A stretch of 64,000 bases of DNA from Syntrophales bacterium (GCA_963662405.2 CAXXKT010000001.1:1760001-1824000); one strand, 5' to 3'; positions 1 through 64,000 are shown, counted from the first letter of the stretch. The notes: generated from the sequence alone by a model not told the origin. Translations and numbers: made by a program.

Positions 1-1
1 C

Positions 2-553
2 GGGATCGAGCTCTTATTTGATCTCGGGAGCGCGAAGTTCAACTTCATCGCGGCCGCCTATATATCGTCCGCCTTTGTGCTCCTTTTCCTCCTGATTTCC
101 AATAAGATCCTCAAGTCACGGTACGGCCTGATTATGGCGGCGATCAATGACGATGAAGAGGTGGCTCACGGCATCGGAGTCAATATTAATCTGGTCAAAA
201 TCCTTACCTTTATTGGTGCCTCCGCGATGATCGGTGTGATGGGGTGGTTTATGGCCCATTACTTCGGGACCTTCTCGGGTATTACCTACCTGCCCATGAC
301 CTACATGCTCAAGATCCTCCTGGTCTTCATGGTGGGTGGTCGTGCACAGGTCTTCGGGTGTGTCGCCGGCGGCTATTTCGTCGCCTTCCTCGAGGAATTT
401 CTGATCCGGGTCATGGGGGACTTCCAACCCGTTGCCTTCCCGATTATACTCTTGATTCTCCTTTTCGTGCTTCCGCGTGGAGAGGGGCTGTTCGGTCTTT
501 ACCGTAGGCGGCACTACCGGGAATACATGCCGCAAATTCACGTGCGGAGGTAA
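2..553 (+). CDS. Branched-chain amino acid ABC transporter permease (LivM-like), 5'-truncated by window edge
   Basis: Frame is open from position 2. Hydrophobic protein with SRYGLIMAAINDDEEVAHGIGVN motif; followed by two Liv-type ATPases. Confidence 0.85.
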   Translation, partial: GIELLFDLGSAKFNFIAAAYISSAFVLLFLLISNKILKSRYGLIMAAINDDEEVAHGIGVNINLVKILTFIGASAMIGVMGWFMAHYFGTFSGITYLPMTYMLKILLVFMVGGRAQVFGCVAGGYFVAFLEEFLIRVMGDFQPVAFPIILLILLFVLPRGEGLFGLYRRRHYREYMPQIHVRR

Positions 554-559
554 AAAACG

Positions 560-1306
560 ATGTCGGATATTCTCACATGCACCAATATCACCAAGCGGTT
601 CGGCGGCCTTGTCGCAATCGATGACGTAGGCTTCAGCATAAAAAAGGGAGAGACGCTGGGATTTATCGGGCCCAACGGCGCGGGGAAATCCACGATGGTC
701 AATGTCATGGGCGGGTATCTGAAGGCGGATGCCGGCAAGATTGTCCTTGACGAGGTGGATATTACCAAAATGCCCCCTCACAAGAGGGTGCATCAGGGGC
801 TTGCACGGACCTATCAGATTCCCCGGCCCTTTCCTGAACTGACGGCACTGATGAGCGTGGAGGTGGCGAGCCTCTGCGGAAAAAGGCGGAAGAATCAGAG
901 CTTGGAGGATGGAGCCGGTGATGCTACCCACTATCTTGAATTCGTCGGCCTTTTCAGCAAGAGGAACATCTTGGCTCGTGATCTGACATTCTACGAGCTT
1001 CGGATGCTGGAGCTGGCCCGTGCACTTGCCACAACCCCGAAGGTTCTCTTTATCGATGAGGTTATGGCGGGGCTCAACCCCGGTGAGGCAAGCGCCGCAG
1101 TCAAGATGGTTCTCAAGGCAAAGGAGCAGTTCGCACTGTCGATCTTCTGGATCGAGCACGTCATGGCGGTTCTTGTGGAAGCGGCGGATCGGATCGTGGC
1201 TATTGAGTATGGTCAGAAGATTGCCGAAGGGACTCCTGATGAGGTTGTGAATAACGACAGGGTAATTGAAGCTTACCTGGGTAAGGGGTGGAAGAACTAT
1301 GCTTGA
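560..1306 (+). CDS. livG: ABC transporter ATP-binding protein (LivG-like)
   Basis: KRFGGLVA, Walker A GPNGAGKST, GLARTYQ, DEVMAGLN, C-terminal VIEAYLG. Confidence 0.9.
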   Translation: MSDILTCTNITKRFGGLVAIDDVGFSIKKGETLGFIGPNGAGKSTMVNVMGGYLKADAGKIVLDEVDITKMPPHKRVHQGLARTYQIPRPFPELTALMSVEVASLCGKRRKNQSLEDGAGDATHYLEFVGLFSKRNILARDLTFYELRMLELARALATTPKVLFIDEVMAGLNPGEASAAVKMVLKAKEQFALSIFWIEHVMAVLVEAADRIVAIEYGQKIAEGTPDEVVNNDRVIEAYLGKGWKNYA

Positions 1307-2003
1307 GGTAAAAAATTTATGCGCATCCTACGGGAACCTTCCCGTGCTACACGACGTTAGCTTTAACATTCGGCCTGACGAGATTGTCACCCTGCTGGGA
1401 TCGAACGGGGCGGGTAAAAGTACGATCCTGAATGCCGTTCAGGGAGTTATGAAACCGACTTCGGGGACGGTCATATTCCAGGGAAACGATATTACCGGTC
1501 TCCCTCCCCACGATATCGTCGAAAAAGGGGTTATCCATATTGCGGAGGGACATCGGGTTTTCCCCTACTTAACGGTGAAGGAAAATCTTCTCATTGGGGC
1601 CTATCCGGGAGATGCCTGGAAGGACAGGCTGCATGCCATGGAGTGGGTTGCGGAACTCTTCCCAATCCTGAAGTCTCGTGCCAATCAGGAGGCTCGTCTC
1701 CTCAGCGGCGGTGAGCAGCAGATGCTGAACATCGGCAGGGGGCTTATGTCCCATCCAAAGTTCATCATGGTCGATGAACCGTCGGTCGGTCTTGCCCCGG
1801 TCATTGTTGATGGGGTCTTTGAGGCCTTGGGTAAGCTTCGTGAGCAGGGGATTACCATTCTTCTCCCCGAGCAGAACGCTCTCCGGGCACTTCAGCTGGC
1901 CGACAGGGGATACGTGATCCAGGACGGGAAGGTCGTCATGGAGGGACCATCCGCGGATCTTATGAAGAGTGATCTCGTGAAAAAGGCATATTTGGGGAGA
2001 TAA
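1299..2003 (+). CDS. livF: ABC transporter ATP-binding protein (LivF-like)
   Basis: ATG at 1299 overlaps upstream gene; GSNGAGKST, LSGGEQQM, DEPSVGLAP, VKKAYLG. Confidence 0.9.
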   Translation: MLEVKNLCASYGNLPVLHDVSFNIRPDEIVTLLGSNGAGKSTILNAVQGVMKPTSGTVIFQGNDITGLPPHDIVEKGVIHIAEGHRVFPYLTVKENLLIGAYPGDAWKDRLHAMEWVAELFPILKSRANQEARLLSGGEQQMLNIGRGLMSHPKFIMVDEPSVGLAPVIVDGVFEALGKLREQGITILLPEQNALRALQLADRGYVIQDGKVVMEGPSADLMKSDLVKKAYLGR

Positions 2004-2006
2004 ATT

Positions 2007-3362
2007 ATGGAAGATTATTTTTCGTATACTGATAAGTTGTTCAATCCGGCAGGCGTCAAGGACAAGCCGGAGGTGTTGAAAGGTCTCAAAGTATTGGACT
2101 TTACCCATGTTATTTATGGGCCCACCGCATCGAGGATCTTAGGTACCTATGGTGCCGAGGTCATAAAGCTGGAGCTTCCCTTCTATGGCGATCTCTGGCG
2201 GCCCGCCACCTACTGGGGTAAGTACTGGAAACACTCGAATCCGATCTGGCACTTTGTGACACAGAATAAATATTTCGTATCCCTCGATCTCAAACGTCCC
2301 GAGGCGAAGGAACTGGTGTATCGGTTGGCGAAAGAGGCCGACATTGTCCTCGAAAATTTTGCTCCGGGAACCGCTGAAGCGTGGAAGGTCGGTTATACGA
2401 GTATCAAAGAGGTCAACCCCAAGATTATCTACCTGAGCTGTTCGACCTACGGTCAATATGGTCCTATGCGGTCCTTTCCCGGATGGGATCTCCTTGCGCA
2501 GGCGGCCAGTGGGATCCTGACGTTGAACGGGTACCCCGACACGGATCGATACTACAAGCTTCCCGATTATCTCGGAGACTTTGTCCCCGGAAATTTTGGT
2601 GCCATGGTTCTGCTGATGGCCCTCTATCACCGCAACAAGACGGGGAAGGGCCAGTATATCGATCTCTCCCAGACCGATACGATGATGCGTTGTATGCCCA
2701 ATTTCACGTACAAGAGCGTGACAGGTGAACCCTTAGGAAGGGTGGGGCACACGGACCCCTCCATGGTTGCGGCATCCATATTCAAGACCCGGGACGGGAA
2801 ATTCCTGGGGTTGGCCTGTGCGACCGAAAAGCAATTTGAAGGGCTATGCAACGCCATGGGAAAGGAAGATCTCCTCAAGGACAAGCGGTTCAATACGTAT
2901 CTCGAGGCCCTGAAGGAGGAGAATGCTGAAGCGCTTCGTACCATTGCCGGTGACTGGATCCAGACGAAGGATTGCGATGAGATCGTCAAGCTGGCGAATG
3001 AAAAGTGTTTTGCCGCCGCCGAGGTGCAGGATGATGTGATGATATGTACTGATGAATGGCGGCGTGAGCGCGGAAGTGTCCTCTTGTTCAACGACGAGAT
3101 GTACGGTGAGATTGCCTTGGCCGGACCATCGGCACAGTTGAGCAAGACCCCGGGGAGACCGAAGTGGACGGCTCGGCCCCTCGGATATCACAACCGGCTC
3201 GTTCTGATGAAGTTTCTCGGCCTGAAGGAGGCGGACCTGGTAAATCTTGAAAAGAAAAAGGTGATAGGGACGTTTGATGACCTGCCGGGTCTCAAGGCAC
3301 CGCTCTATTACGATCTTGATAAGGATCCCATCTATAATTATGGCAGAGAGGTCAAGCGATGA
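2007..3362 (+). CDS. Family III CoA-transferase (CaiB/BaiF)
   Basis: LKGLKVLDFT, GAEVIKLE, ENFAPG, YGQYGP and GWDLLAQA (catalytic Asp position). Confidence 0.92.
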   Translation: MEDYFSYTDKLFNPAGVKDKPEVLKGLKVLDFTHVIYGPTASRILGTYGAEVIKLELPFYGDLWRPATYWGKYWKHSNPIWHFVTQNKYFVSLDLKRPEAKELVYRLAKEADIVLENFAPGTAEAWKVGYTSIKEVNPKIIYLSCSTYGQYGPMRSFPGWDLLAQAASGILTLNGYPDTDRYYKLPDYLGDFVPGNFGAMVLLMALYHRNKTGKGQYIDLSQTDTMMRCMPNFTYKSVTGEPLGRVGHTDPSMVAASIFKTRDGKFLGLACATEKQFEGLCNAMGKEDLLKDKRFNTYLEALKEENAEALRTIAGDWIQTKDCDEIVKLANEKCFAAAEVQDDVMICTDEWRRERGSVLLFNDEMYGEIALAGPSAQLSKTPGRPKWTARPLGYHNRLVLMKFLGLKEADLVNLEKKKVIGTFDDLPGLKAPLYYDLDKDPIYNYGREVKR

Positions 3363-4699
3363 GTCTATTCCAAAAGAAGAACAAAGAAAAAGTCTATACG
3401 CGATACTCAAGCAGCGGTGCGAATGCCTCGGTGTGGAAGGAGACGGTTGAAAAACTCCAGACGCCCGAAGGTCGTCCTGAAGTTCTTGATGATGTCGTGG
3501 TACTGGATGCCAGTAAGGCAAATTTTTCCGGGATCGTTGCTGCGAGTCTTTTTGCCGAATTCGGAGCCGAGGTCATCAAGATCGAACCCGCCGAAGGTGA
3601 TCCCTGTCGCAAGATGACTCCCTACGGGAAAAACATTAAGGGGGTCGGCATCCCTTTTATGATGGAAGGGAGAAACAAACGGTACTTGACCCTTGATCTC
3701 GAGGATAACCCGGATGATCGGGAGACGTTTGCCGCCCTGGCGCAGAAGGCGACTGTGGTGATCGAGTCTTTTCCTGCGGGGAGAATGGATTCCTGGGGGA
3801 TCGGATATCGGCAGCTGTCCGAGAAGAATCCAGGCCTGATCTATATCGCCATTACGCCGTATGGCCAGCATACCAAAAAGGCCCGCGAGTTTGTCAATTT
3901 CCCCGACACGGACATCACGACCCAGACCGGTTCCGGTCTGTCGGCCCAGATCGGTGACTTTGCGACCGAGCCGGAACCGTATAACTGGCCTTTTAAGGCG
4001 GGTATCTGGATGGGGTGGTATGTCACGGGGATCAGCGCGGCCCTGGGCGGCATGATGGCGCTCATGTACCGTCAAGCCACCGGTGAGGGGCAGATGGTTG
4101 ACATCGCCGGCATGGATTCATACTCGTCGATGGTCGGTTTCCCCGCCACGATCGGATATACCTGGGATAAGTCGCGACCGCGGATCGGTGTTCTCGATTT
4201 CATCCTGTATCCGTATAGCCATTGGAGATGTAAGGATGGCTTGGTGGCGGTTGCGGCTTCACGGAATCAGGATTTCAGGGCCCTTTTGAAGATCCTGGGG
4301 AGGTGGGAGCTGGAAGATGATTTCAAGTTTTCACCTGACCGTATTCCCGATATCCTCGAGCAGGCGATGGAGCTGCACCGGGAGATCGGCAAAGAAACGA
4401 TAAAGTATACCGGCGATGAGCTTACCGCCAAGGCGCTGGGTTATGCGCTGAAGGCGGCTCGTTCGAAATGGCGGGGAGGCGGGGTTCCCATTGTTATGAG
4501 GATCATGACGCCCGAGGATACGGTAAACAATAAGCAGTGGGAGGTTCGAAAGTCCTTTAAGGAGGTTGAGGATGAAACGCTCGGTAAATTCATCGTCACG
4601 TCCGGGTTTGCCAAGATGACCGAATCGCCTCCGCAGATCAAATGGATGTCCTGTGATATCGGAAAGGATAATGAATACGTCAAGAAAAAGTATCTGTAA
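3359..4699 (+). CDS. Family III CoA-transferase, probable second subunit
   Basis: ATGA overlap with previous gene; GAEVIKIEPAEGDP, RNKR, GEGQMVDI motifs. Confidence 0.88.
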   Translation: MSLFQKKNKEKVYTRYSSSGANASVWKETVEKLQTPEGRPEVLDDVVVLDASKANFSGIVAASLFAEFGAEVIKIEPAEGDPCRKMTPYGKNIKGVGIPFMMEGRNKRYLTLDLEDNPDDRETFAALAQKATVVIESFPAGRMDSWGIGYRQLSEKNPGLIYIAITPYGQHTKKAREFVNFPDTDITTQTGSGLSAQIGDFATEPEPYNWPFKAGIWMGWYVTGISAALGGMMALMYRQATGEGQMVDIAGMDSYSSMVGFPATIGYTWDKSRPRIGVLDFILYPYSHWRCKDGLVAVAASRNQDFRALLKILGRWELEDDFKFSPDRIPDILEQAMELHREIGKETIKYTGDELTAKALGYALKAARSKWRGGGVPIVMRIMTPEDTVNNKQWEVRKSFKEVEDETLGKFIVTSGFAKMTESPPQIKWMSCDIGKDNEYVKKKYL

Positions 4700-5098
4700 G
4701 GCAGACAGGACGGGTTGTTGTTCGTTCATTAGAACTCGGGAATAAAGAACATACTCTTTACTACTGAGAGTTAGTGAAAGCAATAGCCCCCCATCGTTCG
4801 TGAAGTTGATATCTCGCTATCCGGGGGGGAAGCACGTGGTATCAGTTTTATCCTGTAGTGCGGCGGTTCGGGCCGCGGTGGGAAGACTTTCGGCGGGAGG
4901 CGTCAAGAGACGTCTTCCGCACAGTTGCAGTTGTTCCACCGGAATACTCCTTATCAGAAAGATGATGGTACCGTTGTCGGCTGTGTATGTCCGATAGGGG
5001 ATGTGGCCCACAGTTTCTGCGGGGGTGTGCGGACGAATAATCAAGAGAGGATACATGCAACATTCGTTGCAGCAACAATACCAAAGGAGGGAAAGGTA

Positions 5099-6463
5099 AT
5101 GGTAAGAAGATCCAGATTCAGTTTGGTCGTTCTCGTGGTGCTTGCCCTGACATTCTGCTTCGCATCCAACGGAATGAGTGCCGCCCCGTCGGGAGAACCC
5201 ATTGTGGTCGGGTATATCGGGATGGTGCTTTCACCGGGGACGAGACCCTGCATGGCGATCCAGAAGATAGCGGTACAGGAAATCAACGAGGCGGGGGGTG
5301 TCCTCGGCCGTCCGCTTAAGTACGTGATTGCCGATAACAAGGGGGCCACATCACTAACGGTTGAGGGTGCACGGCGGCTGTTGATGGAGGACAAGGCGAA
5401 GTTTATCTTTGTTGAAGGGCGGACGGAGATTTGTCTGGCCGCGCAGGAAAACGCGGCGGCCATGGTAAAGGATTACCCCCATATCATGATATTCAACGGT
5501 CCCATGGGGATGGAACTGACCGACCGCGTCCTTGATGATTATGAGACCTACAAGTTCTGCTTCCGTGATTGGGACCCGGAGCCCTCTCAGTATGCCATGA
5601 TGCGGTATTTCTGGCGGGATACGTGGCAGGAGCGGTTCCCCGGAGGGATCCAGAAGATGGCGCTCCTCTGGGAAGATCTCGAGTGGACCAAGTCGTACCG
5701 CGAAGGTATTCCTTCACTTGATTTTCCCTCCTGGGAAGAGATGCTTAAAGATGATTTCGGGATCGAGGTTGTCTACAGCAAAAACGTGAAGCCACGGGGG
5801 ACAATGTACCTTCCGCTTCTCCAGCAGATTGCCGGGACGGGCGCACAGAACATCTTGTACGTGAGTTCCTGGTTCACCGACACGGAATCTTTTGCCAAAC
5901 AGTGGGCTGATTCGGCGGCGCGGAATGTCCCCGTCGATCTCTATGGTGGTGTTGCACAGACCTCTGATTTCTGGAAGCTGACCGGTGGGAAGGCCTTGGG
6001 TATTGTCAGTTCTTTTACCGATTGTATGATCCCCCTGACGCAAAAGACTATCCCCTTTATCGAGATGGCCAGAAAGCATAAGATCCCGACCCAGATCCAC
6101 GTTCACCTCGCCTACGCGGACATCTACTTCGTCAAAAAGGTGATCGAGACTGCGGGGGGTGTGGACGATATCGATAAACTGATCAAGGCGATGGAGACGG
6201 TGGAGACCTCGTATTCGCTCGGCAAGATGGCCTACGAAATGCAGAAGGCCAAACCCTACTTCCATTCCAAGATCAGGGTCGATCTCACCAATCCGATCGA
6301 CAAGCAGCTCCCGGGTGTCTATCTGCAGCCGATCGCTCAGTTCCAGAACGATGGAAAGATATCGTATCTGGGAGCATCTGCCAAGGAAAATGAGCCTGCA
6401 TTCGAGGGGTATGGCAAACCGTCGAACTATGTCATGCCGGCCGAGTTGAGAAAAAGAAAGTAG
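5099..6463 (+). CDS. ABC transporter substrate-binding protein (LivJ/K-like), copy 1
   Basis: AAGGAGG RBS before ATG 5099; signal peptide; EINEAGGVLGRPLKYVIADN motif. Confidence 0.9.
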   Translation: MVRRSRFSLVVLVVLALTFCFASNGMSAAPSGEPIVVGYIGMVLSPGTRPCMAIQKIAVQEINEAGGVLGRPLKYVIADNKGATSLTVEGARRLLMEDKAKFIFVEGRTEICLAAQENAAAMVKDYPHIMIFNGPMGMELTDRVLDDYETYKFCFRDWDPEPSQYAMMRYFWRDTWQERFPGGIQKMALLWEDLEWTKSYREGIPSLDFPSWEEMLKDDFGIEVVYSKNVKPRGTMYLPLLQQIAGTGAQNILYVSSWFTDTESFAKQWADSAARNVPVDLYGGVAQTSDFWKLTGGKALGIVSSFTDCMIPLTQKTIPFIEMARKHKIPTQIHVHLAYADIYFVKKVIETAGGVDDIDKLIKAMETVETSYSLGKMAYEMQKAKPYFHSKIRVDLTNPIDKQLPGVYLQPIAQFQNDGKISYLGASAKENEPAFEGYGKPSNYVMPAELRKRK

Positions 6464-6494
6464 TCATTCTCCGGTATAAAGAGGGTTGACCGAT

Positions 6495-6533
6495 AACGGG
6501 CCCCGCTGCGATGCAGCGGGGCCCGTTTTCATT
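6495..6533 (+). terminator. Rho-independent terminator
   Basis: 15-bp perfect stem AACGGGCCCCGCTGC/GCAGCGGGGCCCGTT, 3-nt loop, followed by T-rich tail. Confidence 0.85.
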
Positions 6534-7075
6534 TCGGGAATGCAACAGACAGGATATGGAACGCAGCTATTGATATGGGTAACCGGGCCGATCGGGTGGA
6601 TTGCCGACAGTGTCTTGTGCGTCACAACCGGGAATATTTCAACGGCGGGATTGTATTTTTTCTTGACAGGGGAATGCTGGACATGCTAGCAAGGATACAA
6701 GTAAAATTGGGGAATTTCTCCTTTTGTAACCCCGTTTTGTTGTCCTGAGTCCGTCCAGTAGTTCACGGGTAATTTGGGATTGGCGATATTGTTACTGTCC
6801 GGGGGGCTGTGATATTCGTTTTATCCTTCGATACCACAGAATCTGCAGTACCAGAAGGGGAAGCACGAGGTGCGATGTCGGTCCTTGGGTGTTGTCTTTC
6901 GGAACAATGCGCCGATACTTCTCCTTCTGTCCCTTTCGTGCTGATGGCGTACCGGTTTTTGGGGGTTAGGTATGTTCGTGATTGGGAACGGGTACCTTAA
7001 GACCTGCGGTGCTTGCGGTGTGTGGGTACGTGTGACAAATCAATGGGTAGCATGCAACGAAAAAAGGAGGAGAGG

Positions 7076-8449
7076 ATGATGGTAAAGAGATTGAGATTTG
7101 GCTTATTTGTCGTCGCTATACTTTCACTGACGCTCTGTTTTCCATCCACCGGGATGAGCGCCGCTCCATCGGGGGAGCCAATCGTGATCGGATACGTGGG
7201 GATGGTGCTTTCACCGGGGACGAGGCCCTGCCTCGCTATCCAGAAGATCGCGTGCCAGGAGATCAATGAGGCGGGCGGCGTTCTCGGTCGGCCGCTGAAG
7301 TATGTGATCGCCGATAACAAGGGTGCCACGTCCCTGAGCGTTGAGGGTGCCCGTCGTCTGCTGATGGAGGACAAGGCGAAGTTCATCTTTGTTGAAGGGC
7401 GGACGGAGATCTGTCTGGCCGCTCAGGAGAACGCGGCATCGATGTTCAAGGACTACCCGCACATCATGATCTTCAACGGTCCCATGGGGTCCGAGCTGAC
7501 GGCGCGGGTGCTCGATGAGTACGAGAAGTACAAGTTCTGCTTCCGTGACTGGGATCCGGAGCCCGCCCACTACCCCCAGATGCGCTATTTCTGGGGGAAG
7601 ACGTGGCCGGTCATGTTCCCGAAGACAAAAGGGAGAAGGGTTCAAGCGGCTTGGCTCTGGGAGGATCTCGAGTGGACCAAGCAGTGGCGTGATGGGATCG
7701 ATTATATGAACATGCCCCCCTGGGAAGAGATGATGAAGAAGGAGTTTAATATCGACCTAGTCTACGTCAAAGCGGTCAAACCGCGCGGGACGATGTACCT
7801 GCCCCTCTTCCAGCAGATGGCCGGAGCAAAGGCCGATGTGATCCAGTACATCAGTTCCTGGTTCACCGACACGGAGTCATTCGTCAAACAGTGGGCCGAT
7901 TCGGCGGCGCGTGATATCCCCGTCCTGCTGTACGGTGGCGTCGCGCAGACCTCCGATTTCTGGCAGTTGACCGGCGGGAAGGCTGCCGGGGTTGTTTCCT
8001 CCTATACGGAATGCAACCTTCCGCTGACGGAGAAGACCGTTCCCTTCGTGGAGATGGCCGTCAAGCACAGGATCCCGACTCAGATCCATGTTCACCTCGC
8101 CTATGCGGATATCTACTTCGTCAAGGAAGTGATCGAAAAGGCGGGGGGGGTGGATGATATCGATAAGCTGATCAAGGCGATGGAGACGACCCAGACCACT
8201 TACTCGCTCGGGAAGATGGCCTACGAGATGCAGAAGATCAAGCCTTATTTCCACTCCAAGATCAGGGTCGATCTGTCCGATCCTCTGAATAAGCAGATAC
8301 CCGGAGCCTTTATCCAGCCAATGGCCCAGTTCGGGAAAGGCGGAGAGATTCGGTACATAGGGGCCTCCTGTATGGAGAATGAACCGATATTCGAGCGAGT
8401 CGGCGCCGGTACGGCGGCAGACTACAAGTATCCGGAAGAGCTGAGGTAG
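7076..8449 (+). CDS. ABC transporter substrate-binding protein, copy 2 (paralog of 5099..6463)
   Basis: AAGGAGG RBS; signal peptide; long stretches identical to copy 1 at the protein level. Confidence 0.9.
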   Translation: MMVKRLRFGLFVVAILSLTLCFPSTGMSAAPSGEPIVIGYVGMVLSPGTRPCLAIQKIACQEINEAGGVLGRPLKYVIADNKGATSLSVEGARRLLMEDKAKFIFVEGRTEICLAAQENAASMFKDYPHIMIFNGPMGSELTARVLDEYEKYKFCFRDWDPEPAHYPQMRYFWGKTWPVMFPKTKGRRVQAAWLWEDLEWTKQWRDGIDYMNMPPWEEMMKKEFNIDLVYVKAVKPRGTMYLPLFQQMAGAKADVIQYISSWFTDTESFVKQWADSAARDIPVLLYGGVAQTSDFWQLTGGKAAGVVSSYTECNLPLTEKTVPFVEMAVKHRIPTQIHVHLAYADIYFVKEVIEKAGGVDDIDKLIKAMETTQTTYSLGKMAYEMQKIKPYFHSKIRVDLSDPLNKQIPGAFIQPMAQFGKGGEIRYIGASCMENEPIFERVGAGTAADYKYPEELR

Positions 8450-8489
8450 AAGGAGGAATACCAGCAAAGACATGCTGATTTGATGAAGG

Positions 8490-8530
8490 CGAGTCCCGCT
8501 TGAGTTGATAACAGCGGGGCTCGTTTTTTT
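8490..8530 (+). terminator. Rho-independent terminator
   Basis: CGAGTCCCGCT...AGCGGGGCTCG stem followed by T7. Confidence 0.75.
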
Positions 8531-8681
8531 ATACCATCGAAGAGGGCGCAACCGGCGGGATGGCAATCGAAGATTCTCTGTGTATAAAGCTGATCGTACA
8601 TAAAGAAAGGTTCGGACGACCGCTCAAACATATGATTGCAAATCACAAGGGTATCACGTCGTTGGGCGTGGAGGGCACATA

Positions 8682-9661
8682 GTGTCTCTGCTCAATGATT
8701 GTGACCACATCATGGCCTTCAATGGCACCATGGGATGGGGGTTGACGGGCCTGGTCCTGAACGAGTGCGAAAAATACATGTTTCGCTTTCGTGACTGGGG
8801 GTCTGGAGTTCGGCCATTATGGCCGGCACGTTCTTTCAACGGTCTCAAAAAGATGTCCATCCTCTGGGAGGATCTTGAATGGATCAAACCCGGGTGGGAG
8901 GGAATCGCTGGTCTGGGCTTGTTCCCTAGGGAGGAAGTGCTCGCAAACGGCTGGGGTGTCAAAGTAACATGCAATAAAGCTGAGAAGCCCTGTGGGGCGA
9001 TGTGCCTGTTGCCTCTCCGGCCGATTATCGGGGCCGGTGCTGAGTTCGCCATTGGTGTCGGCTCGTGGTTCATCAATGCTGAGTCCTTTGTCAAGCAGTG
9101 AACGGATTCGGCCCTGCGGAATATTTCCCTTGACCTCTACGACGGTCTTTTGCAGGCCTCCGTGTTCTGGAAACTGATTGGCAAAACGTGTCTGGTTGTA
9201 ACGGGTTTCTTCATCGAAAGCCGGATTCCCCTGACGGAGAAGACCATTCCCTTCGTGGAGATGGCCACGAAACACAAGATCCCGACCCGGATCCACGTTC
9301 ACCTCGCTTACTCGGATATCTATTTCATCAAGAAGGTGATCGAAAAGGCTGGTGGTGTCGGTGACCTCGAAAAGCTGATCAAGGCGATGGAGACGACGGA
9401 GACCACTTACTCGCTCGGAAAGATGGCTTACGAGAACACGAAGATCAAGCCCTACTTCCACTCCAAGGTAAGGGTTGATCCGAGTAATTCTCAGCACAAG
9501 ACTTATCCCGGTGTCTTTGTCCAGCCGATCGCCCAGTACCAAAACGGCGGGAAGGTGTTATATCTGGGGGGTGTGTAGAAAATGAATCGGTATTCAAGGA
9601 TCTCGGTTTTTCGAACAGCGACTCTGTCGTTCCTGCAGAGCTGAGGAAACGTGAGGAATAA
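8682..9661 (+). pseudogene. Decayed third copy of the substrate-binding protein
   Basis: Collinear with copies 1 and 2 (HIMAFNGTMG, LWEDLEW, SWF..AESFVKQ, IHVHLAYSDIYF, PYFHSK). Lacks the N-terminus, has TGA at 9099-9101 in place of a Trp codon, and has frameshifts. Confidence 0.88.
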
Positions 9662-9689
9662 GGATTATCTTGTGCCCGAAACGGTATTC

Positions 9690-9735
9690 GCTGAAACGGG
9701 CCCCCTGTACTACAGACGGCGGTGCCCGTTTCAGC
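9690..9735 (+). terminator. Hairpin after SBP pseudogene, related to the 6495 terminator
   Basis: GCTGAAACGGGC...GCCCGTTTCAGC inverted repeat; shares AACGGGCCCC and GCCCGTTT with the first terminator. Confidence 0.55.
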
Positions 9736-9878
9736 ATGGGACGGACCGCCTTCAGGTGTGCGGTACAAGGACTGACACCGATGGTCCGCCATACCGCGAT
9801 ATGTGCTGTGGGATGTGGTCGGACAGAGGTACCGTTTCGTAATACCGATGCCCGATATATGACGGCAGGATAGGAGAG

Positions 9879-10060
9879 ATGAGAAGAAGACGCGAATTCG
9901 GGCTTTTAACGGGAGCACGCGACGACAGGGTAATACCTTGATGATTATTCGATCAATGTTTGAAGGGGCCCGGTCGCAGGGTGCCGAAACGACAGCGGTA
10001 CGGCTCACGACATAGACATGAAGGGATGCATGGAGTGCCTCAGCTGTCGCGAAACCCCCG
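9879..10060 (+). pseudogene. Fragment of iron-sulfur flavoprotein / flavodoxin-family (NADPH-dependent FMN reductase-like) gene
   Basis: Manual translation gives IRAFNGSTRRQGNTLMIIRSMFEGARSQGAETTAVRL, then after a frameshift DIDMKGCMECLSCRE. Not in the ORF track. Confidence 0.75.
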
Positions 10061-10850
10061 AATTCTGAAAACAGCGTGATCCCCTGATCGATCACCTCGA
10101 AGCCATCAAGGTCAGTGATGCGTTATCGTTGTCTGCTCGATTTACCGGTACCGGATCACCGGTTACATCCGATCATCAGTGGACCAACCGTCCAACAACC
10201 TGTGAATACCGATCGTATGAATTCGGTTTGTCATTGGGTTGGTTCGATAAAAACCTTTCTATTTTTTCCTTCTGTGCCGAAAGCTCCTGATTTCAATATG
10301 GACAAGACAGCCATGCCAGGGACATTTCTTCCAGATGCCAAACCGGTTTTTGCCGCCGATGGTCTCGTAAGGATGAAGGGTGCTTGCTGACCAGAAAGTC
10401 GTTAAGAAGACCGGCCGGTCTTGGGGGTTCCCCCTCTGAAAAATGCCCCGCCTCTTTCCTGAAGCGAATGAAAAACCCCGAACAGGAGATGGGTGAAAGC
10501 TTCCTCCGCGCTTAATAAGGCCGAGGTCCGGTATCCTTCAAGGTGTCATGGATGTTTTTTCAGGAATCTTTTCCGGGATATGTGCATACTGACGGAGCCT
10601 CGAAAAAAATGGGCTTGTAGGATCGCGTGCGAAGGAATGCTTATCGCTCGCCCGGGAGACATTTCTTGACTTTCATGGCAAAGCAAGGAATACAGAAAAC
10701 GGGGGGGAGTAGACCCGGTATCCTCGTATATTCGCCACAGACAGTGTCTCCGGCAATGAGGATGCCTTCTCTCTTTTAATATCCCATGGAGTGTAATGCA
10801 TCACCGGTCTACCGATCGGGAACCCGGGCCATGTCGATCGAGAGAGTGAA

Positions 10851-11669
10851 ATGACATTTACACCGACGGATGCGGCAACGGTTATCCTCCTGCGTCAAGT
10901 CAATGGGGGAAGGCCGGGATTCGAGGTCCTTATGGTCCTCAGAAATGCCGGCAGTTCCTTTGTCCCCGGCTCCTATGTCTTCCCGGGAGGGCGAGTTGAC
11001 GAGGCGGATTGCCATCGAGATATGGAGCAATTCTGTGAAGGCTCCGAACTGGTCATGGCGCAGCGGGAGCTGGATGGAACATCAGCTCCGGAGAAGGCGC
11101 TGGGTATCCGGATCGCCGCTATCAGGGAGACCTTTGAAGAGGTGGGGCTTCTCTTCGCCCGTCATCAAGATGGGTCTCTCATATTGTTGGACGGTGGCGA
11201 TGCCGGTCATCGATTCCGATCCTATCGAAGGCGGGTTCACGGAGGGGAACTGCCTTTTATAGAGGTTTTGCGGCGGGCGAAACTGGTGCTGGCACTTGAC
11301 CGGTTGCACTACTTTTCCCACTGGATTACGCCCGAACTGTCGCCGATCAGGTACGATACACGTTTTTTTGTCGCCGAGGTTCCCTCCGGTCAGGAGGCCC
11401 TGCACGATGGGAAGGAGCTGACGCGACACCTCTGGATAAAGCCTGAAGAGGCGCTCAATCGATACCATGAGCGACGGTTTCATATGGTGGTTCCCACGAT
11501 CGTCACACTGGAGGAACTGGCTCATTTTGAAGCGATTGATGATGTGATTGATTCAACCAAAGGGAAGGGGATCACGGGTGTCATGACGCGCCTCGTTGTT
11601 GAGGGGGATAAGATACGGGAGCATGCCCCCGACGGACGGATTTTTAGAACCCTGGCTCCTCGCCGGTAA
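10851..11669 (+). CDS. NUDIX hydrolase (NUDT19-like)
   Basis: AATVILLR, VFPGGRVD, AAIRETFEEVG Nudix box, HWITP..SPIRYDTRFF. Confidence 0.88.
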   Translation: MTFTPTDAATVILLRQVNGGRPGFEVLMVLRNAGSSFVPGSYVFPGGRVDEADCHRDMEQFCEGSELVMAQRELDGTSAPEKALGIRIAAIRETFEEVGLLFARHQDGSLILLDGGDAGHRFRSYRRRVHGGELPFIEVLRRAKLVLALDRLHYFSHWITPELSPIRYDTRFFVAEVPSGQEALHDGKELTRHLWIKPEEALNRYHERRFHMVVPTIVTLEELAHFEAIDDVIDSTKGKGITGVMTRLVVEGDKIREHAPDGRIFRTLAPRR

Positions 11670-11968
11670 GCGCGTATCGCGGGGGGCACGCGCATAATGA
11701 GAGTCGGCGTGAACAACGGACGAGAATACGGTGATGTCTCCAGAAGAGTCGGTCACCCGGTTTGTCGTCGATGGTGAGGAACTGATCTCTGAGATCTGTC
11801 GGGAGGGAAACCGGGGGAGGGACATCCTGCTCCCGGGCGGGTATCCCCAATGTCGCTGTCATGGTCAATGCGAGGTGTGGGGATTGTTTGGTCAGTACCT
11901 ATGTTTTGCATTCCGGTGTTGGGACAGATCGGCCGCTACGGAAACCTCAGCACCACCTGCATCGACGA

Positions 11969-13382
11969 TCAGGAAACGACAGGCCAGAGGGTGTTCCACG
12001 GGCGTGCCTTCTCGTAGGCCCGCGAAGCCTGAAGCACCAGTTCGTCCCGGTAGCGGGGGCCGATGATCTGGAGCCCCGCCGGCATCCCTTTTTCCGTGAA
12101 TCCCGCCGGTACGGATGCGGCCGGATGCCCCGAGAGGTTGAAGGGATAGGTGAAGGCCACCGCGTCGAAGATGGAGGTGGGGCGGCCGTCTATCACTGTC
12201 GGGGGGGGGCCTCCGGCGGCAAAGGCCTCCGTGGGCATCGTCGGTGTGAGGAGGAGATCGAAGCGCTCGAAGAGGTTCCAGAGAATCCGGTTCTGCTCGG
12301 TTTTGACCTGTTGCGCCTCAAGGAGCTGCTCGAGAGTCAGTGAGCGGGCCTCTATGAGGGTTGCCACCAGTGCTCTCCCCATCTCACTGCCGTACTTTTC
12401 CAGGTATTCATGCATTGTCCCGTAGATGTTAAGGCTGAAGAGTTTCGACCAGGCGTCGACCACGTTGGGCATTGCCTCCTCCAAGAGGACCACGGTATGT
12501 CCCCATCTCTTCGAAGGCGTGGACCGCCTCCTCGATGCGGGCCATGACGGTCGCGTTGAACGGTCGCATACCCCAGGGTAGGGCTGAAGGCGATCGTGAG
12601 ACCTTGGGGGATGTTCTCCAGACTATGGAGGTACGAGATCCCCGGGTGAGGGAGCGAGTCGGGTGCCGACGGGTGGTGCCCCGCCGTGCAGTCCAGGTAA
12701 AGGGCCGCATCCTCCACGGTTCTCGTCAGGGGGCCGAGGGAGACGATGGGATTCATGTTGAGGATCGGGAGGGGCCCCATGGGGATCCTCCCGTAGGTGG
12801 GTTTGATCCCGAAACACCCCGTATAGGAGGCGGGAATGCGGATTGACCCGCCGCTCGTCGGAGCCGGACGCCACGGGGATCATCCCGGCGGCAACCGCCG
12901 CCGCCGACCCGCCGCTGGATCCACCCGACGTTCGCTCGAGATTCCAAGGGTTCCGAGTAACCCCGAAGAGGCGGTTCTTGCAGAATCCCGTCGATCCGAA
13001 TTCCGGCGTGTTTGGTCTTGCCCACCACGATGGCACCGGCCTCCCTGAGGCGTGCCACCTGCACTGAATCCTCTGTTGCAACGTTGTTTCTGAAAGGAAC
13101 GGAGCCGAAACTGGTTACCATCCCGGCGACATCCTCGAGGTCTTTCACACCGATGGGCAGCCCTGCGAGGGGGGGTGGGGTCGCCCCCGCCGCGATCGAT
13201 TTGGTGAGACCGCTCGCCTCATTCAGTGCCCGATCGGCATCTATTGAGACGAAGGCGTTCAGGGAAGGGTTTGCCTTCTCTATCCGTCTCAGCGTATCTT
13301 CCATCACCTCCAGAGGTGTGAATTCCCCCGACATGATACGACCAATGAGTTCCCGCGCCGATGTGTACGAGATCAATGACAT
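11969..13382 (-). pseudogene. Amidase-signature family amidase with four +1 frameshifts (pseudogene or sequencing error)
   Basis: [42 protein letters not shown] and GLQI motifs are spread over five frame segments. Removing 4 single-base insertions gives one 469-aa ORF. Confidence 0.85.
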
Positions 13383-13428
13383 GCCTTCCCCCCCTTTTTT
13401 TCTGTAGCGTATCGCTACCTACCGCCAT

Positions 13429-13457
13429 ACGCTAGTAAAAAAAGATTCTTTGGTCAA
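13429..13457 (-). promoter_or_regulatory. Candidate sigma70 promoter for amidase
   Basis: TTGACC-N17-TAGCGT on minus strand. Confidence 0.45.
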
Positions 13458-13476
13458 GGGAATAGGGAAGGAGCCA

Positions 13477-14118
13477 TCATATAGGGCCGGCGGCTCCGGT
13501 CTCATCGGCGCTTTTGAGGTGTGCCGAATAGCTGCCGTGGCGGAGCGCTTCAACCAGTTCCTTGTCGGTCATGATCGGAGAAGGGAAGAGGGTATAGGCC
13601 CGCCCCACCGTGAGTAGGCCGTGGGCGTCGGAGCCCCCGATTCCTTTGAGGCCCAACATTGCCGCCGCTTGGAGGGCGAGCCGGTTGTTCTCCGGGGAGA
13701 CGCTGGCGTTGGCGACCTCGATGGCGTAGAGCCCCTGGAGTGCCAGGACCAGATCTCCCAGCATCCCGCCGACCATGTCCGTCTGGTAGGGGTGGGCTGG
13801 GATAGCTACACCACCTCGAGTTTGGACCCAGTCGATCGCCTTCTGCATCGGGAGTCCTGAGAGGAGATCTCCTCGGCCGGCCTTGACCCCGAAGACGAGG
13901 AGGTGTCCCTCCGCCGCCCGGTACTCCATCCCCCTGAATATGGGAAAGCCGTTCTCTCGTGATATCTCCTCGAAGGGCGCGCTAAGGCTATGGGAATGAT
14001 GCTCGGTAACGCAGACGGCATCAAGACCCACCGCCCGGGCCCGCGGTACGAGATCTTCGGGGTTAATATTGGAATCGCCCCCTAGGGCGCTGTGGATATG
14101 GAGATCAATCTTAAACAT
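13477..14118 (-). CDS. PHP-domain metal-dependent phosphoesterase
   Basis: IDLHIHS, VTEH, AHP and GGSDAH metal-binding motifs. Confidence 0.88.
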   Translation of the reverse strand: MFKIDLHIHSALGGDSNINPEDLVPRARAVGLDAVCVTEHHSHSLSAPFEEISRENGFPIFRGMEYRAAEGHLLVFGVKAGRGDLLSGLPMQKAIDWVQTRGGVAIPAHPYQTDMVGGMLGDLVLALQGLYAIEVANASVSPENNRLALQAAAMLGLKGIGGSDAHGLLTVGRAYTLFPSPIMTDKELVEALRHGSYSAHLKSADETGAAGPI

Positions 14119-14205
14119 GACACCCTCCCGCCACATGGAAGCGGGGCCTTCGGGTCCCGCCTATCCATTCTGACTGGAGCACCATAGAGAAAAGAGGGGA
14201 GGTTG

Positions 14206-15141
14206 TCAAGGAAGGAAGTCTTTAATAATCCGCTCGGCATTTCCTCCGAGGATGGCGTCGATCTCCTCCTCGGTGAAGCGGATCCCGTCAGGTGCCTCCT
14301 CGGGGAGAGACCGCATCATCTGTATATACTCTCCGGTCGGGATCGTGGGATCGAAGATCGGACCGTCCGTTCCGAAGAGGATCTTGTCACATCCGGCCTT
14401 GTCGATGGCTTCTCGCAATTCCCTGCAGAAGAGGGGGAAGTTCCGTTTCGCCAGGGTCTGCCACTCGGCCATGTCGCCGTAAAGATGCGGCTGTGTGTAG
14501 GCCAGCCCCGCCCAGTCGCGCCACCAGTACTGCCCCATATGGGCGGCGATAACGGTCATGTCGGGGAAATCCGTGGCAAGGGGATCCAAGAGTAGAGGAT
14601 GGGCATAGGTCCCCCCCTTCCCCGGGGGTATGATAGGGCCGGTATGGATGAGGACGACCCCTCCGGCCTCCTGGACGATCTCGTAGAGACGGTATGCCTC
14701 CTTGCCATTCGGGTAGTAGCCGTGGTCGGGATGGAGCTTGAGCCCCTTGAGGCCGTAGTCCTCGAGACAACGATGCATCAGATCCGTCGCCACGGGGCGT
14801 CGAGGATCGACCCCGGCGAGGCCGACAAACCGGTCGGGATGCCGTCGAGCGATCGCCCCCGTCCGTTCGTTGACCGTATCAGCCACCTGGAGGGTGCTCC
14901 CCTTGACCGCCGCATTGTCCACCGCGCAGAAAACGGTGACGTCGACACCGTCAGCGTCCATTTTCCTGAGCAGTTTTTCACCGTCCGGGTCCGCAAAATC
15001 ATCGTGTGCGAGAGCTGCCAGTGTTTCGAGATCGAGGTCGATTGCCAGCTTCTTCGCCGTCTCGAATGCCCATTGGGCGACGACGCGGGCCGCCCCCTTG
15101 CCGAGGCGATACATCATGTGGTAGTGAGTATCGATAATCAT
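14206..15141 (-). CDS. Amidohydrolase family protein (Amidohydro_2)
   Basis: IIDTHYH, GLKLHP, IHTG, AHMG, LFGTDGP, ILGGNA. Confidence 0.9.
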   Translation of the reverse strand: MIIDTHYHMMYRLGKGAARVVAQWAFETAKKLAIDLDLETLAALAHDDFADPDGEKLLRKMDADGVDVTVFCAVDNAAVKGSTLQVADTVNERTGAIARRHPDRFVGLAGVDPRRPVATDLMHRCLEDYGLKGLKLHPDHGYYPNGKEAYRLYEIVQEAGGVVLIHTGPIIPPGKGGTYAHPLLLDPLATDFPDMTVIAAHMGQYWWRDWAGLAYTQPHLYGDMAEWQTLAKRNFPLFCRELREAIDKAGCDKILFGTDGPIFDPTIPTGEYIQMMRSLPEEAPDGIRFTEEEIDAILGGNAERIIKDFLP

Positions 15142-15248
15142 CGGTGCCGTTTCCCCCCTGTTTTGAATTGGACCGGATTTTCTGAAGAAAAGCTCTTTGA
15201 TTATGTACTGATCCGACTGGGGGAAGTCAAGAAGAGATAACGGGGAAG

Positions 15249-15277
15249 TTGACAGGGGTAAAACCTTTCACTATACT
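15249..15277 (+). promoter_or_regulatory. sigma70-type promoter for SDR operon
   Basis: TTGACA-N17-TATACT, near-consensus, upstream of ATG 15324. Confidence 0.75.
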
Positions 15278-15323
15278 CCTCTCGCGTACACAATTCGATA
15301 CACAGCGAAGGAGGGAGCGGTGG

Positions 15324-16085
15324 ATGGAAACGACATTTGATCTCAGGGGGAAGGTGGCGATCGTGACCGGCGGGGGGAGGGGAATCGGACGTGCGATAGC
15401 GCTTGGTTTGGCAGAAGCCGGGGCCTCTGTCGTGGTTGCCGGGAGGACCATTGAGCAGCTCGATGCGGTGGCACAGGAGATTGCCGTGCTCGGTGGCCGG
15501 GTGCTTCCTGTTGAGACGGATTTGACGGATGGGGATCAGATCGAGAACCTCGCCGCAGAGGCGGTCAAGAACTTTGGCAGGATCGATATCCTCGTGAACA
15601 ACGCGGCGCGGAGCTTTCTGCGAAGCCTCCTCGAACTGCGCGAGGACGGATGGGACAAGGTCTTCGACACGAATGTCAAGGCCGCCTGGCTTCTGAGTCG
15701 TGCCGTGGCACGTGTCATGATAGAGCAGAAGGGGGGACGGATCATCAACATCACCACGGTAGGGGCCGAGAAGGCGGAGTTGGGGATGGCCGCGTACGGC
15801 TGCAGCAAGGCGGCACTGAAGATGCTGACACGGTGCATGGCGCGTGAATGGGCCCCCTTCGGGATCCTCGTCAACGCCGTCGGTCCGGGGCTCACGCGAA
15901 CGGATTTCAGCAAGCCCATCTGGTCGAACCCGGATATCGCGAAGCACGTCGAATCCCAGCTTCCCATGGGCCGCCTGGCGGAGCCGGAGGAGATTGTCGG
16001 GTCCGTCTTGTTCCTGGCCTCTGACCTGGCCAACTATATCACCGGCCATTCCATCTATGTCGACGGCGGAGCGTTGACGACATAG
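15324..16085 (+). CDS. Short-chain dehydrogenase/reductase
   Basis: TGGGRGIG, LVNNA, catalytic YGCSK, VDGG. Confidence 0.92.
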   Translation: METTFDLRGKVAIVTGGGRGIGRAIALGLAEAGASVVVAGRTIEQLDAVAQEIAVLGGRVLPVETDLTDGDQIENLAAEAVKNFGRIDILVNNAARSFLRSLLELREDGWDKVFDTNVKAAWLLSRAVARVMIEQKGGRIINITTVGAEKAELGMAAYGCSKAALKMLTRCMAREWAPFGILVNAVGPGLTRTDFSKPIWSNPDIAKHVESQLPMGRLAEPEEIVGSVLFLASDLANYITGHSIYVDGGALTT

Positions 16086-16190
16086 CCTCGACTGTGGAAC
16101 GGGGAACGGTCTTGGTCCATCTGCGAAGTGGCGGGGAAGATTGTCTGTTGTGAAAGCCGGGGTGATCCCCGGATGTGTGGAGGAGAGTAT

Positions 16191-17681
16191 ATGAGTTGTG
16201 TTGAGCGGAAGCTGTGCGATGCCGATCAGTTTGATCGGATCTTCCATCCCGAACACCTGGCGATTATTGGGGTATCGGCGAAGGGAGGCGGATTCGGTGG
16301 GGGAATTCTCATGTCTCTCAGGGAGATCGGATTCGAAGGAACCATATATCCGGTGAATGCGCGCGGGGGAGAATTCGCCGGGATGAAGATATACAAAAAT
16401 GTCGAGGAGATTCCCACCGAAATAGACTTTGCCATTATCGCAGTTCCTGCCGGGTCTGTTCCTGACACCCTTGAGGCCTGTCGAAAAAAAGGGGCGGCCG
16501 GGGCGGAGGTCCTCTCCGCCGGGTTCAGCGAACTGGATACACCGGAGGGGGTTGCCCTGGAGGAGCGAATCCGAGAGGTCGCTGCGCGGGGAATCAGGGT
16601 TGTCGGTCCCAACTGTTTCGGCATTTACTGCCCCCGGAGCGGTCTGACCTTGCTGCCGGGTCCGGATCTTTCCCGCGAGAGCGGATCGGTTGCCTTTCTC
16701 GCACAGAGTGGGGGAATGTCGATCGATTTCTCACATATCGGGAAATGGATGGGGGTCCATTTCAGCAAGGTGGTAAGCTTTGGAAACGGGGCCGACCTGC
16801 GCGAGGTGGAGCTGATCGATTACTTCGGGGATGATCCGGAGACGACGGTCATTGCAACTTATACGGAAGGGGTGGAGGATGGCCCTGCCTTTATCGATGT
16901 CCTGAAAAGGGTGACGCGAAGGAAACCGGTGATTGTCTACAAGGGAGGGCTCTCCGAGGCAGGGGGGCGGGCCGTGGCCAGTCATACGGCCTCCATGGGA
17001 GGGAGCAGGGTCATCTGGGAAGCGCTCCTCCGGCAGTGCAACGCCGTCCAGGTTTCAAGTCTGTGGGAACTGGCCCAGACGAGCCTGGCCTTTTCGATGC
17101 TCCCCGAGCGGATCTACCGGGGGATCACCGTCGCCGGCGGGGGCGGGGCCTTGGGTATTGCCGCCTGTGACGCTGCCGAGACTATGGGTATCCAGCTTCC
17201 TCAACTCGATCCCGCCATTACCGATGCAATCATGGAGATTCTTCCCAAACCCGGGTCAAGTGCCAATAATCCGATCGATGTGGCGAACCCGCACGTGCCG
17301 CCGCATATCCTGAAGGAGACACTCCTCCGGGCGGCACAGGATGAGAATGTCGATCTCCAGATCCTGATACAACTCCTCTATCACTACAAGCCAATGGCCA
17401 TCTTTTCCGGCCAGCCGGTCAAGGAGGTGACTCCCTTCAGGGAACTGGCCGCCGCCGTCGGAGAAGTGGTGGCAACAACGGGTAAACCGGTGATCCTCGT
17501 GACCCCCAACGTCAAGCAGGGGATCGAATCACTCGATATCGAGGAAATGCTCCGCGAGGCGCGGGCCGCCTTCCTGGCGGAAGGGGTTCCCGTCTTTGAC
17601 GATCTCGAAGACGCGCTCCGGGCCGTCAACCACATATCCCGGTATCGTGCCCGAAACGAGGCCCGGGAACGGAAGACCTGA
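16191..17681 (+). CDS. Acyl-CoA synthetase (NDP-forming) alpha subunit / CoA-binding protein
   Basis: IIGVS, YPVN, GPNCFG, QSG, SFGN and ASHTAS (phospho-His site); no ATP-grasp domain. Confidence 0.88.
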   Translation: MSCVERKLCDADQFDRIFHPEHLAIIGVSAKGGGFGGGILMSLREIGFEGTIYPVNARGGEFAGMKIYKNVEEIPTEIDFAIIAVPAGSVPDTLEACRKKGAAGAEVLSAGFSELDTPEGVALEERIREVAARGIRVVGPNCFGIYCPRSGLTLLPGPDLSRESGSVAFLAQSGGMSIDFSHIGKWMGVHFSKVVSFGNGADLREVELIDYFGDDPETTVIATYTEGVEDGPAFIDVLKRVTRRKPVIVYKGGLSEAGGRAVASHTASMGGSRVIWEALLRQCNAVQVSSLWELAQTSLAFSMLPERIYRGITVAGGGGALGIAACDAAETMGIQLPQLDPAITDAIMEILPKPGSSANNPIDVANPHVPPHILKETLLRAAQDENVDLQILIQLLYHYKPMAIFSGQPVKEVTPFRELAAAVGEVVATTGKPVILVTPNVKQGIESLDIEEMLREARAAFLAEGVPVFDDLEDALRAVNHISRYRARNEARERKT

Positions 17682-17750
17682 TGTGGGACCTGCATAATAT
17701 CTCTATACCAATTAATCTGTGATGCAGGGAAAAAAGGGGGGGGAACACCG

Positions 17751-19031
17751 GTGGTCTCTGGAGAAAAACCCATCGTCTACTACGGATGGTACATCGTCCT
17801 TATTGCGTTTGTTGCCAATTTCATGTCCGTGGGGACCAGTTTTTACATCTTCAATGCCTTCATGGAACCGCTGAGCGAGGCGCATGGCTGGTCAAGGACC
17901 GCTCTGAACATGGCCCTCGTCATGGGGATGGTTGCCGGATTTGTCGGGCAGTTTCTTGCCGGGACCCTGGTCATGAGAACCGGTCCGCGGATCCTAATGT
18001 TGATCGGCCCCATCTTTTCCGGTGGGGCCTGCATCATGCTCGGCTGGGCAGATGTCCTGTGGCAGTTCTATACCCTGTATGTTCTCTTGTATCTCGGGAG
18101 TATGACCTATGGCGGCGTGGTGGCCAACACGGCCGTTAACAACTGGTTTGTTCGCAAGAAGGGAAAGGCGCTGGGATTCGCCAGCGCGGGGATATCCTTT
18201 TCCGGTGCCGTTCTTCCCCTTATCGCCATGGGACTGATACTCCACAGCACGATATCGGGAGCCTTTCTGTGGATCGGGTTTTTGACCATGGCCGTCGGTC
18301 CTCTGTCGTGGCTCGTGATCCGGGACTGGCCTGAGCAGATCGGTCTTCACCCTGACGGTCTTCCATTGGCAGGCCTGCGCGGTTCTCAGGCCCTCGATGG
18401 CCAGCAGGAACGGCAGGTCGACGGTGTTGAAAGGGAAGAATCATGGACCCTTCGCCGCCTGATCGGATCGGGGACGTTCTGGAAGGTTGGACTCTCGCTG
18501 GGCTTGGCACTGACCAGTGTCGGCGCGGTGATGTCGCAGCTCAAACCGCGGTTTACCGATATCGGGTTCGATGATATGACGGCGATGTGGTTGATGGCGC
18601 TGACGGCCTGTATCGGCGCCATTGCGAAGTATCTTTGGGGGATGTGGTCCGACCGCTTTGACCCCCGGCGCGTCTTCGCCGTTCTCGTATCGATGATGGC
18701 CCTCGGCCTGAGTCTTGCCCTCGTCCACGATTCGCTTGTCGCTCTTGTCCTCTTTATTGTCATATTCGGTTTTGCCATGGGAGGGGTCATGTCACTTTTC
18801 CCGATCATCGTTGCCGACCTCTACGGCCGTGAATCGTTTGCCGCGGTCTTCAGGTATGTTTCCCTGATCGTAATCATCGAGGTCTTCGGTTTTGTCATTG
18901 CGGGGCAGAGCTTCGACCGGACCGGCTCCTACGACTTGGCGTACGTCATCTTTATCATATTGGCGCTGATTGCCGCCTATCTGATCGCGACGACCAGACG
19001 GCCTCAGATCGACGGCGAGACACAACGGTAA
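17751..19031 (+). CDS. MFS transporter (MCT/OFA-like)
   Basis: YYGWYIV start, about 12 hydrophobic segments, NWFVRKKGKALG, FDRTGSY. Confidence 0.88.
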   Translation: MVSGEKPIVYYGWYIVLIAFVANFMSVGTSFYIFNAFMEPLSEAHGWSRTALNMALVMGMVAGFVGQFLAGTLVMRTGPRILMLIGPIFSGGACIMLGWADVLWQFYTLYVLLYLGSMTYGGVVANTAVNNWFVRKKGKALGFASAGISFSGAVLPLIAMGLILHSTISGAFLWIGFLTMAVGPLSWLVIRDWPEQIGLHPDGLPLAGLRGSQALDGQQERQVDGVEREESWTLRRLIGSGTFWKVGLSLGLALTSVGAVMSQLKPRFTDIGFDDMTAMWLMALTACIGAIAKYLWGMWSDRFDPRRVFAVLVSMMALGLSLALVHDSLVALVLFIVIFGFAMGGVMSLFPIIVADLYGRESFAAVFRYVSLIVIIEVFGFVIAGQSFDRTGSYDLAYVIFIILALIAAYLIATTRRPQIDGETQR

Positions 19032-19054
19032 TCATCATAACTCTCACCCTGGGG

Positions 19055-20266
19055 ATGGTGACTCAAAAAGGAGAAAAAGTGGCTGGACCTTTGCGGGGAC
19101 TCAAGATTTTGGATTTCACCACGCTCCTTCCGGGGCCGTACGCGACTATGGGACTCGCGGATATGGGGGCCGATGTTCTTCGGATCGTCTCCGGTTCCCG
19201 CCCGGACCTCACCGCCCTTGCCCCGCCTTTCATCCCGGGGACGGATATCTCGTTCGCCACGGCTTGTCTTGGGCGGGGGAAGCGATGCATGACGTTGAAC
19301 CTGAAGGACCGTCGTGCCGTTGAAATTATTCATCGTCTCTTGGCGCGATACAACATCCTGATCGAGCAGTTCCGCCCCGGTGTGATGGAGAAGCTCGGAC
19401 TCGGGTACCATGCTCTCAGGGACGTCAATCCCGCCCTCATCTATTGTTCCCTCACGGGGTACGGCCAGACGGGGCCGTACCGTGGCCGGGTGGGGCATGA
19501 TATCAACTACCTGGCGCGCTCGGGGCTCATGGCGTACTCGGGGAGAAAGGAGGGGGGACCCACCCTCACGGGAATGCAGATCGCCGATGTCGCTGCCGGT
19601 TCCAACAACGCCGTCATCGGGATCCTCGCCGCGTTTATCGCCCGCCATGAAACGGGGAGGGGACAGCAGGTTGATGTCTCCATGACCGACGGCGTCATCG
19701 CCTTCAACGCCCTGGCGGGGAACGCCTGCCTGGTGGAGGAGGAGAACAATCCCGGTCGCGAGTCTTTCCTCCTGAACGGGGGGTCTCTCTACGATTTCTA
19801 CGAGACGATGGGTGGAGGATACATCAGCCTCGGGGCCCTCGAGCCGCAGTTCTTTGCCGCCTTCTGCGAGGGGATCGGCCGGCCCGACCTGGCGGCGGGA
19901 GGGATCTCTCCCGCGAATGTCGGGGAGGTCAAGGAAGAGATCCGGGCAATCATCCGGACAAAGACGCGCGACGAATGGACGGCGATATTCGAAGGGACGG
20001 ATGCCTGTGTCGAGTCGGTCCTGACCCTCTCCGAGGCCTTGGGGAGTGACCATGCCCGTGAGCGATCCCTGGTGATTGAAGCCGATCTCCCGACAGGGGG
20101 GACGGTGAGACAGATTGCCCACCCCATCACCTTTTCGGAGACGAGACAGGAATACCGGTCGGCCGGAGTTCACGCCGGGGTGCATACGAAAGAGGTCATG
20201 CGCGAGCTGGGATATGCCGACGCCGAGATAGATGCATGGGAAGAGGAGGGGCTTTTCAGCTCTTAA
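19055..20266 (+). CDS. Family III CoA-transferase / alpha-methylacyl-CoA racemase-like
   Basis: GPLRGLKILDF, LPGP, EQFRPGVMEKLGLGY, GYGQTGP, GHDINYLA. Confidence 0.92.
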   Translation: MVTQKGEKVAGPLRGLKILDFTTLLPGPYATMGLADMGADVLRIVSGSRPDLTALAPPFIPGTDISFATACLGRGKRCMTLNLKDRRAVEIIHRLLARYNILIEQFRPGVMEKLGLGYHALRDVNPALIYCSLTGYGQTGPYRGRVGHDINYLARSGLMAYSGRKEGGPTLTGMQIADVAAGSNNAVIGILAAFIARHETGRGQQVDVSMTDGVIAFNALAGNACLVEEENNPGRESFLLNGGSLYDFYETMGGGYISLGALEPQFFAAFCEGIGRPDLAAGGISPANVGEVKEEIRAIIRTKTRDEWTAIFEGTDACVESVLTLSEALGSDHARERSLVIEADLPTGGTVRQIAHPITFSETRQEYRSAGVHAGVHTKEVMRELGYADAEIDAWEEEGLFSS

Positions 20267-20766
20267 ACATTCGGGATGTCCCCTTCTCCCGACCGGTCGG
20301 GAGAAGGGGCATATCTCATGACGTACTTGAGGGTATCTTCCTTGCAGGCTTCAAACCCGAGTCGCCGGTAGAGGGTGACCGCCGGATTGACCTTGTCAAC
20401 CTCAAATAAGACCTCTCTGTCGGTCGCATCCGCTTCACGGATGATCTCCCTCAGTATGCGGGAGCCGATACCTTTATTCCGGTAGGCCGGCAGCAATGAG
20501 AGATTGGTTACCCGGATACTCTGAAAATCAGAGTTGATCTGCAGCCTGCCGATCCGTTTGGATGCATGGACGATGACATGGTCTTCGGAAGAGGGGTATC
20601 GACTCTGGACGGACTGCTCAAAAGCGATGAACTGCTGTGCCATCAATCGTTCCCGGGCCTGTCGCGGCCAGGAGCCAGCGTGCAACTCGGCTGTTTTGAC
20701 CTCGCCGAAAAGCATCAAAAGAAAATCCGCGTCACGCTCGTCTCTCTTCCTCAGGCAAACGTCCAT
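20263..20766 (-). CDS. GNAT family N-acetyltransferase
   Basis: LLPAYRNKGIGS acetyl-CoA motif, NPAVTLYRRLGF; directly downstream of the tail-collar genes. Confidence 0.88.
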   Translation of the reverse strand: MDVCLRKRDERDADFLLMLFGEVKTAELHAGSWPRQARERLMAQQFIAFEQSVQSRYPSSEDHVIVHASKRIGRLQINSDFQSIRVTNLSLLPAYRNKGIGSRILREIIREADATDREVLFEVDKVNPAVTLYRRLGFEACKEDTLKYVMRYAPSPDRSGEGDIPNV

Positions 20767-20779
20767 GTGCCGACATCCC

Positions 20780-21304
20780 CTACGGCCGTATCGGATAGGA
20801 GCCAGAGAGGCAGATGATGTAATGCAGACATGTCCAGGGCGGCATATTCTCATGGGAGTGTAACTTCCCTTCGTCGTTTATCATATCGGCCTTCATTGTC
20901 GGATTTCCCGTTGAATCGGAACCGTACCCGGGGCTTGTTTTTGTGGCAAATAAATTATTCTGCGGTGTATTTTTGAGCTGCCGCGCCGATGACACCGTAT
21001 CACACTGAACGGCATGGCTGTGGGCCGGTACGGTTAATTGGGTCAGTGGCACCTGCTCATATCCGCCCTTATCGCCTTGGTGACGATATGAGGTGCCCGA
21101 GCTCTGTCCCGTCCCCAACACGATGCGTCCGCGCAGATCGGGAAGATTAAACGTTGTCCTTCCGTCACCGCCGAATTGGGTGCCGATGATCGAATACAGC
21201 GCAGGATTTTCAGTGATGGAAAGAGACTGCCCGTCGCAGAATGCCCAGTTTGCCGGCGGATAGGGGCCGGCAAAATATTTGACCTCGCCTATGAATCCTT
21301 CCAT
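20780..21304 (-). CDS. Phage tail-collar domain protein ('microcystin-dependent protein' type)
   Basis: FIGEVKYFAG..P..WAFCDGQ.L, LYSIIGTQFGGDGRTTFNLPDLRGR, HENMPP; GGAGG RBS. Confidence 0.9.
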   Translation of the reverse strand: MEGFIGEVKYFAGPYPPANWAFCDGQSLSITENPALYSIIGTQFGGDGRTTFNLPDLRGRIVLGTGQSSGTSYRHQGDKGGYEQVPLTQLTVPAHSHAVQCDTVSSARQLKNTPQNNLFATKTSPGYGSDSTGNPTMKADMINDEGKLHSHENMPPWTCLHYIICLSGSYPIRP

Positions 21305-21342
21305 GATTACCTCCTTCCTATAAACGGTACCGGTGATGATGG

Positions 21343-21870
21343 TTAATCTCTCGGAGGCCACAGCCCTTCCGTGCACATGATGTACTGTAAACAACCCCAG
21401 GGGGGCATGTTATCGTGCGGTTGTCCGCCGCCGGATTCGTTGAGCATATCGGTTTTCATCAGAGGATTCCCTGTTTCATCGGCTGCATACCCCGTGCTTC
21501 CCTCTAATAGCGCCGGAAGATTGCCTTGAGGCGTGTCTTGGAGTTGTCTTCCTTGAGAGGTGATGTCGCATTTTACCGTATGTGTATGCTGGGGCATCTG
21601 AGCTGTTGTGAGGGTGACATTTTCAGCGCCGCCACGCTGACCGGCGATACGGGGTGTCAGACCGGGGCCTGTGCCGGCTCCCACCGGGACCCGTCCGCGC
21701 AGATCGGGGACGCCGAACGTTGTCGTGCCATCTCCGCCGAACTGGGTGCCTATTAAAGCGTAAAGAGACTGGTATTGAGCGACCGAAAGTAGCTGCCCAT
21801 GACAAAAGGCCCAGTTCACGGGCGCAAACGTTCCTGCAAACATCTTGATTTCACCGAGGTATCCATCCAT
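21343..21870 (-). CDS. Phage tail-collar domain protein, paralog
   Basis: YLGEIKMFAG, WAFCHGQ, FGGDGTTTFGVPDLRGR, HDNMPP; GGAG RBS. Confidence 0.9.
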   Translation of the reverse strand: MDGYLGEIKMFAGTFAPVNWAFCHGQLLSVAQYQSLYALIGTQFGGDGTTTFGVPDLRGRVPVGAGTGPGLTPRIAGQRGGAENVTLTTAQMPQHTHTVKCDITSQGRQLQDTPQGNLPALLEGSTGYAADETGNPLMKTDMLNESGGGQPHDNMPPWGCLQYIMCTEGLWPPRD

Positions 21871-22182
21871 AACGTTCTCCTTTCTGTTGCGTGATTTGTT
21901 TTTTGTGAAACAGGAAACTGAATCCCTGAAAAGAATAGCTGTCCAAGCAGTATCGAGGACTATCGACCTGGATCCGGAAGATACAGCGTGTGAAATCAGA
22001 GGATCTCATGGCACTGCAAGAGGTCGCGAAAGAGATTTCACTGAAAATGTGGAACGGAATCGAAAGAGTTGTTGAAAAAAACAACTCACTATGGAATTAT
22101 ACGCTCCATATGCGATCCATACAACAAAAATATACGCACAGATCTTTGTGCCGATACTCTCGGTCAGAGAGGAGCAAGAACC

Positions 22183-22425
22183 ATGTCTGGGATGAACACA
22201 CATGTTCGAGCATTTTTCGGTTGCATGATCTTCTCTTCCATTTTCTTTGTGAGCGACATCCATGCCCGGGCATATTTCTTCTATAGCAGTGCCGACCCCT
22301 GGATATTCGTCCGGGGTGGGTCGGACGGGACGAATTCTCAATTCGTTTCCGCGGCATCGGATAACAAGATAAAAACCATCTCCACGAGCGACACTTCCTT
22401 GGGCGAGATATGTCGTAATGAGTGA
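22183..22425 (+). CDS. Small hypothetical secreted protein or gene remnant (80 aa)
   Basis: AGAGGAG RBS before ATG 22183; hydrophobic N-terminus ending IHA. Confidence 0.4.
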   Translation: MSGMNTHVRAFFGCMIFSSIFFVSDIHARAYFFYSSADPWIFVRGGSDGTNSQFVSAASDNKIKTISTSDTSLGEICRNE

Positions 22426-22501
22426 CTCAATCGGTCTTTTGAATGATTCGCATAAATAAGCACATCAGGTTTCTCCAGCACATAATAGTGAGGGGAAGAA
22501 G

Positions 22502-25500
22502 ATGAATATGAATCGTGCACACCCATGCTGTACATTGAAAAGACATCTTTTCCATATATTTATCATCCTCATTCTCAACGCATCCCTGGCCGGTTATGCC
22601 TTTGCCTATCTCGATCCCGGCACTTTCAGCTCTCTCGGCACATTCAATCCCTCCAGTAACGTCGTCGTCAATATGACCACACGGTCGATGACCGGCGGGG
22701 TTACCGCGACCGGTGTTATGTCAGGAGACATACTCGTTTTTACCTTTGACAGCTTTAGCCTGGGGGCTGGTTACAGCATCTCCTTTTCGAATGTGGCTGA
22801 TAATGATGACAAGATCGCCTTTCTCTCAAAAGGGGATATGACAATAAGTGGAAATATTTACGCAAACGCCTCGGGTACCGCTCCCGGGCCTGGAGGGAGG
22901 AGAGGTGGCACTTCTCAACCGGAAGTCGGTCAGGGCACCGGTGGAGGGCAAGTTGGCTTAGACGCAGGCGATGACGACGGAGCCGGCGGCGGCGGGTTTG
23001 GCGGCGCCGGTGGTGCACACGGGTATGGCGCCCCCGGAGGAACAACATATGGAGACCTTGCCACGGCCCTCGACGGGGGAAGTGGTGGGGCCCGCTCCGC
23101 ATATTCGAGTGATACCAGTGCCGGTGGCGGTGGCGGTGGCGGCGCACTGGAACTGGGGGCGCTCGGTACGACAACCCTGAATAATGGCTGTAATATAGAA
23201 GCGAAAGGGGCGGCAGGTTCAAATGCCGATTTAACACCTTGCGGAGAAGATGGTGATGGAGGAGGCAGCGGAGGCGGCATACTGATTCACGGAAATGTTG
23301 TCACGTTCAATTCCGGGGCCAATGTCAATGCATCGGGCGGCAACGGCGGTAATGGAGATAATGATTCAAATTGCGGGCAGACATCTGGCACCGGAGCCGG
23401 TGGCGCTGGTGGCGGCGGCGGCGGCGGACGTATACGGATCGCTTACAATGGAAGCGGGACAAATAGCGGATCTGCTGTTGCCGCTAAGGGAACGGGGGGC
23501 ACTGATCCGGGACCGTATGGGAGTTATCCGGGTGGAGATGGCTCAGCAGGCGTTGTGCAATTCGTCCAGGACTCAAACGTGCCGGTGACCAGTTCAGGTC
23601 CCGAGATATCCGTATATGGAAATTCGGTATCGATCAACGATGGAGACACCACACCCTCCGTGAGTGACGACACGCATTTTGGCGATGTCGATAAGGACAG
23701 CGGTACGGCAACGCATACCTTTACGATAAAAAATACCGGCCCGGCCACACTGACCATATCGGGCGGGCCGAATTATGTCTCGGTTGATAATGCTGTTTTC
23801 TCGGTCACGTCACAGCCCTCTGATGTGAGCCTCGAACAGAACGAGACGACCACATTCTCCATTCAATTTGATCCGGACGGCATCGGTATTGAGACGGCGA
23901 ATGTATCCTTTGCCAATAATGACGATAATGAGAACCCCTTTAACTTTGTCATAGAGGGGAATGGGACGTCCGCTGCAAGCCTGTATCTCGATGGCCGTGA
24001 CTTTACCTCGCTCGGCTCTTTCAATCCTTCCTCTGATGTGACCGTTAATATGTCCACAGGCGCCATGACGGGGGGACTGTCGGCAACCGGGACGGTTTCC
24101 AATGGCATACTGGTGTTTACCTTCGATGATTTTACCCTTGTCTCTTCGCGGAATATCAATTTCACAAACACGGAGAATTCGACCAACAAGATAGCATTCT
24201 TATCGCTCAGTAACATGACACTGTCGGGGGCGATCAACGGGAGCGGTTCGACATACACACCCGGGCCCGGCGGTGGTGCCGGTGGTACGGCAAAACCCTC
24301 GGACGGGACCGGCGCCGGTGGCGGCGGAGGTAGTGAGGATGGAGCCGGCGGAGCCGGGTTCGGTGGTGCCGGTGGGGACAGTGGTAATGGTGTGGGGGGC
24401 GGTTCGACCTATGGTGACCTGGCGGTATCTCTCAGCGGCGGCAGCGGTGGCGCCAGGTCGGAGTACTCAAGCACGGGAAACTATGGTGGTGGCGCCGGTG
24501 GTGCCGTGCAGCTTGGCGCCCTGGGGATCATCACCCTTAATTCCGGCGCGAGCATCAATGCCAATGGGGTGGCCGGTCCTGCGAGTACCGGTGTTGACGC
24601 CGATGGAGACGGCGGCGGCAGCGGTGGCGGTATCCTGATCCATGGAAAAACGATACGGCATAATAGCGGGGCAACCATATCGGCGAATGGCGGAAACGGT
24701 GGTGGTACCGCCGGAGCGGGTGACGGCATCGGCGGCGGCGGTGGCGGTGGCGGAAGGGTGCGGCTCGTGTATCATACATCGGGTGCCGGTGATATCGTCC
24801 AAACAGGGACGATTACCGTGAGCGGTGGTATGGGGGGTGCGGATGTGACTCCGGGAGAGGCCGGTGCATCCGGAACCTCGGCCTGGGCGTCGGATGCGAA
24901 TGTACCGATCGGTGGCCCGGAAATCAACATCAAGGGCAACGGTGTCTCCATTGCCGACGGTGACACAAGTCCATCAACCGGTGATGACACGGATTTCGGC
25001 AGTGTTGATGTAACCTCGGGGTCGGATGAGCATACCTTTACCATAGAGAACCTTGGTGCGGAGACATTGAATCTGACCGATGCGAGTCCCTACGTGGCGA
25101 TCACCGGGCATACCGCGGATTTCACGCTGACGTCAACTCCGTCAGCTGCCATATCAGACGGGAGCACAACCCCCTTCGCGATCACCTTCGATCCCACGGC
25201 GGGGGGGACGCGTGAGGCGACGGTCAGCATCGCCAACGACGACTCGGACGAGAACCCTTATAACTTCGATATCCGGGGGACCGGGACCTATACCGCCCCG
25301 ACGACCCAGGCCCAGACGGTCACCTTTCCGAATATCGAGGCGACCACCATGACGATCGGGTGGACGAACGGGAACGGCACGGCACGGGTGGTATTTCTCT
25401 ATAAGGGAGGGAGTTTAGAGACCGCGAGCCCCGTTGACGGGACCACCTATACGGCGAATACGGCATTCGGCGCGGGGACGCAGATCGGCGCCACCGGCTG

Positions 25501-28500
25501 GTACTGCGTCTATAACGGGACGGGGACGTCGGTAGCCGTGACGGGCCTGATGCCGGGGGCGACCTACCGGGCGATGGTGTGCGAGTACAACGGGGATGCG
25601 GGGTATGAGTCCTATGTGACCGATACGGCGACGGGGAACCCGACGAATCAGACGATGGTCACCGTCATGATCAACGAGGTTGACGCCGACACCCCCGGCA
25701 CCGACACCCTGGAGTTTATCGAACTGTACGACGGCGGGGTTGGCACCGTCAGCCTGGACGGGCTGGTGCTGGTGTTCTATGACGGTACCGACGATCAGTC
25801 ATATAACGCAGCCCCCTACGCGAATGCGATCGATCTGGACGGTTACTCGACGGATGCGAACGGATACTTTGTGATCGGCAATGCGGGCGTGTCCGGTGTG
25901 GATATGACCTTTTCGGATAATGCCCTGCAGAACGGGGCGGACGCCGTTGCCCTGTATGTGGGGGACGGGACGGATTTTCCCGATAATACCCCTGTAACAA
26001 CGGTCAATCTTATTGATGCCCTCGTGTATGATACCGACGACGCGGATGATGCGGGACTCCTGACCCTGGTCTTGGCGGGGGGACAGATCAACGAGAGCGG
26101 GCGGGGAGGCAGCACAGGGCATTCCAACCAGCGGATACCGAACGGCACGGGGGGCTTGAGGAACACGACGGCGTACACCCAGCAGCCCCCGACGCCGGGT
26201 GCCGAGAATAACGCCTATCCCGAGATCACCTCCGCTGCGTATGACTATGGGACGAATCAGCTGGTGGTCACCGGCCGGTATCTGGTCGAGAATGATGGCG
26301 CGGACAACGACGTGGATGTGTCACTTCTGACCGTGACCGGTGAAGGGGGCGGCACGTACACCCTCGCGGACTCCGCTGATGTCGAAATCACCTCCGATAC
26401 GCAGTTCACCGTCACCCTGAGCGGGGCCGACATACCACAGGTGGAGGCGCTTCTGAACAAGGACGGGACGAGTGCGGACGATGATACCGTCTACAACCTC
26501 GCGGCGGCGGACAACTGGATGCCCGGCGCGCCCGCGGCGGACGATATCGCCGATGCGACAAACGGGATCACGGTCAGCAACTATACCGTCCCCATGATTA
26601 CCTCATGCACCTACGATGCCACGAGCGGCCAACTGGTCGCCACGGGAACGAACTTTGTCGTCAACAGCGGCCTGGCGAACGACGTCGATACGTCGCTCAT
26701 CACCTTCACCGGTCAGGGGAGTGGCACCTATACCCTGACCGACACGGGTGATGTGGAGATCACCTCGTCCACCCAATTTACCGTGACCGTGAGCGCGACG
26801 GACCGGCCCCATGTGAACGGACTCCTTAACCGGGCGGGGACACAGTCGGCGGATACCGTCCTCTATAACCTTGCCGCGGCGGACAACTGGATGCCGGGTG
26901 CGCCTGCGGGGAACGACACAGCGGACGCGACCTCCGGGATCACCGTCAGCAATGTCCAGGCCCCGACGATCACCGAGGCCGCGTATGATTACGGGACGGA
27001 TACCCTGACCGTGACGGGGGCGGCATTTGTCGCTCAATCCGGGGTAGCGAACGATGTGGACATCACGAAGCTGACCGTAACCGGCGAGGGGGGCGGCACC
27101 TATACGCTGGCGACTTCGAACAATCCCGAGATCGCCTCATCCACCCAGTTCACCGTCACCCTGAGCGGTGCGGACATACCGCATGTGGAGTCGCTCCTGA
27201 ACAAGGACGGGACGAGCGCGGCCGACGGGCCGGCCTACAATCTTGCCGCTGCGGACAACTGGATGCCCGGCACGGACCCGTCGGCGGACATCGCCGATGG
27301 GGCGAGCGGGATCACGGTGAGCGGCTATGCCGTCCCGCAGATCACCTCGGCCGTGTACGACGCCGGGACGGGGCAGTTGGTGGCAACGGGGACGAACTTT
27401 GTCGTCAACAGCGGTGCGTCCGATGTGGACGCCTCGCAGTTCACTTTCACCGGTCAGGGGAGTGGCACTTATACCCTCACCGACACGGGCGATGTGGAGA
27501 TCACGTCAGCTACCCAGTGTACGGTGACGTTGAGTGCGACGGACCGGTCCCAGGTGAATGGGCTCCTCAACAGGGCCGGGACACAGTCGGCGGATGCGGT
27601 CACCTATAATCTTGCCGCGGCGGACAACTGGATGCCGGGGTCACCCGCGGGGAACGATACGGCGGATGGGACCACCGGGATAACCGTCAGCAACGTCCAG
27701 ACCCCGACGATCACTGAGGCGACATATGACGCCGACACGGGCGTATTCACGGTGACCGGGACGAATCTGCGGGGGAATGCCGGTGCGGCGAATGATATCG
27801 ATGTCTCCCGATTGACCGTGACGGGCGAAGGGGGAAACTACACCATATCGGATGCGATTGCGGATGTAGAGATCACCTCGTCCACCGAGTTCACCTTTAC
27901 CGTCACGGGGACGGACAAGACCCAGGTGGATCTCCGGCTCGATCTCTTCGGGACACAGTCGAGCGGCGGGACGACGTACAATCTTGCCGCAGCCGATAAC
28001 TGGCTGGCCGCGGCCGATCCGGCCGCCGACATCGCCGATCTTACCAATAACGAGATTACCGTTACCGTCAATCCGCGGATCACGAGCGCGACCTATAATG
28101 CCGCCACCGGCGTCCTGGTGGTGACGGGATCCAATATCCGGGAGAACGGCGGGGGGTCCGATATCGATGCCTCCCAATTGACCTTTACCGGTGAAGGGGA
28201 TGCGACCTATACGCTCACCGATACGCCTGACGTGAACCGGGACAGTTCCTCCCAGTTTACCGTCACCTTGAGCGCTGTCGACAGGGCAGCCGTCAACCGG
28301 ATCATGAACAAGAACGGGACCGCATCGACCGGCGGGACGGCCTATAACCTTGCCGCGGCGGATGACTGGTGCACCAATGTCACGGCCGGCAATACCGCCG
28401 ATCCGACCGGCAACGGGATCACCGTCAGCAACGTGCCGCTGCCGATGGTCACCTCCGCCACGTACAACGCGGGGACGGGTGTGCTGGTCGTGACCGGTAC

Positions 28501-30049
28501 GGGACTGGTGAAGAGGGACGGTGCGGCCAACGACATCGATGTCTCCCAATTGACCGTTACCGGCGAAGGGGGAGAGACCTGTACGATCCAGAACACGGCC
28601 GGTGTCGAGATCACATCCGATACGCAATTCACGGTGACCTTAAACGAGACGGACCGGTCCGCCGTCAACCGGATCCTGAACAAGAACGGGACGAGCTCCA
28701 CGTCGGGGACGACGTATAACCTTGCCGCCGCGGAGGACTGGGCGGCAGGGGCGGATCCGGCGGTCGATGTTGCCGATGAGGCGGGGAACGGGATTACGGT
28801 GAGCGGTGTGACGGCGCCGGTGATCACCTCGGCCTCGTATCAGTGGAGCACCGGGGTATTGACCGTAGCGGGGACGGGCTTTCTCAAGAAGGCGGGCATC
28901 GCCAACGACATCGATGCCTCGCGATTGACATTCCGGGGTGAGGGAGGGGTGACTTACACCCTCGTGGGCAGCGCGGATGTTGACATCACCTCCGATACGG
29001 AGTTTTCGGTGACCCTCGACGCGACGGACAAGGCCGCCGTGAATCCGCTTCTCAACAAGGCGGGGACATCATCGGAGGATGACACGGTCTACAACCTTGC
29101 CGGGGCGGAAGACTGGGCGGCGGGGGCGGACCCGGCCGTGAACGTCGCCGACGCCACCACCCCGATTACCGTGGGTGGGTTTACGGTCACCATCTCCGGG
29201 ACGGTGACGGACGGGGTGAATCCCATCGAAGGGGCGACCATCACCTTCTCCCATGACGGTCATACGGAGCAGACCGCCGCCGACGGGACCTACTCGTATG
29301 TTGTCTCCGCCGGGATCACGACGACCGTGATACCGACGCATCCGGGGTACGCCACCTGGGACCCGGCGAATCGGACACTAACGAATGTAACCACCGACCA
29401 GCTCGGTCAGGACTTCACCGCCACCTCCGACACGGACGGGATTCCCACGACGGAAGAGAACGGTCCGGACGGGACCGATCCTGCCTATGACGGGAACAGC
29501 GACGGGATTCCCGACGGCAACCAGCCCCATGTGGCCTCATTCCATACGGCGGACGGAGAGAACTATGTCACTCTCGCCGCTCCCGACGGGACACTCCTCT
29601 CGGGTGTTCAGGCCCTCCCCGCGCCGGATAACGGGACGTTTCCGCATACCACCTACTTCCCCTACGGCCTGTTCCGGTTTACGGTGACCGGCGTGACACC
29701 GGGGGGAGCCACGGTGGTGCAACTCTTCCTCTCCGGGGAGACGACGATCGAGTCATACTGGCGGTACGGTCCGGAGCCGGGCGATCCTACCATGCATGCC
29801 TATGAGTTCATGCTGGACGGGGGGACGGGTGCCGAGATCGCGGGGCATGTCGTCACCCTGCACTTCATCGACGGCCGGCGGGGGGACGATGATCTTGACG
29901 GCGGGAACGGGGTGATCGTCGACGACGGCGGCCCCACTGCCGCGACTCCGGTTATTCCGGTCCTGACAAAGAATGGAATAGTCGTCTTTGTAGTCATTCT
30001 GTCCATTCTTGCCTGTCTGGTTATCCGGTCACGGCGACAGCCGGCCTAA
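22502..30049 (+). CDS. Giant modular surface protein (2515 aa): 2x(Gly-rich + choice-of-anchor D), FN3-like, lamin-tail-like, 8x ~124-aa repeats, choice-of-anchor U-like, IPTL-CTERM-like tail
   Basis: Signal peptide ending AFA; internal repeats visible; VMINEVDAD..EFIELY; C-terminal [10 protein letters not shown] + TM helix + RSRR. Confidence 0.9.
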   Translation: MNMNRAHPCCTLKRHLFHIFIILILNASLAGYAFAYLDPGTFSSLGTFNPSSNVVVNMTTRSMTGGVTATGVMSGDILVFTFDSFSLGAGYSISFSNVADNDDKIAFLSKGDMTISGNIYANASGTAPGPGGRRGGTSQPEVGQGTGGGQVGLDAGDDDGAGGGGFGGAGGAHGYGAPGGTTYGDLATALDGGSGGARSAYSSDTSAGGGGGGGALELGALGTTTLNNGCNIEAKGAAGSNADLTPCGEDGDGGGSGGGILIHGNVVTFNSGANVNASGGNGGNGDNDSNCGQTSGTGAGGAGGGGGGGRIRIAYNGSGTNSGSAVAAKGTGGTDPGPYGSYPGGDGSAGVVQFVQDSNVPVTSSGPEISVYGNSVSINDGDTTPSVSDDTHFGDVDKDSGTATHTFTIKNTGPATLTISGGPNYVSVDNAVFSVTSQPSDVSLEQNETTTFSIQFDPDGIGIETANVSFANNDDNENPFNFVIEGNGTSAASLYLDGRDFTSLGSFNPSSDVTVNMSTGAMTGGLSATGTVSNGILVFTFDDFTLVSSRNINFTNTENSTNKIAFLSLSNMTLSGAINGSGSTYTPGPGGGAGGTAKPSDGTGAGGGGGSEDGAGGAGFGGAGGDSGNGVGGGSTYGDLAVSLSGGSGGARSEYSSTGNYGGGAGGAVQLGALGIITLNSGASINANGVAGPASTGVDADGDGGGSGGGILIHGKTIRHNSGATISANGGNGGGTAGAGDGIGGGGGGGGRVRLVYHTSGAGDIVQTGTITVSGGMGGADVTPGEAGASGTSAWASDANVPIGGPEINIKGNGVSIADGDTSPSTGDDTDFGSVDVTSGSDEHTFTIENLGAETLNLTDASPYVAITGHTADFTLTSTPSAAISDGSTTPFAITFDPTAGGTREATVSIANDDSDENPYNFDIRGTGTYTAPTTQAQTVTFPNIEATTMTIGWTNGNGTARVVFLYKGGSLETASPVDGTTYTANTAFGAGTQIGATGWYCVYNGTGTSVAVTGLMPGATYRAMVCEYNGDAGYESYVTDTATGNPTNQTMVTVMINEVDADTPGTDTLEFIELYDGGVGTVSLDGLVLVFYDGTDDQSYNAAPYANAIDLDGYSTDANGYFVIGNAGVSGVDMTFSDNALQNGADAVALYVGDGTDFPDNTPVTTVNLIDALVYDTDDADDAGLLTLVLAGGQINESGRGGSTGHSNQRIPNGTGGLRNTTAYTQQPPTPGAENNAYPEITSAAYDYGTNQLVVTGRYLVENDGADNDVDVSLLTVTGEGGGTYTLADSADVEITSDTQFTVTLSGADIPQVEALLNKDGTSADDDTVYNLAAADNWMPGAPAADDIADATNGITVSNYTVPMITSCTYDATSGQLVATGTNFVVNSGLANDVDTSLITFTGQGSGTYTLTDTGDVEITSSTQFTVTVSATDRPHVNGLLNRAGTQSADTVLYNLAAADNWMPGAPAGNDTADATSGITVSNVQAPTITEAAYDYGTDTLTVTGAAFVAQSGVANDVDITKLTVTGEGGGTYTLATSNNPEIASSTQFTVTLSGADIPHVESLLNKDGTSAADGPAYNLAAADNWMPGTDPSADIADGASGITVSGYAVPQITSAVYDAGTGQLVATGTNFVVNSGASDVDASQFTFTGQGSGTYTLTDTGDVEITSATQCTVTLSATDRSQVNGLLNRAGTQSADAVTYNLAAADNWMPGSPAGNDTADGTTGITVSNVQTPTITEATYDADTGVFTVTGTNLRGNAGAANDIDVSRLTVTGEGGNYTISDAIADVEITSSTEFTFTVTGTDKTQVDLRLDLFGTQSSGGTTYNLAAADNWLAAADPAADIADLTNNEITVTVNPRITSATYNAATGVLVVTGSNIRENGGGSDIDASQLTFTGEGDATYTLTDTPDVNRDSSSQFTVTLSAVDRAAVNRIMNKNGTASTGGTAYNLAAADDWCTNVTAGNTADPTGNGITVSNVPLPMVTSATYNAGTGVLVVTGTGLVKRDGAANDIDVSQLTVTGEGGETCTIQNTAGVEITSDTQFTVTLNETDRSAVNRILNKNGTSSTSGTTYNLAAAEDWAAGADPAVDVADEAGNGITVSGVTAPVITSASYQWSTGVLTVAGTGFLKKAGIANDIDASRLTFRGEGGVTYTLVGSADVDITSDTEFSVTLDATDKAAVNPLLNKAGTSSEDDTVYNLAGAEDWAAGADPAVNVADATTPITVGGFTVTISGTVTDGVNPIEGATITFSHDGHTEQTAADGTYSYVVSAGITTTVIPTHPGYATWDPANRTLTNVTTDQLGQDFTATSDTDGIPTTEENGPDGTDPAYDGNSDGIPDGNQPHVASFHTADGENYVTLAAPDGTLLSGVQALPAPDNGTFPHTTYFPYGLFRFTVTGVTPGGATVVQLFLSGETTIESYWRYGPEPGDPTMHAYEFMLDGGTGAEIAGHVVTLHFIDGRRGDDDLDGGNGVIVDDGGPTAATPVIPVLTKNGIVVFVVILSILACLVIRSRRQPA
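22607..25288 (+). repeat. Tandem duplication of a (Gly-rich + anchor-D) unit, starts 1377 nt apart
   Basis: YLDPGTFSSLGTFNPSS at 22607 vs YLDGRDFTSLGSFNPSS at 23984; collinear afterwards. Confidence 0.85.
26216..29182 (+). repeat. Eight tandem ~124-aa repeats
   Basis: Each unit reads P.IT.A.Y...TG.L.VTG...TGEG...EITS.TQFTVTL...LLNK.GT.S...YNLAAADNW; 8 copies counted. Confidence 0.9.
29186..30049 (+). repeat. C-terminal cassette copy 1 (864 nt), shared with 35105..35968
   Basis: Same length; long runs of identical DNA and protein. Confidence 0.9.
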
Positions 30050-30431
30050 GGGCAACCGCATCGGTTCATGCGCGCAGAGGGGATCTCCCTCCTGTGGCTC
30101 GCACCCCGGGCGGGTGGGCATGCCGGGGTGTGCTGCAATCCGAAGCCCGCTGCCCCGCCGCTGCACGGGGCGGCGAAGGATCTTCCCGGGTTACCGTGAT
30201 GAATGGAGCGGGCAGATCAGAAAACGGTTGCGTATTCCAGCAAGTTATGTAATCTACGACAGAATCTGTGCCGTTCCGGCCGGGACCGGTACCATCTCGG
30301 TTGTAACCGCCGATACGGAGAACGGAACGCACAAAGGGCGGGCCGTCCGCGCCCTGTGGCGCTTGATGGCATCGCTGCGGCTGTGCACGCGGCGATGCAA
30401 TATGAGAAATCACACGAAGGGGTCATACGTT

Positions 30432-31613
30432 ATGAGACATGCAGCACGGGTCGTGATCATTCTGTCGTTCATCCTTTTTGGGGCGGATACCGGCTCTTCC
30501 GAGGAGACATCCCTGACCCTCCCCACCGCCGATTCCACCAGCAGCTTCAGGGTGTACAATAGCGCTTCGGCCAATCTGTTCACGGTGAGGGGCGATCTTA
30601 AAGTGGGGATCAGGCAGCCGAATCCGCGCGCCGAGCTTGAGGTCGGGGGGACCGACGGCATCCTCTGCACCGGGACCATGAACAGCGGCACGGTCCGGGC
30701 CCTGGGGGCCGGCGTGCGGTTTCACTGGTATCCGCGGAAGGGGGCCTTCCGGGTGGGAATGGCCGAGAGCTCGTACTGGGACGACAACGGGACATCGACC
30801 CCGAACCTGGCCCTCTATTCCATTGCCATGGGATACCAGCCGCGGGCGACGGGGGTCGCCTCCACCGCCATCGGCGCGTACAACCGAGCGACAGGGGATT
30901 ACTCGCTGGCCCTGGGTTCGTATAACCAGGCCACCGCTTCCCACGCCGTCGCCATCGGGACCCAGGCCTTTGCCACCGGGATCTACTCTTTTGCCCTGGG
31001 CTGCGGCGCCGACACCAACGGCAAGGACGGCTCTTTCGTCATCGGGGATGATACGTATTTCCAGACGGCATACGCCAGCAACGACAATCAGCTCACCATG
31101 CGCTTCTCCGGGGGGACCGTGGCTGACGATTCCTCCGCCCCTGATTACGTCGCGGGCGAGCGGAAAGCCTACCGGTTCTGGACGTCCTATCCTGACTGTG
31201 CCGCAGGCGTCTACATGAACCACGGCGACAGTTCGTGGCGCTCCTATTGCAGCCGGGACCTCAAGGAGAATTTCGCGCCGGTGGACGGCGAGGAACTCCT
31301 CGGCAAGATCCGTGATCTCCCCGTTACGCAGTGGAACTACAAGGCGGTGGACCCCTCCGTGAAGTTCATCGGTCCCGTGGCGGAGGATTTCTGGGACGCC
31401 TTCCGGCTCGGCGGGACCGATAACAAGGGGATCAGCAACTTTGCCATCGCCGGGGTGAATATGGCCGGGGTGAAGGCCCTTGAGAAGCGGACCGGGGACA
31501 TGAAGGAAGAAATGGCGGAGATGAAGGGGGAGATCGATCGGTTGCGGGCCGAGATCGCGTCCCTCAGGGCTCAGCTCGCCGCCGCCTGCGGCCCCCGTCT
31601 CGCGGCGCGGTAG
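30432..31613 (+). CDS. Secreted tail-fibre-like protein with YadA-head-like repeats and a peptidase S74 (intramolecular chaperone) domain
   Basis: Signal peptide; 14-aa S.A.G repeats; [31 protein letters not shown]-terminal coiled coil. Confidence 0.85.
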
Positions 31614-31684
31614 CACGAACCGGGCGGGTTCGCCCTGCGATAAAGGCATATGCACACCGAACAGACACGAGGAAAAGACGGCTT

Positions 31685-34600
31685 GTGAAAAAGATACCCT
31701 TCGTCTTTGCCGCATTCCTGATGTTCCTATGGATCGTCCCGTCGGTCGGCGCGGACGGCCTGTCGATCTGCTCAGGCACGGTATTTTCGCTCGGCTCTTC
31801 CACATTCAGCCTGAGCGGCGACTGGTGCAACGCCGGGATCTTTACGGCAGGCTCGGGGACGGTTGTCTTCAACGGAGCGAGCGGTAACCAGACCATCACC
31901 GATCCATCCGGTGAGACCTTCTATCATATGACGGTGAGCAAGACAGTCGGCGACGTCCTCCTGTATACGGATGTAACCGTCAACGGGACACTCACCGTTA
32001 CCGGCGGAGACGTCGACCTGAACGGGCATGTCCTGACGCTGCATGGCTCCGGGCTGGTGAGCGAATCGGATGGCGCCACGGTCAAGGGGACGTCCGGTTA
32101 CATCACCACCACACGGGATCTCGATGCGCCGGCCGGCGTCGATGTGGCGGGGATGGGGGCGGTCATTACGTCGTCGGCCGACCTGGGGGGCACGACGATC
32201 CGGAGAGGACACGCTCCGCAGACGGGGGGTGGAAACAGCTCCATCCTCAGGTATTACGATATCACGCCCACCAATAATGCCGGTCTCGATGCGACATTGG
32301 TTTTTCATTATGATACCTCGGAACTCAACGGTCTGACGGAGGGTAACTTTGCGCTCTTTCAGTCGACCGACGGCGGGACCACCTGGACCAACCGGGGGGG
32401 GACCGTGGCGGCCGAGAGCAATACGGTGACAAGGACAGGCATTGCCGGTTTTTCGAGGTGGACACTCGGGGATGAGGACGATCCGCTTGACGCCCCCGAT
32501 ATGGATGTTCGGGGGAAGGGGGTGTCCATCTCGGACGGCGATACCACGCCCGGCACGGCGGATGACACGGATTTCGGATCGACAGGCCTTGCCGGCAGCA
32601 TCACCCATCCCTTCACCATTGCGAACATCGGTACGGATACCCTGACCCTCACCGATCCGTCTCCCTCCGTGTCGATCTCGGGGACCCATGCCGGGGACTT
32701 CTCGGTGACCTCCATCCCTTCCACCAGTATTGCGGCAGGAGGCGGGACCACGACCTTTGCCGTCACCTTTACACCGGGCGCACTGGGGGTGCGCGAGGCG
32801 ACCGTCGGCATCGCCAGCAACGATTTCGATGAGAACCCCTATGACTTTGCCATACAGGGGACCGGGATCGCCTTCCCTGTGGTGACGACCCAGGCAACAT
32901 CGGATGTTGCCACGACAACGGCGACGGGGAACGGGACCATCGTGAACCTGGGATATCCGAATCCCACGCAGCATGGTGTCTGCTGGGGCACGTCGGCAGA
33001 TCCCACCACGGCGGATAGCAAGACAGAGAAAGGCGCGACCGGTTCAACCGGTGCGTTCACGAGCGGCATGACGGGCCTGAGCCCGAGCGCGACCTATCAC
33101 TGCCGCGCCTATGCGACCAATACCATGGGGACCGGGTACGGTGAGGATGTAACCTTCTCCACCCTGCCGGATCCACCGAGCACCCCGGACCTGCATATAG
33201 ACAGCGACACGGGGACCTCCGGTACCGACAACATCACCAACGACGCGACCCCCACCTTTGCCGGGACGGCAGAGGCCCATGCCACGGTGACGGTGATTTC
33301 CAGCATCGACGGGACCCTGGGCACCACGACGGCCGACGGTGCTGGGGACTGGAACTATATACCCGGTGCGGTTCTCACCGAGGGGACGCACAGCATGACA
33401 GCAACCGTCACCAACACCACGACGGGCAAGACCTCGGCTGCCTCCTCGGCCCTGTCGATCACCATCGACACCACGGCACCAACGGTCCCTCAGGAACCGA
33501 CGGGCGGCCTGGACGTATTCGAGAACGCGACGACCGGCACGAGTGCCGGCACGGTGACCAGTACCGATGCGGCGACCGTTACCTGGTCCCTCGATGCCGA
33601 CGGAGACGGCCGCTTCGGCATCAACGCCGGGGCCGGTGAGGTCACCGTCCAGGCGGGGGCGACCTTCGACACCGAGACCGAGCCTACAATAATCATCACC
33701 GTGCGCGCCACCGACACGGCGGGGAACGCTTCGACCGCCGCACTTACCGTTGACATCGGCAACGTCAACGAACCGCCGGTGATCGGCGGCGTATTCGGCG
33801 ACACCTCTTCCCAGGTAATAGCCGGATCCGGGGCCCAGAACGTTACAGGGCTCGACGACGCGACCGTGAGTGATGCCGACTCCGTCGATATGAACGGCGG
33901 CATCCTGACGATCACGCAGTCCGGCGGAACAACGAACGGCAGCTGGGGCGTCGACGGGACGATCGCCACCTCGGGGGGTGACGACACCGTGGCCACGGGT
34001 GAGACCATCGCCGTGGGGGGGATTGCGGTCGGCACGGTACACGCAACCGACAACGGCCAGGGGGGCAACTCCCTGCGCATCGGTTTTACGACAGCCGACG
34101 CCACCCCGGCCCGGATCCAGACCCTGCTGCGGACCCTGACCTATGCGGCGCCCACCGTTCTCGACACCCGCACCTTCACCCTGACCCTGAACGACAACGA
34201 CGGCACCGCCGACGGGGGTGACCAGGACACCGCCGGCGCCTTCACCATAACGATCACCTCCAACCCGCCGGTCGTCTCCAACCTGAACGGCGACGGCGTC
34301 ACGACGCGGATCACCATCTCCGTCAATATCGATGATGGAAGGGATGCAAGCGTAAGCGATCCGGACAACGTCGACTTCGATACCGGCAATCTGCTGATTA
34401 CGGCATCCGGTGTTGCCGGCAATTTCGAGGTGGACGGCACCGGTGTGACCTCCGGAGGAGATGCGACCATTGCCGCCGGTGAGACGGTCTCAGTAGGCGG
34501 CGCTGCCATCGGTATCGTCGGAAACGACGGCCAGGGGGGCAATGATCTGCGGATCGACTTCAACGGTAACGCCACCCCGTTGCTGGTACAGACCTTTATC

Positions 34601-35968
34601 CGAGACCTCATATGGACCAGCAGTAATCCGGGAACAGCCACCTTCGGTCTGACTGTTACCGATGCCGGGGCGAGCGGGGCGACGAGCACGGCCTGTTCCT
34701 TCACTGTCACGGCGATCGCTCCCGAGATGGATGTCCGGGGGAACGGGGTGTCCATACCGGATGGCGACACCACCCCCGACACGGCGGACGATACGGACTT
34801 CTCGTCAGGCCTTACCAGCGGCAGCATCACCCATACCTTCACCATTGCGAATACCGGCACAGATACCCTGACCCTCACCGGTCCGTCTCCCTTCGTATCG
34901 ATTGGCGGGACCCATGCGGCGGACTTCTCGGTGACCTCCGTACCGTCTGACAGTCTGGCGGGAGGGGGGGGGATCACGACCTTTGCCATCACCTTTACCC
35001 CCCCGAGTGTCGTGGGGGTGCGAGCGGCGACGGTCAGTATTGCCAACAACGATTCCGATGAGAATCCCTATGATTTTTCCATACAGGGGACCGTTCTGCC
35101 CGATGTCACTATCTCGGGGACGGTGACGGACGGAGTGAACCCCATTGAAGGTGCGACGATCACCTTCTCCCACAACGGGCACACGGAGCAGACCACCGCC
35201 GACGGGACCTACTCGTATGTTGTCTCCGCCGCGATCACGACGACCGTGACCCCCTCCCATCCGGGGTACGCCACGTGGGACCCGGCAAACCGAGAGATTT
35301 CCAACATCCTGGCCGACCAGCCCGGGCAGGACTTCACCGCCACCTCAGATTCGGACGGTGTTCCAACGACGGAGGAAAACGGTCCGGACGGGACCGATCC
35401 TGCCTATGACGGGAACAGCGACGGCATTCCCGATGGCAACCAGCCTCATGTGGCCTCATTCCATACGGCGGACGGAGAGAACTATGTCACCCTTGCCGCC
35501 CCGGACGGGACACTGCTCTCGGGTGTTCAGGCCCTCCCGGAGCCGGTTTACGGGATGTTTTCGAGTCGTATCTGTTTCCCCTACGGCCTGTTCCGGTTTA
35601 CCATCACCGGTGTGACGCTGGGGGGAGCGGCGGAGGTGCGGCTTTTCCTCTCCGGTGAGACGACGATGGAGTCATACTGGCGATACGGTCCGGAGCCGGG
35701 CAATGTCTCGCCGCATGCCTATGAGTTCATGCTGTCAGGGGAGACGGGTGCCGAGATTGCAGGGAACGTGGTAACCCTGCACTTCATCGACGGCCAGCGG
35801 GGGGACGATGATCTTGACGGCGGAAACGGGGTGATCGTCGACGACGGCGGCCCCACCGCTCCCGCTCCGGTAATTCCCGTTCTCACAAAGAGTGGAATAG
35901 TCGTCTTTGTGATTCTCCTGTCCGTCTGTGCCTGCCTGCTGATGCGGGCACAGAAACGGTCGGTGTAG
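31685..35968 (+). CDS. Large modular surface protein (1427 aa): 2x choice-of-anchor D, FN3-like, Ig-like, cadherin-like, choice-of-anchor U-like, IPTL-CTERM-like tail
   Basis: Signal peptide; YHCRAYATN (FN3), [15 protein letters not shown] (Ig-like), FDTET..VRATD..NVNEPP (cadherin); [10 protein letters not shown] + TM + KR. Confidence 0.9.
35105..35968 (+). repeat. C-terminal cassette copy 2 (864 nt)
   Basis: Collinear with 29186..30049; differences are largely at third codon positions in the stretch compared. Confidence 0.9.
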
Positions 35969-36013
35969 AGGCAGATTGTGGTAATAATGGTCGTACCAGA
36001 TGATAGAGACAGA

Positions 36014-36044
36014 AACGGCGCAGCCTTTTTGGGGCTGCGCCGTT
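36014..36044. terminator. Hairpin between convergent genes (possible bidirectional terminator)
   Basis: AACGGCGCAGCC-N7-GGCTGCGCCGTT, perfect 12-bp stem. Confidence 0.7.
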
Positions 36045-36087
36045 CGGTGTTTATCGACGAGATATCATGAAATATCGTACGTTATTG

Positions 36088-36795
36088 CTACTTATGTAAC
36101 TTTCTTCTGCTCAAACCCGCGAGACCGGCCAGACCGAATCCCAGGAGGAGCATCGTCCCCGGTTCGGGTACGGGCTCTCCCCCTGTGGGTGTGTAATCGT
36201 AGGCAACCACTACGCTTCCCGAATAGGTGCTCGGGTCGTATTGTACGGAGACCTCATCACCATCAAAGGAAATATCCGGATCGTTCGAAACATGGAACGT
36301 ATAAGTGCCGGTGCCGATGTAATAGGATATGAGAGAGCTGTCAACCGTTCCGATGGTGGAATCGATAAATTGCTCACCGCCGAAGCTCGTCGATGCGCCG
36401 TCGGCAAGTCCGTAGGTGTAGCTCTCGGAACCCGTTAATTCATCACCCTGCGATCCGATGTAGGTGTTAGAGGGGAAACCAACTGCGGAAATAAGATACG
36501 GTGTGCCGGATGAGGTCAACTCTGAGGTCATTGTGTATGTCGCCGTCCCCGAGGCATAGGCACCGGTGTTGTTGGTCAAGTCAAAGCCCCCGGTAGTCAC
36601 GTCCATGGAAAAGGTGACGGTTATGCTGTTCAGTGTCCCGAGCGACGAATCAAAATAGTTAAACGTCAAGTCTTCGTTGGCGCTGCTGAAGGTGTCGCTG
36701 GTCTCCAGTATCGTCGCCATCCCCGATGGGACCCACAGGAAGGTTACCATCCCGGCCACCATCAACATACACGCCAAACGTTTTAATGTCTTCAT
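36088..36795 (-). CDS. PEP-CTERM sorting-domain protein (choice-of-anchor E-like)
   Basis: Signal peptide; FDSSLGTLNSI; C-terminal PVPEPGTMLLLGFGLAGLAGLSRRK. Confidence 0.92.
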   Translation of the reverse strand: MKTLKRLACMLMVAGMVTFLWVPSGMATILETSDTFSSANEDLTFNYFDSSLGTLNSITVTFSMDVTTGGFDLTNNTGAYASGTATYTMTSELTSSGTPYLISAVGFPSNTYIGSQGDELTGSESYTYGLADGASTSFGGEQFIDSTIGTVDSSLISYYIGTGTYTFHVSNDPDISFDGDEVSVQYDPSTYSGSVVVAYDYTPTGGEPVPEPGTMLLLGFGLAGLAGLSRRKLHK

Positions 36796-36929
36796 GATAA
36801 ACCTCGCTTTGCTTTGCAACAAACTGCGTAAATTTCACTTCTCATTTTAAAAGAAGTCTAATGATTCTCACCAAATCAGTCAATACGAAAGGGAGCTTAA
36901 TATGTACGTATTTTTTAGGTAATTTCACC

Positions 36930-36974
36930 TACGCAAAAAGTAGTAAAAAAAACACCTCTAGTACTTTTTGCGTA
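36930..36974. promoter_or_regulatory. Perfect 13-bp inverted repeat upstream of PEP-CTERM gene
   Basis: TACGCAAAAAGTA-N19-TACTTTTTGCGTA. Confidence 0.55.
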
Positions 36975-37016
36975 TTCGCTTTCCCCGTCTCCTCTTTTTC
37001 GATTCCGGCTCTTGTT

Positions 37017-37349
37017 CTACATTTCTGCGGGCGTAATCCGGTATTTCTTATCGAAACAGATCGCCATGCCCTGCTTCCCCGTCCGGATCACCGCCCCCTT
37101 CACCCTGATCTTCGCCTTTTTCCCCTTGACCTTCTTCAGCTCGTCGAGGGGGAGTACCAGATCCACCTGCATCTGGGTCCCCACGGGGAGCGGCGTATCG
37201 GTATAGAAAAAGGCGCCGCCCGCGGAGATATCGCTGGTGATCGCATCCAGTGAGCCGTTCTCAGCCCCGTTCCCGTTGTCGTTGACAACAATACGGGCGG
37301 GGAGCTTGAGAGAAAACCGTTCCAGCTTTCTTTTTCCGAATTCAGGCAT
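37017..37349 (-). CDS. Stand-alone PilZ domain protein
   Basis: RKLER (RxxxR) and DISAGG (DxSxxG) c-di-GMP motifs. Confidence 0.88.
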   Translation of the reverse strand: MPEFGKRKLERFSLKLPARIVVNDNGNGAENGSLDAITSDISAGGAFFYTDTPLPVGTQMQVDLVLPLDELKKVKGKKAKIRVKGAVIRTGKQGMAICFDKKYRITPAEM

Positions 37350-37570
37350 CTGTATGCATCCCTTAAGTGGAAGACCGGGCTTGTGATTTCTCGGCGGCAT
37401 ATCCCGTTTGCCTTGGTTGCACTGTAGCAAGTCGATTCCGTCAATTCAATACGAAAAGGGTCTGATTTTTATCTCATCATTCCGGTGTCAACAGGTACGA
37501 CAAAGGGGCTATGCCGATCTGTTTCGTTATTGATGAAGGTTTTGCCGGGACCTGGTGAAGGTCTGATGGG

Positions 37571-38254
37571 TTACAGATACTTCGCCACCCACAACATCGC
37601 TTGGAGGCGATTGGTGGTGTTGATCTTCTTGTAGATGTTGTAGATATGGGTTCTGACCGTATGGGGGCTGATAGAGAGATCGCTCGCTATGTCCTCATTG
37701 CTGGCGCCGGACGCGATCCCGACGAGGATCTCCTTTTCCCGTGAGGTCAGGATGTCGGCGGCCGCAAGGGAGGCTGCGCTCCCCTTTCCGGGTTCCATGA
37801 TCCGCTTGGAGAGTGCCTTTCTCGAATACCACATCTCGCCGTCCAGCATGGCCTTGACACCCCGGGGAAACATCTCCAGTGAGTCGCCCTGGTAAAAAAT
37901 CCCATGAATGTCCCGGTCCATGATTTCCCGTTCTTTCCCCGTCTTTCCGTCAAGGTTGAAGAGGGCGATACAGGTGGTGGTCGGATGGATGGTCGGATTC
38001 CGCTCAATCATCGCCCAGAGGTGCCCCAGGTCGGTCCCCCGGCAGTCAAAGAGGAAGAGTGATTGGGAGAGTGAATCGACCGTGGCGGTCTCCCCGTTGG
38101 GATCGGTCGTGAAGGTGCACACAAGACCCGTTTCCTGTTCGAGAAAGCGTGCCAGGAGTTCGTTCTGCAGCGTATTGGGGCCAACAATGATGACCCGCGG
38201 TCCTGCCGTGTCCTGTTTGTTTAAGGCCTTCCTGTTCAAGTTTTCGATTACCAT
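37571..38254 (-). CDS. LuxR-family regulator, CsgD/VpsT-like
   Basis: Degenerate receiver domain, GEMWYSRK, HTH LTSREKEIL..GASNEDIA..ISPHTVRTHIYNIYKKI..NRLQAMLW; start uncertain. Confidence 0.88.
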   Translation of the reverse strand: MVIENLNRKALNKQDTAGPRVIIVGPNTLQNELLARFLEQETGLVCTFTTDPNGETATVDSLSQSLFLFDCRGTDLGHLWAMIERNPTIHPTTTCIALFNLDGKTGKEREIMDRDIHGIFYQGDSLEMFPRGVKAMLDGEMWYSRKALSKRIMEPGKGSAASLAAADILTSREKEILVGIASGASNEDIASDLSISPHTVRTHIYNIYKKINTTNRLQAMLWVAKYL

Positions 38255-38479
38255 CCACTGCGGCGCGACCGATCGGATACGCTCCCGGTCGGTAGAGTAT
38301 CCCCACATTTTCCCTTGCGCATCCTTTTATATTCACGGAGAAAATACGAATATCACCATGCCCGCCGTATGTCAAATGCAGATTGCACCGTGGGATGCCG
38401 ATCTCACCCAATTCACCTCCGGAGCGAAGATAAAGATGATTTCCCATTGGTTCGTTTCGTCCTAGTTTCCCGAAATCCA

Positions 38480-38507
38480 TTGACAATTATTAAGACATGT
38501 GTAGTAT
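38480..38507 (+). promoter_or_regulatory. Candidate sigma70 promoter
   Basis: TTGACA-N16-TAGTAT upstream of MFS gene. Confidence 0.5.
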
Positions 38508-38755
38508 CAAGCAGTCCGCGTTTGAGCGGGAACGATGATCGCCCTTTGGAGGGAGACTCGGGAAAACGATCCGGTCGACGGGGAGGGACTCAACCGGACC
38601 TGCGACGATTGCGGAAGACCGATGAAGATCTGCAGTATCCGGACGATTATGGAAAAATCCTTTCCGCCGGGATGGATAACGGTGGTCCTGATCAACCGGG
38701 ACCAGGGGCTGTGACGTACCTGTGATACCCCGGGGGAGAATCGAGGTGCTGTGTC

Positions 38756-40051
38756 ATGGAGCGTGACAACCGGAAGTCGATTATCAGCTGGGCCTTGTAC
38801 GACTGGGGGAACTCGGCCTTTGCCACGACGGTGATGGCTGCCTTTTTCCCCATCTTCTTCAAGCAGTTCTGGAGCGCTGGGGTCGATCCCGTCGTGAGCA
38901 CGGCAAAGCTCGGCATGGCGAATTCGATTGCCGGGATGGTGGTGGCGCTCTGCGCCCCCGTCCTGGGGGCCATCGCCGACCGGGGCGGGGCGAAAAAAAG
39001 GTTCCTTTTCTTTTTCGCTTTTATGGGCGTGGTGATGACGGCCTCTCTCTTTATGGTCTCGCAAGGAAACTGGATTACGGCCATCGCCGTCTATGTCCTG
39101 GCGACGATAGGTTTCTCGGGGGGGAATATCTTCTACGATTCACTTCTCCCGGAGATCGCGTCGGATAAGAAGATGGACTTCGTCTCCGCACTGGGTTTCT
39201 CGCTGGGGTATCTCGGGGGCGGTCTTCTCTTCGCCCTCAATGTGACGATGACCCTCAAGCCGGCCCTGTTCGGACTCGCCGACGCGGGGGAGGCCGTGCG
39301 TATCTCATTCCTTACCGTTGCCGCCTGGTGGGCACTCTTCTCGATCCCCGTCTTTCTCTTCGTCAAAGAACCGATCGGAGAGGAGGGTATCGCGGCGGGG
39401 GCCGCCGTCACGGCGGGGCTTCGCCAGCTCCGACGGACATTCGCTGAGATCCGGCACCTGCGGGTGATCTTCCTCTTTCTCATCGCCTACTGGCTCTATA
39501 TCGACGGCGTCGATACGATCATCCGGATGGCCCTCGATTACGGGATGTCGATCGGGTTCGACTCCAACGACCTGATCCTGGCACTCCTCATCACCCAGTT
39601 CGTGGGGTTCCCGTCGGCGATCGCCTTCGGATACATGGGGGGGAAAATCGGGACCAAACGTTCCATCTACATCGCCATCGCAGTCTACCTCTGCGTCACG
39701 ATCTATGCCTCCTTCATCACCCGTGCCTTCGAATTCTACGTCCTCGCCATTGTCATCGGGCTGGTCCAGGGGGGAATCCAGGCCCTGAGCCGGTCCCTGT
39801 ACGCCCGGATGATACCGGTCGAAAAGTCGGGTGAATTTTTCGGGTTCTACAACCTCATCGGCAAGTTTTCCGTGGTGGCGGGGCCGATCTTCATCGGTGT
39901 CACGGCCCTCCTGGTCAGGGCGATGGGGTATTCGAGCGACGTCGCCTCCCGCGTGAGTATCACCTCGATCGCGATCCTCTTCGTGGCGGGGGGTATCTTG
40001 CTGTATTTTGTCGATGAGGAGACCGGCAAGAAAGAGGCACGCTATCTCTGA
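38756..40051 (+). CDS. MFS transporter (UMF1/ATG22-like)
   Basis: SWALYDWGNSAF, FYDSLL, QALSRS, EFFGFY. Confidence 0.88.
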   Translation: MERDNRKSIISWALYDWGNSAFATTVMAAFFPIFFKQFWSAGVDPVVSTAKLGMANSIAGMVVALCAPVLGAIADRGGAKKRFLFFFAFMGVVMTASLFMVSQGNWITAIAVYVLATIGFSGGNIFYDSLLPEIASDKKMDFVSALGFSLGYLGGGLLFALNVTMTLKPALFGLADAGEAVRISFLTVAAWWALFSIPVFLFVKEPIGEEGIAAGAAVTAGLRQLRRTFAEIRHLRVIFLFLIAYWLYIDGVDTIIRMALDYGMSIGFDSNDLILALLITQFVGFPSAIAFGYMGGKIGTKRSIYIAIAVYLCVTIYASFITRAFEFYVLAIVIGLVQGGIQALSRSLYARMIPVEKSGEFFGFYNLIGKFSVVAGPIFIGVTALLVRAMGYSSDVASRVSITSIAILFVAGGILLYFVDEETGKKEARYL

Positions 40052-40084
40052 TGAAGGTCCGGCGGGGACACCGGTGAGGGAACG

Positions 40085-40477
40085 ATGACGGATTCAGTCC
40101 TTCTGCAGAAGGTCAGGCGTGAGCCCTACGCCGCCTCTCTCGGGATCCGGGTCGATGCCGTCGAGGAGGGGTATGCCTCCTGCTCGGTAACCGTCACGGG
40201 GGAGATGCTCAACTTCCTCGGGGTCGTTCACGGAGGGCTCATCTTCAGCCTGGCCGATGTGGCCTTCAGCGCCGCCTCGAACAGCGACCATTTCCCCTCG
40301 TACGCCCTCGACGTAAGCGGCTCATTCCTCCGGGCACCCCAGGTCGGTGACGTCCTTACCGCCGAGGCCCGGCGGGAGCACGGCACGAAACGGACGGGTG
40401 TGTACCGGATCGAGGTCACCGGCGGTGATGAGCTGATCGCGACCTTCAACGGGACGGTGTTCAGGAAACGGTTTTGA
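40085..40477 (+). CDS. PaaI-family hotdog thioesterase
   Basis: LNFLGVVHGGLIFSLAD motif. Confidence 0.88.
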   Translation: MTDSVLLQKVRREPYAASLGIRVDAVEEGYASCSVTVTGEMLNFLGVVHGGLIFSLADVAFSAASNSDHFPSYALDVSGSFLRAPQVGDVLTAEARREHGTKRTGVYRIEVTGGDELIATFNGTVFRKRF

Positions 40478-40588
40478 TGCGGACGTTGTAATCGGACGCC
40501 CGGTGGTTTGTCTTGTACGTCCTCAATGGATCATGATTGCAGGCCTGCGCCACCGGCCATCGAAAACAATTCAAGGGGGGAGAAAGAG

Positions 40589-42349
40589 ATGAAGCGGAGA
40601 AACGGGAGGGTGAAGGGGTGGAGGGTATCGCTCGTCGCAATGATCGTTGCCGGATTTGTCCTGTGGGCTGTGAACGGCTTGTGGGATGGGGCCGTGGCCG
40701 TGGCGGAAGATTCGATGAGGCTGGAGAGGAATACCGCCTAGGGAATCGTGATCGGAACGGAGGACAAGGTTACCAACACGCTTTCATGGAAGGGGATTCC
40801 CTACGCGAAGGCGCCCGTCGGGGATCTCCGCTGGAAGGAACCGCGGGATCCTGAGATGCGGCCGGAGCCCTTCACGGCATCGGTTTTCTGTGAGATCTGT
40901 CCCCAGTACACCGATCATGACGCAGATCGGACGACGCCGCAGGTCATTCTGGGCAATGAGGATTGTCTTTCCCTGAACATCTGGCGTCCCAAGTCTCGTG
41001 AGGACAAGCTTCCCGTTTTCTTCTGGATCCATGGCGGGGGAAACAGCATTCAGTGGCCCCGCCTCTCATGGCTTGACGGGAGCGTCCTAGCAAACCGGTC
41101 CAACCTGGTTGTCGTGTCGGCTAATTACCGTCTCGGTCCCATGGGATGGTTCAGTCACCCGGCCCTTCGGAGCGGGAAGGAAGGGGACGAACGGACCGAT
41201 TCCGGGAATTTCGGCACCCTGGACCTGATCAAGGCCCTGTCGTGGGTCCGGGACAATATCGAGGCCTTCGGGGGCGATCCGGCGAAGGTGACCATTGCCG
41301 GGGAATCGGCGGGAGGACAGAACGTGATAATGCTCATCGCCTCCCCCCTGGCGCGCGGTCTCTTTCACCGGGCCATTTCCCAGAGCGGTGTGGTCAGGGC
41401 AAAGACCCCCGCGCAGGGAGAGGAACACGTCAATACCGTCATCAAAAAACTCCTGGTCAGAGATGGTTCCGCCCCGGATGAAGAGGAGGCCGCGGCCAGA
41501 CTGAAGAGAATGTCCTCCGAAAAGATTGCCCGGTACCTCAGATCGAAGAGCGCCGGGGAACTGCTGGAGCTGTACCCGGAGGGCCCCTCACGGGGGATGA
41601 TCGATTTCCCCAACTGGTTCGCCGACGGTACGGTCGAACCGGTTGGTTTCTACGCCGCCGTGAAGACGGGAAATTACAACAAAGTGCCCGTGATTCTGGG
41701 AACCAACAAGGAGGAGGTGAAGCTGTTCCTGTTGGCCGATCCCGTTTTTGCGCCGGAGGTGGCAAGTGGTTCGATCTTCATGGACCTCGCCCGGGGAGAA
41801 CTTTATGACCTGGTCGCCCGGTATCGGACGGAGGGTTGGAAGATCATGGCGGTGGACGGCCTGGCGCGTATCATGCGATCCCACGCCGATCAGCCTCCCC
41901 TTTACACCTATGAATTTCTGTGGGGTGCGGGAGGTATGGAGAAGAGCGTCATACCCTTTCCCTACGGCATGTTGATGGGTTCATGCCATGCCATGGAATT
42001 GGATTTTATCTTCGGTACGGAAGCCGCGTCACTCGGCGGGTTTGCCTTCGACAGGCAGAACCGGCCGGGGAGGATCGCCCTGTCAAATGCCATGATGACC
42101 TACTGGGCCCAGTTTGCCCGAACCGGAAATCCGAATGAGGATGGGTCTTTCCTCCCCGCGTGGAAACCCTGGTCCAATGAGCCGGGGGCACCGAAGGGTA
42201 TCCTGCTTGATGCGGGGTTCACCGATCTCAAGATAGCGATGTCCGATCGGGAGCTGACCGCGGAGATCTCAAAGAAGGCACTCGCGGCGGAGCCGAGGGC
42301 GGCGGAACTGGAACAGCTGGTCGGGATGCCTCCGGTAAAAAAAGATTAA
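40589..42349 (+). pseudogene. Type-B carboxylesterase interrupted by one in-frame TAG (40739-40741)
   Basis: Signal-peptide ORF and catalytic ORF are in the same frame; KGIPYA, EDCLSLNIW, WIHGGG, GESAGG and CHAMEL are intact. Confidence 0.8.
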
Positions 42350-42475
42350 TGCCAAGATAAATAAGCTTTTTTATGGAAGGAACAGTTGATTTGCAAAAGG
42401 CCGCCCCGGCTGCTTTCATCTATTCGCAGACGGTACGGAGCGGCCGATTGGTTAAAATGACTGGCGTGGTTGCTG

Positions 42476-42949
42476 CTATTGATCCTTCGGCAGCGGTATG
42501 ATGAAGACCGGTTTGTGGGCGCGTCTCAGGACCCGCTCGGCGACGCTTCCCAGGAAGGTATAGCTCAACAGTCCCTTCCCGTGGGTCCCCATGATGATCA
42601 CGTCGCAGTCCTGGTCATCCGCGATTCTGAGGATCACTTCGGCGGGATACCCGCGCCTGACCTCGACCGCCGTAATCCTCTTTATGTATTCCGGCCGCTC
42701 CCGGAGTTCCTCCCTGCAGAAATCATCGAGGCGCCTGCTCAGCTGTTCTATGGTTCCCTCATTGATGTCACCAACATCCCAGTCGAGCATGCCGTAAGCC
42801 CGCATGGCCTGAGGGATATTCTCGATGACGTGGAGGACGATCATCTCCGCATCATGCTTTTCCATGGTGTTGACGGCATAGCGAAAGGCATACATCGAAT
42901 TTTCTGAAAGATCTGTTGCATAAAGAACCCTCTTGATCTTCGGTATCAT
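42476..42949 (-). CDS. Universal stress protein
   Basis: VLYATDLS, IIMGTHG, FLGSVAERVLR. Confidence 0.92.
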   Translation of the reverse strand: MIPKIKRVLYATDLSENSMYAFRYAVNTMEKHDAEMIVLHVIENIPQAMRAYGMLDWDVGDINEGTIEQLSRRLDDFCREELRERPEYIKRITAVEVRRGYPAEVILRIADDQDCDVIIMGTHGKGLLSYTFLGSVAERVLRRAHKPVFIIPLPKDQ

Positions 42950-43122
42950 GATGCGTTCCTCCCATACGGCATTTTCACCATCTTACCCTATCTTATCGCA
43001 TGATTCGATGCATGAAAGCAACAAGAACCGTGTCCCATGAGATTATCCGGTGACTCCGGTGATGATGTTGGCTTTTGGATGGTGTCGATATACGGAGCGC
43101 TGGGATCATGAGAGCTGATGAA

Positions 43123-44205
43123 TTATTTCTGAGACATCTCTGTCACGGAATTGACGATCCGGACGCTGGTGCTCTTGATCATTGCGTAGACGGTATCACC
43201 CGGTGTGAGAGAGAGGCGTTCGAGAGAGTGGTTGGTAACGAGCACGTCAAAGGGTGTTTCGCCGGCGTTGAGAGAAAGGAGGGATGTTTTCCCTTCGTAC
43301 GAGATCTTTGAGAGCGTGGCGCGGATATGATTTTGAGCGGAGGTCTGCGGTGACGGTTGAGTTCCGACGATTATGTCTTCCGGGCGGACGGCGAGACTGA
43401 CCGTCGTCCCGATTTCCGCGGGATCGATCGTCTTCATCGTGAAGCCGTTGACGTTGACGGTGGAGATGCCGTTGTCACATCCGACGACGGTCCCTTCCAT
43501 GAGGGTCGCCCCCACGAAATCGGCGATGAAGGATGTCCGGGGCCGGGTAAAGACCTCTTCAAGGGGGCCGAACTGCAGGAGATGCCCGTCCCTGATGACA
43601 GCGACCTTGTTGGCGAGGGTCCACGCGTCACCCAGGTCATGAGTGACATGCATGACCGTGGTATTCCGCTCGGTGATCGCCTGTTTGAGGAGCGTTCTCG
43701 TGTCGCGCCGCGTCTGCGGATCAAGGGCGGAAAATGGTTCGTCCATGAGGAGCATCCTAGGCTCAACGATGAGGGCGCGCGCCAGGGCCACCCGCTGTTG
43801 CTCTCCCCCTGAGAGGGTCGCCGGTTTCCGGTGGAGCAGATGATCGATATACAGAGCGCCAGCGATTTCGTGGATCCTGTCCTTCATCCCGCGGGGTTTC
43901 TTTTTTTTCAGTCCGTATTCGATATTCTTGTAGACGGTGAAGTGGGGGAGGAGGGCGTAATCCTGATAGACGATGCCGATGCGCCGTCTCTCCGGCAGTT
44001 CTCTCGTGATATCGATATCTTCAAGGTAGATAGTTCCCCGGTCGGGTGTCCAGAAGCCGATGAGACTCTCCAGAAGGATCGTCTTTCCCGCCCCGGTGGG
44101 TCCGATGATGGTGAGGTAGTCGCCCCGGTCGAGGTCGAACGAGACCCCGTTCAGGTAAAACTCACCCAGATCGATGTGGAGGTCTTTTACGGCAAGGAAA
44201 CTCAC
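43123..44205 (-). CDS. modC: Molybdate/tungstate ABC transporter ATPase with TOBE domains
   Basis: GTG start overlapping permease stop; GPTGAGKT, LSGGEQQR, DEPFSALD, SAQNHI, VYAMIKS. Confidence 0.85.
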   Translation of the reverse strand: MSFLAVKDLHIDLGEFYLNGVSFDLDRGDYLTIIGPTGAGKTILLESLIGFWTPDRGTIYLEDIDITRELPERRRIGIVYQDYALLPHFTVYKNIEYGLKKKKPRGMKDRIHEIAGALYIDHLLHRKPATLSGGEQQRVALARALIVEPRMLLMDEPFSALDPQTRRDTRTLLKQAITERNTTVMHVTHDLGDAWTLANKVAVIRDGHLLQFGPLEEVFTRPRTSFIADFVGATLMEGTVVGCDNGISTVNVNGFTMKTIDPAEIGTTVSLAVRPEDIIVGTQPSPQTSAQNHIRATLSKISYEGKTSLLSLNAGETPFDVLVTNHSLERLSLTPGDTVYAMIKSTSVRIVNSVTEMSQK

Positions 44206-44975
44206 AGGCTCACCTCCGTTCGTTCGAAGACATAGATTGCCGCGAATGAGACGACCATGAGGACGATGCCGCTGGTGAGCGCCATTCCCATGTTTCCGTA
44301 GGAGATGTTGAGATACAGAGTGATCGGAAGGACCTCCGTCTTCATGTAGGTCCCGCCGGCAAGAATGAGAACGGTCCCGAATGTCCCGATACAGCGCGCG
44401 AAGGCGATGACCGTCGATGCGAGGATGCCGTTTCGGGCGAGGGGGAGCGAGACGTTGAGAAAGGTCTCGAACATGGAATACCCCAGCGATCGTGAGACGA
44501 ATTCCATTCTCGGGTCGATATAATCGAAGGTCGATTTCATGATGCGACAGGCGTAGGGGAGGGCTGTAAAAAACTGGGCGGCGACGACACCCTCTATGGT
44601 AAAAACGAAGTTGAGCCCCATACTGCCGAAGAACTTTCCGACGAAGGTATTGCCGAAGAGGAGCAGGAGACAAAGCCCCAGGACCAGTTCGGGAAAGGCG
44701 ACGGGGAGATCGATAATGGTTTTAACGAACCCCTTTCCCATAAACTCGAATCGGGAGAGGGTATATCCGACGGGGAGGGCGAAGAGTGCCACGAGCGCCG
44801 TCGATAACAGCCCCGTCCAGAGGGAGAGCCTGAGGGAATACATCATCTCTTTGCTTTTGAGGCTCTCCCAGACATCTTTCAGATCGGGGACCATAAAGAG
44901 CGCCCCGATCGCAAGGACGAGTACGGCGGTGATGAGAAATGATATGAAAATCAACACTGCCTTGAAGGCATTCAT
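44202..44975 (-). CDS. modB: Molybdate/tungstate ABC transporter permease
   Basis: DLPVAFPELVLG, VSRSLG, FARCIGTFG; lies between binding protein and ATPase. Confidence 0.85.
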   Translation of the reverse strand: MNAFKAVLIFISFLITAVLVLAIGALFMVPDLKDVWESLKSKEMMYSLRLSLWTGLLSTALVALFALPVGYTLSRFEFMGKGFVKTIIDLPVAFPELVLGLCLLLLFGNTFVGKFFGSMGLNFVFTIEGVVAAQFFTALPYACRIMKSTFDYIDPRMEFVSRSLGYSMFETFLNVSLPLARNGILASTVIAFARCIGTFGTVLILAGGTYMKTEVLPITLYLNISYGNMGMALTSGIVLMVVSFAAIYVFERTEVSL

Positions 44976-44998
44976 CTGCTCCGTGCGTTGATGCGCCG

Positions 44999-45757
44999 TT
45001 ACTGCCCGCACGGTTCAAACCCCCATTCCTGCCAGATAGCGAGACCTTCCGGTGATGAGACATAGGCATTGAACTGCATCGCCATGTCTCTATGGGGCGC
45101 CGTGGTGCAGACAGCGGTGGGGATGGTCTTGATGATATTTTTGCCGTCGGCGATTCGCACGACATCGAGCTTTCCCTTTCCTTCCGCCCAGGTAACGAGA
45201 TCCCCCCAGATAATGGCGGCATCGACCTGTTTCAGGGCCACATAGATCAGAAGCTGGTTGACGGTCGGGGCATAGACGCCGATATTCGGGGTTATGCGTT
45301 CCCACAGATTCTGTTTTTGAAGGATCTTCTTGGCGACACGCCCGATGGCGGGGGCCTTGGGATCGCCGATGGCGACGCGCACACCCTCCCGCGCGAGATC
45401 TGCCAGGCAGGTGACCTGTGCGGGATTCCCCTTCGGAACGGCGATAACGGGAACGTGAAGGACGAGAGGACGGATGGTTTCTCCGTTGACCCAGCCGTTT
45501 TTCAGGGCGTCGTGCATATATTTTTCGGCCCCCGGGATGAGGACGTCACAGGGCTGACCGGCCGCCACCTGGGCGAATATTTCCCCCGAACTTCCGTAAT
45601 GCACCTCTACTTTGAGGTGATGTACCGATTCGAAATTTTTTCTCAGTTCCTCCATGGGCTTCATGAGGCCGGCGCCGCTGAAAATGATGAGGTCTGCTGC
45701 GAGACATTGCCCTGTCCAGAGGATCAACATGGTAAAAATGATCAGAAATTTCTTCAT
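44999..45757 (-). CDS. modA: Molybdate ABC transporter substrate-binding protein
   Basis: Signal peptide; GAGLMKPM, YGSSG, AIGDPKAPAIG, PTVNQL. Confidence 0.88.
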   Translation of the reverse strand: MKKFLIIFTMLILWTGQCLAADLIIFSGAGLMKPMEELRKNFESVHHLKVEVHYGSSGEIFAQVAAGQPCDVLIPGAEKYMHDALKNGWVNGETIRPLVLHVPVIAVPKGNPAQVTCLADLAREGVRVAIGDPKAPAIGRVAKKILQKQNLWERITPNIGVYAPTVNQLLIYVALKQVDAAIIWGDLVTWAEGKGKLDVVRIADGKNIIKTIPTAVCTTAPHRDMAMQFNAYVSSPEGLAIWQEWGFEPCGQ

Positions 45758-45805
45758 TATACAATCCTTTCTGCTATGAAGATGATTTGTCCGTACCGTG
45801 TGGGC

Positions 45806-45834
45806 TCTATATCGTATCCCCGGGTAATTGTCAA
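45806..45834 (-). promoter_or_regulatory. Candidate sigma70 promoter of modABC
   Basis: TTGACA-N17-TATAGA on minus strand. Confidence 0.55.
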
Positions 45835-46070
45835 ATTAGGGTACTATCAATCAATATTAGTAATCCCCGGTTTTTTATTGGCAATATGTATCAATTTATT
45901 GCCGGATGACCTCGTGTTGGACAAGCGATCAAATCTCTGTTTGACTTTTTGGTGTTAATTCGGACAATGATAGAGAGCAAGAAGGGGGGACCCCGCCGGA
46001 AATAACGGGAGAGTCCGGGGAAATGACGAAGGCCCCTGTTGGCCGGAAGGGGTACTGCAGGATTTCAATT

Positions 46071-46949
46071 ATGGGTCGAGACAGTCTCTATTCCGTAGAG
46101 GATATCCGAAAGGCCTACGAGGCTGTTCGGGATCACGTAGAGACACGCCGTCTGATTTCCCGATATTCCGTCAATCGGCAGGATATCCGCGAGCGCGCCC
46201 TGGAGGGGCTCGACCTGAGCGGTTTCGCGGATGTCCTGGATCTGGGCTGTGCCTATGGGTTTTTTACCGAACGGCTTGCCGGATGCCTGAGGGAGGGAGC
46301 CGCGGTCACCGGGCTCGACCTGATCGACGACGCCAACCGGAACCTCTTTCTCAGGACCGTGGATTCGATGGGATATCGGGGGCGGTTCATCGCGGGGAGC
46401 GCCGAACTGATTGCGGATATCGTCTCGGACAGCATTGACCTTGTCGTGGCCAGTTATTCTCTCTACTTCTTCCCCCATCTGATCGGAGAGATCGCACGGA
46501 TCCTGAGACCGGACGGGGTCTTTATCGCCATCACCCATGCCGAATCTTCGCTCCGGGAGATCATCCGCCTGATCCCGGGGTGTATGGTATCGGCCGGCAT
46601 CGATGCCCCCCCGGAGGAACCGGCCATCGCACAATTATTACGGGTCTTTTCCCTGGAGAACGGCGAGGCACAGCTTGAAGAGCACTTCGGCAGGATCGAA
46701 CGGATCGACTTCGACAACGACCTCCTCTTTCCCCTGGACAGTATCGAGGATTGTATCGATTATCTGGGGAAAAAACAGACCCTCCTCTTCAAGGAGCTGT
46801 TTGACACCTGTCCGCAAAGGGCCGGTGAGGCGCTGTCCTGTTTTTATCGCGCGATCCATGAAAACGCCCGCCGGGAGGGGAAGGTGGCCATTACCAAGGA
46901 CGACTGTATCTTCCGATGTTTTACTCCCCGAAGAGGGGGTGTGTCGTGA
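46071..46949 (+). CDS. Class I SAM-dependent methyltransferase
   Basis: VLDLGCAYG, DLVVASYSLY, EIARILRPDG; start uncertain (46023 or 46071). Confidence 0.85.
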   Translation: MGRDSLYSVEDIRKAYEAVRDHVETRRLISRYSVNRQDIRERALEGLDLSGFADVLDLGCAYGFFTERLAGCLREGAAVTGLDLIDDANRNLFLRTVDSMGYRGRFIAGSAELIADIVSDSIDLVVASYSLYFFPHLIGEIARILRPDGVFIAITHAESSLREIIRLIPGCMVSAGIDAPPEEPAIAQLLRVFSLENGEAQLEEHFGRIERIDFDNDLLFPLDSIEDCIDYLGKKQTLLFKELFDTCPQRAGEALSCFYRAIHENARREGKVAITKDDCIFRCFTPRRGGVS

Positions 46950-47965
46950 AGAAGGAACGGCGATACTGCTGTCACTGCGGGAATGTATTGGATAAACGGA
47001 TGATTGAGGGGCGGATGAGGGGGTATTGCCCCCGTTGTGACACCGTCTTTTATGAAAATCCGCTCCCCGTTGCCGGCGCCATTGTGGTCAACAAAAAGAG
47101 GGAGATCCTCCTGGTGAGGCGGAAGAATGATCCCTACCGGGGGATGTGGTGTCTCCCCATCGGTTTCGCCGAGACGGGGGAGGCGGTGCGGGAGGCCGCC
47201 CTGCGGGAATTGCATGAAGAAACGGGGCTGCAGGGGGAAATCGTCAGGTTGGTCGATGTCGATACCGTGGATGATTCCTATTACGGGAGCATGGCCATTA
47301 TCACGTACGAGGTCCGCCGGACCGGGGGAAAAGTCGCTGCCGGGGACGATGCCGTTGAGGCCCGGTTTGTCCCTATTGACGAACTCCCGCCCCTGGCGTG
47401 GGAGGCGAACCGGAAGGCCATCGACCGATATCTCGCCCTCTACCGGGACGCCTGGGCCATGGCGGATTCCTACCGGCACCTCTTTTCCGATATGGAAGAA
47501 AGCGAGGTCCCGCCGGCCGGACCGCATGAGGAACACGCCTTTCTCTCGGATGTGATGGTGCGGGCCATCGACCGGTACCAGGATGAGATCGTGCAGCATT
47601 GGCAGGATGATGTCAGACGAATTGTTCCGGATGTGGGCTCGCAGATACGATTGATTTCGAGAATGCACCTCCGGGTCCTGGAGGAAGTCAAACAGTTTCT
47701 GCGGGGGAGAGGAGGACCCTTCGATCCCGGCTATTTTATCAAAGCGGGGATGGATCTGCGCAGGCGCGGGATCTCACTTCCTTCCATTCTCAGTATGATG
47801 GCGTTGAGCCGGAAGGCGATCTGGACCCAGGTGATGAAACGCCGGATTTTCGGATCACCAATTCAGATCTATACGACCCTGGAGTTGAACAACCGGATCA
47901 TCTTTCTCTATGACCGGATGGATTACCACCTTACTGCTGGCTGGTCGCAAGGGCTGACGCCGTGA
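46946..47965 (+). CDS. NUDIX hydrolase with Zn ribbon and helical C-terminal extension
   Basis: CCHCG..CPRC..FYENP; GFAETGE..AALRELHEETG; AGDDA; GTGA overlap with previous gene. Confidence 0.85.
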   Translation: MKKERRYCCHCGNVLDKRMIEGRMRGYCPRCDTVFYENPLPVAGAIVVNKKREILLVRRKNDPYRGMWCLPIGFAETGEAVREAALRELHEETGLQGEIVRLVDVDTVDDSYYGSMAIITYEVRRTGGKVAAGDDAVEARFVPIDELPPLAWEANRKAIDRYLALYRDAWAMADSYRHLFSDMEESEVPPAGPHEEHAFLSDVMVRAIDRYQDEIVQHWQDDVRRIVPDVGSQIRLISRMHLRVLEEVKQFLRGRGGPFDPGYFIKAGMDLRRRGISLPSILSMMALSRKAIWTQVMKRRIFGSPIQIYTTLELNNRIIFLYDRMDYHLTAGWSQGLTP

Positions 47966-48000
47966 GGGTAAGAAACGATTGAAAGGGATGAGGAACAAGC

Positions 48001-48720
48001 ATGGAACACCGTACCACTGAAAAACATTCTATTTATCTCTGTTCTCCTGCGAATGCCCTGGTCGAGGGTATCTACGAAGAAAAGATCCCCTTTACGGAGA
48101 TCAAAAAACACGGTGATTTCGGTATCGGCACCTTTGACCATCTGGATGGAGAGATGATTATGCTCGACGGGACCATATACCAGATAACAGGGGATGGTCA
48201 CGTCCATGAGGTCGATGAGAAGGCCCTGACCCCCTTCGCCTGTGTTATCTTCTACCGTCCTCTCACCCATGATGAGATCAGCCGTGAAATGGCGTATCCG
48301 GATTTTCTGGAGTGGCTCGAGACGTTGATGCCCTCCCCCAATCTCTTTTATGCGATTCGAATCGACGGTCTTTTCGCGCATGTGGCGGTCCGGTCGGTAC
48401 CGAAACAGGAAAATTACCGTCCCCTGGTCGAGGTCGCCGCCGACCAGCCCGTCTTCAGCTTCGACGATGTGGCGGGCTCTCTGGTGGGGTTTTTCACCCC
48501 TTCCTTTATGTCATCGGTGAATGTCCCGGGACTTCACCTCCATTTTCTTTCCGCCGACCGGCGCCGCGGGGGACATCTCCTGGAATGTGTGCTCCGCGAA
48601 GGGCGTGTCGGCATCCAGTTTATCCACACCTTGGAGCTTTCCCTCCCCATGAGCCTGGATTACCTCACCCTGGATTTCCAGCGTGATGCCGGGCAGGATC
48701 TGGCGAAGGCGGAGAAATAG
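48001..48720 (+). CDS. budA: Alpha-acetolactate decarboxylase
   Basis: HGDFGIGTFDHLDGEM, TPFA, VRSVP, GLHLHF, GGH. Confidence 0.92.
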   Translation: MEHRTTEKHSIYLCSPANALVEGIYEEKIPFTEIKKHGDFGIGTFDHLDGEMIMLDGTIYQITGDGHVHEVDEKALTPFACVIFYRPLTHDEISREMAYPDFLEWLETLMPSPNLFYAIRIDGLFAHVAVRSVPKQENYRPLVEVAADQPVFSFDDVAGSLVGFFTPSFMSSVNVPGLHLHFLSADRRRGGHLLECVLREGRVGIQFIHTLELSLPMSLDYLTLDFQRDAGQDLAKAEK

Positions 48721-48741
48721 CGTTTCCACGCGGGGGAACGG

Positions 48742-50355
48742 TTATCTCTTGTTGTTGGCGATATCCTGGGAGAGGAGCCGGGCGTAGCGGCCCAGCGTCC
48801 AGACGGACCGTTCAAAGAGGTTGGTCACGTAGAGGATCAGTGAACGCTCATCGGTGCCGAGGCTTGCTTCCGATGCAAGGTAACTGCCTCGAATCTTCTC
48901 CATCAGCTGACCTTTGTCCGCGGTGAGTGATGTAAGGATGTCCAGATCGGTCCGGTCGGTGCTCTCCGTCGCATCAATAGCGGTCAGTACGATGGCATCG
49001 AGACTCTCAACGATGTTCATGGCAAGGCCGGCGACCTTCCCCTCGACGGAGGTGTTCTTCAGTGTTTCGACCAGGTTGTAACAGTTATCCTCCAGGGCGG
49101 CGACCAGGTTATGGCGGTCCTGCACGTTGAGGAGCGACTCCGATGTCCTCAGCGAGAGATCCTGACGAAAGACGTCGGCGGTAAAGGCGTGGATCTCAGC
49201 GGAAACCTCGGCAAAAGCGGCATGATGGGCTTCGAGGGAGGGGGGCTGATCGGAGGCGATGTCCCCGCGCACCTTATCCAGGTAAGAGGGGATCCGACGC
49301 AACAGGCGGTGTACCTCTTGTTCGGCCAGCAGAACGGCGGTTTCGGGTTCACTGACGGCATGTTCATTGATGAATTGTATCTTGGATAACTCTTCTTCTT
49401 CCAGTGGCGGCCAGAAATGTTCGAGGAACCGATAGAGGGGGTCCAGGACAAAGGAGAGGACGACGGGTACCAGAAAATTGAAGATCAGCACCACCAGGGC
49501 TGCCTGCCGCGCGATGTCATCGGAGAGAAGCCCGATGAATGCCTTGACCAGTGGGATATCGGTATAGAGCTCGACATAAAAGAGCACCATGAAGATGGGG
49601 ATGCCGAATACGTTAAAGAGAACCTGCCCCATCACCGACTGTTTGGCGGAGCCCTTGAGGCTCGATGAGAGGACATAGGTGGTCACACTCGATCCCAGAT
49701 GAGCGCCGTAGATAATCATCAGGGTCTGATCGATGGTAAAAAGACCCGATTTGGTCATTGCCACGGCGATGATAATGATCCCCAAAGCTGCCTGTGAAAC
49801 GAAGGCCAGTACCGCTCCGATCAGAAAGGTGAGGAGGTAGGAACTCCTCGTGTTATAGAGAAGAGTCTTGATCCAGGGGGTCTCGGCGACAGGGGATGCC
49901 CCGGAACCCACCATGTGCAGGCCGAGAAAGAGGAGCGATATGCCGAAGAGCGTGCCCAGTACATGATGAAACTCCTTCGGTTTTTCAAAGGCATAACAGA
50001 TCCCCGAGATGCCCAGGAGGACCAGGACGATATTCTGGATGTCAAGGACGGCGAGAAGGACCAGCGTGGAACACCCCGCGTTTGCCCAGAAGACAATGGG
50101 GAGGGATTTGCGCACCGTCAGGAGTCCGCTGGAGATCAGGCTTGCCACAATAAAGGACGAAACCGATGTGCTCTGGGTGACGAAGCCGGAAAGGGCCCCC
50201 CAGAAGCCGGCAACGATGCCCCGATCGGTGAAACGGGCGATCGTCAGTTTGAGCCGCCTGCTGGTCATCAGCTTGAGGTTGCTGCTGACCATCCGGATGC
50301 CGACGAAGAAGAGCCCGAGACCTCCAAGGAGCAGGGCGATAGAGTTGTTAATCAT
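48742..50355 (-). CDS. Na/Pi cotransporter family protein
   Basis: LGGLGLFFVG, TQSTS, GAHLGS repeats; soluble helical PhoU-like C-terminus. Confidence 0.85.
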   Translation of the reverse strand: MINNSIALLLGGLGLFFVGIRMVSSNLKLMTSRRLKLTIARFTDRGIVAGFWGALSGFVTQSTSVSSFIVASLISSGLLTVRKSLPIVFWANAGCSTLVLLAVLDIQNIVLVLLGISGICYAFEKPKEFHHVLGTLFGISLLFLGLHMVGSGASPVAETPWIKTLLYNTRSSYLLTFLIGAVLAFVSQAALGIIIIAVAMTKSGLFTIDQTLMIIYGAHLGSSVTTYVLSSSLKGSAKQSVMGQVLFNVFGIPIFMVLFYVELYTDIPLVKAFIGLLSDDIARQAALVVLIFNFLVPVVLSFVLDPLYRFLEHFWPPLEEEELSKIQFINEHAVSEPETAVLLAEQEVHRLLRRIPSYLDKVRGDIASDQPPSLEAHHAAFAEVSAEIHAFTADVFRQDLSLRTSESLLNVQDRHNLVAALEDNCYNLVETLKNTSVEGKVAGLAMNIVESLDAIVLTAIDATESTDRTDLDILTSLTADKGQLMEKIRGSYLASEASLGTDERSLILYVTNLFERSVWTLGRYARLLSQDIANNKR

Positions 50356-50580
50356 GGGATGTCACCGTGGCTGTTTCAAGTACAGAGCGGATCTTTAAGC
50401 AATTTGCCCCTCACCGATTCTTCTACTATATCTTTGTTTCAATTGCAAAACCGCTTTCCCCCTCCGACGGCCTCGCGCAAAGGCTCACACGAGGATCGCG
50501 AGCCCTCATCGTGAGATGGGCATTCATCGGACAGACACATATGGCGGCGCTGTTTGTCAGGCTGGTGACTGAGAAGGCAC

Positions 50581-51771
50581 CTATTCTGACCGGAGGGCAT
50601 CGATGGGGTTGAGCCGTGCCGCCTGCCGCGCAGGATAGAAACCGAAGAAGACTCCCACCACTCCCGAGACGATAACACCGAGGAGAATGGCATGATACGA
50701 CAGGAAGAAGTGCCACTGCGAAAGGGCCGAGATGCCATAGGACGCCCCGATTCCCAACCCGATACCGAGGATTCCCCCCACCATGCACAGCAGCATCGAT
50801 TCGACAATGAATTGGAGCTGTATGTCGTTTCTCTGGGCGCCGAGCGCCCGGCGGATGCCGATTTCTTTTCTCCTCTCCGTCACGGAAACGAGCATGACGT
50901 TCATGACGCCGACCCCCCCCACAATGAGTGAAATGCTCCCGATGGCTCCCAGGAGGATCGTAAAAAGACGCATCTGTTTCTGCATCTGATTGATGATCTC
51001 TTCCGCGCTTTTGACGCGGATTGCCATGTTCCGTACCATCCTCTTGAAATACTGTTTTGCCTGCATTGCCGCAGTGAGATGGTTGCCTTCCGGCCGGATC
51101 CTGCCGATGATGTTTCGTATGGATCCTCTCTGATCGAGACGCTGGCTGGTGGTCAGCGGGACCATGGCGCATTCACTGATCTCGTAGGGGCGCATTCCTC
51201 CCGCGGGAACACCATCTACCGCGCCGATGATCGTGAACAGCTTGTCCTCAAAAAAGATCCGACCGCCTATCATATCCTTCATTCCCAGGGACCGCAGCTT
51301 TCGCGCCATGGTGTCACCAACAACGCAGAAATAAGACCGCTCATCGAGATCGGAAATAAATCGTCCCTCTTTGAGGCGGAGTTTATTCAGATCCATGAAA
51401 CTCTCCGTGACGCCCATTACCGGGCCGTCCCACTTTTTCCCTTGGTATTTATACCTTCCATAGGTTGAGGTATAGGGAGCGACCGCTCCAATCTCCGGAC
51501 AATAGCGGGGAATCGCCAGTGCATCGGTCAAGGCGATCTCATTACTCTTGGTCGAACTACTCCCACCTCTGTGATCCTTGCTGATGGTCAGGATATCCGT
51601 CCCCATCTCTCTGAATTGACGAAGTGCCTCATTCTGAACGATTGTTCCGATCGATACCATGGCGATGACCGAACCGATACCGACGAATATGCCGATGAGG
51701 GCCAGCAACGTGCGCTGTTTGGACGCCAAGAGGCTGACCGTGGCCTCCTTTATATTTGCTCTGATGATCAT
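50581..51771 (-). CDS. MacB/FtsX-type ABC permease
   Basis: GIFVGIGSVI, GGVGVMNVMLVSVTERRKEIGIRRALGA, YPARQAARLNPIDALRSE. Confidence 0.92.
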   Translation of the reverse strand: MIIRANIKEATVSLLASKQRTLLALIGIFVGIGSVIAMVSIGTIVQNEALRQFREMGTDILTISKDHRGGSSSTKSNEIALTDALAIPRYCPEIGAVAPYTSTYGRYKYQGKKWDGPVMGVTESFMDLNKLRLKEGRFISDLDERSYFCVVGDTMARKLRSLGMKDMIGGRIFFEDKLFTIIGAVDGVPAGGMRPYEISECAMVPLTTSQRLDQRGSIRNIIGRIRPEGNHLTAAMQAKQYFKRMVRNMAIRVKSAEEIINQMQKQMRLFTILLGAIGSISLIVGGVGVMNVMLVSVTERRKEIGIRRALGAQRNDIQLQFIVESMLLCMVGGILGIGLGIGASYGISALSQWHFFLSYHAILLGVIVSGVVGVFFGFYPARQAARLNPIDALRSE

Positions 51772-51885
51772 ACCGGTTCGTACACCACCTTCCGTGTCTT
51801 TTTCAGGATCTCCCTGTTTCCACAATAACAACAGTATGCCGCTTCGTCTTGCGTGCCGATTCGTATGGTATCACCAGGGTCCCTC

Positions 51886-52560
51886 TTACAACACCGTGTC
51901 CTCCAGCAGCCCGTCGTTCATCCTCACGGTCCGCTTGCATTGTCTGGCAATGCCCGGATCGTGGGTAATAATGACGACAGTGACATCCTCTTCATCATTG
52001 AGGGTGAAGAAAAGATCCATGATTTCTCGCCCGACCTTGGTATCCAGGGCACCGGTCGGTTCATCGGCGAAGATAATGGAAGGATTTCCGACGAAGGCCC
52101 GCGCTATGGCCACTCGTTGTTGCTCCCCTCCCGAGAGTTCCGTCGGCCGGTGGTGCTGCCGGTGTGCCATTCCCACTTTTTCGAGCATCCGTTCCGAACA
52201 CTGCCGCTGCTCCTTCTCCCCTGCTCCTCGATAGATAAGAGGAAGCGCGACATTGTCGAGGGCGGTCAGGCGCGAAAGGAGATAAAAGTGCTGGAACACG
52301 AATCCTATTTTTTGGTTTCGTGTGGCCGACTGTTCTCTGTCACTGAATTGAGACACGTCTCTCCCTTCGAGGAGATAGGATCCGGAACTGGCAACGTCCA
52401 GGAGTCCCATGATATTCATCAATGTCGATTTCCCGCATCCAGACGTACCCACGATTGAGAGCAGTTCGCCCTCCTCAACGGTCAGATCGATCCCCTTCAG
52501 GATCTCCATTTCCAGGGGACCGATGTGATAGGATTTGCGAAGATCATGTATCTGAATCAT
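51886..52560 (-). CDS. MacB/LolD-type ABC ATPase
   Basis: GTSGCGKST, IGFVFQ, LSGGEQQR, ADEPTGALD, ITHD. Confidence 0.92.
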   Translation of the reverse strand: MIQIHDLRKSYHIGPLEMEILKGIDLTVEEGELLSIVGTSGCGKSTLMNIMGLLDVASSGSYLLEGRDVSQFSDREQSATRNQKIGFVFQHFYLLSRLTALDNVALPLIYRGAGEKEQRQCSERMLEKVGMAHRQHHRPTELSGGEQQRVAIARAFVGNPSIIFADEPTGALDTKVGREIMDLFFTLNDEEDVTVVIITHDPGIARQCKRTVRMNDGLLEDTVL

Positions 52561-52570
52561 AGGCGTTTTC

Positions 52571-54364
52571 TCAGGGTATGGCCGTCGTTTGTGGTTGATC
52601 CGTATCGAATGTGTCCGGGGAAGGGAGAGAGATCACCGAGGACCCCCGGGGCACTGCGACTCTATCGCCTGCTACAATCCCTCGCGTGATTTCTACCGAA
52701 TCGAGGGTGGTAATGCCGGTTTCGACTTCCGTTTCTCTTCGCTCCCCGCTTGAGGGGTCCCAAACAAAGGCAAAATGCCTTCCTTCAGAGGTCCTTATCG
52801 CCCCGATGGGGACCAGGACGGCTTGGGGATTGTTGTAGACCAGAACCTGGAGATTGGCCGACATGCCCAATCTGATGATCTCTTTTTGCTCCGGCGTCAG
52901 GCTTTTCACTGTTACATGGAGGCTGAACAGGGGGATTCCGAGCCCGGTCATGCTTTTCTGGGCCTGAGCGGATATGTGTGTGATTTCGCCGTGCAGGGGG
53001 GTGGAAAGGAAGGCGTCACCGGTGACGATGACCGTCTGACCGATCTTGACCCTTCCGATATCAACTTCGTCAACGGTTGCCCTGACAGTCAGACCGCTGA
53101 GATCGCCGATTGACAGAAGGAGGTCTCCTTGTGCCACGGATATCCCCCGTTCGATTGTCTTTGCCTTATCCTCACCTCTCTGGGTCGGCTTGATAACGAT
53201 ACCGCTCACCGGAGCCTTGACAACAGACTGCGCGACCTGCTGTCTCATCCTCTCCAACCTGCTTCTGGCATTTTCAAATTCCAGACGCAGAACCTTCACA
53301 TTTTCTTCGCTCCCCTTTTTCAGGACGGTCTGGAGTTCCTCTTTCTGGTTGATATATTGCTCCCGGGCCGATTCGTACTCATTGCGGGAGACGATCCCTT
53401 TCTCATAGAGAAGTTTGTTTTCCTCCATCTTGTTTGCGGCACTGGCAAGGGAGCGTCTGGCTTTGAGCACTTCGGTACCCCCGGACCATCCTTCAAGTAT
53501 TTCCAACTCCTTCCGGGCTTTGATATATGCGGACGTAGCCTCCCGGAGCTTGATCTCTATCTCGTTTGTGTCCATCAAAAGGAGCGGAGTTCCCCTCTTG
53601 ACGAACGCTCCGTACGTGAAATATCGCTCTTTTATATGGCCTTGAAAGGGGCTGATTACATTGATTTCACCAAGGGGTTCAATGGCTCCCGCCAGTGATA
53701 CGCTGGAGGAAAGGGGGCGAGGGGTCACCGTATAGGTGTCGAATTGTCCTGGTGCCGTCGTCCCGGTTGTCGCTCCGAGGGGGAGCGATGTTTTTTTCAG
53801 AAACCCGTCGCTCCATGAGTAGAATCCGATCCCGACGAAGAGCAGCACGACGCAGATGGTCACGACGACCCTGATAACCTGCACCTTCTTGAGCGCCGTG
53901 TTCAGGGTTTTATTCGATTCCTCAAGATCTCGGTAGGCGTCACGAAGCTGCCGGTTGAGTTCCTGCTCTGCGATTTGTAATTCTTTGATTTTCGTAACGT
54001 CATTGAAAACGACGATGACCCCCGTGTGCCCTCCGGCATCTTCCTCCGCCGATCTAAGGTATGACGACGTCACGGAGAGGGTGAGAGAGACATTGTCCCT
54101 GCGCCGAAATGAAACGGTTGCCTGATGGCCTGCAACGGACTCATAGATTGCATCGAGAATGGTCTGATTGAATTCGTCATTGCCCTCCATTTCCATCATA
54201 AAAACTTCGGCAAATGACCTGCCGATGACCTCATCGCCGGAAAAACCGAGGATTATGGATGCCGCTGGATTAAACATGATAATCCGTCCGCTGAGATTCA
54301 GGGTCATGACCCCGTCACTCATATTATCCAAGACATTCTTGTAAAATACCTCTGCCTTATCCAT
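52571..54364 (-). CDS. PAS domain fused to efflux periplasmic adaptor (MFP, MacA-like)
   Basis: N-terminal VLDNMSDGVMTLNLSGRIIMFNPAA..GVIVVFNDVT; coiled coil; TM helix; VKAPVSG, VDEVDI, VETGI. Confidence 0.85.
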   Translation of the reverse strand: MDKAEVFYKNVLDNMSDGVMTLNLSGRIIMFNPAASIILGFSGDEVIGRSFAEVFMMEMEGNDEFNQTILDAIYESVAGHQATVSFRRRDNVSLTLSVTSSYLRSAEEDAGGHTGVIVVFNDVTKIKELQIAEQELNRQLRDAYRDLEESNKTLNTALKKVQVIRVVVTICVVLLFVGIGFYSWSDGFLKKTSLPLGATTGTTAPGQFDTYTVTPRPLSSSVSLAGAIEPLGEINVISPFQGHIKERYFTYGAFVKRGTPLLLMDTNEIEIKLREATSAYIKARKELEILEGWSGGTEVLKARRSLASAANKMEENKLLYEKGIVSRNEYESAREQYINQKEELQTVLKKGSEENVKVLRLEFENARSRLERMRQQVAQSVVKAPVSGIVIKPTQRGEDKAKTIERGISVAQGDLLLSIGDLSGLTVRATVDEVDIGRVKIGQTVIVTGDAFLSTPLHGEITHISAQAQKSMTGLGIPLFSLHVTVKSLTPEQKEIIRLGMSANLQVLVYNNPQAVLVPIGAIRTSEGRHFAFVWDPSSGERRETEVETGITTLDSVEITRGIVAGDRVAVPRGSSVISLPSPDTFDTDQPQTTAIP

Positions 54365-54433
54365 AAGAAAAATCCTTTCGGAAAGACCCTGATTGATGTT
54401 GTTCAGACGGCCGTTTCTGTCCCGCACGAAGGA

Positions 54434-55993
54434 TCATCGATACTCAAACAATTCGTGTTCCAAGGCTTGATAGTCGTCCCGTAATTGTATCTTCCATGTG
54501 TCGAGCGTTGTTCCCAGAAGTTGATCGAGGGTCGTCAGCGATGTCAGATAGGATATGGTCTGATTCACTTCCGCCTCCTGCCTTTCCACCAGGGTATTCT
54601 GAAAGCTCACCACCTGGAAGAGAGTGGATCTGCCCGCGTTGAGCTTGGTTTTTTCAACCTCCAGTTTTTGCCTGGCGAGTTCGAGACTCTTGCGTGCTCG
54701 CTTGAGGAGCGCCAGTTGGGTGTGCACATTGCGGACGGCATTCCGTACGTCGGTCTCGAGATCGCTTCTGGCCTCCTCCAGGTTTAACCGCGCGACCTTG
54801 AGGGCCTTCTTCGCGAGCAGGAGGTCCTGTCTCTTGACGAGCCGGTCATTTCCATAGATTTCAAAGGGAATCGTGAGGTTGAGACCGATATACCACTCGC
54901 GCTCCTTGTCATCATCGGCAGCGTCTTTTACGAGGGCATCCTCGTAGTCCTCCCCGTATCGTGCGGAAAGACCGAGATCCCAGAGTCGGCTATTTTCTTC
55001 CTCCATCAGTTCAAGCTCACTGCGCGTCACGTTGTTCACCTTCTGTGCGTAGGCGCCGTTGTTTTTCAAGGCGATTGTCAGGCAGTCGTCATAGACGGGT
55101 TTCACTTCCCGGAGAAAGACCTCATCGGCCGGGGTAATGGAGATGTTCCTCTCGATATCGAGGACGTCGATCAGGGTCAGAAGGTTTGTCTCCACGATGT
55201 TGACGGCCTCTTCGTAGCTGAATTCCTGGTCGGCGACCTGGGCCTCCGATTGGATCAGTTCATTGGCCGCCATTCGTCCTGTTTCAACGAGGATTTTATT
55301 CGTTTCAAGCTGATGTTTTGCCTCTTCCAGCGCCGCCTCCCTGATCTTGAGATTCCGGGATGACTTGTAGAAATTGTTGTATCCGGATATTACCGAGGCA
55401 ATGATGCCGCCGATATCGTCCCTCAGGTTCAGGAGGTTTTCTTGTTCCGTGAGTCGTGCCTTGATGAGCGATGCCCGATTATATGTGATTCCTCCCCCTT
55501 TCAAGAGTGGTTGCGTCAACGTTACCGACCACCCTGAAGGGAGTGTTGATTCGGAATCGGAGGCTCCGTCCGTCTTTGTCCGTATGGTGGTGTATTGCTG
55601 CTCCCATCCGAAGGCGATCTGAGCGCCAGTGGGAAGTTTCTGTGTGGCACTGGCGGTTACACCGGTCTCCAGAGATTCGGTGCGCGTTTTATCCTTCTCT
55701 CCCACCGCTGTCGCGTAGGCGTCCGTATAGGTCCCATCTGCGATGATATCAACCCTGATATTGGGAAGGAATTCTGCTTCTGCAATCTGAAGGTCGTATT
55801 TCTGGGTGACCCGATTGAGATAGGTGATCGCGATACTTCTGTTGGAGCGAAGTGCCAGCGAGACGGCGTCAGACAGGGTCATCTCGATCGTCTTACCGGA
55901 TTCCTTTTTTCTCTGCTCCTGAGGCGTTTCGCCCGCCCAGACAGTGAGTGCCATCAGGAGTATAACCACAACAAGATAAAGTCGACTTTTCAT
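54434..55993 (-). CDS. TolC-family outer membrane protein
   Basis: Signal peptide; LSDAVSLAL..N, LTQPLLKG, GRST, YL..L..LDQLLGT. Confidence 0.88.
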   Translation of the reverse strand: MKSRLYLVVVILLMALTVWAGETPQEQRKKESGKTIEMTLSDAVSLALRSNRSIAITYLNRVTQKYDLQIAEAEFLPNIRVDIIADGTYTDAYATAVGEKDKTRTESLETGVTASATQKLPTGAQIAFGWEQQYTTIRTKTDGASDSESTLPSGWSVTLTQPLLKGGGITYNRASLIKARLTEQENLLNLRDDIGGIIASVISGYNNFYKSSRNLKIREAALEEAKHQLETNKILVETGRMAANELIQSEAQVADQEFSYEEAVNIVETNLLTLIDVLDIERNISITPADEVFLREVKPVYDDCLTIALKNNGAYAQKVNNVTRSELELMEEENSRLWDLGLSARYGEDYEDALVKDAADDDKEREWYIGLNLTIPFEIYGNDRLVKRQDLLLAKKALKVARLNLEEARSDLETDVRNAVRNVHTQLALLKRARKSLELARQKLEVEKTKLNAGRSTLFQVVSFQNTLVERQEAEVNQTISYLTSLTTLDQLLGTTLDTWKIQLRDDYQALEHELFEYR

Positions 55994-56602
55994 AGCGCAA
56001 TACTGCCTCAAGGCCTGAGAGATGATCGTTTACCGTTGCTGAAGCAGCACTCTAGCCCAATCCATGAAATAAGTCAAAAAGTATCGGTACATGCGCCGCA
56101 CAGTTCCGTCTGACGGGTACGATCCTGAAACTGACGGTGCGCAATGACGCCTCCCTCCTGTTGGAATTGCGAATCAGGGACAGTATGGGACATATCGTGC
56201 GGAGATGGAAGACGGCGCACGGACGATCGTCGTGAAGGCCGGCAGCGGCCGTACGTGATCTTGCCCATTCCTGCTGGTGGAACCCAGTACCCGTCGCTCA
56301 GGATTTCTCAGTACGAAAATAGTGAGTGTACACAACGGCTTTGACCTCAAACGCGGCTTCGTTATACCCTGTCTTATCAGAGCCGAAGGACAAATGATCG
56401 CATGCCAACCGCCGGCATGAGAACCCTGGTCGCCACGAGCATCTGTTTCTTCATGCAGAATATCTCCTGTGATTCTCCGTCAGGTTTCCAAGAAACTCCA
56501 AGATAAAAAGAGTGGATACACGAGGACATCTCTGAGATTCCCCTTGCATTTTTCCACATATGTTATTACATCGGAGCTGAGATAGAAATACAGGAGGGTG
56601 TT

Positions 56603-56935
56603 ATGGAGATATCCGCGGAAAAGGGTGAAAAGGGCCTGATGGTTCACGTGGCCGGTCGAATGGATGCTGTTTCGTCTCCGGAATTCGAGAAGGCGATGGA
56701 CGCCTGGCTTGAAAAGGGGGAGACGATTCTTGTCGTCGATTGCAGCAACCTTGAGTATATCAGCAGTTCGGGGCTCAGGAGCGTCCTGACCATCGCCAAG
56801 AAGTTGAAGGCGCGGAACGGAAAGATCCTCCTCGTCTCCCTGACGAGTGTTGTCAAAGAGGTCTTTGACATCTCCGGATTCAGCGCCATCATTCCGGTCT
56901 ACGATTCGCTGCAGGTTGCCGTTGCCGATCTATAG
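56603..56935 (+). CDS. STAS domain anti-sigma factor antagonist (RsbV/SpoIIAA-like)
   Basis: GRMDA, VDCSNLEYISSSGLR (phospho-Ser site), VFDISGF; AGGAGG RBS. Confidence 0.92.
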   Translation: MEISAEKGEKGLMVHVAGRMDAVSSPEFEKAMDAWLEKGETILVVDCSNLEYISSSGLRSVLTIAKKLKARNGKILLVSLTSVVKEVFDISGFSAIIPVYDSLQVAVADL

Positions 56936-56995
56936 GCGGACAGGTACGTATCGAAACAGGGGGAGGCCCCTGCTCTCCTGTAGGAGGAAGCGTCG

Positions 56996-57403
56996 ATGGA
57001 GACATTGCAACTGCCGGCAATTCTTGAGAACCTGGATCCCTTTATCGGATTCGTGCATTCAGGTGCGGCATCTTTTGGCCTGAGCGACAAGAGGATCCTG
57101 GAGGTTGAGTTGGCGTTGGAGGAGGCCCTGGTCAATGTCTTTCAGAATGCCTATCCGGGGGGGGACGGATGGGTGGAGGTGCGTTTCGGGTCCCGGGATA
57201 CAAACCAGTTTGTCATAGAGATCATCGACGAGGGGATTCCCTTCGACCCTCTCGCACGTCCCGATCCGAATGTCGACCGGGGGATCGAAGAGCGGGAGGT
57301 AGGAGGGTTGGGGATCTTCCTGGTCAAAGATATGATCGACCACGTGGAATATCGCCGGGAGGGGGCGATGAATATCCTGACCTTCCAGGTGTTCAGAGAG
57401 TAG
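56996..57403 (+). CDS. Anti-sigma factor Ser kinase (RsbW-like)
   Basis: LALEEALVN, DEGIPFDP, GGLGIFLV. Confidence 0.92.
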   Translation: METLQLPAILENLDPFIGFVHSGAASFGLSDKRILEVELALEEALVNVFQNAYPGGDGWVEVRFGSRDTNQFVIEIIDEGIPFDPLARPDPNVDRGIEEREVGGLGIFLVKDMIDHVEYRREGAMNILTFQVFRE

Positions 57404-57410
57404 AAGGACT

Positions 57411-58394
57411 ATGGTCGAAAAGAAAAAGTTGTTTATTGTTGTCATCTTTTTTGTTTGTTTCTCTTTCCCCGCGATGGCTGTTTCCGGGACGCCGGCAAAG
57501 ATGTCGTTCATCCCGCAGTGGGTCCCCCAGGCGCAGTTTGCCGGATATTACATGGCGTACGAGAAGGGGATCTATGAGCGGTACGGGATTGATTTGACCA
57601 TCATCACAGGTGGTCCCGATCGGCCGCCGTCGGACCTCCTTGAAGAGGGGACCGCTGATTTCGCTACCCTCTGGCTGACAACGGGGATTCAGCTGCGTGC
57701 GAAGGGCGTCCCGGTGGTCAATATCGCCCAGATGCTGAAGCGCTCGGCGCTGATGCTGGTCGCAAAAAAATCCAGCGGCATCGAGCGTCCCGAAGATATG
57801 AACGGCAAGAAGGTCGGTCTGTGGGGACCGGTCTTTCAGATCCAGCCCCGGGCCTTCTTTAAAAAATACAAACTTGATGTCCGGGAGGTTCCCCAGTCGT
57901 ATTCCGTCAACCTCTTTCTCCGTGACGGTGTCGACGTCGCGTCGGCCATGTGGTACAACGAATATCACACGATCCTGAACTGTGGCCTCAATCCCGATGA
58001 ACTGACCACCTTCTTTTTCCACGAACACGGTCTCAATTTTCCTGAAGACGGCATCTATGTCCTCGAAGAGACGTATCGAAAAAATCCGGAATTGTGCAGT
58101 TCTTTTGTACAGGCATCGCTGGAAGGATGGCAGTATGCATTCGAAAATCCGGAGGAAACGATTGCCGTTGTCATGAGTAACCTGGAACGTGAGCATATCC
58201 CGGCCACGGCGGTACACCAGAGATGGATGCTGAACCGGATGAAGGATCTCATGTTGCCGGACGGAGGTACCGATGGATCGCCAGGAAGCCTGCGTCCTGA
58301 GGATTATCACCGTGTCGCCATAGGGTTGAAGACAAACGAGTTGATAGAGACGATCCCCAGCTTTACCTCCTTCTATCGGGGGAGTGCCAGATGA
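57411..58394 (+). CDS. NMT1/THI5-like periplasmic binding protein
   Basis: Signal peptide; QWVPQAQFAGYYMAYEKG.Y, YNE, FVQASLEGWQYA. Confidence 0.88.
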   Translation: MVEKKKLFIVVIFFVCFSFPAMAVSGTPAKMSFIPQWVPQAQFAGYYMAYEKGIYERYGIDLTIITGGPDRPPSDLLEEGTADFATLWLTTGIQLRAKGVPVVNIAQMLKRSALMLVAKKSSGIERPEDMNGKKVGLWGPVFQIQPRAFFKKYKLDVREVPQSYSVNLFLRDGVDVASAMWYNEYHTILNCGLNPDELTTFFFHEHGLNFPEDGIYVLEETYRKNPELCSSFVQASLEGWQYAFENPEETIAVVMSNLEREHIPATAVHQRWMLNRMKDLMLPDGGTDGSPGSLRPEDYHRVAIGLKTNELIETIPSFTSFYRGSAR

Positions 58395-60319
58395 TACGGA
58401 AAAAAGGAATTGCCTTTAAACTGATCGTTTCTATTCTTGCCGGTGTCTCTGTTATATTCTTGGCTATCTTCGGATATAACTATCTCTATTCACGGAATCT
58501 GATCGTCAAATACGTGGAAGAGAACGCCAAGAATCTCGCGGGGAGGACGATCGGCCAGATAGATAAGGTGCTCGGTTCCGTCGCGAAGGTTCCTCAGAAT
58601 GTTGCCCATGTCCTCGAGGATACCTCCTGCACTGCTGATGAGCTGGAAACCTTTCTCCGGTCGGTCGTGCGTGAAAATGATGAGATTTACGGTGCAACCC
58701 TTGCCTTCGAGCCCTATATGTTTGATTCCGGAAAAGAACGATACGCACCCTATTTTTATAAGGATGCCGATGGAGATATTCGGTTTTCCAATCTTGCAGG
58801 AGAGTCCTACAACTATCTCAACGCGGACTGGTATCAGATCCCGCGGGAACTTCAGCATCCTGTATGGACTGAGCCCTATTTCGACGAAGGGGGAGGGAAT
58901 ATCGTCATGTCGACCTATTCCGTTCCCTTCTATCGAGTCAGGGATGGGAAAAGAATGTTCGCCGGAATCGTCACCGCGGATATATCTCTCTCATGGCTCC
59001 AGCAGATCGTTTCGTCGATCCGAATCGCCCAGACAGGATATGGCTTCGTTATCACGAAAAACGGAACCTTTGTCGTTCATCCCGACAAAAAGATAGTCAT
59101 GAACGAGACTATCTTCAGCCTCGCGGAGGGGCGGGGCGACCCCGCACTTCGCGAAGTGGGCCGAAAGATGATTCACGGCGGGTCCGGCTTTGTTGCTTTC
59201 CGGAGCACCGTCACGGAAAAGATGTGCTGGATGGTCTATGCTCCCTCGAAGGCGAGCGGGTGGTCGGTTGGTGTCCTTTTCCCGCAGGATGAACTGATGT
59301 CGGATGTGACCCGAATGAACCGGACGGTTCTGATTATCGGGTTCGTCGGGTTGCTCTTTTTGTGTTTCGTCATTGTTCTCATAGCTCAGACCATCACCCG
59401 ACCCCTCCGACTCCTGGCCGGAGCGGCCCGCACCATTGCGACGGGTGATCTCGATGGTCGCATCCCCCGTGTGAAGGCACGGGATGAGGTCGGTGAGCTT
59501 GCCGAATCGCTTGATTATATGAAGGTTTCGCTGAAGAAATATATCGAAGACCTGACCGAAGCGACGGCGGCGCGGGAACGCATAGAGGGTGAACTTAAGG
59601 TCGCGCATGATATCCAGATGGGTATTCTCCCCAAGGTCTATCCGCCCTTTCCCGACAGACCGGAATTCGAACTCTATGCCATGCTCCAGCCGGCGAAGGA
59701 GGTGGGAGGAGACCTGTATGACTTCTTCTTTCTGGACGATGATCACCTCTGTTTCCTGGTGGGGGATGTCTCGGGGAAGGGCGTGCCGGCGTCCCTTTTC
59801 ATGGCCATCACCAAGACGCTGATCAAGACGAAGGCTACAAAGGGCATCTCCCCGGAGGCGATCCTGGGGAGCGTCAATCAGGATCTTTCCGTGGACAACC
59901 CGTCTCTCATGTTTGTCACCCTTTTCCTGGGGATCCTGAACATACGGACGGGAAAACTGATCTATTGCAACGGCGGGCATAACCCGCCCTACGTCATCCG
60001 CTCGGACGGTACCCTTGAAACGATTGAGACGACCAACGGTATGGCCCTCGGTGTCATGGAGGACTTTCTCTATCAGTCGAAGACACTGACACTTGGTATG
60101 CATGACACGCTTATGCTTTATACCGACGGAGTGACAGAGGCGATGAATGAGCGCCACGAGCTTTTTTCGGAACAAAGGCTGGAAGATATCCTGTTGACCT
60201 CGGTGGACACTTTACCTCAAGAACTGATCCGAAAAGTCCTGGAAATGATCCTGGAATATTGCCGTGATGTTGAACAGACGGATGATATCACCATGCTGGC
60301 GATTCGTTTCAACGGATAG
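58391..60319 (+). CDS. Membrane PP2C/SpoIIE phosphatase with Cache and HAMP domains (RsbU-like)
   Basis: Two TMs; WY..P..WTEPYFD (Cache); HAMP; AHDIQ, VGGDLYD, GDVSGKG, YTDGVTE, DDITM. Confidence 0.92.
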   Translation: MIRKKGIAFKLIVSILAGVSVIFLAIFGYNYLYSRNLIVKYVEENAKNLAGRTIGQIDKVLGSVAKVPQNVAHVLEDTSCTADELETFLRSVVRENDEIYGATLAFEPYMFDSGKERYAPYFYKDADGDIRFSNLAGESYNYLNADWYQIPRELQHPVWTEPYFDEGGGNIVMSTYSVPFYRVRDGKRMFAGIVTADISLSWLQQIVSSIRIAQTGYGFVITKNGTFVVHPDKKIVMNETIFSLAEGRGDPALREVGRKMIHGGSGFVAFRSTVTEKMCWMVYAPSKASGWSVGVLFPQDELMSDVTRMNRTVLIIGFVGLLFLCFVIVLIAQTITRPLRLLAGAARTIATGDLDGRIPRVKARDEVGELAESLDYMKVSLKKYIEDLTEATAARERIEGELKVAHDIQMGILPKVYPPFPDRPEFELYAMLQPAKEVGGDLYDFFFLDDDHLCFLVGDVSGKGVPASLFMAITKTLIKTKATKGISPEAILGSVNQDLSVDNPSLMFVTLFLGILNIRTGKLIYCNGGHNPPYVIRSDGTLETIETTNGMALGVMEDFLYQSKTLTLGMHDTLMLYTDGVTEAMNERHELFSEQRLEDILLTSVDTLPQELIRKVLEMILEYCRDVEQTDDITMLAIRFNG

Positions 60320-60400
60320 TACACTATAACGGGGGAACGGTCTTGCCCGCATGTTTCGGTAAGAGACGAGCCATTCCCGGCATACAATGGAGGGTGTGGT

Positions 60401-61285
60401 ATGCAGGCGGTACGCCGGAGACTGAAGATATTCCTGGCCCTCTTCGTTGTGGTTACGGCGGCGGGGACGGTCGGGTTCATGGTCCTTGAGGATCTCTCGT
60501 TTCCTGAGGCCCTCTACTATAACATCGTCACCATGTCCACCGTCGGATACGGGGATATCCACCCGACGAGCAACGCCAGCCGCCTCTTCGCCGTCCTCCT
60601 CATCATCATGGGGGCGGGGACCTTTATCGGGGTGATCGCGAACGCGACCGAGATGGTCCTTCTCAAGCGGGAAGAGCAGCACCGGCTCCGCAAGATCAAT
60701 ATGGTGCGGGGGATCTTCTTCAATGAGGTGGGGTATGACCTCCTCAGTCTCCTTGCCTCCTACGACCGTGATATAGAAAAGACGAGAGACCGATTCATCG
60801 TCGAGACGGACTGGTCGGATCGGCACTTTGCGTCCGTTCAGAAGGTGCTCAAGCGACATGCCTTTCATGTGGATGCCGATCGTGTCGATGTCATAGGCCT
60901 CTTTGATTTCCTCGAGGACAAACAGAGATTCCTCGCCCGGCTGCTGGAGAATCCGGTCCTGATAGAGCACGAGGAGTTCACGGAGGTCCTCCTGGCCGTT
61001 TTTCACCTGACGGATGAACTGGCCAGTCGTGACCAGCTCACGGTCCTCCCCCGGTCGGATATAAAGCACCTCGTGGGGGATATCAACCGCGTCTACGGGC
61101 TGCTGATCGGGCAGTGGTTTGTGTACCTGCAGCACGTGAAGAGCCAGTATCCGTATCTGTATTCCCTGGCCGTCCGGAAGAACCCCTTCGACGAGGATGC
61201 GACCCCGGTGGTCATTGATACCGATTCTGAAGAGGAGACGGTCGTCCTCGCGGACGAAGATAGAGAAGAAAAGGAAAAACAATGA
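60401..61285 (+). CDS. Potassium channel family protein (2-TM pore)
   Basis: TMSTVGYGD selectivity filter between two TM helices. Confidence 0.85.
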   Translation: MQAVRRRLKIFLALFVVVTAAGTVGFMVLEDLSFPEALYYNIVTMSTVGYGDIHPTSNASRLFAVLLIIMGAGTFIGVIANATEMVLLKREEQHRLRKINMVRGIFFNEVGYDLLSLLASYDRDIEKTRDRFIVETDWSDRHFASVQKVLKRHAFHVDADRVDVIGLFDFLEDKQRFLARLLENPVLIEHEEFTEVLLAVFHLTDELASRDQLTVLPRSDIKHLVGDINRVYGLLIGQWFVYLQHVKSQYPYLYSLAVRKNPFDEDATPVVIDTDSEEETVVLADEDREEKEKQ

Positions 61286-61491
61286 TGAACATCAAAATGA
61301 TCATCAGTCTTGTCTTGGCTGGCCTGGCCGTGATTTTCATCATACAGAACGTTACGGTCGTCGAGGTACGGTTCCTCATCTGGACCCTGCCGATATCGCG
61401 AGCGCTCCTCATGTTCTTTACCCTGGCAATCGGGATCATCGTCGGGTGGACGCTCCACAGCATTTCACGATCCCGCCGGGACAACGAATAG
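61282..61491 (+). CDS. LapA/DUF1049-like small membrane protein
   Basis: IFIIQN...V.VRFL.W motif, two TMs. Confidence 0.75.
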   Translation: MMNIKMIISLVLAGLAVIFIIQNVTVVEVRFLIWTLPISRALLMFFTLAIGIIVGWTLHSISRSRRDNE

Positions 61492-61535
61492 GCAGGTTGT
61501 CATCCCATAACCGATAAAGCAGGGGAAAGATCACC

Positions 61536-62717
61536 ATGAAACAATCATCGTATGGAACGGTTGTCATCTTCATTGGATTGATTGTCCTTGTGGTTGGATT
61601 ATCGTTCCTTTCCGGAGAGATATGGAGCGAAAAGCCGGAAAAGCTGCCGAAGGCCGATGCCCTGGTCGTCGAAAAAGGAATGACCTTGGGGCAATTCGGC
61701 GAGGCGAACGGCCTGCCGAACCAGGTCTTGAAGGAGATATTCGGCCTGCAGACGAAATCCGATCTGGATAATACGCTGGAGCGGTACGGCACCCCGGAGC
61801 AGGTTTCGGCACTCGTGCTGAAGAAAATGGCGCTGGCCTCGGAGCACGCCTCCAAAAACTGGATCAAGATCCTGGTCAAGTTCTGTCTGTGGGTGGCCTT
61901 TCTGGTGTCTGTGTTCCTGATCACCAGGGGTCGAAAGGTGACCCCGCGGCTGAGGAAGGTGATGCTCCTCGCAGCCGTCCTGATCTTCGGTGTCGCCCTC
62001 GGCTCCGATCCCAGTCCGATGGGGACGGTCAAGGATGCCATTCATCTCTACGGCGTGGCGGGGGCAATCTTTCTCCCGCGAATGATCGCCCTGACGGTCT
62101 TTCTTGTGCTCGTATTCCTTGTGAACAAGTATATCTGCGCCTGGGGCTGTCAGGTGGGGACACTGCAGGACCTTATATTCCATCTGAACCGGACGGATAA
62201 ACTGAAGGCCGTTCTGGGGAGGCAGGTCAAGCTCCCCTTTGTCCTGACCAATACCATCCGAATCGTCTTTCTGGCCCTCTTTACAGTCGCCGCCTTCATG
62301 TGGGGGCTCGATTTGATAGAGCCCGTTGATCCCTTCAAGCTCTTCAGCCCGGGCCATGTGGCGCCGGCGGCGGGGATCTTCATCGGCGTACTCCTTGTGG
62401 CGTCCCTCTTCGTCTACCGTCCCTGGTGCCACCTCTTCTGTCCCTTCGGGCTGGTGGGGTGGCTGGTCGAAAAGATCAGCCGTGTCCGGGTGAGTGTCGA
62501 TTATGAGACGTGCATCGCCTGCCAGAAGTGCGCTGCCGCGTGCCCCTCGACGGTCATGGGGGCCATCCTGAGGCGTGATACGAAGACAATACCGGACTGT
62601 TTCGCTTGCTACACCTGCCGTGACGTGTGTCCCACCGGTTCGATACGATTCTCGGCGGAGAGGCTGACAATGCCGCCTGCCGGGCACTTTGATAAACCAG
62701 GCAAAAAAGAGGGTTAA
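61536..62717 (+). CDS. Membrane 4Fe-4S binding protein (NapH/YccM-like)
   Basis: CAWGCQ and CHLFCP motifs plus two CxxCxxCxxxCP clusters. Confidence 0.85.
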   Translation: MKQSSYGTVVIFIGLIVLVVGLSFLSGEIWSEKPEKLPKADALVVEKGMTLGQFGEANGLPNQVLKEIFGLQTKSDLDNTLERYGTPEQVSALVLKKMALASEHASKNWIKILVKFCLWVAFLVSVFLITRGRKVTPRLRKVMLLAAVLIFGVALGSDPSPMGTVKDAIHLYGVAGAIFLPRMIALTVFLVLVFLVNKYICAWGCQVGTLQDLIFHLNRTDKLKAVLGRQVKLPFVLTNTIRIVFLALFTVAAFMWGLDLIEPVDPFKLFSPGHVAPAAGIFIGVLLVASLFVYRPWCHLFCPFGLVGWLVEKISRVRVSVDYETCIACQKCAAACPSTVMGAILRRDTKTIPDCFACYTCRDVCPTGSIRFSAERLTMPPAGHFDKPGKKEG

Positions 62718-62858
62718 GGATATCATTGTTGGCAACGGACGAGAAACGGATGAAAAAACACGGAAAGGCGATCAACGATCCCTGCGGGCAGGGTATGCCG
62801 CGTAACGTGCTCGGTAAACCGGGATTCGCGGAGCGTATCCGGGGGAAGGAGTAAGAAG

Positions 62859-63713
62859 ATGGCTATCTATCCGGATACTGCCCTTGTGGTCGAGGGGGGC
62901 GCCATGCGGGGCGTCTTTTCCACGGGGCTCCTGGACGGTTTCCTGGAGCGGGGATTCGATCCGTTCGCCATGGGGGTTGGTGTCTCCGCCGGGGCGGGAA
63001 ACCTGGCCGCCTACCGGGCACGGATGCACGGCCGGAACCTCAGGATCTACACCGACTATTCCCTGCGTCCCGAATTTATGAATCTGGGGCGCTTCCTCCA
63101 CGGCGGCCATCTGATGGATCTTGACTGGCTGTGGCGGACCACCATCGCCGAGCTCCGTCTCGACCTGGACACCATCTACGCTGATCTCGGCAGGCCCTTG
63201 ATTGTCTGTCTCACCGATGTCGGCACGGGAGAGGCGGTCTACCGGAGGACCGAGGCCGCTGATCTTGAACCCCTTCTGAAGGCCTCCAGCGCCATGCCGA
63301 TCCTCTACCGCACATTTCCCCGGATCGACGGCCGTCCCATGGCCGATGGGGGGCTGGTGGATCCCCTCCCCGTGGGGGAGGCGATCCGCCGGGGAGCCCA
63401 TCGTATCATGGTGATCCGTTCCCGCCCCCGCGGCTACCAAAAAAAAGAGAACCTCCTCCAGCACATCCTGAACTGGCAGCTGCGTCGCTTTACACTCCTG
63501 AAACAGGCAATGGCGGGCCGCGTCAAGCGATATAATGAGATGGTTGATCTCATTCGCCGGCCCCCGCCGGGCGTATCGATTACCGAGATCTGTCCCCCCG
63601 ATGGATTCCGCTCGTCGCGCCTCAGCCGTGACCCCCGGATTCTCCACGAAGGATACGAGCAGGGGCGCGCCCTTGCCGATGAGGCTATCGCCGCGTGGGA
63701 ACGGAACTCTTGA
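62859..63713 (+). CDS. Patatin-like phospholipase
   Basis: EGGAMRG, GVSAG, ASSAMP, DGG. Confidence 0.9.
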   Translation: MAIYPDTALVVEGGAMRGVFSTGLLDGFLERGFDPFAMGVGVSAGAGNLAAYRARMHGRNLRIYTDYSLRPEFMNLGRFLHGGHLMDLDWLWRTTIAELRLDLDTIYADLGRPLIVCLTDVGTGEAVYRRTEAADLEPLLKASSAMPILYRTFPRIDGRPMADGGLVDPLPVGEAIRRGAHRIMVIRSRPRGYQKKENLLQHILNWQLRRFTLLKQAMAGRVKRYNEMVDLIRRPPPGVSITEICPPDGFRSSRLSRDPRILHEGYEQGRALADEAIAAWERNS

Positions 63714-63999
63714 ACCATCTCCGGTAGACAGCCGCCGCCAGGAGGTAGAGCATCAGGGCGGTGATGACCACCGACCGGAAACCCCAACCAATGGCGACAA
63801 GGACGGCCGCCGACGCCCCGATGACGGAGAGGAACCCGTTGATCCCCCACGCCCATGGGATGAGGGGGGCACTATTCCCCGTAAGACGGTCCAGACCGGC
63901 GGGGAAGGGGACCCCCATCGGGAGGGCAAGAGGGGCGATCATGAGGCTGCAGACCACCATGCGAGCCCCCAGCGGAAGGGCAAAGAGCATCCTCTTCAG
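63685..63999 (-). CDS. C-terminus of a membrane protein (spermidine-synthase-like membrane family), truncated by window edge
   Basis: PLALPMGVPFPAGL..WAWGINGFLSVIG; frame is open to window end. Confidence 0.65.
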   Translation of the reverse strand: MKRMLFALPLGARMVVCSLMIAPLALPMGVPFPAGLDRLTGNSAPLIPWAWGINGFLSVIGASAAVLVAIGWGFRSVVITALMLYLLAAAVYRRWFKSSVPTRR

Positions 64000-64000
64000 C

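Follow-up and report, generated by a model that had tools for sequence, protein, structure and literature searches.

How a trimeric fibre of phage type that lacks a membrane anchor can be held on a bacterial cell is the question raised by a locus in a 64,000-nucleotide stretch of Syntrophales DNA (the window). A preliminary description had read the locus as a single c-di-GMP-controlled apparatus in which anchorless trimeric fibres dock on membrane-sorted scaffolds. The genes are present, yet they do not make up one system. In the explanation that we consider likely, 20263-35968 forms an accessory island that carries two modules of surface-adhesin genes and is inserted beside a genus-core trio. 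In module 2, a fibre would sit on the first rung of a giant protein (giant B); module 1 (collars, GNAT and giant A) would be a second, re-anchored adhesin module.

Gene content of the locus

The nine genes of the preliminary description were all found where it had placed them, and the HMM annotation that it had proposed assigned Pfam and NCBIfam families across the locus genes (Table 1). Its remark that phage structural and integration genes are lacking was borne out: a Pfam scan of 49 window proteins (16 + 33, out of 164 ORFs) detected no capsid, terminase, sheath, tube, baseplate-wedge or integrase family. The sole exception in that scan was a sub-cut-off Gp10_C match inside collar 1. A 118-codon stub (22069-22425) had been overlooked. 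Promoter scanning was uninformative (10 sites, 8.2 in shuffles), and hairpin scanning returned 14 sites against 12.4 in shuffles, so that the probable terminator between giant B and the PEP-CTERM gene is distinguished only by its length and place.

Table 1. Features of the locus; positions are counted from the first nucleotide of the window.
Feature	Position	Strand	Basis or remarks
GNAT acetyltransferase, collar cassette	20263..20766	-	PF13508 (1.9e-10), PF13673, PF00583; longest ORF reaches 20853
Collar protein 2, leaderless, 174 aa	20780..21304	-	PF07484; start set by ribosome-binding site
Collar protein 1, leaderless, 175 aa	21343..21870	-	PF07484
Stub of earlier 5' end of giant gene (tip-swap relic)	22069..22425	+	Comparison with G009 giant
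Giant A, 2515 aa	22502..30049	+	Signal peptide to IPTL-like membrane tail
Giant A first tip, adhesin-type beta-helix with polyglycine inserts	22604..23575	+	Model pLDDT 75.1
Giant A second tip copy	about 23978-24919	+	Repeat of first tip
S74-chaperoned fibre, 393 aa	30432..31613	+	Signal peptide, docking strand, YadA-type head, S74 chaperone, coiled coil
Predicted docking strand, fibre residues 24-31, one per chain	30501..30524	+	Complex-model interface
S74 cleavage motif, Cys273 at usual Ser position, Lys278	31248..31265	+	Alignment of relatives
Giant B, 1427 aa	31685..35968	+	Signal peptide, dock, Ig/cadherin-like stalk, choice-of-anchor U, IPTL-like membrane tail
Unnamed dock domain	31754..32500	+	Short beta-helix (~residues 1-110) and ZU5/GAIN-like sandwich (112-243)
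First beta-helix rung, predicted fibre site	31754-31819	+	Complex-model interface
Hairpin, 14 pairs, probable terminator	36014..36044	.	Between converging giant B and PEP-CTERM genes
PEP-CTERM protein, choice-of-anchor E	36088..36822	-	PF07589; conserved flank, outside island
PilZ protein, both c-di-GMP motifs	37017..37430	-	PF07238; conserved flank
VpsT/CsgD-like regulator, WYSR at 160	37571..38308	-	PF21155 and GerE; conserved flank

An island beside a conserved trio

The island was recognized by synteny with same-genus genomes, and the same comparison bears on the idea that the whole 18 kb is one adhesion or matrix apparatus under c-di-GMP control. That idea has points in its favor. Binding of c-di-GMP by PilZ proteins involves the motifs RxxxR and D/NxSxxG, and the PilZ protein carries both, intact, at ORF residues 34 and 67; the c-di-GMP motif of VpsT is W[F/L/M][T/S]R, from which the WYSR of the VpsT-like protein is one conservative departure (this protein scores 99.6 with the CsgD model, cut-off 250). 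The genome has 19 ORFs with a GGDEF-type motif, the island genes adjoin the c-di-GMP genes, and a newly inserted island could come under the control of a core regulator. However, the trio formed by the PEP-CTERM (PF07589, 31.9 bits), PilZ and VpsT-like genes occurs in the same order in all seven same-genus genomes, while an S74 gene occurs in none of the seven and the sole collar match among them belongs to a phage tail fibre. In five of them an mltC-like gene (Pfam-confirmed for two) occupies the position of the island. The survey of neighborhoods for co-occurrence of collar, GNAT, S74 and CTERM genes, also proposed in the preliminary description, yielded two modules, each found without the other in relatives: G025 and G009 hold one module each, with no VpsT-like match at E ≤ 1e-25. 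A single c-di-GMP system was rejected on synteny, and we regard it as very unlikely; the trio flanks an insertion site, and the c-di-GMP genes are only neighbors of the island. More improbable still is a decayed prophage, tailocin or injection-system remnant. The collars and the fibre do match PHROG tail families, but the absence of any other virion family among the 49 window proteins led us to reject this candidate; furthermore, the reading frames are intact, the fibre has a signal peptide, and the same layouts are found in chromosomal contexts of two phylum-level samples.

An S74 fibre encoded beside a sorted partner

The fibre matches PF13884 (31.4 bits, cut-off 22) and the YadA head family PF05658, is 85% identical to the G025 fibre, and begins with a basic-hydrophobic leader that we read from the sequence as a signal peptide. 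It has no membrane anchor; in particular, a C-terminal YadA anchor barrel is absent, as Pfam matches comprise the head and S74 and NCBIfam matches the head only. Anchorless S74 fibres are found in 51 of the 151 genomes of one Bacteroidota-centred sample. The S74 motif reads Cys-Ser-x-x-x-Lys, with the Cys in 60 and the Lys in all of the 75 aligned relatives, instead of the SDxxxK motif with a Ser nucleophile (MAT-type); the Cys variant may still cleave. By analogy with the family, the fibre would enter the periplasm via its signal peptide and would be trimerised by the S74 chaperone, which would then be cut off by self-cleavage.

In this genome, each of the three S74 genes lies directly upstream of a gene whose product has a signal peptide, begins with a beta-helix-type part and carries a CTERM tail. 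The two S74 genes of G025 likewise precede such a protein, and in one of these partners the signal peptide is followed by just a 65-aa beta-helix and a short tail. Among short-base relatives of the fibre, 9/9 evaluable ones precede a protein that opens with the same rung pattern (two look identical, and one is the G025 locus). Seen from the other side, an S74 fibre lies upstream in six of the seven N-terminal dock loci with upstream DNA; further dock loci include three with a non-S74 fibre and one with an S74 fibre. In L025 the dock is found behind a non-fibre gene, and L160 and L161, whose start is divergent, have no fibre upstream. The link is one-way: among the 30 best-scoring Bacteroidota S74 loci, the dock domain comes next in only 1 of the 29 with downstream DNA. 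With a profile of dock residues 2-24, the first 12 places among 128 ORFs go to partners encoded downstream of a fibre; the rung-profile scores of short partners (2.7-14.3) overlap with those of chance matches in this genome, which reach 15.6. Giant A was also considered as the dock of the fibre and rejected, being unmatched by dock profiles and, when 5231 ORFs were ranked by the rung profile, not among the first 20.

The dock domain (model pLDDT 97.6) belongs to a family with 3929 representatives. Sequence comparison with the PDB gave two weak matches, Foldseek found no match at E ≤ 0.001 for either the dock model or the giant A tip model, and atlas look-up of a homologue returned unnamed clusters only. 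In a midpoint-rooted tree of 21 rows (the window, G025 and 19 of 25 loci), the window, G025 and a Syntrophaceae sequence group together (starred, 95/93) amid rows from Bacteroidota, Ignavibacteria and Calditrichota. Relatives carry the dock domain with a T9SS tail. Giants A and B each have two choice-of-anchor D domains and one choice-of-anchor U, and the last 285 aa of giant B are 82% identical to those of giant A.

Predicted docking of the fibre on giant B

Complex modeling of the fibre with the scaffold, suggested earlier, gave a predicted complex with the dock of giant B. In the model, each of the three fibre chains contributes one N-terminal strand, and each strand pairs with a different face of the triangular beta-helix at its first rung. 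As each strand takes one rung face, a scaffold monomer would hold one fibre trimer. The complex scored 0.82, against 0.00 for the best of three controls, which were unrelated proteins rather than other beta-helices. The score mark is reached by 116/157 solved pairs and 2/215 mismatched pairs, a calibration set from which a fibre and its dock differ in kind. Between runs, at least 97% of contacts coincide, and pLDDT is at least 92 for the partner and 92 for the fibre trimer, with three copies imposed and only the partner scored. The modeled chains begin at guessed signal-peptide cuts, and the interface sits at those free ends. Altogether, gene pairing and the complex model make it probable that a membrane-sorted scaffold serves as the dock of the anchorless trimeric fibre, and this part of the preliminary description stands. 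The stalk of giant B would lift the fibre.

Two other readings of the pairing deserve consideration. One is that the fibre and giant B are co-inherited adhesins that do not bind each other, the fibre being released or held otherwise and the model merely pairing free beta-edges. Both the position of the predicted interface at the ends of the constructs and the lack of such a partner beside most sampled Bacteroidota S74 genes (28/29) are in agreement with this view. However, the partners have little in common beyond the first rung, which is the exact part used by the model, and the 65-aa partner offers nothing else; moreover, a giant B stalk without the dock (61% identical, in G004) occurs in the absence of an S74 gene. 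We deem this reading unlikely. The other assigns the dock a role as export pilot or release device: it would bind and export the fibre, after which its sandwich would cleave itself and shed fibre and head. The sandwich aligns to CARD8 (Z 8.8, rmsd 3.6, 121 aligned) and, with NLRP1-FIIND and GAIN domains included, to ZU5/GAIN structures at Z 8.0-8.8 (rmsd 3.0-4.0, 113-126 aligned), values that are near the search background. Its end bears an F-S-x-W motif that is conserved across the family consensus and that we take to resemble self-cleaving ZU5 sites. Against cleavage, the non-cleaving ankyrin ZU5 ties (Z 8.5, rmsd 3.0, 113 aligned), no His precedes the motif, and the sandwich is absent from the two type-2 partners, at C1:708136 and C1:1999559, and from short Ignavibacteria-type partners. 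A release device seems distinctly unlikely, and docking on the first rung remains our preferred reading.

Sorting tails and export

The preliminary description had assigned an IPTL-CTERM-like tail to both giants. Their tails do consist of a motif, a membrane helix and a basic cluster at the C-terminus, and are IPTL-like; they are not, however, canonical, as the Trp of IPTLxxWG is missing and no match was obtained to PF18203 at E ≤ 1 or to TIGR04174 at E ≤ 0.05. When the 5231 ORF ends of this genome are ranked by a profile built from 15 canonical tails of the same genome, the two giants come 17th and 18th; their tails also show a weak midcut_by_XrtH match. The search for exosortases, likewise proposed, detected two in the genome. 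One, of the 8-helix type that goes with PEP-CTERM proteins, has a TIGR02602 score of 181.1 (cut-off 105.55); the small one (C1:383329-384066) scores 99.9 for XrtM (cut-off 125) and 66.7 for XrtH, short of the cut-off of 86. Two GspD proteins exceed their cut-off. SprA was not found in G000, G025 or G009 by a search that detected it in the positive controls, G456 and G581. We infer that an exosortase and a type II secretion system (T2SS) would act on the membrane tail of giant B, and the IPTL-like tail would do the job of the T9SS tail of Bacteroidota relatives. Because this host has the dock although no T9SS was found in it, the dock rather than the secretion system appears to be the conserved part.

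Module 1

The collar and GNAT genes face the gene for giant A. The latter protein is composed, in this order, of a signal peptide, two glycine-rich beta-helix tips, two choice-of-anchor D domains, a lamin-tail domain, eight ~124-aa repeats, choice-of-anchor U and the membrane tail. G581 has a T9SS-tailed giant that shares 33-40% identity with it over about 1800 aa. The first tip of giant A aligns to EtpA (Z 11.7, rmsd 2.7, 159 aligned) and to a springtail antifreeze protein (Z 6.7, rmsd 4.4, 118 aligned). The G009 giant has the stalk of giant A (83%) and a different tip, and the stub is 44% identical over 119 aa (E 5e-28) to the 5' ORF part of that giant.

The collar proteins match PF07484 (1.3e-27 and 3.6e-28) and are 54% identical to each other; the nearest solved chain of collar 1 is T4 gp12 (E 3.1e-7). 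Neither has a signal peptide that would account for its export, and the seating of collar trimers on giant A is a guess made from gene context. A GNAT family member also adjoins collars in L069, L070, L071, L074 and L242. GNAT linkage was found for 9/20 leaderless and 0/10 leadered collars (p 0.013); when the four profile-building loci are left out, the figures are 5/16 and 0/10 (p 0.12), and we treat the association as a lead only.

Relationship to known systems

Among the papers listed by literature searches, none gave an account of module 1 or module 2. The closest known systems include the S74 subgroup, for example Bd3182, of the mosaic adhesive trimer (MAT) fibres of Bdellovibrio bacteriovorus (PMC10769870). 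In MAT fibres the signal peptide is followed by a beta-rich domain of ~130 aa that is conserved, and surface location and self-cleavage are further traits; according to that paper, the surface element that binds the MAT base awaits identification. MAT fibres and ours are alike in being chromosomally encoded and in having a signal peptide and a terminal S74 chaperone; MAT fibres are trimeric, as ours is predicted to be, and a conserved base with a variable tip would be a further parallel. The differences are length (about 1000 aa in MAT fibres, 393 here), a Cys in place of the catalytic Ser, the YadA-type head and the gene for a sorted partner alongside; no MAT chain was among the PDB matches of the fibre profile at E ≤ 1.

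The predicted insertion of the fibre base into the tip of a neighboring membrane-tethered scaffold suggests how such fibres stay on bacterial cells. For one fibre class, the locus offers a testable answer at residue level, an 8-residue strand on a 22-residue rung, and a small 3-to-1 connector of this kind would serve surface display. A broader proposal, which we hold tentatively and with less than even confidence, is a general, anchor-independent display code for cell-encoded phage-like fibres. Each N-terminal strand of a trimer would lock onto one of three faces of the opening rung in a monomeric beta-helix. This rung would be grafted onto any sorting tail of the host, be it a T9SS domain, a short leucine-rich tail or a membrane tail of IPTL-like type, and untagged fibres might in this way ride out via T9SS or T2SS. 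Leaderless collars and GNAT would make up a second tip system on giant A, and both modules would have moved between phyla and been re-anchored.

YadA head repeats are shared with trimeric autotransporter adhesins (YadA, UspA1, CbpF), in which the place of the S74 chaperone is taken by the C-terminal YadA anchor barrel. With IPTL-CTERM/exosortase H and PEP-CTERM/exosortase A sorting, the locus and its genome have in common the motif, membrane helix, basic cluster and exosortases; unlike IPTL-CTERM, the motif of the giants is Trp-less and below model cut-offs. GlyGly-CTERM and MYXO-CTERM are T2SS-dependent according to 10.1101/2023.06.07.544157, and T2SS secretins are also encoded in this genome; by analogy, the tails of the giants may use T2SS. 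The dock domain and the collar/GNAT/giant layout also occur with the T9SS tails of cargo in Bacteroidota and relatives, whereas SprA had no match in this genome, where another tail takes the place of the T9SS one. Lastly, PF13884 and PF07484 are shared with phage fibres that have an intramolecular chaperone (K1F endosialidase, T5 pb1) and with collar-bearing T4 gp12. Here, however, virion genes are lacking, the fibre base is modeled on a cell-surface scaffold instead of a baseplate, and, in contrast with T4 gp12, the collars are stand-alone 175-aa proteins.

Gene content and insertion site of the island

HMM annotation recovered the nine genes named in the preliminary description, and a Pfam scan of 49 window proteins detected no other virion families, in agreement with the absence noted there. 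The genes form an island made of module 1 (GNAT, collars and giant A) and module 2 (fibre and giant B), next to a trio of VpsT-like, PilZ and PEP-CTERM genes.

Coordinates of the island and the adjoining trio within the window
Feature	Position	Strand	Length
Window	G000:C1:1760001-1824000
GNAT	20263-20766	minus
Collar protein, leaderless	20780-21304	minus
Collar protein, leaderless	21343-21870	minus
Giant A	22502-30049	plus	2515 aa
S74 fibre	30432-31613	plus	393 aa, counted from likely start
Giant B	31685-35968	plus	1427 aa
PEP-CTERM protein, PilZ protein, VpsT/CsgD-like regulator	36088-38308	minus

At E ≤ 1e-25, the regulator is present in 7/7 same-genus genomes and in 0/30 other genomes of the family. 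PilZ and then PEP-CTERM genes adjoin it in all seven (the PilZ gene of G002 was recognised at DNA level). The sole collar match in these genomes is a tail fibre within a phage-like cluster. In five of the seven, the PEP-CTERM gene is followed by an mltC-like gene (Pfam confirmation in two). In G005, this gene has PEP-CTERM genes on one side and the orthologue of the CoA-transferase of the window on the other; in G001, it is flanked by the PEP-CTERM gene and the orthologue of the ligase of the window. Therefore, segment 20263-35968 occupies that site in the window. The fibre and the giants have a G+C content of 61–64%, above that of the genome (53.6%) and of the trio (52.8%).

The c-di-GMP motifs of the PilZ and VpsT-like proteins are ones that we take to be plausible; position is the sole tie between these proteins and the island. 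A single c-di-GMP apparatus, as initially proposed, is not borne out: all seven same-genus genomes that keep the trio lack an S74 gene. In its own right, the trio may represent a surface unit of the genus linked to c-di-GMP.

The two modules also occur apart. In G009 (same family, other genus), two collars on a contig of 3140 bases face a giant that shares the stalk of giant A at 83% and has a different tip. The window holds a 118-codon stub of a G009-type 5' end (44% over 119 aa); therefore, the tip of giant A looks swapped. In G025, giant A is missing, and the fibre (85%) and giant B have an unrelated metabolic gene beside them. Both collars (2/60 relatives) and S74 genes (2/37) are rare among kin.

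Elsewhere in the window, short or partial ORFs at 8600-13400 (a partial amidase, a weak NUDIX and several without family) are possibly decayed genes. A single run at 50581-56011 encodes a MacB/FtsX permease, an ABC ATPase, a membrane-fusion protein with an unusual PAS fusion, and an outer-membrane efflux protein.

Pairing of fibre and scaffold genes

The first 249 mature residues of giant B match no named family in Pfam, NCBIfam or PHROG. The model of this N-terminal "dock" domain (pLDDT 97.6) is a short beta-helix plus a ZU5/GAIN-like sandwich, the latter with Z 8.0–8.8 to ZU5/GAIN, near search background. The family numbers 3929 representatives at E ≤ 0.001, most of which show a T9SS-type tail by inspection, and the closest named relative is a Syntrophaceae contig (65%), suggesting that the host is of Desulfobacterota type. 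G004 carries the stalk of giant B at 61%, without dock and without S74 gene.

Fibre genes are paired with scaffold genes. All three S74 genes of G000, the window's own genome, sit directly 5' of a gene for a protein that carries a signal peptide and a CTERM tail. In the first sample, with 25 genome loci, the dock is N-terminal in 8, of which 7 show upstream DNA: an S74 fibre lies upstream in 6 and another anchorless protein in the remaining one (L025). L024 has a partial dock domain behind an S74 domain in a single frame. No S74 gene was seen upstream of the 16 internal-dock loci (5 by Pfam; many without an upstream gene in view). In the second sample, 71/401 genomes harbor the domain, and the best 30 loci were examined (L135 repeats L008). 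The dock was internal in 20; it follows an S74 gene in L151 and non-S74 fibre-like genes in L148, L152 and L153. In L160, L161 and L163, the dock start is divergent and there is no fibre; the frames of L144 and L164 are broken.

A survey starting from the fibre covered 26 metagenome loci, of which 5 stop at or near a contig edge (in L198, the leader alone is in view) and two are broken. The next gene is visible for nine short-base fibres (two of the loci appear to be identical, and the G025 locus is among the nine), and 9/9 partners start with the same pattern of rungs (beta-helix turns). A dock-type partner was not seen for any of 10 long-base or 5'-cut fibres. With a profile of dock residues 2-24, fibre-downstream partners rank 1 to 12 among 128 ORFs; the scores of short partners (2.7–14.3) are within reach of chance matches in G000. 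The partner of the second G025 fibre consists of no more than a leader, 65 residues of beta-helix and a short tail rich in leucine.

One survey counts against generality: S74 genes occur in 51/151 Bacteroidota-centred genomes, and among the 29 evaluable best-scoring loci, a dock domain follows one; by inspection, 13 precede a rhomboid-like gene and 5 carry a T9SS-like tail at their end.

Related arrangements were also observed. The 13 S74 genes upstream of a rhomboid-like protease gene (L106, L108-L110, L113, L115, L116, L118-L122, L125) are large and lie directly 5' of it. Partners of long-base fibres in L112, L126, L134, L200 and L204 start with a different glycine/serine-rich motif: the base type of the fibre seems to track the partner type. 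G000 has two further fibre-plus-scaffold pairs (L001, G000:C1:1997807-2002234; L002, C1:706438-714369). Their fibres are of a different type, and the scaffolds are IPTL-type proteins (891 and 2077 aa) that begin with a 65-aa beta-helix. In L003 (G000:C1:1518596-1522998), two non-S74 secreted proteins with an N-terminal segment in common lie directly 5' of an IPTL/choice-of-anchor U protein whose N-terminal domain is of another kind; this may be a second fibre-dock type.

Model of the fibre–dock complex

The complex was modelled with three chains of fibre residues 24-272 and dock residues 1-243 as partner. The complex scored 0.82, with 0.00 for the best of 3 controls, none of which was a beta-helix; the score mark was reached by 116/157 solved complexes and 2/215 mismatched pairs, counts that apply only roughly to this complex. 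At least 97% of contacts agree between runs, with partner pLDDT of at least 92. In the predicted 3-to-1 assembly, fibre residues 24-31 of each chain contact dock residues 1-22, one chain per first-rung strand (dock residues about 3-5, 9-12 and 16-19); this interface falls on the ends at which both constructs were cut, and the contact stretch is the one common to fibre partners. Sequence searches gave no comparable solved complex: the fibre matched YadA-head chains only, and the dock gave 2 weak matches only. The proposed docking of anchorless fibres on sorted scaffolds thus gains support for the S74 fibre on giant B, from gene pairing and the complex model, but not as part of one c-di-GMP apparatus.

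At the S74 site, the fibre, like 60/75 relatives, has Cys at the position usual for Ser, and Lys is invariant; the fibre would trimerise and cleave itself. It works like the Bdellovibrio MAT fibre as described in PMC10769870, where the surface element that binds the MAT base is said to await identification. However, we keep it outside the MAT class as it lacks the Ser motif. A literature search, mostly without subscription papers, found no account of the dock or of the collar/GNAT/giant cassette.

Sorting tails and export

The tails of the giants, described earlier as IPTL-CTERM-like, do have the motif-helix-basic layout, but the Trp of IPTLxxWG is missing and both curated models missed them. 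With a profile of 15 canonical G000 tails, they rank 17th and 18th among 5231 ORF ends; ahead of them are the training set and one further tail that lacks Trp. The Trp-less variant is found in three proteins of G000 and also in G004 (window 29954-30049 and 35873-35968; G000:C1:935914-936945; L184:9283-9720). G000 has 15 PF18203 matches over cut-off and 6 PEP-CTERM matches.

The exosortase search suggested in the preliminary description yielded, in G000, an 8-helix exosortase encoded within a polysaccharide locus, plus a small exosortase below the XrtM and XrtH cut-offs. The latter, an XrtM/XrtH-like protein whose gene precedes one for a membrane protein with a terminal SEC-C motif (L005, G000:C1:383329-384745), is a candidate enzyme for IPTL-type tails.

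Export would involve an exosortase and the T2SS, and adhesion would be the role. GlyGly-CTERM and MYXO-CTERM proteins depend on T2SS, according to 10.1101/2023.06.07.544157; by analogy, IPTL-like tails may share this route. G000 has two GspD matches over cut-off. SprA is present in G456 and G581, and the same search did not find it in G000, G025 or G009. Tails are exchanged between relatives.

Several secreted proteins of G025 (L045, L046) have a short Pro-x-x-x-Leu-Leu-Leu-Asp/Glu-type tail without basic cluster, and the minimal dock partner ends in the same way; this looks like a further sorting signal.

Module 1 in other genomes

Collar relatives occur in 10/400 genomes of the window's phylum and 41/251 Bacteroidota-centred genomes. 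In most of 30 contexts (10 and 20, respectively), a large secreted-type gene is no more than 3 kb away; leaders are found on many collars. In G581, a GNAT and three collars face a 2528-aa giant, 33–40% identical to giant A over ~1800 aa, whose C-terminus is a T9SS-type tail: this is the layout of module 1 on a different anchor. The cassette GNAT occurs close to 9/20 leaderless collar sets versus 0/10 leader-bearing sets, an association that loses significance after removal of the four loci that built the profile. The tip of giant A is predicted to be an adhesin-type beta-helix with polyglycine inserts (EtpA Z 11.7, rmsd 2.7, 159 aligned), and eight 124-aa repeats come after it.

In L069-L071, L074 and L077, a GNAT accompanies leaderless collar genes, often with a small conserved gene of ~100 aa. 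In L077, kinase-like and sulfotransferase-like neighbours were seen by inspection beside the collar genes.
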